Origin: Chiloscyllium plagiosum
Taxonomy: Eukaryota
Assembly: GCF_004010195.1 (NCBI RefSeq)
Contig: NC_057749.1
Span: 13,576,543-13,640,542, forward strand
Direction: 5' to 3'
DNA: 64,000 nucleotides
Each line of letters opens with the position of its first letter. Position 1 is the first letter of the stretch. The notes below the pieces were generated by a model. That model worked only from the letters and a program-made list of their open reading frames with translations, was not told the origin of the DNA and did not search any database. Shown here piece after piece: positions 1-64,000 of the stretch. Both the position numbers and the translations under genes were made by a program.

Positions 1-1082
1 CTCAATGAAACTTCACATATCGAACATAGTCTTCTACTCTTTCTCAACAGTGTCATGGACGATCTTACATCCACTTGAGGAAACAAACTCTACTTCAGTT
101 CAGTATCCCACCCCAGAATATGAAAAAGTCAAGGTCAGAACTTGAGCAAACACCAGCGCTTTTTGTCAACATCATGTTTCAGTGTTGTTGAGCCAGCAGC
201 TGATGTCATTGTCAACACCATGTGTTGTAGATATACAAGGACATTCAAGTTCAATGATTAATGACTGCGGCATCATTACTGCAGGCTTGTGAAATAACTA
301 GCAATTACTCAAACATTTTCTGAAAATTAACTGATTATTCCTTCCCAATTCAAACAATTGCTTATCAATTATATTGAAATCCTTCCATAATGCTATCTAC
401 TATAGTGTGGAGTTCAGTACAATGCATTTCTTAGACCCTCAAAATGTCATTTAAATAGAATTTGACCTGTGTGGTATTAAATCACATCAGAACAGCTTTG
501 AGCTTTAGTAACTGAGATCTTCTGAGGCACCAAGTTTGTAGGGTTGCCAATCGAGCAGGCTGATCGGTCTTGAATAATGTCCAGCTTTGTGTGGGAAGTA
601 TTCAATCATACACCTGACCTGTGTCTTGTAGATGGTGGACAGGTTTTGGGGAGTCAAGAGGCAAATTACTTGCTGCAGAATTCCTAGTCTCTGACCTCCT
701 CCTGCTCCCAAGTGTTTATATAGATGGTATTCTCAGTCTCTGGACTAAGTTTGTGATGGCTCACATGCTTACAGATACTGTGGACATTTATTACTCAGAA
801 CAATCACAATTTGTTTTTGCTAAATGTGAATAATCTGAATAGTCACTCCAGATTAGCTGCCATATGCCATCCCCTTTCCTCAATGATCGTGATACAATTC
901 CCAATTCCCTTCCTTCTACAAATGCAGTGACAAGCACCCCCACTTGCAATACTAACACTGTACACCCACTTTAAAAGGAAAAATTAAAACATAACTATAT
1001 AATCATCTGATGATGTAACACTTGTTGAATTCATTTGATTTGGAGTGCAAAGATTTGATGCTGTAATACAGAAAGCCATTCA

Positions 1083-1940
1083 GGAGAAAGTGAGGACAGC
1101 AGATGCTGGAGATCAGAGTCGGTGGTGTGGTGCTGGAAAAGCACAGCAGTTCAGGCAGCATCCAAAGAATGGGAGAAACGACATTTTGGGCATAAGTTTT
1201 CATCAGGAATGAGACTTGTGGGCCAGAGGGGGTGTGAGATAAATGGGAGGGGGGGTGTGCTGGGGCTGGGGCTGGGGAAGGTAGCTGAGAATGCAATAAG
1301 GTGGGGGAGAAAGTGGTAGTTCAGAGAGGAGGGTGGACCAGATAGATGGGACGTATGATGGACATGTCAAGAGGGCGGTGCCGAGTTGAAGGCTAGGGAC
1401 TAGGATAAGGTCGGGGGAGGGGAAATGAGGAAAATGGTGAAATCCACATTAATCCCATGTGTTTGCAGGTCCCAAGGCAGAAGATACGGCATTCTTCCTC
1501 CAGGCATTTGACGATGGAGGCAGCCCAGGAACTGAATGTCCTTTGTGGAGTGGGAGGGGTAGTTAACGTGTTCAGCTCCAGTGCAGTGGGGTTGGTGGGT
1601 GCGGGTTTCACCGAGATGTTCTCTGAAACGATCCACAAGAAGGCATCCTGTCTTCCTGATGTAGAGGATACCACATTGGGTGCAACAGATACAGTAGATG
1701 ACATTTGTGGAAGTACAGGTAAATTTGTGTCGGATTTGGAAGGATCATTTTGGGCCTTGGACGGTGGTGAGGGTGGAGGTGTGGGCATAGGTTTTGCACT
1801 TCTTGCGGTGGCAGGGGAAGGCGCCAGGAGTGGAGTGTGGACTGGTGGAGGATGTGGATCTGACAAGGGAGGCACGGAGGTAATGGTCTCTCCGAAATGC
1901 TGATAGGGATGGGGAGGAAATATATCCCTATTGGTGGGGT
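1083..1940 (-). mobile_element. Penelope-like retroelement 3' fragment (decayed GIY-YIG endonuclease plus terminus)
   Basis: Minus-strand frames give DRFREHL...HVNYPSHS...HGINVDF, typical of the PLE GIY-YIG C-terminus. The terminus carries a decayed CTGATGA...AAA motif at about 1178-1207. Confidence 0.75.
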
Positions 1941-4024
1941 CAGCTATGCACCCCATCGTGCCTGTGAACAATTCTCTCAACAGTAATCCAATTAGTCCCA
2001 CTTTCCTGCTCTTTCCCCATTGTCTTGCAAGTTTGCTATTCCATATCTACGCCTAATTCCCTTTTGAAATTATTGTTGAGTCTCCTTCAGACATAGCATT
2101 CAAGACCATAGGAATTTTCTACATAAAAACAAGTCCATTCTTCTTCCCTACGGTTCTTTTGCCAACTATTTTGAAGTCAGCTTCCCTTAGTTACAGGCCC
2201 ATCTCCCAAGTGTCAGCAAAAAGTGTTTATGTGTTTAGTATATCAAAACCCTTCATAATTTTGATCGTTTCCAATTAATCTCCTTTCCACATGGTAAACC
2301 CAAATAAAAGTCTAGTTTGTAGCTTGTCAACCAATAGCTGAGATAGCTTATGAGATACTCCACCACTCAAAACATGTCCTGATGCTTGAACTGCGGCTAG
2401 CCCTAGGAAACATACCATAAATACCATCACCAGACAGTGACCGATATCTACAGAATGGCTCTCCAGCATGAATCATTGTCTTGAAGAGTGGCCAACAAAT
2501 AGAGGCTGTTTGCTTTGAGCATCACTCTTGCAGTTCATCATGTGTCTGAGCTACTGAAAACTTTTATGTTATTTACTTTTCTTTGGTAATAAAGTTTAAT
2601 CAGCAGCAACAAGTGAGAACAAAGAGGTTCAGAAAATTGAGAGAGATTAGAGTAAATATGAAAAGCTGACTTGAATAGAAAGACTGCACCTAGTAATTAT
2701 GGCATCTAGAACAATGTGACATAAGATTAAATATAAAACATTTAGAACGCAACAATGTTAAGGGTGTGGTATACAGTGTCAGAGTAAGTGACAAAAGCTA
2801 ACAAAATCCTCATTTCAAAAGAGTTTAGCTAGGGGGCTGAAAGGAAAGAGAATAAAGGGATAAGACAATTTAGTGGGCCCATGAGATGAGGGCCACTGCT
2901 TGCTTTAAGAACTTATATCAACATGAACTATTTGAGGTCGGGAGATGGGCCAAGTCTGCTTCCATGTTATTTTTTTCTTTGGCTCAGGGCACTGAAGTCC
3001 CAAAGAAATAAGGAAATTATAAAACGTACAAAAACATCAATTACAATCATCTGTAAACATGCTATTTGGTAATTGATCAAGAATAGAACTGAGCACTAAC
3101 CCATGTTTATTTTTAAACTTGGCAGAAAAACAAAATTAAGGACAAACTACTTCAGAGGCCTCAACTGTCAACCACAGAACATGGGACTGGAGTCACATAC
3201 AGGCCAGAGCAAGCAGAATAGATAGATTTTCAGTTTTGATCATAGAATCCCTACATTGTGGAAGCAGACCCTCTTGACAAAGCAGTCCACACTGACCCTC
3301 TGAACAGCATCCCACCCCATTACTCTATCCCTGCATTTCCCAAAGCTAATCCATTAATGGACATTAGTGTTTTTAGTTGCGTCCTTTGGCAACCCATCAA
3401 GTTTACAAGATTGTGTTTATTGATAGCCTCCCACAAATGATCAGATTCCCACAATCACAATCAGAACTTGCCAGTTCCAGATCTAACACTCATCCCCTGC
3501 TGTGGAAGTCGAGTACTCCAGCCACTGCCACAGTATTCATGATACACAGACAAAAACATCAATTAGGTCCATATTTGCAATGGCACTTATAAAAGTGAAA
3601 GGTCATAACCTCAGCACATTTGCACATGTAATCCCAGCTCTAATTAGGTCAACAGGTTTGTAATTTGCTTTTCTTTCAACTGGTCTGACCTTGGGGGATA
3701 TTGGGAAGATGCCTCTCCATTTATTACTGGGGCAAGGTTATATTTTCCATTTGTTCTCAGCCTGAGTATGGGGTTGATAAGGAAAGGGAAGAAAAGAATG
3801 ATCTAATGCAAAGTAATTATCAATGAAGGATCATAATCTTAAAACTTCACACACAAATCACCCCTTACTATTTCTTCCACCCATTCCCTATTCACCAATT
3901 CTGCACTCCTTGCTTAAAAGGACATAGTCTAGAAAAGGCTGGTCTTGTGGCACTGTGACCCTCTGAGCCAGAGGGTCCAGGTTCATGTCCCCCTCCAGGG
4001 CATCAGCCAAGGGTTGAACAACGA

Positions 4025-4843
4025 GACCGTGGAGTACAGGTTCATAGCTCCTTGAAAGTGGAGTCACAGGTAGATAGGATAGTGAAGAAGGCGTTTAGTA
4101 TGCTTTCTTTTATTGGTCAGAGTATTGAGTAGAGTTGGGAGAACATGTTGCGGCCGTACAGGACGTTGGTTGGGCCGCTGTTGGAATGTTGCATGCAATT
4201 CTGGTCTCCTTCCTATCAGAAAGATGTTGTGAAACTTGAAAGGGTTCAGAAAAGATTTACAAGGATGCTGCCAGAGTTGGAGGATTTGAGCTATAGGGAG
4301 AGGCTGAACAGGCTGGGGCTGTTTTCCCTGGAGCGTCAGAGGCTGAGGGATGACCGTATAGAGGTTTACAAAATTATGAGGGGCATGGATAGGATAATTA
4401 GGCAAAGTCTTTTCCCTAGGGTCAAGAGTCCAGAACTAGAGGGCATAGAGTCATAGAGATGTACAGCACGGAAACAGACTCTTCGGTTCAACCCGTCCAT
4501 GCCGACCAGATATCCCAACCCAATCTAGTCCCACCTGCCAGCACCCGGCCCATATCTCCACCCAGTTTAGGGTGAGAGGGGAAAGATATAAAAGAGACAT
4601 AAGGGGCATCTTTTTCATGCAGAGGGTGGTACGTGTATGGATTGAGCTGCCAAAGGAAGTGGTGGAGGCTGGTACAGTTGCAACATTTAAGAGGCATTTG
4701 GATGGGTATATGAATAGGAAAGGTTTGGAGGGATATGGGCCGGGTGCTGGCAGGTGGGACTAGATTGGGTTGGGATATCTGGTTGGCATAGACGGGTTGG
4801 ACCAAAGGGTCTGTTTCCATGCTGTACATCTCCATGACTCTAT
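4025..4843 (+). mobile_element. CR1-type LINE 3' fragment with a nested inverted CR1 3' end (about 4447-4560)
   Basis: ORF remnants LECCMQFWSPSYQKDVVKLERVQKRFTRML and FFMQRVVRVW...FKRHLDGYM; 3' end ...catgactctat. Confidence 0.85.
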
Positions 4844-4854
4844 CTATAACACAG

Positions 4855-6427
4855 GGAGAAAGTGAGGACTGCAGATGTTGGAGATCAGAGTCAAGATTGT
4901 GGTGAAGAAGCATCGATGGTCAGGTAGTATCCGAGGAGGAGCAGAATCAACTTTTTGGGCATAGGCCCTTCTTCAGCAATGAGGCCTGTGGATCAGGGGC
5001 ATGTCAGACAAACAGGAAGTGGGGTAGGGTTGAGGTGGTTGGGGGCGGGGGGGGAGGAGAGGTAACTGAGAATGCAATAGATAGATAAGGGGGGGGAGAA
5101 GATCATAGGTCAGAGAGGAAGGTGGAGCAAATAGATGGGAAAGGATTTGGACAGGTCAAAAGGGCGGTACCGAGTTGGACACATGGGACTGAGATAACGT
5201 GGGGGCAGGGGAAATGAAGAAACTGGTGAAATCGACATTAATCCTGTGTGGTTGCATGGCCCCAAGGCAGAATATGAGGCGTTCTTCCTCCAGACGTTAG
5301 GTGCTAAGGGTTTGGCAATGGGGGAGGCCCAGGATCTGTGTGTCCTTGGTGGAGTGAGAGGGAGAGTTAAAGTGTTCAGCCACAGGGCGGTGGGTTTGGT
5401 TGGTTGGCGCGGGGGTCCCAGAGATGTTATCTGAAACAATCCGCAAATTGGCGTCCTGTCTCCCCGATGTAGAGGAGACCACATTGGGTGCAACAGATAC
5501 AGTAATTGATATTGGTGCAGGTACAGGTAAATCTCTGTCGGATGTGGAAGGATCCATCTTCCGTAGCTACACCGGTACTATCGCCCACCTGTTCCTCTGC
5601 TTCACCAATGACTGTATCGGCGCTACCTCATACTCCACAAGGAAGTTGAACAGTTCATCAACTTCACTAACACCTTTCACCCCAACCTCAAACACAACCA
5701 ACCCCCACCGCCCTGTGGCTAAACACTTCAACTCCCCCTCCCAATCCACCATGGACATGCAGGTCCTGGGCCTCCTCCATCACCAAACCCTTACCACCCG
5801 ACGTCTAGAGGAAGAACGCCTCATATTCTGCCTTGTGACCCTGCAACCACATGGGATCAATGTGGATTTCACCAGTTTCCTCATTTCCCCTCCCCCACAT
5901 TATCCCAGTCCTAAACCTCCAACTCGGCACCGCCCTCTTGGCCTGTCCATCACCTTTCCCATCTATCCGCTCTACCTTCCTCTCTGACCTATCACCTTCT
6001 CCCCCACTTCATCTACCTATCGCGTTCACAGCTACCTTCCCCCACCGGCGGCACGGTGGCACAGTGGTATGGGCGGCACGGTGGCACAGTGGTATGGGCG
6101 GCACGGTGGCACAGTGGTATGGGCAGCACAGTGGCACAGTGGTATGGGCAGCACGGTGGCACAGTGGTATGGGCGGCACGGTGGCACAGTGGTTAGCACT
6201 GCTGCCTCACAGCGCCAGAGACCCGGGTTCAGTTCCCGCCTCAGGCGACTGACTGTGTGGAGTTTAATCTAATCTAATCTAATCTAATCTAACCCCCAGA
6301 CCAAGCTCCACCCCCCCCTCCCATTTATCTCTTCATTCCTGATGAAGGGCTTATGCCCAAAACGTCGATTCTACTGCTCCTCGGATGCTGCCTAATATGC
6401 TGTGCTTTTCCAGCACCACACACTCGC
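4855..6427. mobile_element. Penelope-like element insertion with internal inversion (tail-out arms), 13-bp TSD
   Basis: Minus arm about 4855-5560 and plus arm about 5560-6427 both encode GIY-YIG C-terminal remnants (PVAKHFNSPSQS...RRLEEERLIFCLVTLQPHGINVDF). Flanked by the direct repeat ATCTATAACACAG at 4842-4854 and 6428-6440. Confidence 0.8.
6046..6293 (+). mobile_element. HE1/V-SINE-type tRNA-derived SINE with tandemly repeated 5' end
   Basis: GGCGGCACGGTGGCACAGTGGTTAGCACTGCTGCCTCACAGCGCCAGAGACCCGGGTTCAGTTCCC (A and B boxes), an (AATCT)n tail, and five extra 25-bp head copies. Confidence 0.85.
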
Positions 6428-8140
6428 ATCTATAACACAGCCAAATAGTTGATTATCAGCTTGAAAATACTTCCAACACACAGCAATGACAAGTAATTAA
6501 GATTGTAAGCTATGCTCAATGGGGAGTGGTACCCCAAAGCTACAGCCACTGGCAACAATCTGGTGACCTCCAGTGAAAATTAGCTCCAGTAACAGACATT
6601 AGCATATGCTTTATAGTGTCATGCGTCACTGGATGTGGGAAAGTCTCCAAGTCTAAATTAGTCATGAAAAGTACTGGGAGTTATGCATTTCCTTCATCAT
6701 GGCATATGATTCAACTGGGAGAATCCTGGATCACATGCCAACTCTGGCTCCACTTCATCAGAGAGCAACATAGCTGACAGATCTTGTGGCTTCTCTATAA
6801 ATTAATGAAACAAAGCCCAGTACAGAGTCACACAGGACATGCAAGTGATATCCAGGGCTCTCATAGGGGGACACTTGCATATTGGCACCAGTAAAAAAAA
6901 TAATACTGCGTCTCACAATGTGATTGCTCTGCACAGTATTCATTTGGAGGGTTAAATTCCACAATTGTTCCTACATTTGACATGAACAATACTCCATTCC
7001 CAAAGTGAATTGGGAACAGAAATGCCCGAAGTGAAGAAATATTCACAAATCCTCTGCTGTAATATTCTGAATCAATCATACATCTTGATGAAAAACATTA
7101 AGAATACAAAAGCAAAACAGATGCACATATTTAGCTTAAATTACAGCATCACATTCAAGGTAACACAAAAAAGACTTGATATAGAAGCAGTATATCCCTT
7201 CCAAATAGACTCCAAGACCAATTAAAGTGTTTCATAGACTTAACAGCATATCACATGAAGCTAAATTGTGATGCCTGATCTTAAAAAAACTCAGCAACCC
7301 CAATTTGTCCTCTGATCACAGTGAACTCACTGAACTATCTTCAGCATGACAAGTGAGACTTAAAACACAGTAAACACAAATTCATGTCCTGAAAAATATT
7401 CACAAACTCCCAATAGAAAATGTGAATATTTTCTTGTCAAACTAACACTTACATGGCTAAAAGAACAAGTCCTCAGGATTTGTAATGTCCAGTGTTCAAT
7501 CCTTACCACGTACTCTACACTGATACTTCACTAAGAAAGCACTTGTCTCTGCTCCTAGGCCTGGCCAAACTGGCCATAAACAGGTCCAGGCAGCGTGCCA
7601 TGGAGGGAGCCATTAGGGCTGATTGCCTGCCCCTCTTCCATGCTAATATTTGAGCTTGGGTGTCCCTGAAGCAGCAGCACGGCTTGAGCTGTTATGGGAG
7701 AGGTGAGCACTGCAGGGAGTGGAGTGTTTTATTTCCCCCTACAACTCTATTCTGATTCAATCCCAGCCCCGCCCTTCACTTTTTGATCACACAGCATTAC
7801 CCTTTGTCGAGAAGGGCACTGCTTGTCACTTGCCACTCTGGTGTTTTCTTTCTTCCTGGTGGTGGAATATAAATAAATATTTACACACTTGTTCTTCACT
7901 GTGTCTGACACCTGCACACACATGATATGAGTGCTGGGGAAAATAAGTACTTCTGCTGTTAGGCAGTAGTGTGCGGGGAAATTAAAAAGAAAAAGAAAAA
8001 AATAAATAAACTGGAGTGTCAGAGCGTCTGTGCACTCAAAAAATAAAGCATCTATTAGTCAGGTGGATTGCTGTTCAATGGCCAAGAAAAAATTATAGTC
8101 AGTTGCTTGCTGCTGATGGATTTGTGCTGTATATAAGCAA

Positions 8141-8272
8141 GATTTGGAGATGCCAGTGTTGGACTGGGGTTTACAAAGTTAAAAATCACACATCACCAGG
8201 TTGTAGTCCAATAGCTAGTGCTTCCAATTAAACCTGTTGGACTATAACCTGGTGTTGTGTGATTTTTAACTG
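8141..8272. mobile_element. Short fold-back PLE-terminus element (family B), centre deleted
   Basis: Tail TTGGAGATGCCAGTGTTGGACTGGGG, then inverted arms GTTAAAAATCACA...GTCCAA / TTGGAC...TGTGATTTTTAAC. Same family as the copies at 27568, 32502 and 46006. Confidence 0.75.
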
Positions 8273-9040
8273 TGTATAAACAAAGTCTGTACACAATGGT
8301 GACTGAGACTCAAAAACCATCAATATTGGCTCTGCACCACTCTGCGGACAAGTCTGGAGGTGGGCGTAAATAAAATCTAGGCGAAAGTGAGGACTGCAGC
8401 AGATGCTAGAGATTAGAGTGTGGTGCTGGAAAAGCGCAGCAGGTCAGGCAGCATCCGAGGAGCAGGAGAGTCGATGTTTCGGGCATTAGCCCTTCATTAG
8501 GAAACGTTGTGAAAAAAAAAAAGACGTCTCACGGGGCAAGCCAGAGAGAGGTAGGGGGTTTATGTCCGGGCCAATGTTTAGGTCAAAACGACAGGTAGAG
8601 CCAACAGAACAGAGCACTTTAGCAGTATCACCGTGCTGCCTGCGCGCAATTTGGTTAGCCCATGGTACACCGCATGTTAACAGTGACCGCGCTCTATTGG
8701 CTGCAGAGCCTCCAAGTGTTGTGAAAAGGGCGCTATGTCAATGCAAGTCTCTCTTTGTACAGGGGTGCACTTTGGGAGCTTTATCTTTTCAGGGTGGGGT
8801 TTTTTTTTGTGCGTGACTTTTGACCCGCCGCCTGTCCCTCCTCACCCCCCCCCCAACTCTCAGGATCTGCCCGAGGGAGGCGGTGACGTTCTCGCTTTCT
8901 CCCGGACTCCGACCCCGAGGCTCCGAGTGAGGCCTGCTGCCGTGACCCCCCCCCCCTCAGCGGGGATCGGGCTAGGCCTCGGCCAACCCTTCCCGCTCCC
9001 CGGAGTCGGCTTGTCGGGGCTCGCTCGCTCGCTCACTCAC

Positions 9041-9085
9041 CGCCGCCGGTATCCGCCGCCCGGCCTCAGAAAAGAGTCGGAACAT
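9041..9085 (-). CDS. ETFA: Electron transfer flavoprotein alpha subunit, coding exon 1 (start of mitochondrial transit peptide)
   Basis: Minus strand reads aagATGTTCCGACTCTTTTCTGAGGCCGGGCGGCGGATACCGGCGGCG|gtgagt = MFRLFSEAGRRIPAA with a phase-0 donor. This resembles the short human ETFA exon 1 (MFRAAAPGQLRRA). It lies in a CpG island divergent from ISL2, as in mammalian synteny. No exon 2 was found in the window, so it probably lies left of position 1. Confidence 0.75.
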
Positions 9086-9172
9086 CTTCCAGAATCTTCC
9101 ACCACCCGGAGATCTCGCGAGAGTTCGCCACCGCCGACCCCCCCCCCCGAGATCTCGCGAGAACGCGTCCCC

Positions 9173-9186
9173 ACTCCCCCTGGTGG
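9173..9186 (-). promoter_or_regulatory. CTCF-type motif (minus orientation)
   Basis: Minus strand TGACCACCAGGGGGAGTGG, close to the consensus CCACCAGGGGGCGC. Confidence 0.5.
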
Positions 9187-9204
9187 TCAGGCTTGGCCAT
9201 TGCC

Positions 9205-9565
9205 ACTGTAGATGAGGTGGTAACGTCCCTACCTCTGGGTCAGGAGAGCGGGGGAATTCAGTCCCACCCGCCCAACGTAATAAGAATCTCTGAACAGGTT
9301 GGTTAGGAAAATATGTGTAATGCGTCCATCAGGCTTCTTGTGGGAGAGTGGTAGTATCCCTACCTCTAAGCCAGGAGACCAAAGGTTTAGTCTGACCCAC
9401 TACAGAAGCGTGTAATAAGCATCTCTGACCATGTTGGTTAGGAACATGTCTATAATGCATCAATGAGGGTTCTTGTGGAGCAGTGGTGGTGTCCCTATCT
9501 CAGAGGAGACCACTTGCCTCTGAGGTGTGCAATAAACATCTCTGAATGGCTTGGTTAGAAATATT
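9205..9565 (+). repeat. Three tandem diverged copies of a ~120-130 bp tRNA-like SINE unit
   Basis: Recurrent GTGGTA(G/A)(T/C)GTCCCTACCTCT...ATCTCTGAAC/CAGGTTGGTTAG motifs. Dispersed relatives at about 3937-4025, 21098-21205 and 56845-56955 (minus). Confidence 0.6.
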
Positions 9566-10944
9566 CCAACTATTGCTGCATGACACTCAATGGCATCACT
9601 ATCCTTGAATCCCCCACTCAGGTTGAAATGGTCCACAACTGGGTAAAGACAGGAGACTGACACCAGGTAACAGAGTTGGTGCAATTGCGACGGGTCAAAT
9701 GGCCTCCTTCTGCACTGTAGCAATTCAGTGATTCTTTCAAAGTCCTGATGGTTGCCATTAACCAGAAACTTGACTGGACCTGTTGGGCTATATGGACTAT
9801 ATAAATACTGTGGCCACATAAGCAGGTCAGAGGATTGGAAGCCTGCAGCAAGTCAGCCGGAATGAATCAGCTCCACCAACACTCAAGAAGCTTGACACCA
9901 TCCAGCACAAAGTAACCTCTCTGATTGGCACCACCAACATTCAGTAGCAGCAGAGTGTACCATCTACAAAGTGCACTATAGAATTTCTCCAAGGCTCCTG
10001 AGCACCTTCCAAACCCACAACCACTACCATCCAAAAGAGATGAAAATGTGTTGCTGGAAAAGCGCAGCAGGTCAGGCAGCATCTAGGGAACAGGAGAATC
10101 GACGTTTCGGGCATTAGCCCTTCTCTCATGCATCTGCAGACCTCACTTTCTCCACTACAATCCAAAAGGGCAAGGCAGACACATGGGAACAACACCTGCT
10201 GCAAGTCCCCATTCAAGTTACTGACCATCCTGACTGGGAAATATATCATCATTCCTTCAGTGATAATGCATCAAAATCCTGGAACTCCCCTCCTGATGGT
10301 AGTGTAGGTGGATAGACATCAAATAGGCTGCAGTATTTCAAGAAAGAAGCTCAACCCCTTCTCCAGGGCAACTAGAGATGGGTAGTACATGTTGACCCAG
10401 TCAGGGATTCCCACATCCCCAAATGAATAAAAAATGTTATGTTTGGCCCAGTGATGAGCATCTTCATAACATAAAAGACAACAAGGTATTGGCAAACCTT
10501 TTGAGGAAAGAGATATAAAGAGAACTGAGTGCTTTCTTATCCAAGTAACATCAAAACAAACCATCGTGGTATCAATTCATGCTACCTAGTACAAAACAAA
10601 GCTTCAGATATTGATGTTTGCAAGTTTGTGTGCATACAGGAACATGTCATGGGATTTGTGCCATTAGGAGACAACTCGTGCTGGAATGGTGAACACTATC
10701 ATTCATCAATTAGAAAAGGTGTCATTGTCTTTTTGAAAATTTAATGGTCAAAAGTTGTGATCATATAAAAATTTTGAAGAGAAAATAAAACATTTGCAAC
10801 AAGGAATTCTGGATGTCACCCTGTGAGCCATCCTTGTTCACTGCAGTGCACCTTCTTTAAATTTGATTGACAATGATGCTGCAAAGTGACACCTCAAGGT
10901 GATAGCTTTCTTTGACTGAGTACAACATCATGTTTATGTGTACT

Positions 10945-12800
10945 AGAGTAATGGAGCCATAGGGATATACAGCACGGAAACAGATCCTTCAACTTGTCCA
11001 TGCTGACCAGATATCTTAAATTAATCTAATCCCATTTGCCAGCACTTGGTCCATATCCCTCTTAACCCCTCCTATTCGCATATCCATCTAAATGCCTTTT
11101 AAATTTTGTAATTGTACTAGCCTTCACCACTTCCTCTGGCAGCTCATTCCATACATGCATCACCCTCTAGTGAAAAGTTATCCCTCAGGTCTTTTTAAAT
11201 ATTTCCCCTCTCATCTGAAACTTATGTTCTTTAGTTTTGGAGTCTTGGAGTCTGCCCCCCCCGGAAAAAAGACCTTTGCTATTCAACCTTGCCAATTACT
11301 GCCCATCAGACTACCTTTGGTCATCAGTAAAGTGATAGAAAGTGTCATCAACAGTGCTATCAAGCAGCACCTGCTCACTAATGACAAGTTTGGCTTCCAC
11401 CAGCGCCACTCAACTCCTGATCTCATTGCACAATTGGTTCAAACATGGACAAAAGCATTGAATTTTACAGTTGAGGGGAGAGTAGCAGCACATAATATCA
11501 AAGCTACATACAGGATTGTCTAACTGGCAGAAGGCAGAGAATGGGGATAAAGGGGTCTTTTTCAAGATGGCAGCGTGTGACTAGTGGAGTTCTGAAGTGG
11601 TCAATGTTGGGACTATGATTATTCACATTATGAATTCAGAATCTGGACGCAGGAACTAAGGTATTGTTGCTAAGTTTGTGGATGACACAAAGACAGGTGG
11701 AGCGACAGGTAATGTTGAGGAAGCAGATAAGCTGCAGATGGACTTGGACAGGCTAGAAGAGTGGGCAAAAAAATTACATGGAGTATAATGTGGGAAGTAG
11801 ATAGGATAGTGAAGAAGGCGTTTGGTATGCTTTCCTTTATTGGTTAGAGTATTGAGTACAGGAGTTGGGAGGTCATGTTGCGTCTGTACAGGACATTGGT
11901 TAGGCCACTTTTGGAATATTGCATGCAATTCTAGTCTCCTTCCTATTGAAAGGATGTTGTGAAACTTGAAAGGGTTCAGAAAAGATTAACAAGGATGTTG
12001 CCAGGGTTGGAGGACTTGAGCTGTGTGGTGGGGGGGGGTGGTGGAATAGGCTAGGGTTGTTTTTCGTGGACCGTCAGAGGCTGAAGGGTGACCTTACAGA
12101 GGCTTATAAAATCATGAGGGGTATGGAAAGGTTAAATAGACAAAGTCTTTTTCCTGGGGTGAGGGAGTCCAGAACTAGAGGGCATAGGTTTAGGGTGAGA
12201 AGGGCAAGATATAAAAGAAACCTAAAGGACCACTTTTTCACTCAGAGGGTGGTGCGTGTGTGGAATGCGCTGCCAGAGGAAGTGGTGGAGGCTAGTACAA
12301 TTGCAATATTTAAAAGGCATCTGGATGGGTATATGAATAGGAAGGGTTTGGAGGGAAATGGGCTGGGTGCTGGCAGATGGGACTAGATTGGGTTGGGATA
12401 TCTGGTCAGCATGGACGAGTTGGACCGAAGGGTCTGTTTCCGTGCTGTACATGTCTATGAGTATGACTATGACTATTCATCCTACCCATGCCCCTCACGA
12501 TTTTATAAACCTCTATAAGGTCACCCCTCAGCCTCCAACACTCCAGGAAAACAGCCCCGGATAATTCAACGTCTCCCTATAGCTCAAACCCTCCTGGCAA
12601 TATACTTGTAAATCTTTTCTGAATCCTTTCAAGTTTAACACCATCCTTCCTATAGGAGGGAGACCAGAATTGCAAGCAATATTCCAAAAGTGGTCTAAGC
12701 AATGTCCTGTACAGCAGCAACATGGCCTCCCAACTCCTATACTATTGCTCTGACTAATAAAGGAAGGCATATCAAACGCCTTCTTTACTATCCTATCAAC
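10945..12800. mobile_element. Cluster of CR1-type LINE fragments in both orientations
   Basis: Minus 3' end about 10945-11280; RT remnant SKVIESVINSAIKQHLL..KFGF (11280-11520); plus-strand RT/3' end about 11520-12470 (KFVDDTK, FFTQRVVRVWNALP); minus fragment about 12480-12800. Confidence 0.85.
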
Positions 12801-14744
12801 ATTGTTCAGCTTCAACATGTCTTCGGGAATTTAAGAGTATAAGTTATTGCTGCAAAAAAAGACATTCTGTCAAAGCATTTCATCTTGTATTCATCAGGAC
12901 TGGAGGCAAGAATAGCAAAGTTCAAAGGAAACAACAGTTTTTTACTCAATGGAAAAATGTGGCTGACTGAAGTCTTGATTGATCAGATCTGGATGTGCAT
13001 TATGGACTTGGACTTAAATAAAATTGAAATTCTTTCAAATTGACATTATAGACATCTCGTACAAAACAGCATTGCCTGGTCCATGGAGACATTGACCAGT
13101 ATCAACTACAGGTCAGTAGAAGACCATTCAGCATATCAAGTCCATGCTGGCTCCCAGCAGAGGATTACAGTCAGACCCTTCCTCCCTCTCTATGTTGATA
13201 GCCCTGTATTTTCATTTCCCTCAAGTGGTCAATTAATTGCATTTTGAAAAGATTGATCATCTCTACTTCCAGCTCCCTTGTGGCCAGTGAGTTCCAAGTT
13301 ATTAGTACTCTTTTGCATAAAATGTTCTTCCTTGTATTGTGATCACTTGCCCTAAATCTTAAAACTGTATTGCGAGTCCTTGCAACATTAGCTAATAGAA
13401 ATGGTTCTTCCTTGTCCACCCTCACCTAACTCCTAGAGGACGCTTCTATAAAATTTCCCCTTAATCTCCCTTGTTCCAAGAACAACAATAATTGCTTCAC
13501 CAATTCAAAACCACATGGACTTTTCCTCATTCGGGAAGATATGAAATAAACTCTTCTACATCATGCATTTATTCTTCCAGCTACAATCAACAGGCTTTGA
13601 CAGTACTTACTTGTTCCAACCTAGACACAGCTTTCTGATTTATTTCATCTGCTATCACTATTTTCAACTCTGGTGATGTTCTGCATAGCCTGGAGGTTTT
13701 CAATATAAGAATTTTTTTTAAAATGCCTTGCTCATTTTTGTTCTAAAACTTAGCCTTTGCTCATCAACCTCACTCTGAAAAACAAAACCAGATCTTACTA
13801 AATGTCATCTAATAGGAGAAGCAATCAATCATTTTGCTCCCAAATGATGATTTCTTTTGATGTGTTTCACTCTCAAAATAAACAAAGCCTCATATGTTGA
13901 AATGGATTTGCAAATTGTGACACTACAACTGATCATAAATGTCACTCGTAACATTTTTTTCCCTAATGCTGACACCTCTGAAAGAACACAGCTCCATATG
14001 TCTAAATTACTTCAGGGTCTCTTCTCCCTCTTTTTGATCATAAATCTTATGTTCCTGACATTGACAGTACTACATCTACCAACTTTCATACCGAGATCAT
14101 AGATACTCACATTAGAGTTTACTGATATCCAAGAACCTTCATATTTATCAGATTTCTGTCAATCTGCAGCTGGGAATCATGTGTATTAGGAGCACAGGGT
14201 TTGGGAGAATTCTGCCATTCATACTCTGCAATCATTCATTTGTTAACACGTCATCACTATGGTTGTGGCATAGTTTAAAAATCATTGCACCCATATGTGT
14301 AAGTAACACAATATTTCATTTAAAAAAAAGTGATGTGATCCATGTCATGTTGGCATGGATCAGCTCAAACTCCTCTTGATTTGGTGATGGTTAGCCACTG
14401 TCAGGATCATTGTTGTCCATTTGGTGTAGAAACAGCCACAGTGCTATTAGGGAGAGAGTTCCAAGATCTTGATCCAGCAACTGTGAAGGAATTGTGATAC
14501 GTTTTCAATTAAAGTAATGTAGAATTTGGAGGGGACCTTGCAAGTGGTGGTGCTCTCATGTATCTGCTGCCCTTGTCCTTCTAAATGGCAGAGGTTGGGG
14601 GTTTATAAACATGCTGTCAAATAAATCTTGGTGATTTTGGGGGTCCTGTGTCTACATCTGTCTGAACTGTGTAGCTATTTTTGTGTGTTGTACTTTCTTC
14701 AGTACCACAGCAGGTTTATGGAGTATGTCAGGTGTTATAGCATA

Positions 14745-14900
14745 GACAAGCAGGAGGCTGGAAGGACACAGCAAGCCAGGCAACATTAAGAGGTGGAGAA
14801 ATCAACATCTTAGGTCTAACCCTTCACCTCCTGATGCCGCCTGGCTTGCTGTGTTCTTCCAGACTCCTGCTTATCTTCCATGGATTCGAGCATCTGCAGG
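14745..14900. mobile_element. Diverged fold-back PLE-terminus element
   Basis: Inverted arms GCAGGAGGCTGGAAGGACACAGCAAGCCAGGC / GCCTGGCTTGCTGTGTTCTTCCAGACTCCTGC followed by an AGCATCTGCAG tail, the same architecture as the family A termini. Confidence 0.55.
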
Positions 14901-15854
14901 GTTTTTTTTTGTCTGTCAGTAGTTACTGTGTCCCAGACAGTATATTAGAAGGACGAAACATAAAGCTTGAAAATCATTAGCGTGGACCCCAGAAATGCTT
15001 TTTCAAAAAAAAGAGCAGTTTTAGAAAATATTATCATATTCCTTTTTGCCTTATTAAACATTTAATTTAACCAGTGCCATTTAGTGGCAGTGAATAAAAA
15101 TCAACCCATGTAAATGATAATAAAACTGGACAGATATCTTTTAAAAATGGCCCTAGACATTGCATAGTTTCTCTTATTAAAATCAATAGCATTGTGACAG
15201 TAACTTCATTCTCCAAGTTGATGTTTTCAAACTGTAATTTAGTGTGGAGCTTGGCTTAAACTGCACTTTTCTCAGGATTCCCCAAATCTCCTTGTGATTC
15301 CCTCTGAACAAGTGCAGGTATAACTGAGGCATACTTCTTGGGATGTTTTGTTATAGGTGATTCATAATCAGAACTATCACAGGTCAGCAGCATGGTGGCT
15401 ATCCTCAATTCACATATTTTTCTACTGGGCACAAATCTCTATAATGGGTCTGCATATAACTGGAACTCACACCATAGGGCAGTGAGATAGTGGAACCTGG
15501 AGAGCAAGATTTGCTTATTTTTCTTTCCTTCTGTGCCATTGCTCTCCTTGGTCATTAACACTTTGGGACTCAAAGGATGATCCAGCTCTGAAGGATGACT
15601 CACCATACTTGTGAAAAATTGACACCAAGCTCCTCCCAATTATTTTGTCATTACTGTCTTGCTCCAAAGAGAGCTTCAGCATGTGGAATTGTAGCAATAA
15701 GTAATTCAATCATGAATTTCTGTTTGTAGTACCTTTAAGATTGATACAAAATTGTTGTTAGTTTCAATGTGATCTCTCTACAATTGTCACGATATTGCTA
15801 TTAGAATCGAGGTTTCAAAGGGAGCTTAGTCCTTGTGAAGTCTATCAAAACCTA

Positions 15855-16486
15855 TGTATGGAGCAGACCAAACCCTCTCAAAATTTATGACGAAGATAGC
15901 GTAGATCCTAACTTAATTTTAAAGATATAGGTGTAAGGCGTTGCATTCTGGATGCAATTTGATTGGTCAAATTACCAGTCTTAAAGCAAAACACACTTTA
16001 GTCATACACTGTTGCTAAAATACAACAAAAGCAAGAAGAAATTGCAATAACACCTCTATTGGAAAACTTTACAGAATAGTAGGTTAGCTGCTAAACAGTT
16101 GCCGTTCCAACATAGTGACATCCTATAAACACACCTTGACAAAGGCAAATTCAGAAAAATGGATTGCCTCACCTGCAATTCTCCAGTCCAGGAGGCAAAC
16201 AAAAAAAATCAAGGGAAAACTCTGAGAGAGAGAGTAGCAGGGAGATAGTACTACAGCTTCCAAACCCAACAACAACTGCTACTGAAAAATTAAAACTAGA
16301 AATCTTGGTTCTGTGGGAGCTAGATCCCACACATTTGAGCTGCTTCTATTGTTCTAAACTTTAAAAAAAAACCCAAGGCCTCACACACTGTTTACCTTAT
16401 TGGCTCTGAGTAGACCAATCCACACCTCTGTCTCAACCCTCATAAAGAGGTCAAAATAAGCTTTGTAAAGCCATAGTATAGTCACA
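15855..16486. mobile_element. Possible solo LTR
   Basis: A ~630-bp compositionally distinct block bounded by TGT...ACA. No clean TSD seen. Confidence 0.3.
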
Positions 16487-17282
16487 CGAAGAATTGAAAA
16501 AAATATTCTGAACCCACTACAAATTTGATTCCTCTGTACCCGTTCCCTGTTCCAAATTCAGTATTTTTATTCTGTTTCCATTTCAAAGTCTCACAGAAAC
16601 CGTAAACTTCTAGTTAAATGCTGACAATTGGCTGGTGTAAGAGGGAGTTTGGATAAAGGATCTGTAATTCTTTATACAAAGGATAATCCACGCTTAAAGT
16701 GGCGTCTTCCAGCAGAACACCTGTAGTGAAAGACATGTCATTAAAACGTGGGCATTGACGTGACCAATAGGAAGCCTTAACATTAAGAGTGTCTGTTGGA
16801 GTGTGGGCTAAGGTTTTGGACTGGGCTTCAATCAAGGACAAAGGGAATAAAACGACTGGAGATGGCTCCATATTAAAACAACATGTCAGCCTTGGATCAG
16901 TGGGTAATTCCTGCTCGAATGAGCCATTGTTCGATAAAATTCTCAGCAAGCACTTTGGGATGTTTTAGTTTGTTGACATACGAAGGAACAAACGTGTGAA
17001 TGAGGAGCGGGAATAGATCACAGAGAACCGCCCGTCAATCGGATCAAGAACAGAAATGGATAGAGAAACTCAGTAGGTCAGGCAGCATCGGTGCAGAGAA
17101 AGCAGGTTAACCTTTCAACTCCAGTGACCCTTCTTGAGAACTGAGTAAATTGTATTGACACAACCTGTGAAATTGAAACAGAAATGGCAGCTGGGAGGGA
17201 ACAGTGACCTGAGAAATGGCAGAATCTTTCTCGTTGCAATTATTTTGATTAATTTGCAATTCTCTGCCAGAAATCCATTGTG

Positions 17283-17410
17283 CAGATGAAGGGCTTTTGC
17301 CCGAAACGTCGATTTCGAAGCTCCTTGGATGCTGCCTGAACTGCTGTGCTCTTCCAGCACCACCAATCCAGAATCTGGTTTCCAGCATCTGCAGTCATTG
17401 TTTTTACCTT
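17283..17410 (+). mobile_element. PLE terminus (family A) with mutated hammerhead core
   Basis: CAGATGA-A-GGGC TTTT GCCC-GAAACGTC followed by GATGCTGCCTGAACTGCTGTGCTCTTCCAGCACCAC...CAGCATCTGCAG. Confidence 0.75.
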
Positions 17411-18371
17411 TTTAGAACGTTAAGGCGTCGAACGGGATTTCACACACCTCACAGATCTCTCTCTCTCTCCCGCAGACTGAATTCAGTGTCTTGCTCAGAG
17501 GTTGTAGGTGCGAAATGAGTGTCGGTCTGGTAGCTGAAAGGGTTAAAAACGGGTGTCGCTTACCATCAAAAACAGCCCAATATTATCGCTAACGTCGCTT
17601 CTCCCTCCCAAACTACAAACAAGAGAATTGTTTTACATCGAATCTTGTGGGAGTCAGAGACGGCCCATTGAAAATGGATACAAGAACAGAAATTGCTGCA
17701 GAAACTCAGCAGCGTTAGCAGCAAAGTCAACGATTTCGATTCCAACCCGTTCAGATTCGGCCAGACCTGCTGGGTTTCTCCAGCAATTTATCTCTCTGTT
17801 TCAGAGTTCCAGCAGCCGCAGTTCTTTGATTTATTTCAATTAGCCCTAGGTCCGTTTTGCTATGTTTCTTCTGTACTTATCCCCCCCCCCCCCCCCAGCA
17901 CGGGGGAATTGTTTCAACTTCCGTGGACCCTAGATGAACTCGTTTCTAAAATAAATGCCAAATGTGAAACCTGAAACGTGGAAACTTGATATCAATTGGT
18001 GGAGATTGGAGGTAACCTCGGTGTAGCCAAATGGTCCATTTAATCTCAAGTGGAAAACATAGTTTACACATCAAATAGCCCGCTCGAACCGAGTGTGACC
18101 TATTCCCGGAGACACGTGCACCAGATTTTGTAAACAATCTGCCTCGTTCAACCTCATTTTGTGGGATATTCATAAAAAGCACTTGAAGGAAATCTCTAGA
18201 TTTCAACCGGAAACCGACAATAACCCGAAATGAGTTTCCTACAAGCCTGTAATAACCAAGTAGACGTGAACGAGAGCAAAAGTGAGGACTGCAGATGCTG
18301 GAAACCAGAGTTTAGATTAGAGTGGTGCTGGAAAAGCACAGCAGGTCAGGCAGCATCCGAGGAGCTGGAAA

Positions 18372-18404
18372 ATCGACGTTTCGGGCAAAAGCCCTTCATC
18401 AGGA
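18372..18404 (-). ncRNA. Minimal hammerhead-ribozyme motif (PLE family A)
   Basis: Minus strand TC-CTGATGA-A-GGGC-TTTT-GCCC-GAAA-CGTC-GA. Catalytic core intact, palindromic ACGT helix III, GUC triplet. Confidence 0.65.
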
Positions 18405-18629
18405 AGGAGTGCAGCATTCCAGAGGGAAGGTTTTCCCGTAGCGACTTATTGTGAAAGCTGAGACAGAAACAATGAATCAATGCTATTGAATTTGCATGAA
18501 ACTTTGGCCAAATTACTGGAAGGTGCCTGTAGTTCGGAACACCGGATTCGCAGTTACCCGGGCGCAAAGTTTTAATCTTTACTCCTGAGGAATTCACACA
18601 CTCTCCGATAGGTGACCCCTTCAGGTGGT

Positions 18630-19045
18630 TATAGAGTCATAGAGATATACAGCACGGAAACTGATCCTTCGGTCCAACTCGCCCATGCCTCTCACATATT
18701 CTAGTGGAGAGTGTGGTGCTGGAAAAGCACAGCAGGTCAGGCAGCATCCGAGGAGCAGGAGAATGGACGTTTCGAAACGTCGATTTTCCTGCTCCTCGGA
18801 TGCTGCTTGACCTGCTGTGCTTTTCCAGCACCACACTGGACTCTGATGTCCAGCATCTACAGTCCTCACTTTCGCCCAGATATTCTAACCTAATCTGATC
18901 CCATTTGCCAGCACTTGGCCCATATCCTTCTAAACCCTTCCTATTCGTATACCCATCCAGATGCCTTTTTAATTGTACCAGCCTCCACCATTTCCTCCGG
19001 CAGCTCATTCCATACACGCACCACCCTCTGCAAAGTTGCCCCTTC
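18630..19045. mobile_element. CR1 3' end (minus) interrupted by a fold-back family A PLE element (about 18704-18877)
   Basis: Arms 18710-18773 and 18774-18837 meet at GACGTTTC|GAAACGTC. ATATTCTA is repeated on either side as a probable TSD. Confidence 0.8.
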
Positions 19046-19444
19046 GGGTTAGAATCGTGGATACTCAGAACATTCCCCTTGTCCCTGTCACGTTATGAGG
19101 TTCGTGCTATCAAGGAACAGCCTTAAATGTATCACGGAGCGTGGTAATATTTGAGTTGGTTGTTATCGTTTAAAAAGTTAGTATATCGGCTACCTTAATT
19201 GATATCGGCGTTTGTTTTTCTTTCTATGATTTGATTTTTCTTCAGGCTGGTGGGTACTTTACAACATTAATTAGATCCGGAAAATCCTCTGGACCAGGTT
19301 TATGACAGTCGGTTCGGAATGAACCAGTTTATTCTTGTTTTATTTAGTTCCAGATCCGTTTTCGGGGCTCTCCCGGGAGCCCACGTGGTGGAGTAGGCGG
19401 TATCTGTCCTGTCAATATAACAAACTTATAAAATTGATAAAACT

Positions 19445-19785
19445 GAGAATGGATAGGTTGAATAGTCATTTTCCCCCCTCAGTGAGTCCAAAATCAGAGG
19501 AGCATAGGTTTAGGGTGAGAGGGAAAAGATATAAAAGAGACCTAAGGGGCAACTTTTTCACAGAGAGGGTGGTGTGTGTATGGAATGAGCTGCCAGATGA
19601 AGTGGTGGAGGCTGATACAATTGCAACATTTAAAAGGCATATGGATGGATATATGAATAGGAGGGGTTTAGATGGATATGGACCAAGTGCTGGCAAATGG
19701 GACTAGATTAATTTAGGATTTCTGGTCGGCATGGATGAGTTGGACCGAAGGGTCTGTTTCCGTGCTGTATGACTCTATGACTCTG
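19445..19785 (+). mobile_element. CR1-type LINE 3' end
   Basis: HRFRVRGKRYKRDLRGNFFTERVVCVWNELP...FKRHMDGYM; (TATGACTC)n tail. Confidence 0.85.
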
Positions 19786-20074
19786 TCCGCCTCTGAAGCT
19801 GGCTGTAACAAGGGGCATAATCACAAGTGAAAACTACAATTTGATGCATCCTTATGGAGGGTAACGATGTATCCCAACTCCCGAGGTGTCCAGCTGTCAA
19901 GGAACCCCTGTTGGATTCCGCATGCTCTCCCTATCTCTCTCACTCTCTGTTTCTCTCTCATCTCGGTCAATCTCTCTCGCTCACTTGGTTTTTCTCCCTC
20001 TCTCACACAATATGTCTCTCTCTGGTAACTGCTCTGCCCAGGACGATAAGAAACTATTCAGAGAGTAGTGAATA

Positions 20075-20440
20075 CAACCCATCACACCAGCCAACCTTCC
20101 ATCCATTGACTCTATCTATATTTCTGGCTGCCCCCTGAACGCATCCAATATCATCAAAGACCCGTTATAATCTCTTCCACCTTTTTCAGTCAGGCAGAAG
20201 ATACAAAAGCCTAAACACGTGCATCAACAGGTTCAAGAACCGCTGTTATCAGACTTCTAAATGGACCCCTTAAATGCAATGTTGATCTCGCTCTTCCTGC
20301 CCCTACTCCGCAGCCGTCCCGTTATATTCCCCGCTCTGTTATATTTCCCGAATGCACTCTCTATGGTGTGTACTACACAAGCAAAACAAAACTTGTCACT
20401 GTACCGAGATACACGTGACAATAATAAGTCAAATCAATAA
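20075..20440 (+). mobile_element. Non-LTR retroelement 3' end (Rex1/Babar-like)
   Basis: Decayed SGRRYKSL...NRFKN...VIRLLN C-terminal motif (TCAGGCAGAAGATACAAAAGCCTA...AGGTTCAAGAAC...GTTATCAGACTTCTAAAT) ending in a CAAAT-type tail. Confidence 0.55.
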
Positions 20441-22363
20441 AGTAATGACTCTCGTTAGAAGAGGCATGATGGGGCGAACGGCCTCGCCCCACTCTTCCCT
20501 GATTCTTGCAGCAGGATAAACGATGAGCTGAATTCAGAAATTGGATGGTGGGTGGCCGCTATATTTGGGATTCTAAAATTGCAACAAGACGGGGAGTTAG
20601 AGCGGCATTCAAGCAAACGAGTGAAGTTGGTCCGAGTGGGATATTCCGAAAGAAGGGCCTCACTGGAAATATAGAGAAAGGACAAATAGCGCTGGCAAAA
20701 CTCAGCAGGTCGGACAGCGCCTGAGATGCGGAAATCATCCACAGGTCAAAAATGTTGGCAGATCTGCCTTGTTTCTCTCGCAACGGATGCCTCCGGGTTT
20801 GCTAAGCGTTCCCAGCTTTCTGTTTTGTTTGTAAGTTACGATGTGTTCCGGTTGGAGAAAGTGTGGATGCAGATGCTGGGGATCAGAGATGAAGAGTGTG
20901 GCGCTGGAAAAGCACAGCCGGTCAGGCAGCATCTGCTCAGTTCACTCATGCGTTCAATCACAACCTGCTCGGGTCTGTTTGCTACCGACCGGACCCCAAA
21001 TCCCAAAGACACTGCCCGGTAAAGTTCCGGCTGCTGCTCACGTCTGTTTAACAGCTCACGACATGATTGGCGATGTCTCTCACACCCGCTGGGCAAGGGC
21101 TGTTGTGGTAGTGTCCCTACCTCTGGGCCAGAAGACTCGGTTTTAAGTCCCACCTGTTCCAGGGGGGAGTCACAACAATTCTGACCAGCTTGTTCAAAAA
21201 AAATCTACATAATGTGGGCCTAACTTTTGAGGACCAGAGTCCAGAATAACTCCGTTGTTTCGTGGACTTCCTCGGTTTGCTAACATTCCTGCTGGATAGG
21301 AATCCAACTTCATCCACTAACTCCCCTCCTGCATCCTACAATCCCAACAATCTCTCCCAGTCCGCCAGCAAATTCAATTTCAGTTCATCGAGAAAGCGGT
21401 TTCCCCAGTCCCTGTGTCTAGTAATAGTTTATTTACTCCATAGATGTAAATAGCTGTCTTTCCTCTCTGCTCTGTTAACATGAGAAATTACATGAAAATA
21501 AGGACAGAATTGGGTGTGCAGGCAAACGTTCGTTTGATTAAATCTCTTTTGCAAAAGTGTTTAGTCGCCACGAGGGAAGTTCAAAGCCAAAATACTTCGG
21601 CTGCTGAAATATAAAGGCAAGGTGCTGGAGAAACTCAGTAGGTCTGGTTGCATCTGTGGACAAAGAAACAATTAACGTTTCGAGTCCAGGTATGACTCTT
21701 CTTCCGAAAATCCACATTATTTTGCTTTAATAATTGCACCATCTGGTACTGGATTTCTCCAGGATTTTCAGTTTTGCTTAGTAACTTTCTTTCTCCATCA
21801 GATTCGTGGCCCCGAATCAAACAATATTTTATTAAGATGGAGCACATTTACATTAATCTCCTTCCCAATTCACTGGGCGGTATTTTGAACGTAAGCCCTA
21901 AGAAATAACAACTCCGAGTCTCCCAATTTCCCCGGAAATGTATGTGAATAAGTTTACCGGGCAAAATAACCTGCAGCTAAACCGAAAATTAATTACGATA
22001 AGCAAATCCGATCTGCAGGGCCATTTTAACTTACAAACAATGCTGGAAATCACAAGCAGCATCCAGACGCTATCTTGATCTCTCCCCACGGATGCTGCCT
22101 GACCCGCTGTGATATCCAACATTTTGTTGTTTTCAGTACAGATTCCAGCATTTTCATACATTCTAACTTTCATATTGTGCGGTTGAGTTGTCAGAAATCA
22201 TGTGAAAGCATATGGGTCAAATGCTGGGAAGTGGGACTGGGTCAGAATGGTAGGCGCGAACGAGTAGGACCAAAGGGTGCTCTACAACTGTGTGACTCTA
22301 CGACCCGTTCTTAACACAGGTGCCTTGGCAAGGGTTGGATTTGCTTGCTTTTATTTTTGACTC

Positions 22364-22377
22364 CCACCAGAGGGCGC
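22364..22377 (+). promoter_or_regulatory. CTCF-type motif (plus orientation)
   Basis: CCACCAGAGGGCGC, a near-perfect CTCF core in unique sequence 2.4 kb upstream of the Isl2 ATG. Confidence 0.65.
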
Positions 22378-24454
22378 GCAAGCACGGCTGACCGTAGCAG
22401 CTTCTGCTGTGCTCTGTCCCCTCTGCAGAGACTGAAGACAGCAGCTCCAAGCTAAATAAAAACGCCGGGCTATCTTTGTTGAACTGGTGTAAATTTCACT
22501 GGCTGCTATTAACAAGGCAGACCACGTTATAGATTTGTTTAACTATAGTTAAAAGGAGCATTGTAATCTCGATTTGCCAGCGATCACATTATCCCTCTTT
22601 ATAGTCCCTCTCGCCGCCCACCCCCCACCAAACCCAGGCAGAAATTGATGCGTGGAAACGATTAAAAATTCAAACCCTATTAAGACTATTTTTTTGGCAA
22701 ATGTATTCAAACTGCAAGTGCCTTCATTTCAGCTCACCGCACAAAGCTTTTTGCCTATCTTTACCCGGTAAATATTTTATAAGAGTCGCAGGACGAACAG
22801 ATTTCAACAGCTTTTAGATCCTAATTAGGCCTCCACTATATCTTTCTCAGGAGACGGTTAAAATGAAGTCACAACTAAAGGATAGTTTTGCAAATATGAA
22901 GGCTAAACAAAAGAAATACCAATAAATATTTACAAGACCCAAATTGTGCAAGAATTATATTTATTTGTCTGCATGTTTAGTTTTGGCAGTACAGATAATT
23001 ACAATGATCTATCTTTCACTGAGCCAAAGTAACTTTAAATAAATACATTCACATACCAGGGATTTGCAATCATACAGCACATTCTCTTCGCTTGTTTTGA
23101 TCAATCGCATTTTTTATATCGATCCTTGTTTTCAGACATGAAGGTTCTTCCAACCATATAAAAATTAAAAGACCTGCATCAAGTATCGAAAAAAGCCATC
23201 GTTAACAAACGTGTGCATATTACAATAATTGTAAAATCTGATTAAAATCGAAGCGAAAAGCCTGCTACCGTTATTTGAATGCTTTCACAATTCACTTCAA
23301 AACTTTCAGACAACCTGAGATTTCTAGCAATTGTTTCAAGAAAGAGTTTGCAAGTCACTTCCACCTCACAATAAAATGCTTCAAATAACAATTTTAAGAA
23401 GTGGTTTATTAGGAGATGGACTCGATTGTTTATGCGTCCGGCAATGGGAAATGCAGAAGTGAGACTCACCAAACGCCGAAACTTTAACGAAAGAACACAA
23501 CAAATATTTAACCAAGAACACACCCCTGTCAACAAGAATAAAACGGTGAAATGGTACAGAGGAGAACAATCAGCCCATCGTGCTTGAGCCGGCCCTTTGA
23601 AAGAGTTAGCCAAATAGTCCCAATCTTCTGCATTTTCATCAGAGCTCTGCCAAAAAAAATTGCCCTCGATTAACTAACTAAATCTCCTTTAACAGTTATT
23701 ATTGAATCGGCTCGCACCATCTTCTTAGTGGATTTCAAATCTCAACAACTCGCTGTTTAATCTTCCTTCTAATTCTTCGATCAATTACCTTAATTTACTG
23801 CCATCTAAATTTACATTTTGTTTTAAGGTTTGGACATATTTGTTTTGTTACCAGTAATTTAATGCACCCTCTAAGCGCGCCTTTCACTTTCTCTCATACA
23901 AGTGACAGTGTTTGTGTGAGACAATTTCAATCAAATATTGCCATTTAAGTATTTCAGTGCAATTCCATATTTGCTCCTGAGTTTACAAAAATATATTTAA
24001 ACACAGTTCGCAAATTAAATGCAACAAATCCCAGGGATTTATACATGTCACAATCGAATAAACTCACATCTGGGCGCTTTTTCCTCAAGTTAAACGGTAA
24101 CAATCACTGAAATTGCCATTATGATGCAAATCACAGCCACCCAACACGAAGATGCGGTTGCAAATACAGTTTAATGGCAGAACTTTTTTTGGGAGAGGGT
24201 GCAATAACCTTTTCTGTATTACTCTGAACACCTACATCTGCAAAGATATTTTTCTTCCCTCCTCTGTGCTGTTGATATTTTTGTTTGGTTAACGCAACGT
24301 CTAATGGCGCGATTTCTTATTTGCCGTCACTGGAATACTGAGCAATTTAGGAAATGCTGCTTGCAAACTATAAAAAGAAGAAATTAAATCCATGCAGTAG
24401 TGTTCCTGCAGCGACACTCTGACCAATGTAACAAACAAAAAGAAATGGTTACAG

Positions 24455-24770
24455 CCGCTTTCCAATCCTCTGATGGAATTGATACTTTTTTTTGCTGGAA
24501 CCAATGAGAGCCCGACGCTCAGCCCAGCCCTTCATTGTTGCGTCGTCCGTCACGTGACTCAGATCCCCCTGCGTCCTGGCGTCACGGGGACGTCGATGGG
24601 AATGGGGAGGGGGAGCGAGGGAATGAGAAAGGGGGAGGGGAATTTCTCAACGTGCAGTCCAACAGTTAACCCCAAATATTTGTTATCAGACATCCCGACA
24701 GCTCGCAGCTGATCTTTCACCGCAGTTTTAACACTTCTGTTGGTAGGGACCGGTTCTTCTCTGGGTCTGC
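24455..24770 (+). promoter_or_regulatory. Isl2 proximal promoter / 5'UTR
   Basis: CpG-rich stretch directly upstream of the ATG. CCAAT at 24462 and 24501; palindromic E-box GTCACGTGAC (24549-24558) overlapping AP-1 TGACTCA (24555-24561); CRE-like half sites; purine-rich G tract. Confidence 0.65.
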
Positions 24771-24825
24771 ATGGTGGATATTATTTGCAACACACCTTTT
24801 GGTGCTATGGGGGATCATTGCAAAA
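24771..24825 (+). CDS. ISL2: Isl2 (insulin gene enhancer protein ISL-2, LIM-homeodomain TF), coding exon 1
   Basis: ATG at 24771 translates MVDIICNTPFGAMGDHCK, matching the ISL2-type N-terminus (human MVDIIFHYPFLGAMGDHSK). Phase-1 donor A|gtaagt at 24826. Confidence 0.93.
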
Positions 24826-25071
24826 GTAAGTAAATTTCGAGCAGAAGGAAAAGAAAATCTACATTTATTTATTCAGTTGGACTTGTTTCTCCTGCAAATG
24901 ATAATAGCAAATAGTGTTTGTGGTCGCTGAAACGTCCAGCGGATGTTTGAGCCTCCAGGTACCCACTGCTCACCTTTTCTTCTTGTTGTTTAGATACAAG
25001 TCTAACGTGAAGCACAAAGTGCAACCGATTTGTTTCCAAGGTAATGCTCAGTCCATGTTTTGTCCTGTCAG

Positions 25072-25261
25072 AGAAGCACGGAGTTGCCATGTGTGTAGGC
25101 TGTGGGAGCCAGATCCATGACCAGTTCATCCTGAGGGTCTCCCCCGATTTGGAATGGCATGCCGCCTGTCTGAAGTGCGCCGAGTGCAGCCAATACCTGG
25201 ACGAAACTTGCACTTGTTTTGTGAGGGACGGCAAGACTTACTGCAAAAGGGATTACATTAG
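25072..25261 (+). CDS. ISL2: Isl2 exon 2 (LIM domain 1)
   Basis: Acceptor tgtcag|; 190 nt; [62 protein letters not shown]; donor AG|gtgagg. Confidence 0.97.
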
Positions 25262-25664
25262 GTGAGGCAAGAACAAAAGCTTGTGTCTTTGAGGGGGGTG
25301 GGTGCGGAGTGGGGGAAAGAAATCCTAACAGGGAAGAAACCAAAAAGAAAACACGAATCGAATGGCTAAATGGTCCATTCAGATGGTTCTGGAAGTCCCA
25401 GTCAAGCGACTGGATTGCAATCTCATGAAACAAGCGCCAGTTCAGAGATTAAATCAGTGATTCCATTTTCCCTGGTAAATCTCAGCTGAAATGTTATTTT
25501 GTTTAGTGACGGGTTTCGATTAATTTTGGGGTTAGCTAAGAATTATTTATTGACAATGTGGAGGGGAAAAACATGTTGTTATCAAACAAATGTCTCAGAC
25601 ACTGAAAGGAAGTTAAATCCAAATTAAAGTGCGTTTTGAATTTGCTCTCCCCTCTTCCGTGCAG

Positions 25665-25921
25665 GTTGTTCGGCACCAAGTGTGCCAAGTGCAATCTGAC
25701 TTTCAACAAGAGCGATTTTGTGATGAAGGCCCGGAGCCGTGTCTATCACATCGACTGTTTCCGCTGCGTAGCCTGTAGCAGGCAGCTCATTCCCGGCGAT
25801 GAATTCGCCCTCAGGGACGATGAGCTTTTCTGCCGGGCCGATCACGACGTGGTGGAGAGGGCCTCGGCTGGGGGCGGCCCTCTCAGTCCTGTCCCGAGCA
25901 GCAGATCCCTCCAGATGGCAG
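25665..25921 (+). CDS. ISL2: Isl2 exon 3 (LIM domain 2 and linker)
   Basis: Acceptor ccgtgcag|; 257 nt; [85 protein letters not shown]; donor G|gtaaga. Confidence 0.97.
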
Positions 25922-27002
25922 GTAAGAGAGAAGGAACCAGCTGCAGGCAGGCGGGAGCTCCAGCCTCAATATAATATGCACATTTTTCAATTAGCAAATA
26001 GCAATATTTGAAGGGAGGGGGAGTGTATAGGCAGCTCGACAATACTTCAGCACAAATATATCCAGCCCCATGTCTATCACGCTGTTCCAGCTGTATCCGG
26101 ACTATATTCGGGATCCGTGTGTCAATTTAGAAATGTAGTATTTAACAACTGTGTCGGCGGTTATGGTCTCCCATTATAATATCTGAATCGATTCTTCATT
26201 TCTCCCGCTCTTTCAGTCCAAATATTTTTGCACTGGACTCTATAAATATCAGGGCCTGGAGGAAACTGCCACAGAAACTAGTGTGCAAAAATTGAAATAA
26301 AACGTTTGAAATGTATTGTTCTCACACTAGGTCATTTTCATTGGCGTTTACTTCCAATTTTTTTGCAACTCCCAATCAAACTTAAAACGAGGCGTTGTAC
26401 AATGATCTAATTCCGTATGCTATATCTTTCAGCTGAACGTTTTGTAAACAGAGCTGCGTGATTGCAAGATACTTATATACACGTCGAAAGAGAATTGGAT
26501 TTGAGCCTCAAAATTTTGTATATATGTTTGTGTATATCAGTGATAAATATAACAAATTCAATTGGTTTAAGATTTGGGATAATGTGGAAATAAATTATCG
26601 AGGGTGCTTGAAATCTGAGCTTTGGGTTTGGGTCTGATATCAAGATTTGCCCGCTGACTGTTCTCAGTATCTTTAACCAGACAAATAATATATTGGAGAG
26701 CAATCAAACTAATAAGGCGCAGCAGCTTTAGTTTAATCGCTCTGTAGGACTAAAAAAAAAGACGGTCCCGTGTGTAAATAGAGATGGGAATGGGTGAAAA
26801 TTTCATTGTAAAAGATCCACCCCACACACACACCCCTTTCGTTTTCAGGTATATTTTGAAACAGAGACATTTAACTTAAATAGCAGAATTCGAATTAAAA
26901 TCTGCTTACAAAAGGGAGCAGTTAACATAAGCTTTCTTCTCATGTGTTTTACAGAGAATTTGGTTTTAGAAGCAAGAGGGGTGGGGGAGAGATGTTATGA
27001 TT

Positions 27003-27065
27003 CTGTCTGTGTATGTGTATGTGTGTGTCTGTGTAAGTGTATATGTGTGTGTGTATATATATGTC
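27003..27065 (+). repeat. (TG/TA)n low-complexity tract just upstream of the exon 4 acceptor
   Basis: gtgtatgtgtatgtgtgtgtctgtgtaagtgtatatgtgtgtgtgtatatatatg. Confidence 0.8.
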
Positions 27066-27115
27066 TTGTCTATATTTTTTGGTGTGTATTTTTCTTTTAA
27101 ATTGCTGCCACGCAG

Positions 27116-27402
27116 CGGAACCCATTTCGGCTCGGCAGCCACCCCTGAGGCCTCATGTTCACAAGCAACAAGAGAAGACAACGCGGGTACGGACGGTTCT
27201 GAACGAGAAGCAACTGCACACATTACGGACCTGCTATGCAGCTAACCCCAGGCCGGACGCTCTGATGAAGGAGCAGCTGGTGGAAATGACCGGCCTCAGT
27301 CCCAGGGTCATCCGGGTTTGGTTTCAAAACAAACGCTGTAAGGACAAAAAGAAAATCAACCTCATGAAGCAGATTCAGCAACAGCAACACAGTGACAAAA
27401 CT
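27116..27402 (+). CDS. ISL2: Isl2 exon 4 (homeodomain)
   Basis: Acceptor ccacgcag|; 287 nt; [95 protein letters not shown]; donor |gtgagt. Confidence 0.98.
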
Positions 27403-27567
27403 GTGAGTAGACCGCCGCCTCAGCTTCACTGAACACACACAATAAATTTTCATACTTTAAGAACGAAAGGGAAATTGAATATCTTTAGAAATTGCAGGTG
27501 CGGAGGGCAGATGGTACCAGTAACATAATCAGCAAAGAAACATGCTATCTTAAACATTACATAATGG

Positions 27568-27756
27568 TTTGGAGATGCCGGTGTTGGACTGGGGTGTACA
27601 AAGTTAAAAATCACACAACATCAGGTTATAGTCCAACAGGTTTAATTGGAAGCACTAGCTTTCGGAGCGACAATCACCTGATGAAGGAGCGTCGCTCCGA
27701 AAGCTAGTGCTTCCAATTAAACCTGTTGGACTATAACCTGGTGTTGTGTGATTTTT
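27568..27756. mobile_element. Fold-back PLE-terminus element (family B) in Isl2 intron 4
   Basis: Inverted arms of about 67 bp (27604-27670 and 27692-27758); unique tail on the left; 15-bp TSD AACATTA(C/T)ATAATGG at 27553-27567 and 27757-27771. Confidence 0.85.
27675..27709 (+). ncRNA. Minimal hammerhead-ribozyme motif, sense to Isl2 pre-mRNA
   Basis: CAC-CTGATGA-A-GGAGC-GTC-GCTCC-GAAA-GCTA-GTG: helix I CAC/GTG, helix II GGAGC/GCTCC, palindromic AGCT helix III, CUA triplet. Confidence 0.72.
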
Positions 27757-29534
27757 AACATTATATAATGGGGCTGTGTTTCCGGATGTCACACGCGCAA
27801 TAAGACAGAACAGAGTTGGGCTTGCTTCAACTAAACTAGTTTTCAAACGTTCAAATGAAACATCCAGCGCGATAAGGATCTAACCCATGGAAGTTCGCAT
27901 TGTTTTCCGCTGGCAGTGGTTTTGTTGGAATTTTTTTTTCAACTCATAAAATATTTAGAATAGCTGAAATATCCCAGAATTAATTGAAAACGTTTGTGGT
28001 TGGCCGTAAAGTAGGATTTTTAGACAAAATGTTTTCCTTTATGATATAGGAGAGAGGGAGATTTGAGCTCAGCCGAACTCCAGGTTTAAAGAGATTCCCC
28101 CAAAGCAGCAGCAGCAGCAAGGGGCGAAGGTTCACATGTCTATGTTCAAACGAGTTTAAAGGTAAATGCGTACTGGCCCAAGGAAGAAGTCAACGAGATC
28201 TTCGATACAGTGTAGACACAGAGGTTACAGGAAGTCAAGGGTTGACTGGAGCTGGGGTGTGTGTGTGAGAGAGAGAGGGTGAGGGATGGGGTTTGTGTCA
28301 TACACGGAGTGGTGGGGGCTATGTCTGGGGGTGGGGGTGGGGGTAGAGTATAGTATATTGTGTCAATACATCCAAGATTGTCTTTAGTAATCCCAAAGCC
28401 CTTGTGGCAAAGATTACAGTGTCTGATAGTGGCAGCTGGGTGGCTTAGTTATTGGAGCTGCCTTTAGCCCGGGGAGGGGAGCTTCATTTCTCCCTGATGA
28501 AGCGAAAACAGCAGGAAAAAAAATCACAACTTCGGTCACTGAAGCTTCAGCCGAGGAAGAGTTCACCAATCGGGGTCTCTCTGTACTTGAGTTGCACATC
28601 TTGTTACATTAGCTTTATTAATGCGTAGATTCATGTGGGGATTTACACGGGGACCACAGAATGAGCTAACAATGGTACATCTCTAATACTGTATATAGTC
28701 ATGTAGCAATGGGAAGAGAGGAATTGGTGATCGAGCTGGGAGCAGGAGGACATGGTGGGGTAGCTAGATAATGTGCCTGGTAATGGATGAGGGAAGCATC
28801 TGAGAGAATCTCTTTTTCTCTCTCTCTGCAGCCTTGCTATTTCCACGTTCTAGTAACGGCAGTTGGTTGGGTTTAGTGCGGGGTAGATGCTTTCATTAGG
28901 AATAAACGGTTTGTTTAGACTGGCCACCAACAGGCCAGGTTGGAGAGGGGGCGTTGTTTCTCTTTCTGGAACGCGCGATTGTGAGGACTGATCATTTGGT
29001 TGTTCCGGTCTCGCCCTCTGTCCGGTGGACGCTTGTATCCGAATGTAGAAATTCCCTGCTCCTGGTTGTGAATGATCCATATTTCAGAGCAGTGCTTTTA
29101 GACAGCGCTAACGGCGGATATCGCTTTCTGTGCAGGCAGAGAGCTATGTTTATGTTTCACGACAATATAACAGGACAATCTAACGCCCCATTGTTTATAT
29201 ACCAGTCCAATCAATGTAGAATTTAACCCGCGTATTTCCGGGAGATGCTTATTTTATTTTAAGTTGTATACAAAGCTGACAATTGTAAGCGCACTGTGAC
29301 TGCCGAGGGAGGCGGTTTGTTGGTTAAACAGGCCAGTAGCTATTTTCAAACTCTCTGATTAGCGCTTTTGATCAGAAATGATACCACAAATGATTCAGAA
29401 TACCTCCCCCCGCACCCAAATCTTGTATTAAATTGAGTCTGATGAATTATTTCGCTGATCTGCTGCATACCAGCAGCTCTGACGCTCACCGTGAGACCGG
29501 AGGATGGAATAATTTACCATACACCTCCTCGCTT

Positions 29535-29642
29535 CCCCACTACCGCCCCGTCTCTCCCCTCACCCCCACTCCCCACTACCACCCCATCTCTCCACTCACC
29601 CCCACTCCCTCCTTCCACCCCGTCTCTCCCCTCACCCCCACT
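29535..29642 (+). repeat. Three 36-bp C-rich tandem repeats forming the exon 5 pyrimidine tract
   Basis: Units 29535-29570, 29571-29606 and 29607-29642 (CCCCACTACCGCCCCGTCTCTCCCCTCACCCCCACT), followed directly by CTCAACAG|exon 5. Confidence 0.85.
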
Positions 29643-29650
29643 CTCAACAG

Positions 29651-29812
29651 AGTCTGCAAGGTCTGACGGGGACGCCGATGGTAGCGGGGAGCCCCATCCG
29701 ACACGATGTCCAGGGTAACGCGGTGGAAGTGCAGTCCTACCAGGCGCCCTGGAAAGCGCTCAGCGAGTTTGCACTTCAGAGTGAACTGGATCAGCCGGCC
29801 TTCCAGCAGCTG
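29651..29812 (+). CDS. ISL2: Isl2 exon 5 (Lhx3/4-binding domain region)
   Basis: Acceptor ctcaacag|; 162 nt, phase 0; [54 protein letters not shown]; donor |gtgagt. Confidence 0.96.
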
Positions 29813-32501
29813 GTGAGTGGGGGAGAGGGCAATGGGCGGGAGGGCGGGAGTGGGGTAACCGGCGTAAGAGCCCCGACACGAGTCGGCATAATGTCGCTTG
29901 TTTCGTGTTTAGGAACTCCCATTGTTTCCTCTGTGGCTGGGAAATAGGGTTAAGTCCGGCTAAAATGTAGATGTATTAGAAGTTACATCTGGCTTACTGT
30001 GTGGTCTTCCCCAACCGTGTGAAGTTAGCGGCTGAGCTAGGTTATAAATACAACCGTAAGGTCCATTTATGAAGCGGCTTAAGTATGAAACATCCCAGGG
30101 CTACACTGGAAAGGAGGTATTCAATCAAATAGGTAAACACTGGGTGCAAGTGATATGACAGTACCAGGAAAGGTAACAATGAAAGTAACTATGAAAAGCG
30201 AACAGCGACATTGATCGAAATAAACAGGCTTTGAAAGAAAGCAGGAATCGTTCTTCTCAAATGTTGAGATGGCGCCCCTTCAACATTCTGACACGTGACT
30301 CCAAAATCCAGGGGAGCAATTCAGGGGAGACCTGATACTCGGCGGGATTTGTTGGAGATGCCGCTCTCTGAGAATAATTCTGTGTCTGTGAATGTATTTT
30401 TACGATCCGTTCAGGTGTGCTTTTTGATATGAGCCCAGGGACAGAAACTGCATCCCGGTGCTCGGTGAGGGAGGGGCCCACTGGCCTCCCGCTGGTTCGA
30501 TCCAGACTCACCGAAATAGCAACACTGTGGCGTGCAATTTCACAGAGTCCCCAGACCCCAACCCATTGGATTACAGCGCATTGACATCATAATGTCCTGG
30601 GTTGCACGTATTTGAATAATAGACCACCTCTCAATGCGCACTGCCCTAGAAACACTCATTTGGAAGAATCATACCTGCACTACGAGAGATTAACCCTGCC
30701 CGTATTCTCCCTTGTAGACTGAGGGCACCGGGAGCTAGACTCAGTCCTCATTAGATACAAGCGGTATGCCCTGTTGGGCACGATGGGTTAGAGTTGGTGC
30801 ATTGTGTGTTTGGCAGGATGACAACTGCTCATCAACAACAAGAAAGTGACATATACCACGCACAAAACTCCCCAGCAATGTACAATCATATACAGTCAAT
30901 CGTTGTGTTTAAAGTAATTGCTTCATGTACAGATCTGTTCAGATAATAGCGTATAGATTGCAAGTTCAGCATATATCTGAATAATTCTTTTTAAGAAACT
31001 GCAAATGCTGGAGATCTGAAGCAAACAAAAACAGAGAGCTCAGCAGGTCCTGGCATATATGTACCATGAAGAAGGGTCTCTGGACTCAAAATGTCACCTC
31101 TGTTCCTCTTTCCACAGATGCTGCCAGATCTGCTGAGCTTCTCCAGCACTTTCTTTTTTTTTGTTTGTTTGCTATGTATCTGAACAATACTAATCAACAT
31201 TTTAACTTTAAACCTGCAACAACCAAACGGCATTCGTTTGTAGAATATCTCCCTGTTCCTTAAGTCCCTGGATCTCCAAGGAATTCCTTCTGAGTTCACA
31301 CCACTGCCAAGTTATGTACAGCGATCTCCCACTGAGAGATGAGCGGCCAATCTCTTTATTTCCGTGGTTTTTAGTTACTATCCCCAGCTAAAGAGGAGGA
31401 ACGCTCTGATTCGTTTCCTTCCGAGTGTTGATTAGATGCGTGTGAGCGCTCAGTCAAAAGCTTCAGTTTAACACAATCTCCAAAAGGAGGCAGCGCAGTA
31501 CTCCTCCCGTGTCCTGGAGTGTCGGCCTACTTAGTGGACCAGAGCCTGCAGTAGAAAGTTACTTATCAGCGACTTGGATTCCAATTTGTGCCAGCTCGCA
31601 AGTGCAATTAAATAGGACAATCCAGCAGTTGGCCCGAGATTTGAGCTCCTCTAAAACCTGCACAATAACACAGTAACTCGCCTCAAATTATATTAAAAAA
31701 CCAGGAATTGCTGCACTTCCAAGACAAAATTAGAGTTTGATAATTCTAGTCTATCTGCTAGCATCGTGCTTATTGTTAAATGTTGTTATTATAGCGTCTT
31801 TGGCTTTGAAAATTAATTTTTAAAATGTGAAGTGTCTATCCTTCAAATATGACCTATTTTGGAGACATAAAAAATCTAAAAACAGTCTTTTACACTCTGG
31901 GTATCCTCCCTTCCTTAAACAAATATTTATTTCCTTCGCCGTGTCTCATTTTCTCTGCCTGTATTAACATTGAGGCTCTTACCAGTTCGATTGTGTTTGG
32001 CTCGTCAATTCAAACGGCTTGGTTAAGGAAGTGCACAGTTGTTCACTTAGGCCTCAGTTCCCTTCCTGTTTGGCCAGTTGCGCTGACAGGGACATCCATC
32101 GCAAAAGCCCCGAGGTGGTAAAGGCAAGTACACCTTTGACCAACAGCGGGCAAAGTGTAGCGCAATATTGGACTCCTGCACGGAGCTCCAATCCATACAG
32201 CTTTTCCTCATGACAAGATGACGCTTCACGGAGTGTTGGTGTTTGGGGAATAATTTATCAAGTAATAGAGAGCAGGATGAGAGTCCGATTTCAATCTGTT
32301 TCAGCAACAGGAGGAATTAGGAACCGGGAGGAGGTTCCTAGAGAGAGTCCTTCATTTCGGATAATAGAATCATAGAATGCAGACCATTGAGTCTGTAGCG
32401 CCAAAAATACAGTATGACCTATACTTTCCCGCAGCAGGCCCGTAAGCCTTTGAATGTACTAACACTTCAAGTGCTCATCCGAGTCCTGTACTTTTAAAAT
32501 G

Positions 32502-32720
32502 ATTTGGAGATGCCGGTGTTGGGCTGGGGTATTCAAAGTTAAAAATCGCACAACACCAAGTTATTGTCCAACAGGTTTAATTGGAAGCACTGGCTTTCGG
32601 AGCGCTGCTCCTTCAGCAGGTGGTTGTGGAGTAAACCTGATGAAGGAGCAGCGCTCCGAAAGCTAGTGCTTCCAATTAAACCTGTTGGACAATAACTTGG
32701 TGTTGTGCGATTTTTAACGT
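32502..32720. mobile_element. Fold-back PLE-terminus element (family B) in Isl2 intron 5
   Basis: Inverted arms of about 80 bp (32538-32621 and 32635-32718); sense hammerhead core CTGATGA-A-GGAGC-AGC-GCTCC-GAAA-GCTA at 32637-32665; imperfect TGTACTTTT TSD. Confidence 0.85.
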
Positions 32721-33314
32721 TGTACTTTTTAAAGGTTGTGAGGTTTCTCGCCTCAACTCCCGTCCCAGGCAGTGCAGTCCAGATCCCCACCACCTTCTGA
32801 GTGAAAAAGGTTTTTCTCAAAGCCCCGCTAATCCTTTTAAAAAATGCTCCCTTATTATTGATCTATGCTGCCAACTATTGACCCATCCTCAGTGGGTTAG
32901 TTAACCATAAATGAATCTGATGCCTTTGCTCATTTCACTCGGGTGGGTTTGAGTTGAAAAGAATAGTCAGTGCCCAGGCCTATCGATTGGCATACTCTCG
33001 GTTCCGTGCTGTTAAATGGTCACAAGCTGAGTTTTATTGTGGAACTTAATGAGTGTTAATTGTATCACTTGTGAATTTAAAACACTCCGCTCTAACAAAG
33101 GGAAATGGTCCGTTCAGAATCCATTTAAACATAGCTCAATATTCGCTGCTCTCCTTGTTAAACTACCTGTGTACATTCGCTGTTTATTTTTATTGAAACA
33201 CGTGTTGTATGATTTACAAGCCACGCTGAGGAATGAAAGAACTCTATTTGTATTTTTCTCTCCATCCGTCCCCCTCCCAACTCCCCCACCCCCCACATTC
33301 CGTGGGCCCCGCAG

Positions 33315-33431
33315 GTAACTTTCTCAGAGTCCGGCTCTCTGCCCAACTCCTCCGGAAGTGACGTGACTTCTCTGTCCTCTCAGTTGCCGGACACCCCGAA
33401 CAGCATGGTGTCAAGTCCGGTGGAGACGTGA
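33315..33431 (+). CDS. ISL2: Isl2 exon 6 (C-terminus, stop)
   Basis: Acceptor cccgcag|; [38 protein letters not shown] then TGA at 33429-33431. ISL2-type C-terminus (SPVET). The six exons sum to 1068 nt (355 aa plus stop) in frame. Confidence 0.96.
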
Positions 33432-34124
33432 GGTGTGAGGCTGAGATCATGGCAGAGCCGGCCACCGCATGACCCCGAAAATCCCGCATGATCAAAGCGC
33501 TGCTCCAAGCAACACAACTCCCTCGCTACCGGTTTTATATCTATCTCAGAATATATTAACAAAAATATATCAGAGACTTGAGGTGACTGCCAAAAAAAAA
33601 ACAAAATGCACTTGGGAAGTTTTCTGAACAAAAACTGCCACCACAGAACTTGTCCTTGAATATCTACTAGTTGTAAATAGATTTCCACGGAGGCCAAATT
33701 CCTTATTCCGGAGACGGGGAGAGATGATTACCGCCTGGGGATTATGCTCCAACGGGCAAGGACTGAAAAATGATTTTTCTTTTGTTTTAAAAAAGCACGT
33801 GCTTCCATATCAGATTGGAAATGTTGCATCTCACATGATTTCTCCAAGTCAACACTCGCAAAGTTCACCTTCAACGTGAAAGTTACCAAATTCATTCCAG
33901 ACAGTAATCCCGCCTCGCATCTCTTTCCGTTATGTTCGCTGAGAGAGAAAGCAATCTCTGGAGAGAAAAAAAAGTTTACCGTAAGGAAGCTCTTGTTTTT
34001 TTTTAAACACACGAGTTGTAAAGTATGTATGTACCAATCTGGGCCGGCGACAGACGATGTGAACCTCTTAAAGGAACGAAGTAAGTTATTGCTATTTATT
34101 GTAAGAGTCACAGTTGATACTGAG

Positions 34125-34147
34125 ATTAAATATTTGATCTTAATAAA
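34125..34147 (+). terminator. Candidate Isl2 polyadenylation signals
   Basis: ATTAAA at 34125-34130 and AATAAA at 34142-34147, about 0.7 kb after the stop, at the end of a repeat-free AT-rich 3'UTR-like stretch. Confidence 0.55.
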
Positions 34148-36472
34148 GAGAAAGGTATCAGTTCTGCAATGGATCTGTTCTATAAAATGCGCTCGAGGTT
34201 TTTTTTCCCCTGATTTAGTAGCTCCTGGTTCTGAAAGGGAGCGTCTCCAGCGCTGTTTTCAACTCAATTCAAACTTCAAGCGGGAAGTATTAGGAATGAC
34301 GGGGGCGGCGAGGGGACAGATTGAAATGTATCGACTTGTCAGCTTCAGGTCTAGGATATCCAGGGAGGCTCTGCATTACTGCAGTCCGATATTGTGGGCT
34401 ACTTCGAGATGGAGAGGCCATATTCCAGCAATATTCCATTGATAAATGAGACAACAGGGGAAAAAAGATTTCAGTCACAGTCTCTTTCTTACGAGGCCAG
34501 ATGTTAACGTTTTGAAATCTGACGATTAGTTTTGTCTTTAAGAAAGAATCACCCGACAGTTTTCAGGAAGAAATCGTAGAAATCTACCTCAGGGCGATTT
34601 GAACGGGACCTGAGTATATGTGCACAGCTCCCAGGCTCGCCACATAAATTCACTAATACATGGCAGTGTGGTCAATGACAGTGAAACCTGACTTCAGTGT
34701 ATACATAGATATTAAAACACACATAGAAAACCCCAGCGACAAAATACAGACAAAAATAGTTCTATAGAATGTGAAATTAAGATCCAAATTGTGTGGCGAA
34801 TATATCCTTTATACGGTCAATCAGAAACGACAAACAGCTGAGAAGAGATTGAGAAATGAAAGTGTGATTTCCTGGAAAATATTTATCTACGTATATTCAT
34901 ACCCAGGGATATAAATTACCGAGGAGCGAGTGACAGCTCAGTGGGGTCAATGCGATACTCCAGATCTGGATCGACACAGATTCGCCCTTTAGTATCAGCT
35001 CAGAGTCATTAATATGCTGAGATTAATGAGGGGGAAGGGGAGGCGTGTGAAGGGAATAAAGGGATCCAAGTACCACACACACGGAGCAAAATTAGCAGAG
35101 GCTGCCAAGCAGTCCAGTGGGGGCTATCAGTCATATCAATAATTGTACAGCTACCAGTATGCAAGTATGTATTTATAACCAGATCTGTTCGGACAGATGT
35201 TTGCTTATGTTATTAGATAAATAGACAGACAGACAGAGACTGACAGACTTTGTACTGATTAGATCTGATTTTGATTCAGACACTCCATTTGGGAGCGAAT
35301 GTTCCATTGAATTGGATGAGAATGTTCCTGGTTGTGGAAGTAGTTGAGGTTGGGTTCTCTTGGAATGCTATGCTTGAATGAGAAGGAAGCGGGGGTCAGA
35401 TGCCCCCTTTGTGTAGATCTCACGTTCATTGAAAACAGACCTGTCTCCCAGTAAATGCCTGGTCGGACGGGAAGGGTCAAAATGAGGAACAATTCTTCTC
35501 AAACATGACACTGGATTTAATTGTTCACTTTCAATTCGGGTCTTCGATAAACGTGCAGAAAATATACTAGTATTCGAAAGGATTCCTTTGATTTGATTAA
35601 TCCCATTATTACAGCTTGAAACAGATTTGAATTTCGTGTACAACTGTGCCCGCCCGTATTTTACAATGTCACCTCCCAGTATTTAACACTCTGGGTTTTT
35701 TTATGCCTTACCTTGGGTTCTGGGGAAAGTTAATGGGACTTCAGTCTCTACACCTTGTAATCTGAAGAGCCTACGTCTTTTTTATTACTGTTGTTTAATA
35801 ACAGAAATACGATATATTATATAACGAGCTGTTTATTAAGAATTGAGGACACAGGCTTCTCAAATACCACCCGTCTACGATTGACACAGTCATGTAACTT
35901 TCAAATTAGCTGAGACATAGGACACTAATAATTCTAAACATGACAAAAATATCATACAAGCTGACACGGCGACAGAATTGCCTTGTGTTTTTGGCATATT
36001 TCAGACTGAGCGCGCCTCCGGCTACACGATTTATTGCCACTTAACAGGGAGTAAAATTCCACAAGAGAACGAATCACCTAGAATTTTTCAACCCTCCGAA
36101 TTTGAAGAGTACCAAAGTGAGATTTAATATAACTCCCCCTCCTTCCCTACTGAAATGGCAAATCCCCTTGGCCGGCCCCACACACGAGGACACTCAGGCG
36201 GATGCTCCAGCCTCTCTTCAGTGTTGGTGAATCTCTCGATAATACTTATAGAGCGATCCCACTTTTTTAGACAATGCGAGGGAGTCTTTCACCAACCAAA
36301 CTGGATACTTGATTCGATATGTCGGTCAAAGCGGGAAGCTTTTAAACGCGAGCAATCAGTTTTCAGCAGCAGGGAAATAGTCTGTGAGGAGATTTGAGGA
36401 AGGGTTTGCAAACTCTCACAGCGTGGCTCCGGGCGACGTAAACTGCTCAAACTTGGCAATGATTGTGACAGA

Positions 36473-36611
36473 GGAGAAAGTGAGGTCTGCAGATGCTGGG
36501 GATCAGAGATGGAAATGTGTTGCTGAAGAAGGGCTAATGCCCGAAACGTCGATTCTCCTGTTCCCTAGATGCTGCCTGACCTGCTGCGCTTTTCCAGCAA
36601 CACATTTCCAT
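36473..36611. mobile_element. 139-bp family A PLE insertion with inversion and 16-bp TSD
   Basis: TSD CAATGATTGTGACAGA at 36457-36472 and 36612-36627; internal inverted repeat GATGGAAATGTGTTGCTG / CAGCAACACATTTCCATC; core CTGAAGA..GAAACGTC at 36523-36550. Confidence 0.85.
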
Positions 36612-39255
36612 CAATGATTGTGACAGAAACCAGCACAAACCTAGGTCGGAGAGCACACTCCGTGATCCGCCGGGTAATTTCCTAGGCGCCGCTTTTTAAA
36701 ACCATTAACTGTTCTCCCAGATGGCGGAGTCTCGGTTTCCTTCAGCCCAATGTAACAGAGAGAGTTTGCAGGGACACGTGGGGTTTCCGGGACCGGCTGA
36801 AACAAAGTGTAAAACGCGTTCAGTTCTGTCTGTGTGAGCCCTGGCGATAATGAAGACCCGCTGTATAGAATCTCTGCGATTTGTGTAAACCTGAGCTGAC
36901 GCGCAGTCCAATTCCTCAGTAACTTGCCGCCTTCCAGCTTGCCTGTGAGCGCCTGTTTGTATCTATGAGACATTATAAAACCCACAGAAACTTTAACGCA
37001 TTTATTCCCATTCTCAAGGAGCGTCTATCAGTGACAATGTCGCCTTCAACATTTCCCCTCAATTAAAAAAGAGTGGAATTCGGGACAAATCTCCCCAGAA
37101 GTAGTAGACTGCGGAGTTTGTGCAACCAATCTATTTGACATCTTCGAATATATTGTGACAAATGATGTCTTCTCTATTTATTATAAATCTATATATTACG
37201 AGAGGGCGACAAGCAACACCCCCTTGCTAATAAACAACATATCTAAAAAGACCCTGAGAGAATTTGTGACCAACAATAAACTGTCTCGAGTATATTAGAG
37301 CGAGCAATATTTAGGGAACGGGGTGAACGGCCTGGGTATTAAATGCCCTTCTGTAGAGAGCTGCTCTGTATCAGTTTCCAATCATAGCAAAATGCTGCGG
37401 ACCTGGAGATCTCAAACAAGGACAGAAAGTGCTGGAGAAACTCAGCAGGTCTGGCATCATCAGTGGGGGGTGGGGAGGGGAAGAATTAACGTTTCGAGTC
37501 TGAATGACATGGACGAGTTGGACTGAAGAGTCTGTTTCCATGCTGTTCATCTCTATGACCCTTCACGTAAATCACGGCAGCTTCTCGCCTTGATCACAGC
37601 GGGTCAATGTCCCATATGCAATGCCAGGTTCTCACTAAAGCTGCAATATTGCATTTCGAGGGGGAGGGGATCTAAGAATAAGCTTCATTACTAAAATCTA
37701 AACATCTACTGATAATTTCTGGCAGATACTTGATTTTTTTTTAAAATGTATCAAATAATGAAAAAGGGAAACTGATAGTTTAGAACTTTGAGAACCCGAG
37801 ATCCCTCAGTTTTTGGGACACCCTCCATCAATACAACTATTTATCTATTTCTACAACTGAGTGCCTGTGTACTTGTGATCAACTCTCATCAACGTCTTTT
37901 TGATTTCCGGTGTGTTTCTCTGTGAACTCGTAAATTCCATTTTTCTGCGTGTGTGTGTGTGTGTGAGAGAGAGCTTCTGTACTTGTGACTTGGTCGTCTG
38001 TGGAGTTTGACTTGTTAAATGTAAGTCTAGACAAAGTAAAACGATTGGCGGCTTCTTATCTCTTTCTGGCATCACCTGCAAACGATACATTGAATCAGAA
38101 CCAGAACAAAACACCCTCTGTTAGCAGAGGGTGCCACCGAGCCAGCCTAGCGTGTCCTGGTTTATTTTGCTTTGAGAGAGAGAGAGAAAGGGAGATCTGC
38201 AAGTCCACCTCTTTCCTGGAAGGGGACTCTTGATGCTGATATTGACCGCCGGAGAATTTGAGAGCAGCCCATTGCCCCTGGACACGGGCTGACCCGGTCA
38301 GCCTGTCAAAGCTTCAAAGTTTGACATTTTAAACTTCAGCAATTTGTTCGCCAGGGTCAGGGCTGAGATGAGAAAGCAGGCAGTAACGAGTAAGACACCT
38401 GAACTCGGGAGATTTCTGTCATATTGCCCTTGTAACTCACCGCCTTTCTCTGGCTGGCCAGCAAACTTGCAACGAAATTCAGATCTGTACTACCAGTCAG
38501 TTAAATCCCTCCTCCAATCTCTAATTGTGTATGTGTATTTTTACAGCACACACTGTGATTGTCAGTTTCCTAAACTGGCCCGGGGTAATTCACCGCTTAA
38601 ACTTAAAGTGACTTGAAATTGACCAAAAATGCCCCTTATTCAGGTCATCTTACAAACTTACAAGACTGTTTGGTTTAATAGTATTTTGCAGAAGTTAACT
38701 GGGATACATTACCTTCTGCGTGTGGAGTAAACCACACACAGTTTAAACAAACCCTCCTAAGATAAGGCATCTATTCAAGACAAACATGTTTTAGATTGCG
38801 GCTTATCCGCTGAAAGTTCTATCCTTCGCCCGTACAGTGAACGACCGAGGCTGGTTAATGTCAATTATCCCGAATGGTGGAAAAATAAATAATTTGTGAT
38901 TACGTTTAACTAAACAGCGGATATTTGAGACTGGTGATTTTTGGAATCTCAATCTGAATATATTGTAAGTGGAGATGGCTTTACTAATCTGACGTGTTTG
39001 ACTGAAGGAATGGACAGAATTTACAATAGATTGACAGGCCATTCGGGCCCTCAGACACGCCTTCCCGCTCCCTCGTGTATTTTCCTATCTTCTACTTAAA
39101 CGCATCTTCTCAGTTGACCTTCGCTACTCTGTGTGGGATCTCCATATCCACGGGGGACGGCGGACTTGGTATCCCGTTTAATCCCGAGACGTCCTCCAAC
39201 ACCGGGATAGCCCTAGCACATGACGGGCCGAGTGAGATGCCAGATACACAGGTGT

Positions 39256-39556
39256 TTAGAGGGCATAGGTTTCGGGTGAGAGGGGAAAGACATAAAAGAC
39301 ACCTAAGGGGCAACTTTTAAACGCCAAGGGTGGTACGTGTATGGAATGAGCTGCCAGAGGAAGTGGTGAACGCTGGTACAATTGCAACATTTAAAAGGCA
39401 TCTGGAGGGGTATATGAATATGAAGGGTTTGGAGGGATATGGGCCGGGCGCTGGCAGGTGGGACTAAATTAATTTAGGATATCTGGTCGGCATGGACGGG
39501 TTGGACCGAAAGGGTCTGTTTCCGTGCTGTACATCTCTATGACTCTATTACTCTAT
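39256..39556 (+). mobile_element. CR1-type LINE 3' end
   Basis: RGHRFRVRGERHKRHLRGNF...; tail CTCTATGACTCTATTACTCTAT. Confidence 0.85.
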
Positions 39557-40344
39557 CATATATTTTTAAAAAGGCCCCCGACCAGCCACAACAGGGTCAC
39601 TGAGGAGACACTGTATTCTCGTTAGCTCGAGTTTAAGTTCAGACAAATTCAACAGATAGTCTAAAATATAGCGAGAGCTTCACATTCGCTCAGTCCCAGT
39701 CACTAACCGTTTTGAACCCGTTTCAATGGTGACGGTCCAAATTTTAAAATCAGCTCAAAACACATGGCTTCTCCGACTGCAGTTAGAGAGTGTAACCTTT
39801 GTCATGTTACTGGATACTTTAAACATTACGAAGTGCTAACTATAAACACGGCCAGAACCGGGGTTAACACGTGAACCTAATCATGTTCTGTACTTTATAT
39901 CTCGTTCTCTTCAAATAATTTCAACGCGAGTGAAAGATGAAAGCATTAACGAACATTGAAGCGAAGGCTGGTTTGGGCTGGTTTCTTTAATAGTACTCAA
40001 TTGTAATCGTGCTTCTTCCGGGATTAAATTCAGATTCATATAATATACGAATCGAATGTTAAGTGCGTGTGGGGGACCGGTTATATCAATCGAGCAGAAA
40101 TTTGCATTTGTGTAGCGCCTTTCGGGTAGTAAGATATCCCGCTGAACGCTGAATTTTCAAACAAGTGGTAAGGAGATAGCCAGACAGGAGACCAACAGAA
40201 GTCGATTTCAAGGCCCAGTTAAACACAGGAATGGTGCAGAGGGGTGAGAATTGGAGGGGTGAAAAGGCAGTGAAAACACGGCACAGTTAGAAAAGCACTG
40301 TACTTCCATGCTGCATCAAAATATATCAGTCTGTATTCCTTTGT

Positions 40345-40725
40345 AGTACACGCCGATTGCCAGCACACACGCAGCATACACACACACAGACACTCACTCA
40401 CAGCATCCACATACGTACAGAATATTCACAGTCACACACACATACACACAGCATTCACACACACAGCATGCATATACAGACAGAATATTCACATAGACAC
40501 GCACACAGCAGTAATTTACACACACGGAACATTTACACACGCACACGCAGCCAATATTCGCACACAGACCATTCACCCATACAGAAAATTTACACACGCA
40601 TAGGCAGAATATTCACACATACAACATTCACGTACAGAACTTTAACACACACAATATTCACATACATAGTATTCATTCACACACGCATAATATTCACACA
40701 GTCAGAATATTCGCGCACACCCAAA
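40345..40725. repeat. Degenerate CA-rich minisatellite
   Basis: (CA)n blocks punctuated by recurring CAGCAT and GAATATTC motifs. Confidence 0.8.
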
Positions 40726-42429
40726 CATTGGTCCTAATTTATGCTCATGTATCAGACACAGAATCCACATTTAGAGATTGTTACATTAGCAGGTACACTG
40801 GTTACACACACCCCACCAAGTGCAGGGGTGTATAGTATTGGCTCCCTTAGTAATGGAGCCCATACTGAACTATTTCACCCACCTGGATATCCAGTTTATT
40901 GGAACTTAATTACATCATAAAATCGGGAGATAAAATCACGTTCTTCAATAAGATTTCAACTCGCGACTTTTAATACTTTCTTATAACCTCACCGACGAAT
41001 TCTTGTCTCCACAGAGCAGTCTCCCGGGTTTTACTGGAGGACTCGTTACTTTGATTTGGTTTAAAGATTACATGGGAACGTGCCGAAGACAGGGTGGATG
41101 TATTTCAAAAAGGGGGAGAAAATATTGAATCGAGTGTGGAGTCAGCCCCAAAGACTTTGAAATAGTTTCCTATCTACTCTTTAACTTAGACTTAACAAAA
41201 GGTTAAATTCAAATTGCGGGAGACTGCGGGACCACACCGTAGGTTTTATTTGAAGGGAACGGTCCTCAGTGGGTTACGAAATGTGCACTCATAGGAGTCC
41301 GGGTCTAATCCAAGTACAAAGGTCAAAGCAACAAAATATGACTTAATTTGACAACAATAGTCAGTTCATACAGACCAACGTTGTCTTTTGAAACCAGACC
41401 CAGACACTAGGCTCCAATATCGCGTCCGCGCCAGGCATTAGAAACCCGCGACTGGATGGGAGGCAGAAAGTGCATTTGTGTAGCGCCGTGACGAAATCCC
41501 AAAGCGCCTTACAGCCGATCAAGTAAGCCCGAAGTGCAAACTGGAAAACTCCGGTTGGAGCACAGCAAGATCCCACAGAGAGCACGGAGGTTAAGGACAA
41601 GGTAACGTGTTCTTATGGTGATGACTGAGGGATGCTACACAACATGGGAGCGCTCAGCAAATCGCTTAGGAATTTTCACGAACTTGTTTTTGTTTGCAAA
41701 CACTCAACAGCCCAGTACAAAACAGCAGCTAGCGTCTAACATTCACGCAGCAAAATCCAACACAGATTTTTTGTTCATTACTTTATCCTAACCGTTGAGT
41801 TTTGTCAATGATAACGGTGCGATTACAACACAATTATTAACTGTGTCCCGTTTTATTCGGCTTCTCAAAATCAAACGAAACTGTCTCATTGACCAGGCGG
41901 AAGGAAGATGCTACAGCTTTCTGTCGGAATTAACCGCATGCAGGGTTCAGGGGAGACTTTCTGCAGTCACACGGACACAATGCGGTAAGGTTTCTCAGTC
42001 CCAGGGGGACGGCCGGCTGCTTGGACCATGCGCCGAAGAACCTAAGCGCGATTTCTTTTTTAAAAAAAAACCTGGTTTCGAACGACCTAACACATAAAAT
42101 AAGAGAGAACTTCCCCCGTATAAGAAAATTAAATTTACAGCAGCTGCCACTTTGTGGTAATATCCCTGGATCTTTCATGCCCAAGCTCGGGTTAATGGTC
42201 TGGGATTTGGAGGTGCCGGTGTGGAACTGGGGTGGACAAGGTTATAGTCCAACAGGATTATTTGATTTCACCTGGTGTGATGTCAATTTTGATAATGTTC
42301 CGGGACATAGATTCAAATCCCAGCGGGACCGCCCACCGAATTTTTCGTTATTCGTTCACAGGATGTGACAGCCTTACTGTTTCGGAACCGAGTGATTTGC
42401 TGAGCTATTTCAGAGAGAATTTGAGAATC

Positions 42430-42790
42430 ACATTGCTGAGGGGCTGAGTTTAGACAGGACCAGATAAGGATGGCAGATTTCCTGCGGTTTAAATCGAAAT
42501 GTTTAGCATCTGAAACATAAAGCTAGACTCAGTGATGGTGAGCAAGTCGATTATTGGAAAAACCCATCTGGTTCACTAATGCCCTTTGGGGGCTGAAATC
42601 CGCCATCCTTACCTGGTTTGGCCTCCATGTGACTCCAGACTCACACCAATGGCCTGACCCTTCTACTTGAATTGGGGGTGAGATTTAACTGGAGTTTGAA
42701 ATAACTCAGCGAGACACTGAGCTCAAGTGCAATCAGGAATATACAACAAAAGTCGTCTTGCCAGGGACACCCATATCCTGTGAAAGAATA
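42430..42790. mobile_element. SINE-like fragments (unnamed elasmobranch family)
   Basis: AAAACCCATCTGGTTCACTAATGCCC...CCATCCTTACCTGGTTTGGCCTCCATGTGACTCCAGAC. Related minus-strand copies at about 3160-3240 and 56050-56340. Confidence 0.55.
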
Positions 42791-44409
42791 ATTTTTAAAA
42801 AGTCTGTCTCGTTTTCTCGATTCCGGTCGGTCCAAATTCCAAGGCTAATGTTAAAAGTGACGCTTTAGAGAAAAGCAGGACATAACGCACGGTTAACGAT
42901 CCGACACGCCCATTGATGAGGGACAATAACAGTTGGATTAAGTGAGAAGAGAACAGATTTTAAGAAAGTCGCACAAGTGCAGAGACTATCAAAATACAAA
43001 AAAAAAGTTCAGGAATTAATATTGTTACTTTGACCATTGGAATGGTGCAGCGTAATGGACAATCGGAGCTAATCCTGGGTTGGATCCAATTCCCCGTGAT
43101 CTGCTTGTTCCAGTTTCCCGTAGAGGGGTCACAAAGAGGGGTAACATTTTGCCATTTGTATAGCGCCTTGCTCGACTTCAAGATGTCTGAAAGCGTTTTC
43201 CAGCTAAATTGAAGACCTTTGAGAAGCGTGACCAGTGATAATGTAAGGACCAGGTAAAGGAAGATTTCTATTACACGCTTCCCTCCCTCCCCCCNCCCCC
43301 CACCTCTATTTCTCTAGAAATGACGACAATGGAAAATTTGACAACATGACAGGCTTTAGAGACATCAGGAATTGTTGTAGAGGATTTAAGCCCGGATGTG
43401 TTCGAATATGCCAGGATATCCCCTGTTACACAACGCTGAACACGTTAGGCTGTTTCCCTGTGGTGGGAAATCTCCACAAATCCCCCAGCCCCAGGTAGCA
43501 CCGAGGACTCCGAATCAGAGACCTGTGCCCAAGAATGAGAAAGAAACACCCTTTAAATCTATTTTCCTGTGTTATATTTACACGCTTTCTCGCACATCAT
43601 TCAGTTTCACTTCCTGCATTCCAGTAAGTTGCTCTCCTTGAAAGCATGATGTATCCTCAAGGCTCTGCCTCCTTTAAAAAGCGGTGGAGCCCCGAAACGG
43701 TTCAGTCTTCAACTTGGAGTGGCACTTGCCAGCAATGTGACCTTCGGTAGCTGTTGGCAGCTCCCCGGGGTCTGGAGGTTTCTGGAGATGAGCTCTTCCC
43801 CATGCCCAGGTCTGGGAAAGCGGGTCTCGGCAGCTCCGAGACCAGGGTCCATCCGCTTTTATTCCTGCATCCAAAATAAATTTCGGTTCATTTATATTGA
43901 AGTTTGTATCAAAAATACTACCGAATTGCAACATACACTACTACGCAATTTTATTTGCTAGGATTTCATTAACGATGGGAGCTGGGTATTTAAAAAAAAA
44001 TTAAACCCCTTATAATTTTGACCCGTCGTTTACAAAAATGTGTTGATTTTTCCCTACTTTCTGGGTCAGTTAGGCTTAGCCAATGATGCTTGCATCTTGT
44101 GATACACACGGGAGAGGTTGTGTATTTGTCTTCAGTCTTGGAAAGCAAGACAGTTCGAGCTCCATACAAACTGTTCGTTGCTTCGCTGAAAGATTACGGC
44201 TGGATTCATTCAGATCATAACTCCGATACGTTAGAAGTTATCGCGAGTCAAACCAGAAAGCGCACAATCGGATCCGGGGAGCTGGAAGATGTTGGGCTCC
44301 AGATTCGTCAGGGAGTTCAACTGAAAAATCCAGCTGGAGCACCAACCGGCCCCTGGGCAGCCCCCGTTGGTTGAAATCCCTTTGCAAAGTCACGGGCACA
44401 AACTGCGAC

Positions 44410-44615
44410 TAAACCAGAAACTGCCGGAAAAACTCAGCGGGTCTGGCAGCATCTGTGCAGAGAAAGCAGAGTTAACGTTTTGGGTCCAGTGACCCTTCTT
44501 CAGAACTGATGTCTGTTTTCTCTCCACAGATGCCGCCAGACCTGCTGAGTTTGTAGCCTGTCCCAACCCCAGCAATTTCTGCTTTTGCTTCTGATTTCCA
44601 GCATCCGCAGATCTT
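44410..44615. mobile_element. Fold-back PLE-terminus element (family C)
   Basis: AAACTCAGCGGGTCTGGCAGCATCTGTG / CACAGATGCCGCCAGACCTGCTGAGTTT arms. Minus-strand AGTT-CTGAAGA-A-GGGTC-ACTG-GACCC-AAAA-CGTT-AACT hammerhead-like motif with G12 mutated. Relatives at about 17050, 17685, 21620, 30995, 37395, 50520 and 53318. Confidence 0.7.
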
Positions 44616-44694
44616 TCGGGTTAGACTGAGACTCCCGGCACAGATCGAGGGGAATGCCCGCATTAGCGTGCTGTGGTCTGTCTGTAACCCCCAT

Positions 44695-44920
44695 TGATTA
44701 GATTACTTAGTGTGGAAACAGGCCCTTCGGCCCAACAAGTCCACACCGACCCTCCGAAGAGCCACCCACCCAGACCTAACACTACGGTGTAATTTAGTAT
44801 GGCCAATTCACCTAACCTGCGGGAAACCGGAGCACCCGGAGAAAATGTGCAAACTCCACACAGAGGCGGGAATTGAACCCGGGTCTCTGGCGCTGTGAGG
44901 CAGCAGTGCCGCCCCACGGT
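44695..44920 (-). mobile_element. HE1/V-SINE-type SINE (internally deleted)
   Basis: Minus strand CACTGCTGCCTCACAGCGCCAGAGACCCGGGTTCAATTCCCGCCTC...GGCCGAAGGGCCTGTTTCCACACT with AATCT tail. Confidence 0.8.
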
Positions 44921-45009
44921 AAAGGTGTAAAAGAAGTGGGATAGTTTAATTTTGAGTACGGGGGAGTGATCTTGCCAATATATCACTGCTGTAAAAAACA
45001 CTTTGATGT

Positions 45010-45540
45010 GGAGGAGCCAGTGTTGGCCTGGGGTGCACAAACTTAAAAATCACAAGACACCAGGTTATAGCCCAACAGGTTTATTTGAAAATACAAGCTT
45101 TCGGAGCACTGCTCCTTCCTCAGGTAGCTAGTGGAGCAGGATCACGGGACACACAAAAGATCATAGCGTCATACACTGAAACGATATATTGAACAAACAT
45201 AGATTGCTGTTAAGACTTTCATCTTTTAGACTGGGTTGCAGGTTTTGGCTCATTAATATGTAAAACTTCTTTCAAGCCACATTCTCGAGATAATTTAAGG
45301 TTTTCTTTAAAAAGGTGACACCTCAGCTCAGACAATGTATTAAAGATGTGAGGTTAAAGTCTGTCTGTATTCCAATCTTGAGTCTGTCTGTATTCCAATC
45401 TATTTCCAAAGTAGGAATTTATAAAATGATACGTGGATTACAAAAAAAAAATTGACGGCCTACAGATTGTGTTTTTTGAACAAAATAGACTGTTTCTGCA
45501 AATACAAATCTGAAAATGCAAATTCACCACATAGCCTATC
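45010..45540 (-). mobile_element. Longer family B PLE 3' fragment with intact hammerhead motif at 45092-45126
   Basis: Minus strand TAC-CTGAGGA-A-GGAGC-AGT-GCTCC-GAAA-GCTT-GTA followed by the family B terminus AAACCTGTTGGGCTATAACCTGGTG. Left boundary is clear; right boundary is approximate. Confidence 0.7.
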
Positions 45541-46005
45541 ACAGAGTCGTACTGTGCCATAATGATCAGTGTTGGTCTCACTACTTTTCATCATTTATAT
45601 AAATGATTTGGATGTGAATATAGGAGGTGTGGTTAGTAAGTTTGCAGATGGCACCAACATAGGCGGTGTATTGGACAGTGAAGAAGATTATCGCAGAGTT
45701 TGACGGGACTTTGATCAGATGGGCCTGGGCTGAGGAGTGGCAGGTGAAGTTTAATTTAGATAAATGTAAGAAGCACTATTCTTTCCCTAGTTTCCCTTTT
45801 GCCCTGAATGTACTTACAGAATCTCTTTGGATTCTCCTTAAAACTCTATTTGCCAAAGTTGTTTCATGTTCCTTTTTTGCCTTCCTGATATCCCTCTTAA
45901 ATGTACTCCTACCTCCCTTATACTCTTCTAGGGGTTCAGTCGATCCCAGCTGTCTATACCTGATAAACGCCTTACTTTATTTATATCAGAGCCTCACTTT
46001 CTCTA

Positions 46006-46187
46006 GTTAAAAATCACACAACACCAAGTTATAGTCCAACAGGTTTAATTGGAAGCACACTAGCTTTCGGAGCGTCGCTCCGAAAGCTAGTGTGCTTCCA
46101 ATTAAACCTGTTGGACTTAAAACCTGGTGTTGTGTGATTTTTTTTTAACTTTGTACACCCCAGTCCAACACCGGCATCTCCGAATCA
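46006..46187. mobile_element. Fold-back PLE-terminus element (family B), 12-bp TSD
   Basis: Arms meet at GGAGCG-T-CGCTCC (46069-46081); TSD TCACTTTCTCTA at 45994-46005 and 46188-46199. Confidence 0.85.
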
Positions 46188-48489
46188 TCACTTTCTCTAA
46201 TCATCCAGCATTCTCTGCATCTACTAGCCTTGACTTCACATTAGCGAGTTTTGAGAAGATTTGTAGGTCAGGTTGAGATTCTGGATGTAGGTTTGCTCGC
46301 TGAACTGGAAGACTTCACATTAACAGGAATATACCGTCTTTACTGGCGAGTTAAGCGATCACCTAAATACTTCTTAAATGATCGGGCGGTTCCTGCCTCC
46401 ATCATTCTTTCAGACTGTGAGTTCCAGATACCCCCCACCCTCCGGTGAAAAAAAGAACTTCCTCGAAATCCTCTCTCAACTTCCTGTCGTCTGCTTTAAA
46501 TCTATAGCTCCTGGTTATTGAACCCTCAGACTAAGGGGAAACCTTTTTTCTCTCAGCTGCATCCGCGCTCATAAATTTGTACACTTCAGTCAGGTCCCTG
46601 CCCACCACAACCACCCCAGCCCGTTCTAAGGAAAATAACCCCGATCTATCCAGCTTGTTTTTAATAGCTGAATCTCCAGCCCAGGCAAAACCCTGGTGAA
46701 TCTCGTCTACACTGTCTCCAGTGCAATCACATCCTTCCTATGCCAGTACGCCAGCTATAACCTAACCACCTTTATATACAGCTGCATCATAACCTCCCTG
46801 GTCCCCTGTCCTATGTCTTGGCAAGTATGTCTTCTATCTTCTTAACCACCTTACTTTCCTGTCCCGCTGCTTTATGGGCATACTCACCAAGATCCCTCAG
46901 ATCCTCTACTCTTTATTGGCCGTGTTAATCCTCCCAACATATATTGTCTCTCACTTTTCAGGACGAAATTTCACTTGCCACAGTTCTCCCCATCTAACTC
47001 TTGGCCTCCAACCTGAAGGTTTTTTTTCCTTGCTGTTTACCGCATCGAGGATTTTCGTGTCGTCCGTGAACGTACTGATCAAAACCCATACATTAAATCT
47101 GAGGCAACCCCTCAGGCCTTGGGAGGCGGTATGTAAATGCAGGCCGTTCTTCCCTCCGGGGTCAGCAGGTTGCGTTGAAACTCACCGCTGTAAATGGTTT
47201 CTGTAAATCGTCCACGCTTTCTCTCTCTCATGTTGTTTTGGATCCTGTCGTTTCGATTCTCCGTCCACCGCACTGACTACCCCTGAATCCCACCTCTTCT
47301 CTTCCGAACGGAGTTGATCCAGGCCGGGATCTCTCGGTGTCCTCAGAGCACCGGATGTTCTGCCGGTTTTGGAGCCGCTGGTAATGTTGTAAAGCAGCAG
47401 CCGAGAGAGAATGTAAATCCCAGCGTCCCAGTCAGCTCCAAACACTAACTCCAACACCAGCTTCTCTCCCACCAAATCAGCACACTTGCTCTCTTTAGAA
47501 TGTACAAATACTATCGCAGCTGAGGAAGAAAGAGTTACTTTATTGTTTAAAAGACTCCAATGGTCTGTTAACCGGAATGTGAACTGATTTACAACCCTTA
47601 AATACAGGCTGGGAACCCAAATTCATCCACTACAGTCAGAACAGGGGCTCTGACTCCTGGCTGTAAACTCCTGGGGGGTGGGGGTTTAAAGTTGTCCCAT
47701 TTCAGATTCAATTTGAAAAGTGGGCGTTAATCGTTGTCATATGAACCATGTTCAAATTGTAATCCAACGAATTTGTGAAAAGAGTGCTTCTTACGTTACA
47801 GTAGTGACTACACCTTCTCAGTGGGGAATCATAAGCAGCACAGAAAAAGGCCATTCGGCCGCTCAAAAGTACCCATTCTAATTATTCTAGCTCTATTTCA
47901 CCGCACTTGGCCCACAGCTATGTACGCCTCGGCATCACACCTGCCCATCTAAATACCTTCTAAATATGATGAGACTTTCTGCATCTACCGCCCTCACAGA
48001 CGCTCACTTCCAGATTGCCACCACCCTCTGGGTGAAAACATTATGCCTCCTATCCCTCTAAAGCTCCGAACCTGAAATCTATAACCCCCGGCCATTGCTT
48101 CCTCCAGCAAGGGGGAAACTCTGAGAAAGACGCTATAGAACTGCAAATGCACGAAGCTCATTCCTGTTCTGTATTTTTATGGGATGGATTTTCTGCTGGT
48201 TGTGTATAACTCCATCAGAGTTCCTGCTCGGGGAGGGAGGCAGAATATACCAGAGACAACTCCATTCCAAGGAATGAGTTCGGATAAAACTGCCATTTTT
48301 TTTCTGGGAATCTCTCAATGTTAACGTCGCCTTTGGTGTCTCTCCCCGGTGACTTTGCCTCCACTCTCACTCCCACCTGATGTAAAACACAGTCACTCTC
48401 CGAATGAGTCATAGGCAGCTCGGAGTGAAACACTTCAAAACCGACAGCCTATAAACTCCTGCAAGTGTTCATTTACAAGTGCTCAGACT

Positions 48490-48672
48490 GGGTGGCACAG
48501 TGGTTAGCACTGCTGCCTCACAGCGCCAGAGAGCCGGGTTCAATTCCCGCCTCAGGCGACTGTCTGTGTGGAGTTGGTAAATTGCCCGTAGTGTTAGGTG
48601 TAGGGGAATGGGTGGCGGGTCGGTGTGGACTTGCTGGCCCGAAGGGCCTGTTTCCACACTGTAGGTAATCTA
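48490..48672 (+). mobile_element. HE1/V-SINE-type SINE (internally deleted)
   Basis: GGTGGCACAGTGGTTAGCACTGCTGCCTCACAGCGCCAGAGAGCCGGGTTCAATTCCC...GAAGGGCCTGTTTCCACACTGTAGGTAATCTAA. Confidence 0.85.
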
Positions 48673-50167
48673 AACTGCACACTGCGGTTCACCGAAGAAG
48701 CTAATTACAAACCATCCTTTCAATTTCAATAAAAGGCAAATTGCAAGGTCTTTCAACTCCCCCCACACACATGTTTTCAGGTAGAAAGTGTGAACGAGGC
48801 AGCAAGGGGAAAAAACCCAATGACATTGAAAACCTGATTCCTCGAAAGTATACTACCCGCAATTTTTTTTTCCCCGGGCGCAGTTTCAAACCTCCCGCTC
48901 TGGTACTTGGAGGTTGCTTCCAGCGCCCTGATATTTTAACTTTTACGAAGACAAAAACAAACTTTGAAAAACTCAGGCGACACAAACAATTTCAACCAGG
49001 CCATGTCTCTGAAACGGCCGAGTGGTCTTGGAGTTGGCGCTGCTTTGGCATTTTAAAACCAAAAGGACAAATCCGAACCTGAGTACATTATCTGGAAATA
49101 CGAACATACATTGCAGTTCACTTCACAGAAATGGTCGCCTCACCCTACCCCACCTTTCATTTCTCAGCAGGAACCTGATTTAATCAGCGCTACAGAGTCG
49201 TGATATTGTGGTGACGGGCGCTCGGACCCACAGCAAGGGCCTTGCTTCCAGTCGATGTTTCAGTTCCTGTCTTTATTCCTGATCTTTGGAAATTCTTGGA
49301 GCTCCCCGGCGGTAATAAATAACCCCAGAGTAACCTCGCGAATCCAACAAGGGGGCGGGGGCTGGAGCTCCAGGGACCCAGAGTCCAGGCTGTTGGTGGG
49401 AAGCGAGAGGACATCAATGTACTGGAGGATGTAACAATATTGGAATGACGTGCTCTCTCCAAACACACACACTGCCCAAGGTTAAACTAAGGGTGGGTGA
49501 ACACCGCAGCAGCGGGGCGGATGTGGGTCCATTCGCGCTCTGCTTTAAAGATTTGATCTGCTTCGTAGTCATACACCATGGGAACACACGCTTCGGTCCA
49601 ACCCAACATAATCCGAAACTAGAGTCGAGAGTGTGGCGCTGGAAAAGCACAGCAGGTCAGGCAGCATCCGAGAAGCAGGAGAATTAACGTTTCGGGCATA
49701 AGCCATTCATCAGCCCTTCACTTTCCCCGACTATAATCCTAAACTAGTTTCACCTGTCTGCGCCTGGCCCACATCCCTCCAACCCTTTCCTATTCATGTA
49801 GAACATAGAAAAGTACAGCACAGAACAGGCCTTTTGACACACGATGTTGTGCCGAGGATTAATCCTAATGTAAAACAAAATAACTTAATCTACGCACTGC
49901 TATCTATGTGCATGTCCAGCAGTCGCTTAAACGCCCCTAATGACTCTGCTTGCACCACCACCGCTGGCAACGCATTCCATACATTCACAACTCTCTGTGT
50001 AAAGAACCTTCCTCTGACGTCCCCTCTATACCTTTCTCCTAATATCTTAAAACAATGACCCCCTACCAGTCAATTCTGCCCAGGGGAAAAGTCTCTGGCT
50101 ATTGACTCTATCCATGCTTCTCATTATCTTTTATATTTCGATCAGGTCACTATCTTCCTTCTTCTCT

Positions 50168-50613
50168 CTTCTATAAGTGAAAAAAAAAATTCGCAGTCTA
50201 TCAGCCTTTCATTATAACTGGAACCTTCCATACCTTGGTAAATCAGCACAGTCACTCAGAATGAACCATCTCGGAGGCGGCTCTGAGCAAAACACATCGA
50301 AACCGACAGTGTGCAAACGTGCTTTATAAGATTCAGATTCAGACTGCTGTAGGCACCTGGGCAGACGGTGGTTTACTGAAGAGGTCGATTACAAACCCCC
50401 TTCTCCAATGTCTAAAAAGCAAATTGTAAAATCCTTACCACCCCCAGCCCCCAGCATGTTTTCAGGGAAATAGTGTGAACCAGGCTGGCTGCATTCTTTC
50501 GTTCCCATGTCACTGAATCCGAAACGTTAATTCTGATTTCTCTCCACAGATGCTGCCTGACCTGCTGAGCTTTTCCAGTCGTTTCTGTTTTGGTTGAAGC
50601 TGCATTCGCTGGG
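50168..50613 (+). repeat. 446-bp direct repeat, copy 1
   Basis: Matches 52967-53412; I could see only one substitution (GGGAAATAG vs GGGAGATAG). Confidence 0.9.
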
Positions 50614-50724
50614 CTGGAGATCAGAGCTTAAAAATGTGTTGCTGGAAAAGTGCAGCAGGTCAGGCAGCATCCAAGGAACAGGAGAATCGATGTTTCGGGC
50701 ATAAGCCCTTCTTCAGGAATCCAG

Positions 50725-52590
50725 CAATACATTTTTAAACTCTCTGCCTTCTGTCAGACAACCAATTCTGAATCCAGATAGCCAAATCTCCCTGTATCCC
50801 ATACATCCTGACTTTATGAATGAGCCTACCATGGGGAACCTTATCAAATGTCTTGCTGAAGTCCATATACACCAAATCCTCTGCTCGACTTTCATTGACC
50901 TGTCTTGTCACCTCCTCAAAAAACCTCAATAAGATTTGTGAGGCATGACCTGCCCCTCACAAAGCCATGCTGACTGCCTTTAATTATACTATGCTTTTCC
51001 AAATAGTCACAAATCCTACCCTCAAAATTCTTTCCAAAACCTTGCTGACCACAGACGTAAAACTGACTGGTCTGTAATTGCCAGGGATTTCCCTATTACT
51101 CTTCTTGAAAAGAGGAACAACATTCACCGCCTTCCAATCCTCTGGTACAACTCCCATGGAGAGTGAGGAAGCAAAGATCTTCACCAGCGGCCTAGCAACC
51201 TCTTTTCTCACTTCTCACTTCGCAGCCTGGGATAAATCTGGTCTGGCCCTGGGGACTTATTAATCTTAATGTTTGCCAAAATTTCCAGCACATTAACTTC
51301 ATCAATCTTGATCTGTTCAAGCCTATATGTATCCCAGCTCCTCAAAGTTCTCATTCACAAAAAAGTCCCTTTCCTTAGTGAAAACTGAAGCAAAAAAACC
51401 CATTTCGGGCTTCCCCCATCTGCTCAGACTCCACGCACAAGTTCCCTCTGCTACCCCTGACCGGCCCTATCTTCTCCCTGATCATTCTCTTATTTCTCAC
51501 GTATGATTAAAATGCCTTTTCAAACTATGACCCCTCATGCCAGTCAATCCTGCCCGGGAGACAAGTCACTGGCTATTGACTCTATCCATGCTTCTCATTA
51601 CCTTTTATACTTTGATCAGGTCACCTCTCTTCTTCCTTTGGGTTCTCCCTAATCCTTCCTGCCAAGCCTTTCTCATGCCCCCTCCTGGCTCTCCTCAGTC
51701 CACTTCTGAGCTCCTTTCTAGCAAGCCTGTAATCCTCTAAAGCTGTGCTAGATCCTTGCTTCCTCCACCTTACGTAAGCTGCCTTCTTCCTTTTGACGAG
51801 AAGCTCTTCTATTCTCATCATCCAAGGTTCCTTAATCTTACCCCTTCTTACCTGTCTCAGAGGAACAAATTTGTGCATCACTCACAACAACTGCTCCTTA
51901 AACAACTGTGGAACAATCGCTCCCAGTCTGTACTTCCCAACTCCTGAGTGATAGCATCATAGTTTCCTTTACCCAAATTAAATAACTTCCCTCGGTGACT
52001 GTTCCTTTCACTCTCCAAGGCTGTGGTAAATGTAAGGCAGTTGGTCACTGTCCCCAAAGTGCTCTCCCACCGCGAGATCTGACACCTGTCCTGGCTCGTT
52101 GCCGAGCACCAAATCCAAAATGGCCTCTCCCCTCGTCGGTCTGTCTATATACTGAGTAAGGAAACCCTCCTGAACACACCTGACAAAAACGGCTCCATCC
52201 AAACCGTCTGCACTAAAGAGGTTCCAGTCGATATTGGGAAAGTTGAAATCACCCATAACAACAACCCTGCTACTTTTGCATTTTTCCAGAATCTGCCAGC
52301 CTATGAGATCTTCAATCTCTCTACTGCATTTAGGTGGTCTGTAGAAAACCGCCAATGAGGTTGCTGTTCCCTTGCTGTTCCTAACTTCCACCCATACTGA
52401 CTCAGAAGATAAACCTTCCTCAACAACCTTCGTTTCTGTAGCTGTAATGCACTCTCTGATTAGCAATACTACACCCCCTCCTCTTTTTCCACCCTCCCTG
52501 TTCTTTTTAAACGTTTTAAACCCTGGAACATCTAGCAACCATTCCTGCTCCTGTAAAACCCACGTCTCCGTTATGGCCACAACATCACAA
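50725..52590 (-). mobile_element. CR1-type LINE ORF2 fragment (APE endonuclease plus start of RT), frameshifted
   Basis: AITETW...GDFNFPNIDW...LDLVLGNE...GDSD (endonuclease, 52008-52580); VPEDWKAVNVVPLFKK..PGNYRPVS and YMDFSKTFDKVPHGRL (RT). Confidence 0.9.
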
Positions 52591-52966
52591 CATACTTAAC
52601 CAAGTATGTTTTAAACGGTGGAATTGTGCCCACATCCACCACTTCTTTGGGAAATTCATTCTATACGCGAAACACCCTCTGTGTAAGAAGAATGCCCCCC
52701 ATCGTTGTTTAAATCTCGCTCCTCTCACCTTTAAAATATGCTGGGCGAAAGTGAGGACTGCGGATGCTGGAGATTACAGTCGAGAGTGTGGTGCTGGAAA
52801 AAAAGCACAGCAGATCAGGCAGCATCAGAGGAGCAGGAGAGTCGACGTTTCAGACAAAAGACCTTCATCAGGAATTGAAGATATGCTCCCTGGTCTTGAA
52901 ATCCCCCCAACCCAGGGAAAAGACACATACCATTAACCCTATCTATACCCCTCATGATCTTATGAA

Positions 52967-53412
52967 CTTCTATAAGTGAAAAAAAAAATTCGCAGTCTAT
53001 CAGCCTTTCATTATAACTGGAACCTTCCATACCTTGGTAAATCAGCACAGTCACTCAGAATGAACCATCTCGGAGGCGGCTCTGAGCAAAACACATCGAA
53101 ACCGACAGTGTGCAAACGTGCTTTATAAGATTCAGATTCAGACTGCTGTAGGCACCTGGGCAGACGGTGGTTTACTGAAGAGGTCGATTACAAACCCCCT
53201 TCTCCAATGTCTAAAAAGCAAATTGTAAAATCCTTACCACCCCCAGCCCCCAGCATGTTTTCAGGGAGATAGTGTGAACCAGGCTGGCTGCATTCTTTCG
53301 TTCCCATGTCACTGAATCCGAAACGTTAATTCTGATTTCTCTCCACAGATGCTGCCTGACCTGCTGAGCTTTTCCAGTCGTTTCTGTTTTGGTTGAAGCT
53401 GCATTCGCTGGG
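52967..53412 (+). repeat. 446-bp direct repeat, copy 2
   Basis: Matches 50168-50613. Confidence 0.9.
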
Positions 53413-53757
53413 AGTTACTGTTGCCGCCACTCCGCTGTGACTAGGTCACAAACTGCTTCCTTTTCCTAGTTTTTCCGACAGGCGGCGATTTCTGCGATTT
53501 TATTTTGGAGGGGTTTTTGGGGGGGTTGGAGGGGGTCTTTTGTCATTGGTCCGAATGAAGTGAAGGGATCCTCAGCCATAGAGGTCACTTTAGTTTCCCC
53601 CTTCTCCCTCCCTCCCTTTATAAACATCGCGGCACAGGGTCCCATTGTGCTGACAGTTATGATCCATTTTCTTATTCTAGAAAATATCCGGAAACGCATA
53701 ATTTTTTAATAGCCTTTTATAACTCTTTATAGCCTTTGCTTCTCCGGGTTCAAGCTT

Positions 53758-54072
53758 CATAGAATAGACTAGAATCCTTAAAGTGCGGAAACAGGCCCTT
53801 CGGCCCAAGTCCTCAACGACCTTCCGAAGAGTAACCCGCCCAGACCCATTCCCCTACCCTGTACAGTATTTACCCCTGACTAATGCACCTAACCTAAACA
53901 TTATGGGAAATTTAACATTTGCCAATTCACCTGACCTGCACATTTTTGGACCGTGGGTGGAAACCCACGCAGACACACGGAGAATGTGCAAACTCCGCCC
54001 GAGGCTGGAATCGAATCCCGGTCCCTAGCGCTGTGAGGCAGCAGTGCGAACCACTCAGCCACTGTACCACCC
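53758..54072 (-). mobile_element. HE1/V-SINE-type SINE, near full length
   Basis: Minus-strand tRNA head TGGCTGAGTGGTTCGCACTGCTGCCTCACAGCGCTAGGGACCGGGATTCGATTCC, V-domain GAGTTTGCACATTCTCCGTGTGTCTGCGTGGGTTTCC, and a LINE-like tail. Confidence 0.85.
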
Positions 54073-55009
54073 CAGAGTTTCTTAAAACGCCTACTTATCG
54101 CTTTGTCCCCCTACTGTTTATACACGGGCTGAAGTCCTGCATAATGAATCTCTACCATTCCTAGAAACTGCTTATTTTGCCGTGACCCTTAGATCATTAG
54201 AAATGGGCACCTTTGGGTGGAAAATCCCTCTTTCCCGTTCACACAACTTCAGTCTATCAACGTCTGTAGGCATATAGTGAAAGGCCAGCTATATAGATAA
54301 AAATCCATAATTATTACAGCTAGAAAATCCATAGGCATCAATTGTAAATTATTTCTTCATACGTTTGCAGCGATAAGGGGGAGACATTTCCACAGTGAAG
54401 TTCCAGGGCAAACAGCTTAGCTTCTAAGCCACACTCCTCACAAGTTCTCTCAAACACTCCAATTGGTTGTCCAACATATGTTACTGTCCTTCTCCACTGG
54501 AAATAGCCACATTTCAAACAGATGGAAGAATAGATGCATGTCAATTAGACGCAAGGGGCTGAAAGGTTTCATGTTGCTTCATTATATTAGATGCTCAGGT
54601 GAAATCTACTGGCACTTTCAGTCATGATACTTAGCTTTAGAGTCACTTCTTTTCCTTTGGCTTCTCAGCCCTTTCCTGAAGGCTCTGACTCATGCTGGTG
54701 ACAGACATTAAACACCATTCAGCCACTTTTTTGTGTGAGTCAAGAATGCGTCAGCAGTCAGTAATACAATCAGAAGGGACTAGAGAAACTCAACAGGTAT
54801 GACAGCATCTGAGGAGAGGGAAACCTTTTTGAGTACAGTATGACTTCTTCAGAACTGAAGGAGGATAGGAAATTCTACTGAAATCAAAATATCTACCATT
54901 ACTTTGGGTTCCACAATTGTACAGTACTTGCTCAACAATATTGTGGCATTACTAGCTATAATAGTAACCAATTTTTAAAATAATCTTCAAGCTCGCAATG
55001 TGATACATG

Positions 55010-55485
55010 GAGGTGGGTTTCCTTGCTGAGCTGGAAGGTTCGATTTCAGATGGTTTCGTCACCACACTATGTAATATCATCAGTGAGCCTCCAGATGAAG
55101 CACTGTTGGTATGGCACACTTTTTATTTATGTGCTTAGGTTTCCTTGGGTTGGTGACATTATTTCCTGCGGTGATGACATTTCCATTCTTTTTCTCAGGG
55201 GTGGTAAATGGGATCCAAGTCAATGTGTTTGTTGATAGAGTTCTGGTTGGAATGCCAAACTTCGAGGAATTTTCATGCATGTTTCTGTTTGGCTTATCCT
55301 AGGATGGATGTGTTGTCCCAGCCAAAGTGGTGTCCTTCCTCATCAGTATGTAAAGATGTAAAGACAGGTTATGTCTTTTTGTGGCTAGTTGATGTTCATG
55401 TATCCTGGTGGCTAGTCTGTTTGTCCAATGTAGTGTTTGTTACAGTTCTTGCACAGTATTTTGTAAATGACATTAGTTTTGCTTG
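55010..55485 (-). mobile_element. Second PLE lineage: GIY-YIG endonuclease remnant plus terminus
   Basis: Minus frame TNVIYKILCKNCNKHYIGQT...EEGHHFGWDNTSILG...WHSNQNSINKHIDLDPIY; downstream TCA-CTGATGA...GAAA..TC-TGA motif at 55046-55086. Confidence 0.75.
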
Positions 55486-55642
55486 TTTGGTCACCATCTC
55501 AAAGAACTCAATAAGGTTTGTGAGGCACGACTTACCCTTCACAAAATAGTGTTGACTATCCTGAATCAACTTATTCCTCTCTAGATGATTATATATCCTG
55601 TCTCTTATAACCTTTTGCAATGCTTTATCCACACTGGTCTAG

Positions 55643-55801
55643 GAGGAGAAAGTGAAGTCTGCAGATGCTGGAGATCAGAGCTGAAAATGTGTTGCTGGAA
55701 AAGCGCAGCAGGTCATGCAGCATCCAGGGAACAGGAGAATCGACGTTTCGGGCATAAGCCCTTCTTCAGCCCTCCTGAAGAAGGGCTTATGCCCGAAACG
55801 A
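55643..55801. mobile_element. Family A PLE insertion with back-to-back hammerhead cores, 14-bp TSD
   Basis: TSD CCACACTGGTCTAG at 55629-55642 and 55802-55815; inserted in a CR1 fragment (55485-55935). Confidence 0.85.
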
Positions 55802-57869
55802 CCACACTGGTCTAGAACTACCTGGGTTGTCTCTACTCCCCTTGTTGAACAAGGGGACATTTCCTCCAGTCTTTTGGCACTATCCTTGTAGACAATGGTG
55901 ACATAAAGATCAAAGCCAAAGGCTTTGCAATCAAATACAGTTTAGGGATCACTGTAGTGTCATTGCCAACTCTGCACCAGATTTGTAACAACTGAATTTT
56001 GCTTGTAAAAGACACTCAGCTTATTTTTGTGAACATTGCTGGCTAACCTAGCATTCATTGTCCATTTCTAATCACCAGGAGGACAATTAAGAATCAACAT
56101 CATTGCTGTGGGTCTGGAGATACCTGTAGGCCAGGCCAGGCAAGATTTCCTTCCCGAAGGGCATTAGGGGAACCAAACATGTTTTTACAGTAGTAGAGAA
56201 ATGGTCACCAATATTCCAAATTTTGTTGAATTTAAAATTCACCGTTTGCCATGGTGGGCTTCTAACCTATGTCCCCAAAACATTGGCCTGGATTTCTGGA
56301 TTGCTGATCCAGTGACATTATCACTATGCCACCACCTTTCCTTTACCCTGTCCTTGAATGTTGTTGAACAAAATTCACACCAACCAAGATATGGTCACTC
56401 AAATATTCCACCTCCTATATATGTTGGAGAAGAGATTCTGCAACATGTTGAGCACTTCCTATATCTTGGCAGCCACTTCTCTCAAAAGGCTACCAATGGA
56501 GAGGAGTTGCAACATCACACAAGTGCCAGGCAACGACCATCACTGACAAGACAGAGTCTAACCATCTCACCTTCACATTCAATGACATTATCATCACTGA
56601 ATTCCCCCCATTATCAACATCATTTAAGTTACCATTGGTCAGAAACTAAACTGGACTAGCTGTATAAATGCTCTGGCTAAAGGAGAGTGGCAGCAGCTTG
56701 TAATCCTGCAGCAAGTAACTCAAGCTCCTTAAAACCTGTCTGCTATCTACAAAACACAAGTCAGGAATGTGATTGAATACTCCCCTCTTCCTTGGATGAG
56801 TGGAATTTCAACACTTGAGACACTTAACACAACGCAAGATGGGTATAATTAATCAACCTGTTCAGAAAAGCTATGACATACCTCTGTACAGGTGGGATTT
56901 AAACCCAGGCCTTCTGGCTGAGAGGCAGGGACAGTACCACTGCATTATAGAGCCCTCAGACCACCGAGGATAAAACGTCCATTTGACTGGCAGCACATCC
57001 AGAAATATTCACTCTCTCCATTACTAACACCCAATTGTATCTTACAAATCCATGACCACTATCACCTGCATATATAAAAAAAGAAACAGATAGATTTCTA
57101 GAGGCTGATGGTGTAATGGGTTATGGAGAGATAGTGGGAGAAGATATTGGGATAGCGAATCAGCCATGATATTGTTGAATGACAGAGCCGGAATGGCCTA
57201 TTTGTTACTATTTTCTATGTCTATATCTAGAAAGACAAGAGCAGCAGGGGTATCGGAACGTCACCAGCAGCAAGTTCCTCTCCAAGACAGTCAACATCCT
57301 GCTTTTGGAAATATACTGCCATTCTTTCAGTGTTACTGGATCAAAATCCCAGAATTCCCCTACTCATAGCACTTTGAGTATACTTACACCTCACGGACTG
57401 CATAGTTCAAGAATATGAATCTTGCTTCAGGGCAATTAATGTTGGGTCAACCTTCGAAACCCACATCCCCTGAACAAATTTTAAAAATGGAGGGACAATG
57501 AGCTATTGAGTGGTCTCAGTCTGCCATTTAATTATTTGACACGAAAAGCACTTGCTTCTATGGTAAGGAATATGGTGGTAAGCAACTCAATACAGAATAA
57601 CTGTTGGTTCAACAGCAGATCCTACACTTGTTTCGTATCCATTCCACAGAATGCAGGTATTCTAGCAAATAACTCATTGAGTTATCTACAGTATTTACAA
57701 GTTATTGACACAATTGGGAGAGACCTTGGAAGATCACTTCATAACACCACCCAAAGGCTAAAGGCCACAACATTCGATAATCGGATTTCTACTCCAAATG
57801 TTTACAAAGGCAGTTTGAGTGTTGGATGAGAACACAAAACTGCAAACACAGCTCAAGTCAATCAGGTTT

Positions 57870-58700
57870 AGAACATAAAACATTACAACGCAGTACAGGC
57901 CCTTCGCACCTCAATGTTACACTGACCTATTGAACCAATCTGAAACCTCATCTATCCTACACTATTCCATTTTCATTCTTATGCCTATCCAATGACCATT
58001 TAAATGCCCTTAAAGTTGGTGAGTCTACTACTGTTGCAGGCAAGATGTTCCACTCCCCTACTACTCTCTGAGTAAAGAAACTACTTCTGATATCTGTCCT
58101 ATACCTATCACCCCTCAATTTAAAGCTATGCCTCCTTGTACTAGCCATCACCATCCAAAGAAAAAGGCTCTCCCTGTCCACCCTATCTAACCCTCTGATT
58201 ATCTTATATGTCTCAATTAAGTCACCTCTCAACCTTCTCTCTAACAAAAACAGCATTAAGCCCCTCAGCCTTTCCTCACAAGACCATTCCTCCAGGCCTG
58301 TCAACATCCTGGTAAATCTCCTCTGAACCCTTTGCAAAGCTTCTGCATCATTTCTATAATGTGGTGACCAGAACTGATCACATTACTCCAAATGCGGCTG
58401 CATCAAAGTTTTGTACAGCTGCAGTATGACCTTTTGTGGCTCCGAAACTCAATCCCTCTACCAATAAAGCCTAACAAACCGTATGCCTTCTTAACAACCC
58501 AATCAACCTGGTTGGCAACTTTCAGGGGTCTATGTACATGGACACCGAGGTCTCTCTGCTCATTTACACTACCAAGAATCTTACCATTAGCCCAGTACTC
58601 TTTGTTCCTGTTCCTCCTTCCAAAGTGAATCACCTCACATTTTTTCACATTAAACTCCAGCTGTCACCTCTCAGCCCAGCTCTGCAGCTTTTCTACATTC
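57870..58700 (-). mobile_element. CR1-type LINE 3' fragment
   Basis: KCEVIHFGRRN...QRDLGVHVH; QRVQRRFTRML...RLRGDLIETYKIIRGLD...FFTQRVVGEWN. Confidence 0.88.
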
Positions 58701-59567
58701 TACAGTTTGTGGATAGGCGCAATATTTTTACTAACATACACTTAGCATTGAAACATAAGCTATATCACGAAATTCTAAAGTTTTACTCAAATAGATCATA
58801 ATATCTGAACTCCTATGATCACTGACCAGTATATCATATTCTCTTCATTACTGCTTAGAAAAGTTTATCAAACAAAGGAATTCACAGGAGATTCAGAAAC
58901 CATTCTGAGCTATATCAACCTTAAAATTGGAATAACATCCTAACTGGCTTTGTAACTTCCTCCAACACATTTATAAACTCTTGTGCCAGTGTTGCCAGCA
59001 TATTGTAAATGTTGGTTTCAGCTGGAAGCATCTAGGATATTGTGTAAATAGACTGTCACCAATTCTCTTGCTCACATTGATCAAGCTAGTGATACTGTGC
59101 CCACACGGCACTTTATGTCAAGAAGATAGCCTTCATTATTTAGCAGTAGTATATTACATATTAGTTCATAGCTGGCCTCATTACATGTAACATGCATGAC
59201 TAGTTTGAGGCCCAACTTAAGAATACGACAACTGAAACATGGTGAACTGGTACAGCACATTCACATTGATTAGCACCTCCCAGTAACTGTCCATCACATC
59301 CTAATGGGTGAACCTTATCTTGTAATGTCAGTTAAGTCTTTCAAGTATTAACTACTTTGTAGAATATCCCCACTCTTTCAACATGTCACCAGGTGGTAAG
59401 CTATCCAACCAAGTCCAAATTCTTGCAAGCCTGAGTGCTGTCCTCATTCAACACACACAAATGTTTTCTGGAATGGATCCATAGGCAGCAACTAGTAGAA
59501 TACTACCTAATTTTCCCTTTTATAGCATTACAATGCACATGAGGAGGTAATTTCACCTATTGTGTCT

Positions 59568-59772
59568 TTGTCTCTTAGACAGAGCTAGACAATTCACTCC
59601 ACTCTGTCCTATACTGTAGCCTGACAAAAATTTTCCCCTTTAAGTATTTATCCAAATCACTTTAGAAATCTGTCATTGAACAATCTCCACCAGGTTTCCA
59701 GGCAGTGCCTTCCAGATTTACCTCAGCCCAGTTCTGCTTCCTTTGATAATGATCTTATATTTGTGAGGCAAC
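59568..59772 (+). repeat. ~205-bp direct repeat, copy 1 (copy 2 at 62045-62250)
   Basis: TTGTCTCTTAG(A/T)CAGAGCTAGACAATTCACTCC...TATATTTGTGAGGCAAC occurs twice with only a few differences. Confidence 0.9.
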
Positions 59773-60054
59773 ACTACTGATCATCTGCCAGTGGGAAATC
59801 AAACCCAGTTTGACCACTTTTAAACCACCATGTGATCTCCACTCCAAGGGAAACAATTTCAGCTACTATGATCGCTTCATGTTTCTCTTCTTACAACAGT
59901 AGGACAAACTTTATTACCACAACACCCCCTCTGCCCTGCCTGAGAGCAGCCAACCTAACACAGATAAGATGAAACCAGCAAATCACTTCAGTTATATGGT
60001 CCAGTATAGTACCTGTTCGTACCTTATATCTACAAGATGGATCTGAAAAACCTA

Positions 60055-60360
60055 TTACTTGCATTTCAGATGAGACATTAAACTGAGGCTCCAACTGTGT
60101 TCTCAGTGGGTGTAAAAGATCCTTTGCAGTATTTCAAAGATAATCAGTGGGGTTCTTACTTGTGACCTGGCCAATATTTATCACTCCACTAAAATCTGTT
60201 ACAAAAGGTATTGGTCTTTATCATGGTCTGTGGAACATTACTTTCTGCAGGTTGATTGCCCATTCCTCACCTTTTATAGTGACTTCATTTCAAAGTCCTT
60301 CATTGATTGTAAAGTATGTGGAACATCTGGAGGTGGTGAAAGGTACTACATAAATGCAAA
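60055..60360 (+). mobile_element. Deu-domain SINE (SacSINE1/AmnSINE1 superfamily) fragment
   Basis: TTCAGATGAGACATTAAACTGAGG...GGGTGTAAAAGATCC...CCTGGCCAATATTTATC resembles the Deu domain. Related 3' fragments at about 41470-41640 and 43145-43250 (minus). Confidence 0.6.
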
Positions 60361-60449
60361 AACCATGTTATTCAATACCGCTTGGTGCAAAGACTAATCT
60401 GATGTATTGCTTCTTCCATTTTGTGTTTTAAAAGATGATTAATTTCCTA

Positions 60450-61890
60450 TTTCAGTGTAATTTTCTCTCTCAAATTCCCCTTGATCTTCATCTTAATGGA
60501 TGACCCCTTCCGGTCTTAGACTCCCCCATAAGGAAAACAAGCTCCCTGCATAAACCTTGTAAAGTCACCCAAGAATCTTGTATGATTCAGTAAGATAGCC
60601 TCTCATTTTTCTTATTCCTATGAGTATCGGCCCAACCTATTCAACCTCTCTTCATAAAACAGATCTTCCATTTGTTCCCTGGAATTCAATAACATCACGT
60701 CTGACATGATTTTGACTTCATCTATACTTTCCTGCATACCCTCCGATAATCTTCATCCCTTTGATAATCAAGAATCTATCTATTTCTGGCTTATAATATT
60801 TAAAGATTCCACTGCCTTTTGAGGAAGAAAATTCCAAAGGCTCACTACCCACAGAGAAAAGTTCCCTCATCTTAAATGGGCACCTCCTTATTTTTAAACC
60901 CTGAATCCTAGTTCTAAATGATCCAATAAGAAATATCCTTTCATTACCCATCTGGTCAAGTCCCTTTAGGATCTTATATGTTTCAATTAAGTTACCTCTG
61001 ATTGTTATAAACACCAGAGGATACAGACCTAGTATGCTTAGTTATCCCTCATAAAGTAATCCACTCATTGCAGGTATTAGTCTAGTAAATGTTCTCTGAA
61101 CTTCCAATGCATTCACATCATTCTATAAGTACGATGATCAGTACTGTACACAGTTGGATGAGCATTTAGGTGGCATGGTTAGTAATTTTATGGATGACAC
61201 CAAAATTGGTGGTATAGTCATCAGTGAAAAAGGTTATTTAAGATTACAAAGAGATCTTGATCAATTTGGCCAATGGATTGAGGAATGGCAGATGGAGTTT
61301 GATTTGGATAAATTTGTGGCATTGCATTTTGGTAAAATGAACAAGGGCAGAACTTACACAGTTAATGGTAGGGCCCTGAGAAATGTTGCCGAACAGAGAG
61401 ACCTAGGGGTTCAGGTACATAGTTCTGTGAAAATTGTGTCACAGGCATGCAGGGTGACCAGAATGTTGCTGGAACTGGAGGGTTTGAATTATACAGAAAG
61501 GTTGGATAGGTTGGTGCATCAGAGGTTGAGGGATGACATTTTAGAGGTTTATAAAATCGTGAGGGGCATAGATAAGGTGAATAGCAAAGATCTTTTCCCT
61601 AGCATGGGAGGTTTAAAAGTAGGCAGTATAATTTAAAGGTGACAGGAGAAAGATTTAAAAGGGACCTGATGGGCAACCTTTTCACTCTGAGAGTGGTTCA
61701 AATATGGAATAAATCAACAGAGAAAGTGGTTGATTCAGGTATGGTTACAACACTTAAAAGACATTTGGACAGTTGCACGAATAGGAACATTTTAGAGGGA
61801 TATGAGCCAAAGGCTGGCAAATGGGACGAGTTCAGATTGAGAAACATGGGTGAGTTGAACTTAAGGGTTTGTTTCTGTGCTGTATGACTC
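60450..61890. mobile_element. CR1-type LINE fragments (minus about 60450-61150; plus 61154-61890)
   Basis: RGNLIETYKILKGLD (minus); SNFMDDTKIGG...LQRDLDQ...WQMEF...QRDLGVQVH (plus). Confidence 0.85.
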
Positions 61891-61894
61891 CTGT

Positions 61895-62030
61895 ATTCTT
61901 GATGAAGGGCTTTTGCCCGAAACGTCGATTTTCCTGCTCCTCGGATGCTGTCTGAACCGCTGTGCTTTTCCAGCACCACTTTAATCCAGAATCTGGCTTC
62001 CAGCATTTGCAGTCATTGTTTTTACCTCTA
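61895..62030 (+). mobile_element. PLE terminus (family A)
   Basis: TTGATGA-A-GGGC-TTTT-GCCC-GAAACGTC followed by GGATGCTG...TTTTCCAGCACCAC...GCAGTCATTGTTTTTACCT, the same subfamily as the copy at 17283. Confidence 0.75.
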
Positions 62031-62679
62031 TAATGCCCTCATAATTGTCTCTTAGTCAGAGCTAGACAATTCACTCCACTCTGTCCTATACTGTAGCCTG
62101 ATAAAAAAATTTCCCCTTTTAGTATTTATCCAAATCACTTTAGAAATCTGTCATTGAACAATCTCCACCAGGTTTCCAGGCAGTGCCTTCCAGATTTACC
62201 TCAGCCCAGTTCTGCTTCCTTTGATAATGATCTTATATTTGTGAGGCAACTGAAGGATAATTCCCCTATTCTTGCATTCAATGCCCTCACAATAAAACAT
62301 GACATGCTATCAGCTGTCACACTATTCCACACCATATACCTCTGAATATTTAGTTCCTTGTAAGCATACCTACGCAGTGGGTCTAACCTCAATTTGTGCT
62401 ACTGACTCACTTATTTGTTACAATTACCACTTGCATTCTGATAAAGAGCCATAATTTTGACATTTTCTTTACCATTTTCTCCACCCTTGACCCTATTTAC
62501 TCCTGAACTTTTACATTTGTATGTTCTGTTCCTTCCTTTGGATATTGTTATCTAAATAACTGCACTGTAATGCTGCTATGTCCTCTTGCTTTGTAAGCCT
62601 ACATTCCTCCTCTCCCAAATTCTCTCTTTCCACCCTCCCCAAATCATTTAAAGCCCTCTCAACAGCCTTGGTTATTCAA

Positions 62680-62992
62680 CTTGCATGCAATTCTGGTCTC
62701 CTTCCTATCGGAAAGATGTTGTGAAACTTGAAAGGGTTTAGAAAAGATTTACAAGGATGTTGCCTTGGATGGGTATATGAATAGGAAGGGTTTGGAGGGA
62801 TATGTGCCGTGTGCTGGAAGGTGGGACTAATTTGGGTTGGGATATCTGGTCGGCATGGACGGGTTGAACCCAAGGGTCTGTTTCCATGCTGTACATCTCT
62901 ATGACTAGATTGGGTTGGGATATCTGGTCGGCATGGACAGGTTGGACCCAAGGGTCTGTTTCCATGCTGTACCTCTCTATGACTCTATGACA
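62680..62992 (+). mobile_element. Deleted CR1 3' fragment with duplicated terminal ~80 bp
   Basis: GGGTTGGGATATCTGGTCGGCATGGAC...GGGTCTGTTTCCATGCTGTAC occurs twice in tandem; CTCTATGA tail. Confidence 0.8.
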
Positions 62993-64000
62993 TGAGTATA
63001 GTATGGTTCAAGTGTACCATGGGAACAACCCTCTTCTGTACAAGTTCTGGTGCCAATGCCCCAAGAACTGAAACCCATTCCATTCACACCAATATTGAGC
63101 TGCGCATTTAATTCCTTGATTTAATTCAGCCTTTACCAGTTGCTCTGTGGCTCAGGTAATAATCCAGCTATTACCATCTTGGAGGTTCTGCTTCTCAATT
63201 TAACTCCTGATTGTAAAGATTTCAGTAGAACTTCCTTTCTTGTCCTACAAATGTCATTGGTACCAATGTTGATTGTCCTGTCCCTCTCAAGTTTTTCTCA
63301 AACACTGAAGAGATGTCCTTGACCCTGGCACTGGACAGGCAATAGAACCTTTGTGACTCTCATTCACAGCTGCAGAGAACTATTCTTCTAACTATACAGT
63401 GCCTTCAATTGGTACAATCCTATTTTTTTCTCTTCACTTGAATGGTTCTTTGTACCACAGAGCTCATTCTCTCTGTAATCCCAACTCTTGTCTGCAGTTT
63501 GCCAGCAGCATTGTTGCTGGTTTTCATTTCTAATGCATAGGCCTCCCTGATCTCAGATCAACCCTGAATGACCTATTGAGAGGTTTGAGCACCCTACTCT
63601 GCAAAGTGCCCAAGTAACTTTTTGTTTCCCTGATATGGCAATGTCAGCAACTCAGATTCTGGCTCCTTATCTCCTATGAAGTTCCTCAAGATGTAAACAC
63701 TTATTACAGATATGGTCATTCTGGATCACCTTTGTGTCCAGAAGCTTCCACATGCTGTAGCAGCAAGATCTCACCTGCCCTACCACCACTATTTTATTGG
63801 TTTAATTTATATATTAGTTACTCAAGACTCCCCTATACTGTACACTTTTCTGCACTGGTTTCTGTTTAAAGAAATCACCAATATGAATTTTATACTTAAG
63901 CAGCAATTTTTACTAAAGAGAAGAAAAATACTGGAAACCTAAACACAAATTGAAGACTTTACTTGTGTCCTGCTGTGGTTTGTGACATCACTCCATCACA

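Follow-up and report, generated by a model that had tools for sequence, protein, structure and literature searches.

Minimal hammerhead motifs in abundant repeats of Chiloscyllium plagiosum: probable 3'-terminal modules of Penelope-like elements

Introduction

The window analysed here, a 64-kb stretch of the Chiloscyllium plagiosum genome, contains an ISL1-like gene, remnants of open reading frames (ORFs) from Penelope-like elements (PLEs), and 21 recognisable cores of the minimal hammerhead ribozyme (min-HHR), 17 of which belong to families A and C and four to family B (Table 1). Six of the 21 are intact, with every core position, helix II and the palindrome preserved. The original prediction of a dense population of roughly 20 cores, most of them decayed, is therefore upheld by direct reading, by a descriptor search and by a covariance model. 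The PLE min-HHR is a known kind of motif (Cervera and De la Pena, 2014); the families described here are new and their copy number is high.

Table 1. Hammerhead cores, element copies and related features of the window.
Feature	Position	Strand	Remarks
Family A core, dead	1175..1211	-	helix II 5' strand lost, G12->A, C15.2->U; E 0.35; downstream of PLE ORF remnant
PLE ORF remnant, linker + GIY-YIG	1547..1921	-	aa 637-761 of relative P0004, 42% identity; tblastn E 2e-20
Family A core, dead	4944..4981	-	G12->A, palindrome broken; E 4.9e-7
Head-to-head junction of two longer PLE copies	5237..5861		GIY-YIG remnants 5237-5588(-) and 5691-5861(+)
Family A core	6334..6371	+	sole defect G12->A, a CpG transition; E 8.6e-13
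Family B head-to-head pair	8172..8279		tail on left arm only; joined 3' of the ribozyme, hence no core present
Family A core, dead	8468..8505	-	G5->A, G16.2->A
Family A2 copy	10096..10134	-	truncation point inside CUGANGA
Family C copy, heavily decayed	17063..17144	-	CUCA; helix II 3' strand lost
Family A1 core, dead	17278..17315	+	U4->A
Family A1 core, intact	18370..18407	-	predicted cleavage after GUC; E 1.5e-12
Family A head-to-head pair	18713..18883		joined at GAAAC/GUUUC; both arms from +19; one arm tailed
Family C variant, core dead	21669..21711	-	U4->G; helix II compensated GAGUC/GACUC; 7-nt loop; E 1.7e-5
Family B head-to-head pair	27597..27765		intron 1 of ISL1-like gene
Family B core, intact	27675..27709	+	helix I CAC/GUG, helix II GGAGC/GCUCC, AGCU palindrome; predicted cleavage after CUA
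AAUUAAA signal and used poly(A) addition sites inside B element	27715..27736	+	298 and 318 reads with untemplated A tails; 0 genomic A-runs
Family C core, dead	31065..31100	+	C3/U4 altered, G12->A; E 0.13
Family B head-to-head pair	32535..32724		intron 2; dead left-arm core ~32588-32626(-): A6->C, U16.1->C
Family B core, intact	32634..32668	+	helix I of merely 2 bp
Family A2 core, intact	36518..36555	+	E 4.8e-10; forms no helix I because the 5' flank is not element sequence
Family C core	44469..44508	-	sole defect G12->A; helix I AGUU/AACU; E 4.2e-12
Family B core, intact	45092..45126	-	subfamily with compensated helix I UAC/GUA and U17
Family B head-to-head pair	46005..46142		centre is helix II hairpin; tail on right arm only; both arms start at +8, hence no CUGANGA
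Family A core, damaged	49681..49718	-	G10.1->U
Family A2 core	50684..50721	-	palindrome broken (ACAU); E 2.1e-13
Family A1 core	52839..52876	-	helix II decayed GGUC/GUCU; descriptor passed only via G-U pairs
Family A2 head-to-head pair	55645..55802		intact core 55737-55774(-); 28-nt partial core 55775-55802(+)
Family A1 core, dead	61894..61931	+	C3->U; E 6.5e-12

Results

The min-HHR motif occurs in the window far above chance. A strict minimal type I descriptor, in which helix I was optional and palindromic 15.2/16.2 positions were demanded, gave seven matches in the window; none of the 200 random sequences generated under a first-order Markov model contained a match. A covariance model trained on 43 A and C cores, all from outside the window, found 15 sites at E <= 1.7e-5 and two decayed A/C members at E 0.13 and 0.35, and the four family B cores were added by BLAST and direct reading. 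The Rfam hammerhead models did not match the motifs, even at E <= 10. Eight of the ten sites cited originally are family members, although four of these are less complete than was claimed: 50687, in family A2, has a broken palindrome; 44470 is family C with the helix I described but carries G12->A; 21672 is a family C variant with a dead core (U4->G); and 36523 has no helix I. The remaining two are at chance level, since 12869-12900 scored 12.9 bits (E 0.46) amid 20 matches listed at E 0.46-10 and 55046-55086 had no covariance model match at E <= 10, and on direct reading a credible helix II or palindrome is absent from both. Across the whole genome, narrow patterns returned 63,344 intact cores for A, 14,423 for B and 470 for C, thus at least 78,000 from three patterns, with 0 matches to the reversed-pattern controls in every genome search, and these counts support the claim that the families are very abundant. 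The majority of copies are already dead when they insert, and they then decay through CpG transitions that often destroy G12.

The layout of family A is CUGAWGA-A-GGGC-NNNN-GCCC-GAAA-CGUC-GAU, that of family B is CAC-CUGAUGA-A-GGAGC-NNN-GCUCC-GAAA-GCUA-GUG and that of family C is AGUU-CUGARGA-A-GGGUC-NNNN-GACCC-GAAA-CGUU-AACU, the predicted cut falling before the last block in each. Families A and C share a 3' block, GAUGCUGCC.GACC.GCUG, and are thus related, contrary to the earlier view that the primary sequences are not; likewise, helix III of family C is ACGU followed by U17 rather than an AACGUU palindrome. Despite their differing stems, the three families have identical catalytic nucleotides (C3, G5, A6, G8, G12, A13 and A14). 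Among 83 descriptor matches a nucleotide is bulged after A9 in 82 and G10.1-C11.1 is present in 80 (the exceptions being two singletons and the decayed window copy at 52844), positions 15.2/16.2 are palindromic, a property that the descriptor itself demands, and helix I is mostly 2-3 contiguous bp in the A and B copies.

Helix I and helix II covary between families. Comparing A with C, at pair 10.4-11.4 C-G occurs 24 times and U-A 17 times, and at pair 2.1-1.1 the respective counts are 23 and 13, with a covariation score reached by 0 of 500 shuffles, although the helix II pairs in this test were partly pre-selected by the descriptor. Family B has G-C at 10.4-11.4 and A-U at 10.3-11.3, and each between-family covariation may represent one evolutionary event. 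Genome-wide, helix I of family B is CAC/GUG in 13,098 cores, UAC/GUG in 777, CAC/GUA in 257 and UAC/GUA in 291, the last against 40.6 expected under independence, so that the compensatory change from CAC/GUG to UAC/GUA proposed originally is true at the level of a family B subfamily. The core of A/C copies is no more conserved than their 3' block. Lineages that were still amplifying kept the core and compensated stem changes.

The connection to PLEs is seen at locus L071, where a 429-aa ORF combines a YIDD motif with a GIY-YIG domain (Pfam E 1.5e-5) and is followed, 155 nt beyond its end, by a family A core and then by the family 3' block and tail. The 37 relatives of this ORF (E <= 1e-9), with lengths of 750-1000 aa, combine RVT_1 with a C-terminal GIY-YIG. 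Each of the three PLE ORF remnants in the window lies upstream of an A core on the same strand, and 13 of 32 GIY-YIG ORF ends, drawn from 30 loci picked on GIY-YIG alone, have a core (at most one mismatch) within 800 nt downstream. Family B lies downstream of an RT-like fragment in a 1.09-kb unit, many copies of which are 96-99% identical; no GIY-YIG was seen beside this fragment, which is the one feature of the sequence that would tie family B to an autonomous element. In family C, one of 20 loci has a GIY-YIG remnant, 440 nt upstream.

The 3' ends of unselected A copies are bimodal, with 31 of 106 at +80 to +94 and 54 of 106 at +120 to +134, and copies carry an optional tail of about 35 nt. 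Adjacent pairs are head-to-head in 42 cases and tail-to-tail in two, whereas same-strand tandems, the arrangement that cleavage as a dimer would require, are rare in the sample (one clear B tandem). Exactly one arm is tailed in 21 of 24 evaluable A pairs (hand count) and in all four family B pairs of the window; such pairs arise from single insertion events, and 5' truncation is variable among copies. The 5' ends are concentrated at the ribozyme's 5' edge rather than at the cut site. Mapped against two references only, 46 of the 106 unselected A copies and, among B copies, 15 of 29 begin within -12 to +5 of C3, although the apparent end of solitary copies at -4 may in part be a BLAST alignment stop where the upstream sequence differs between subfamilies. 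At least one arm ends in the same interval in 34 of 41 distinct head-to-head pairs (hand count), and symmetric pairs pivot on palindromes of the ribozyme, for instance at the helix II loop in 46005-46142 and at UUCGAA in 18713-18883. The start expected of a cleaved template is found in three of 116 unselected A copies and in none of 30 B copies, and 5' ends show no excess at the cut site.

Given the ORF linkage and these hallmarks of PLE insertion, which support the predicted PLE derivation, it is highly probable that the repeats are 3'-terminal modules of endonuclease-bearing PLEs carrying a minimal type I hammerhead. The SINE-like label first given to them is rejected, as they are 5'-truncated PLE 3' ends. 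Specifically, from 5' to 3' the module would incorporate; 1) the end of the 3' UTR; 2) the hammerhead, with a helix I of 2-5 bp, CUGANGA, a bulged A, a helix II of 4-5 bp closed by G10.1-C11.1, GAAA, a 4-nt palindrome (ACGU or AGCU) replacing helix III, and NUH; 3) a family-specific 3' block of about 55-70 nt; and, 4) a 3' end at ~+80 to +97 from C3 or ~35 nt beyond, the PLE 'tail'.

Transcripts cross the family B core. In run X9, 328 reads carry B element upstream sequence across it, and reads from this poly(A)+ single-cell library span the predicted cut site at a depth of about 1,031 at 27706; no pile-up of read ends was reported there, the library being poorly suited to catch such ends, and no back-joined reads at cut sites were among the joints listed. 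Head-to-head copies have the ribozyme locked within a long predicted hairpin, which for 27597-27765 has 69 bp (-129.3 kcal/mol, z -27.2), and MFE cofolding favours an extended helix II duplex over the double hammerhead. The present data thus contain no footprint of cleavage, and that families A, B and C cleave in vivo is a tentative proposal, which we regard as somewhat more doubtful than not. Dimer cleavage of min-HHRs was reportedly seen by Lunse, Weinberg and Breaker (cited in PMC6765202). By analogy with what has been published for other PLEs, a multimeric or pLTR-containing transcript of an active element would bring two ribozymes together; these would pair through the palindrome and build a shared helix III, and each would cut after its own NUH, slowly and probably with a requirement for the element's own protein.

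Discussion

The modules closely resemble metazoan PLE min-HHRs as described in the available text of Cervera and De la Pena (2014; PMC4209133): the same core, the extra nucleotide between A9 and 10.1, the G10.1-C11.1 closing pair with a helix II of 4-5 bp, palindromic 15.2/16.2 positions instead of a helix III hairpin, a position close to the 3' end inside the terminal repeat of the PLE, numerous consensus families in each genome, among which compensatory changes occur, and copies mostly outside full elements. The GGGC, GGAGC and GGGUC helix II families are specific to the present genome, and its at least 78,000 intact core sequences far exceed the counts given there, about 4,000 in coelacanth and 9,000 in Xenopus. 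Canonical type I and III hammerheads in Rfam share the conserved core nucleotides and the NUH triplet, whereas the present motifs are without intramolecular helix III or tertiary loop contacts. The Poseidon-type PLE PAc of Anolis carolinensis, in the parts available of Frangieh et al. (2024; PMC11167929), likewise combines RT with a C-terminal GIY-YIG, has its hammerhead ~100 nt upstream of the start of reverse transcription and shows no RNA-seq ends at the cut site; together with the PLE anatomy outlined by Craig et al. (2021; PMC8557442), it also matches the present copies in having two alternative 3' ends 30-40 nt apart and inverted, 5'-truncated partner copies with the tail at one end only. 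However, the PAc ORF begins inside the ribozyme, whereas here the A core lies in the 3' UTR, and in the available parts of these two papers we found no mention of 5' ends clustering at the ribozyme 5' edge.

That clustering bears on the most serious alternative, which we consider unlikely but worth weighing, namely that the motif belongs to PLEs yet is retained for a non-catalytic reason, as a structural landmark or a passenger. The folded hammerhead, or the helix II palindrome in cDNA, could be a protein-binding site, an RT stop or a strand-switch point by which 5' ends and head-to-head junctions would be set. The concentration of both around C3, the pivoting of symmetric pairs on ribozyme palindromes, the lack of excess 5' ends at the cut site and the reads that cross it uncut all agree with this, as do accounts, in the text available, that catalytic mutants left insertion in vitro unaffected (PMC11167929) and that hammerhead-less PLE clades proliferate well, so that hammerheads may 'simply parasitize PLEs' (PMC8557442). 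However, a hairpin or protein site would not obviously need the exact catalytic nucleotides kept in three families, and the -4 ends of solitary copies may be partly alignment stops.

Far less probable is that the short units form a separate non-autonomous class, either non-LTR retrozymes or SINE-like units such as Schistosoma Sm-alpha, amplified as tandem arrays and small circular RNAs instead of arising as truncated tails. Animal non-LTR retrozymes (De la Pena lab, 2020, PMC7229834; Li et al., 2026, preprint; both as far as available) are also short, non-coding type I units with a weak helix III, probably mobilised by PLE proteins, and the 2026 preprint argues for their descent from PLE pLTRs. 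Many copies here are only ~95-130 nt and begin just before the ribozyme, two short B units stand in tandem at locus L079, neighbouring copies on one strand are spaced by 177 and 355 nt among the genome matches listed, and the 1.09-kb B unit, with 14 copies sharing one 5' end, looks non-autonomous. Against this, in longer copies the ORF passes without interruption into the 3' UTR and on to the same core and 3' block, 5' truncation points form a series, head-to-head pairs greatly outnumber tandems, and a search for a tRNA-like head returned 0 genes. Moreover, the retrozymes of those sources occur as tandem arrays from which circular RNAs arise, and their loop-loop contacts are canonical, whereas here circular RNA was not seen among the joints listed and the ribozyme is of the minimal form.

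Finally, the motifs might be accidental occurrences, within ordinary repeats, of a pattern that is short and degenerate. By calculation ~3 bare CUGANGA...GAAA matches are expected by chance in the 128 kb of both strands, and 12869 and 55046 serve as examples. Such matches have a negligible probability of explaining families A, B and C and are rejected for them, given the random-sequence controls, the reversed patterns set against tens of thousands of forward matches, and stems that covary between families.

Hammerhead cores in the window

The short repeats of families A, B and C contain minimal hammerhead (min-HHR) cores and, with both strands read at the sites first pointed out, the layout is CUGAWGA-A-GGGC-N4-GCCC-GAAA-CGUC/GAU in family A, CAC-CUGAUGA-A-GGAGC-N3-GCUCC-GAAA-GCUA/GUG in family B and AGUU-CUGARGA-A-GGGUC-N4-GACCC-GAAA-CGUU/AACU in family C (slash, predicted cut site). 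Thus CUGANGA and GAAA occur together with U16.1 and H17, as in a minimal hammerhead, and all three families have a G10.1-C11.1 closing pair and a helix II of 4-6 bp. Among 83 descriptor matches, the extra nucleotide between A9 and G10.1 is A in 82, and G10.1-C11.1 is missing only from two singletons and one decayed window copy (see table). Two lone min-HHR-like sites without this pair, in loci L046 and L018 elsewhere in the genome, may represent further families or be due to chance. The segment from A15.1 to U16.1 is a loopless 4-nt palindrome, ACGU in A and C and AGCU in B, and therefore helix III is possible only between two molecules; the AACGUU palindrome first assigned to family C is really ACGU, then U17.

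A descriptor search for minimal type I hammerheads had been proposed as a check and it gave a positive outcome. Specifically, a strict descriptor (CUGANGA, 0-1 nt, helix II of at least 4 bp, a loop of 3-9 nt, GAAA, the palindrome and H), which demanded the palindrome and not helix I, found 7 window sites against 0 in 200 first-order Markov random sequences. A first descriptor, in which at least 3 bp of helix I were demanded, gave 3 matches only and was too strict, because the A-type helix I contains a U-U mismatch. Alignment of all 55 distinct cores with MAFFT shifted family B by one column and only the A/C subset was kept for model building, so that the resulting covariance model, R1 (43 distinct A/C cores, all from loci other than the window), does not detect family B. 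R1 found 15 window sites at E <= 1.7e-5, and also matched two decayed A/C family members at E 0.13 and E 0.35.

In total, the window has 21 recognisable cores, 17 of A/C and 4 of family B, in keeping with the roughly 20 expected in 64 kb. The view that most are decayed also held, as 15 of the 21 carry inactivating changes and 6 are fully intact. Two proposed further variants did not hold up, and neither has a credible helix II: the one at 12869-12900 corresponds to a match at 12867-12902 that is within noise (12.9 bits, E 0.46), and the one at 55046-55086 has no R1 match at E <= 10. The Rfam hammerhead models had 0 matches in the window, whether gathering thresholds or E <= 10 were applied.

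G12 is changed to A in 5 of the 17 A/C window cores and, in 91 unselected A/C copies, the usual second alleles in the ribozyme are the CpG transitions G12A, C15.2U, G16.2A, C17U and G1.1A. In the same 91 copies a 3' block common to A and C, GGAUGCUGCCUGACCUGCUG...UUUUCCAGCA, lying at +40 to +90 (here and below, signed positions are counted from C3 of the core), is as conserved as the ribozyme core, with a majority of 0.9. Its consensus fold has one invariant 5-bp hairpin and no covariation, with three of the four C rows being broken copies. The reverse transcriptase of Penelope-like elements (PLEs) may use this block for recognition or initiation.

Copy number in the genome

Patterns were counted over the 3.56-Gb assembly (101,977 contigs), with a reversed-pattern control of 0 for every pattern. 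A 28-nt B core had 7,546 exact matches and a 35-nt degenerate B pattern 14,423, while the A pattern had 63,344 and the C pattern 470, so that three narrow patterns give at least 78,000 intact minimal hammerheads. The A and B references cover 3,608 of the 64,000 window bases and, by rough extrapolation from the window and loci, PLE tail fragments would be of the order of a million, or ~5-6% of the sampled DNA. Reported numbers of min-HHRs per genome include ~4,000 in coelacanth and 9,000 in Xenopus (Cervera and De la Pena 2014, PMC4209133); the main text of that paper mentions neither 'shark' nor 'Callorhinchus', and its supplements may list further vertebrate species.

Link to Penelope-like elements

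Searching the genome with the Pfam GIY-YIG model turned up 14,403 first-look candidates; 150 of them went on to scoring, with 47 matches. One of the loci, L071, has an open frame of 429 aa that includes YIDD and GIY-YIG (E 1.5e-5) and whose stop is 155 nt 5' of a core of the A2 subfamily, followed by the family's 3' block and tail. The frame has 37 relatives of 759-1058 aa, and both of those scanned (2 of 37) have RVT_1 and then a C-terminal GIY-YIG, which is the architecture of endonuclease-bearing PLEs. Using these relatives in tblastn, three PLE ORF remnants were found in the window (see table), all of them upstream of an A core on the same strand. Moreover, 30 loci were picked solely for GIY-YIG; of their 32 ORF ends, 13 are followed by a core (at most one mismatch) no further than 800 nt downstream, and at several others the 3' block is kept and the core is decayed or deleted. 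In L069, L070, L072 and several further loci, long N runs coincide exactly with the expected position of the PLE ORF body and produce spurious long ORFs in six-frame scans. The L071 arrangement and the window remnants bear out the proposal that the repeats are derived from PLEs.

The three families differ in how far this link extends. Family A has reverse transcriptase and GIY-YIG in a single ORF, family C has a GIY-YIG remnant 440 nt upstream in 1 of 20 loci, and family B has an RT-like fragment only (aa 480-694 of the PLE protein relative P0004), which the core follows in locus L004; no GIY-YIG was seen beside family B in the loci examined. Collinear copies of the 1.09-kb B stretch of L004 are spread over the genome, with 96-99% identity. 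Of 9,416 candidates 40 were scored, and among these at least 14 have the same 5' end, with another set beginning at query positions 762-775. Family B may be a deleted, non-autonomous derivative. Minimal hammerheads of PLEs are a known kind; the families described here are putatively new, with a very high copy number and one young, transcribed family.

The possibility that the repeats are non-LTR retrozymes, in which hammerhead units form tandem arrays and yield circular RNA, is disfavoured by finding 1 tandem in ~275 kb against 42 inverted pairs, and no back-joints at cut sites among the joints listed. Their SINE-like appearance was misleading: ARAGORN finds 0 tRNA genes in the window, hence no tRNA-like pol III head, the copies are collinear with PLE 3' UTRs, and the 5'-truncation series ends in a common 3' module.

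Covariation of the stems

Between A and C, pair 10.4-11.4 alternates between C-G (24 rows) and U-A (17 rows), as does the innermost pair of helix I (C-G in 23 rows, U-A in 13). The covariation score was reached by 0 of 500 shuffles and every slid control was lower, although the descriptor presupposes helix II pairing and each switch may have arisen just once. Family B has G-C at 10.4-11.4 and A-U at 10.3-11.3. In an A subfamily with the loop CUGU, GAAUC replaces GAUUC after the cut site, so that helix I, otherwise broken by a U-U mismatch, has five clean pairs.

Within families, hand counts among the first 100 matches listed gave 2 doubles in B helix I (0.36 expected) and 5 in C helix II (2.7 expected); these were too weak and the B test was replaced by full genome counts. 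The counts were 13,098 for CAC/GUG, 777 for the wobble intermediate UAC/GUG, 257 for the mismatch CAC/GUA, a third as common, and 291 for UAC/GUA, against 40.6 expected under independence, which upholds the compensatory change from CAC/GUG to UAC/GUA originally suggested. In hand counts, U17 is found in about half of the first 100 UAC/GUA doubles and in a few percent of the listed copies with a single change. This association, together with the excess, indicates that UAC/GUA marks a subfamily of B, to which the window copy at 45092 belongs.

Anatomy of the insertions

According to Craig et al. (2021, PMC8557442), PLE copies are strongly truncated at the 5' end and carry an inverted, truncated partner there; a tail of 30-40 bp is in many cases confined to one end, and hammerheads are located close to the 3' end. 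Frangieh et al. (2024, PMC11167929) connect the tail with a pair of neighbouring start sites of reverse transcription and describe cleavage and extension of both DNA strands. The present repeats likewise have an optional 30-40 bp tail and strong 5' truncation with an inverted partner. The 3' ends of 106 unselected A copies are at +80 to +94 in 31, at +120 to +134 in 54 and elsewhere in 21. Neighbouring copies are head-to-head in 42 cases (one pair being counted twice in overlapping loci) and tail-to-tail in 2. By hand count, which leaves out three pairs with a cut arm, 24 A pairs could be evaluated, and 21 of these have a tail on one arm and none on the other; of the remaining three, one is two-tailed, one tailless and one ambiguous. 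All four B pairs in the window have a single tail each; thus each pair looks like a single insertion event.

The 5' ends of the copies are concentrated at the ribozyme edge. A start within -12 to +5 is seen for 46 of the 106 unselected A copies and for 15 of the 29 B copies, with a mode at -4 to -3. Since no more than two references were aligned, the alignment itself may account for part of this peak in solitary copies. At least one arm ends at the 5' edge of the ribozyme in 34 of 41 distinct head-to-head pairs, and the tail is on the shorter arm in 8 of 10 clearly asymmetric pairs (both hand counts). Symmetric pairs pivot on palindromes inside the ribozyme (see table). An element unit that starts with the ribozyme (transcription start at -4, pseudo-LTR from -4 to +90) is unsupported by the one long copy, in locus L069, whose element unit does not start there; a fragment from +49 to +126 abuts its 5' region and gives one example of a possible upstream partial tandem. 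The only clear tandem in the sample is the pair of short B units in locus L079, an arrangement that would allow dimer cleavage.

It is conceivable, though we think it rather unlikely, that the hammerhead marks, and perhaps sets, the point at which PLE cDNA synthesis ends or switches strand, in which case its contribution to integration would be structural, whether or not it also cuts RNA. One integration event would then produce two cDNAs, each from one cleaved DNA strand and its own initiation site, and we would infer that the two meet at the structured, partly palindromic ribozyme segment.

Transcription and cleavage

In the PLE literature consulted, hammerhead function is called unclear and cleavage is reported as slow or protein-dependent. 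Poly(A)+ single-cell RNA labelled as from the same species (run X9) gave 9,121 reads on the window, nearly all from other copies, with 97% running on into unlike sequence; a second run, X10, gave 0. The B element's own upstream sequence is found in 328 of the X9 reads, so family B is transcribed. Reads span the predicted B cut site (depth ~1,031 at 27706) and X9 lists no place where molecules begin or end. The 5' ends of genomic copies provide an independent test of cleavage, since cleaved RNA as the usual template would put copy starts at 1.1, and such starts are seen in just 3 A copies out of 116 and in 0 of 30 from family B. These data agree with the Poseidon-type PLE of Anolis carolinensis, for which unprocessed RNA is reported as the main substrate and no RNA-seq ends at the cut site (PMC11167929).

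In minimum-free-energy folding and cofolding of four cores helix II forms and dimers favour an extended helix II duplex, which says nothing on ribozyme activity. Several intact cores are, in the predicted folds, structurally trapped in head-to-head hairpins.

Inside a B element, untemplated poly(A) follows an AAUUAAA signal at two sites (see table), 27-30 nt past the predicted cut site and ~23 nt short of the 3' end of the DNA copy, with no genomic A-run at either. RNAs polyadenylated there cannot template the last part of the B element, and host transcripts may acquire poly(A) sites from B copies.

Significance and host gene context

This genome is an unusually large natural data set on PLE hammerhead function: with at least 78,000 cores, tail fragments roughly extrapolated to the order of a million and a young transcribed family B, covariation by lineage, mapping of cleavage ends and insertion anatomy are directly testable. 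For annotation, the repeats should be recorded as PLE tails and not SINEs. The window has exons of an ISL1-type LIM-homeobox gene (Pfam Homeodomain E 1.9e-16; best solved relative ISL-1, E 4.1e-37), with spliced contigs joining 27238-27402, 29651-29811 and 33314-33476, and its introns hold family B and C repeats. Head-to-head pairs in these introns would, as modelled, form long hairpins and give false miRNA-like matches below threshold. The only Rfam matches on the repeats are to miRNA-precursor models, all sub-threshold (MIR845_1, for instance, reaches 51.6 bits where 81 are required); what is matched is simply the extended hairpin of a PLE head-to-head pair, and mistaken miRNA calls are likely to arise from it. 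Other features of the window include a LINE remnant unrelated to PLEs and two stretches of other very abundant repeats, without hammerheads, that have the highest RNA depth in the window.

Features of the window and of related loci
Location	Strand	Feature
1547-1921	-	PLE ORF remnant
5237-5588	-	PLE ORF remnant
5691-5861	+	PLE ORF remnant
18713-18883		Symmetric pair pivoting on UUCGAA
18727-18820		Sub-threshold miRNA-precursor match
27112-27402, 29651-29811, 33314-34150	+	Exons, ISL1-type gene
27597-27765		Head-to-head pair, predicted 69-bp hairpin, -129.3 kcal/mol
27640-27722		Sub-threshold miRNA-precursor match
27715-27736	+	AAUUAAA signal in B element; poly(A) after 27733 (298 reads) and 27736 (318 reads)
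32581-32672		Sub-threshold miRNA-precursor match
36560-36610		Example of the 3' block
39250-39550		Other abundant repeat
43295		Single N
44550-45200		Other abundant repeat
~44696-44709	-	Poly(A) addition in the repeats at 44550-45200
46005-46142		Symmetric pair pivoting on the helix II loop
46048-46104		Sub-threshold miRNA-precursor match
52008-52595	-	195-aa frame with Exo_endo_phos domain (E 7.5e-13), LINE remnant
52844		Decayed core without G10.1-C11.1
L018:2771-2808	-	Lone min-HHR-like site, AGCA/UGCU stem with AGCU
L046:1091-1127	-	Lone min-HHR-like site, AGGU/ACCU stem with AUAU
L079:1056-1260	-	Two short B units (-5 to +89, -4 to +83), direct tandem, 25 nt apart
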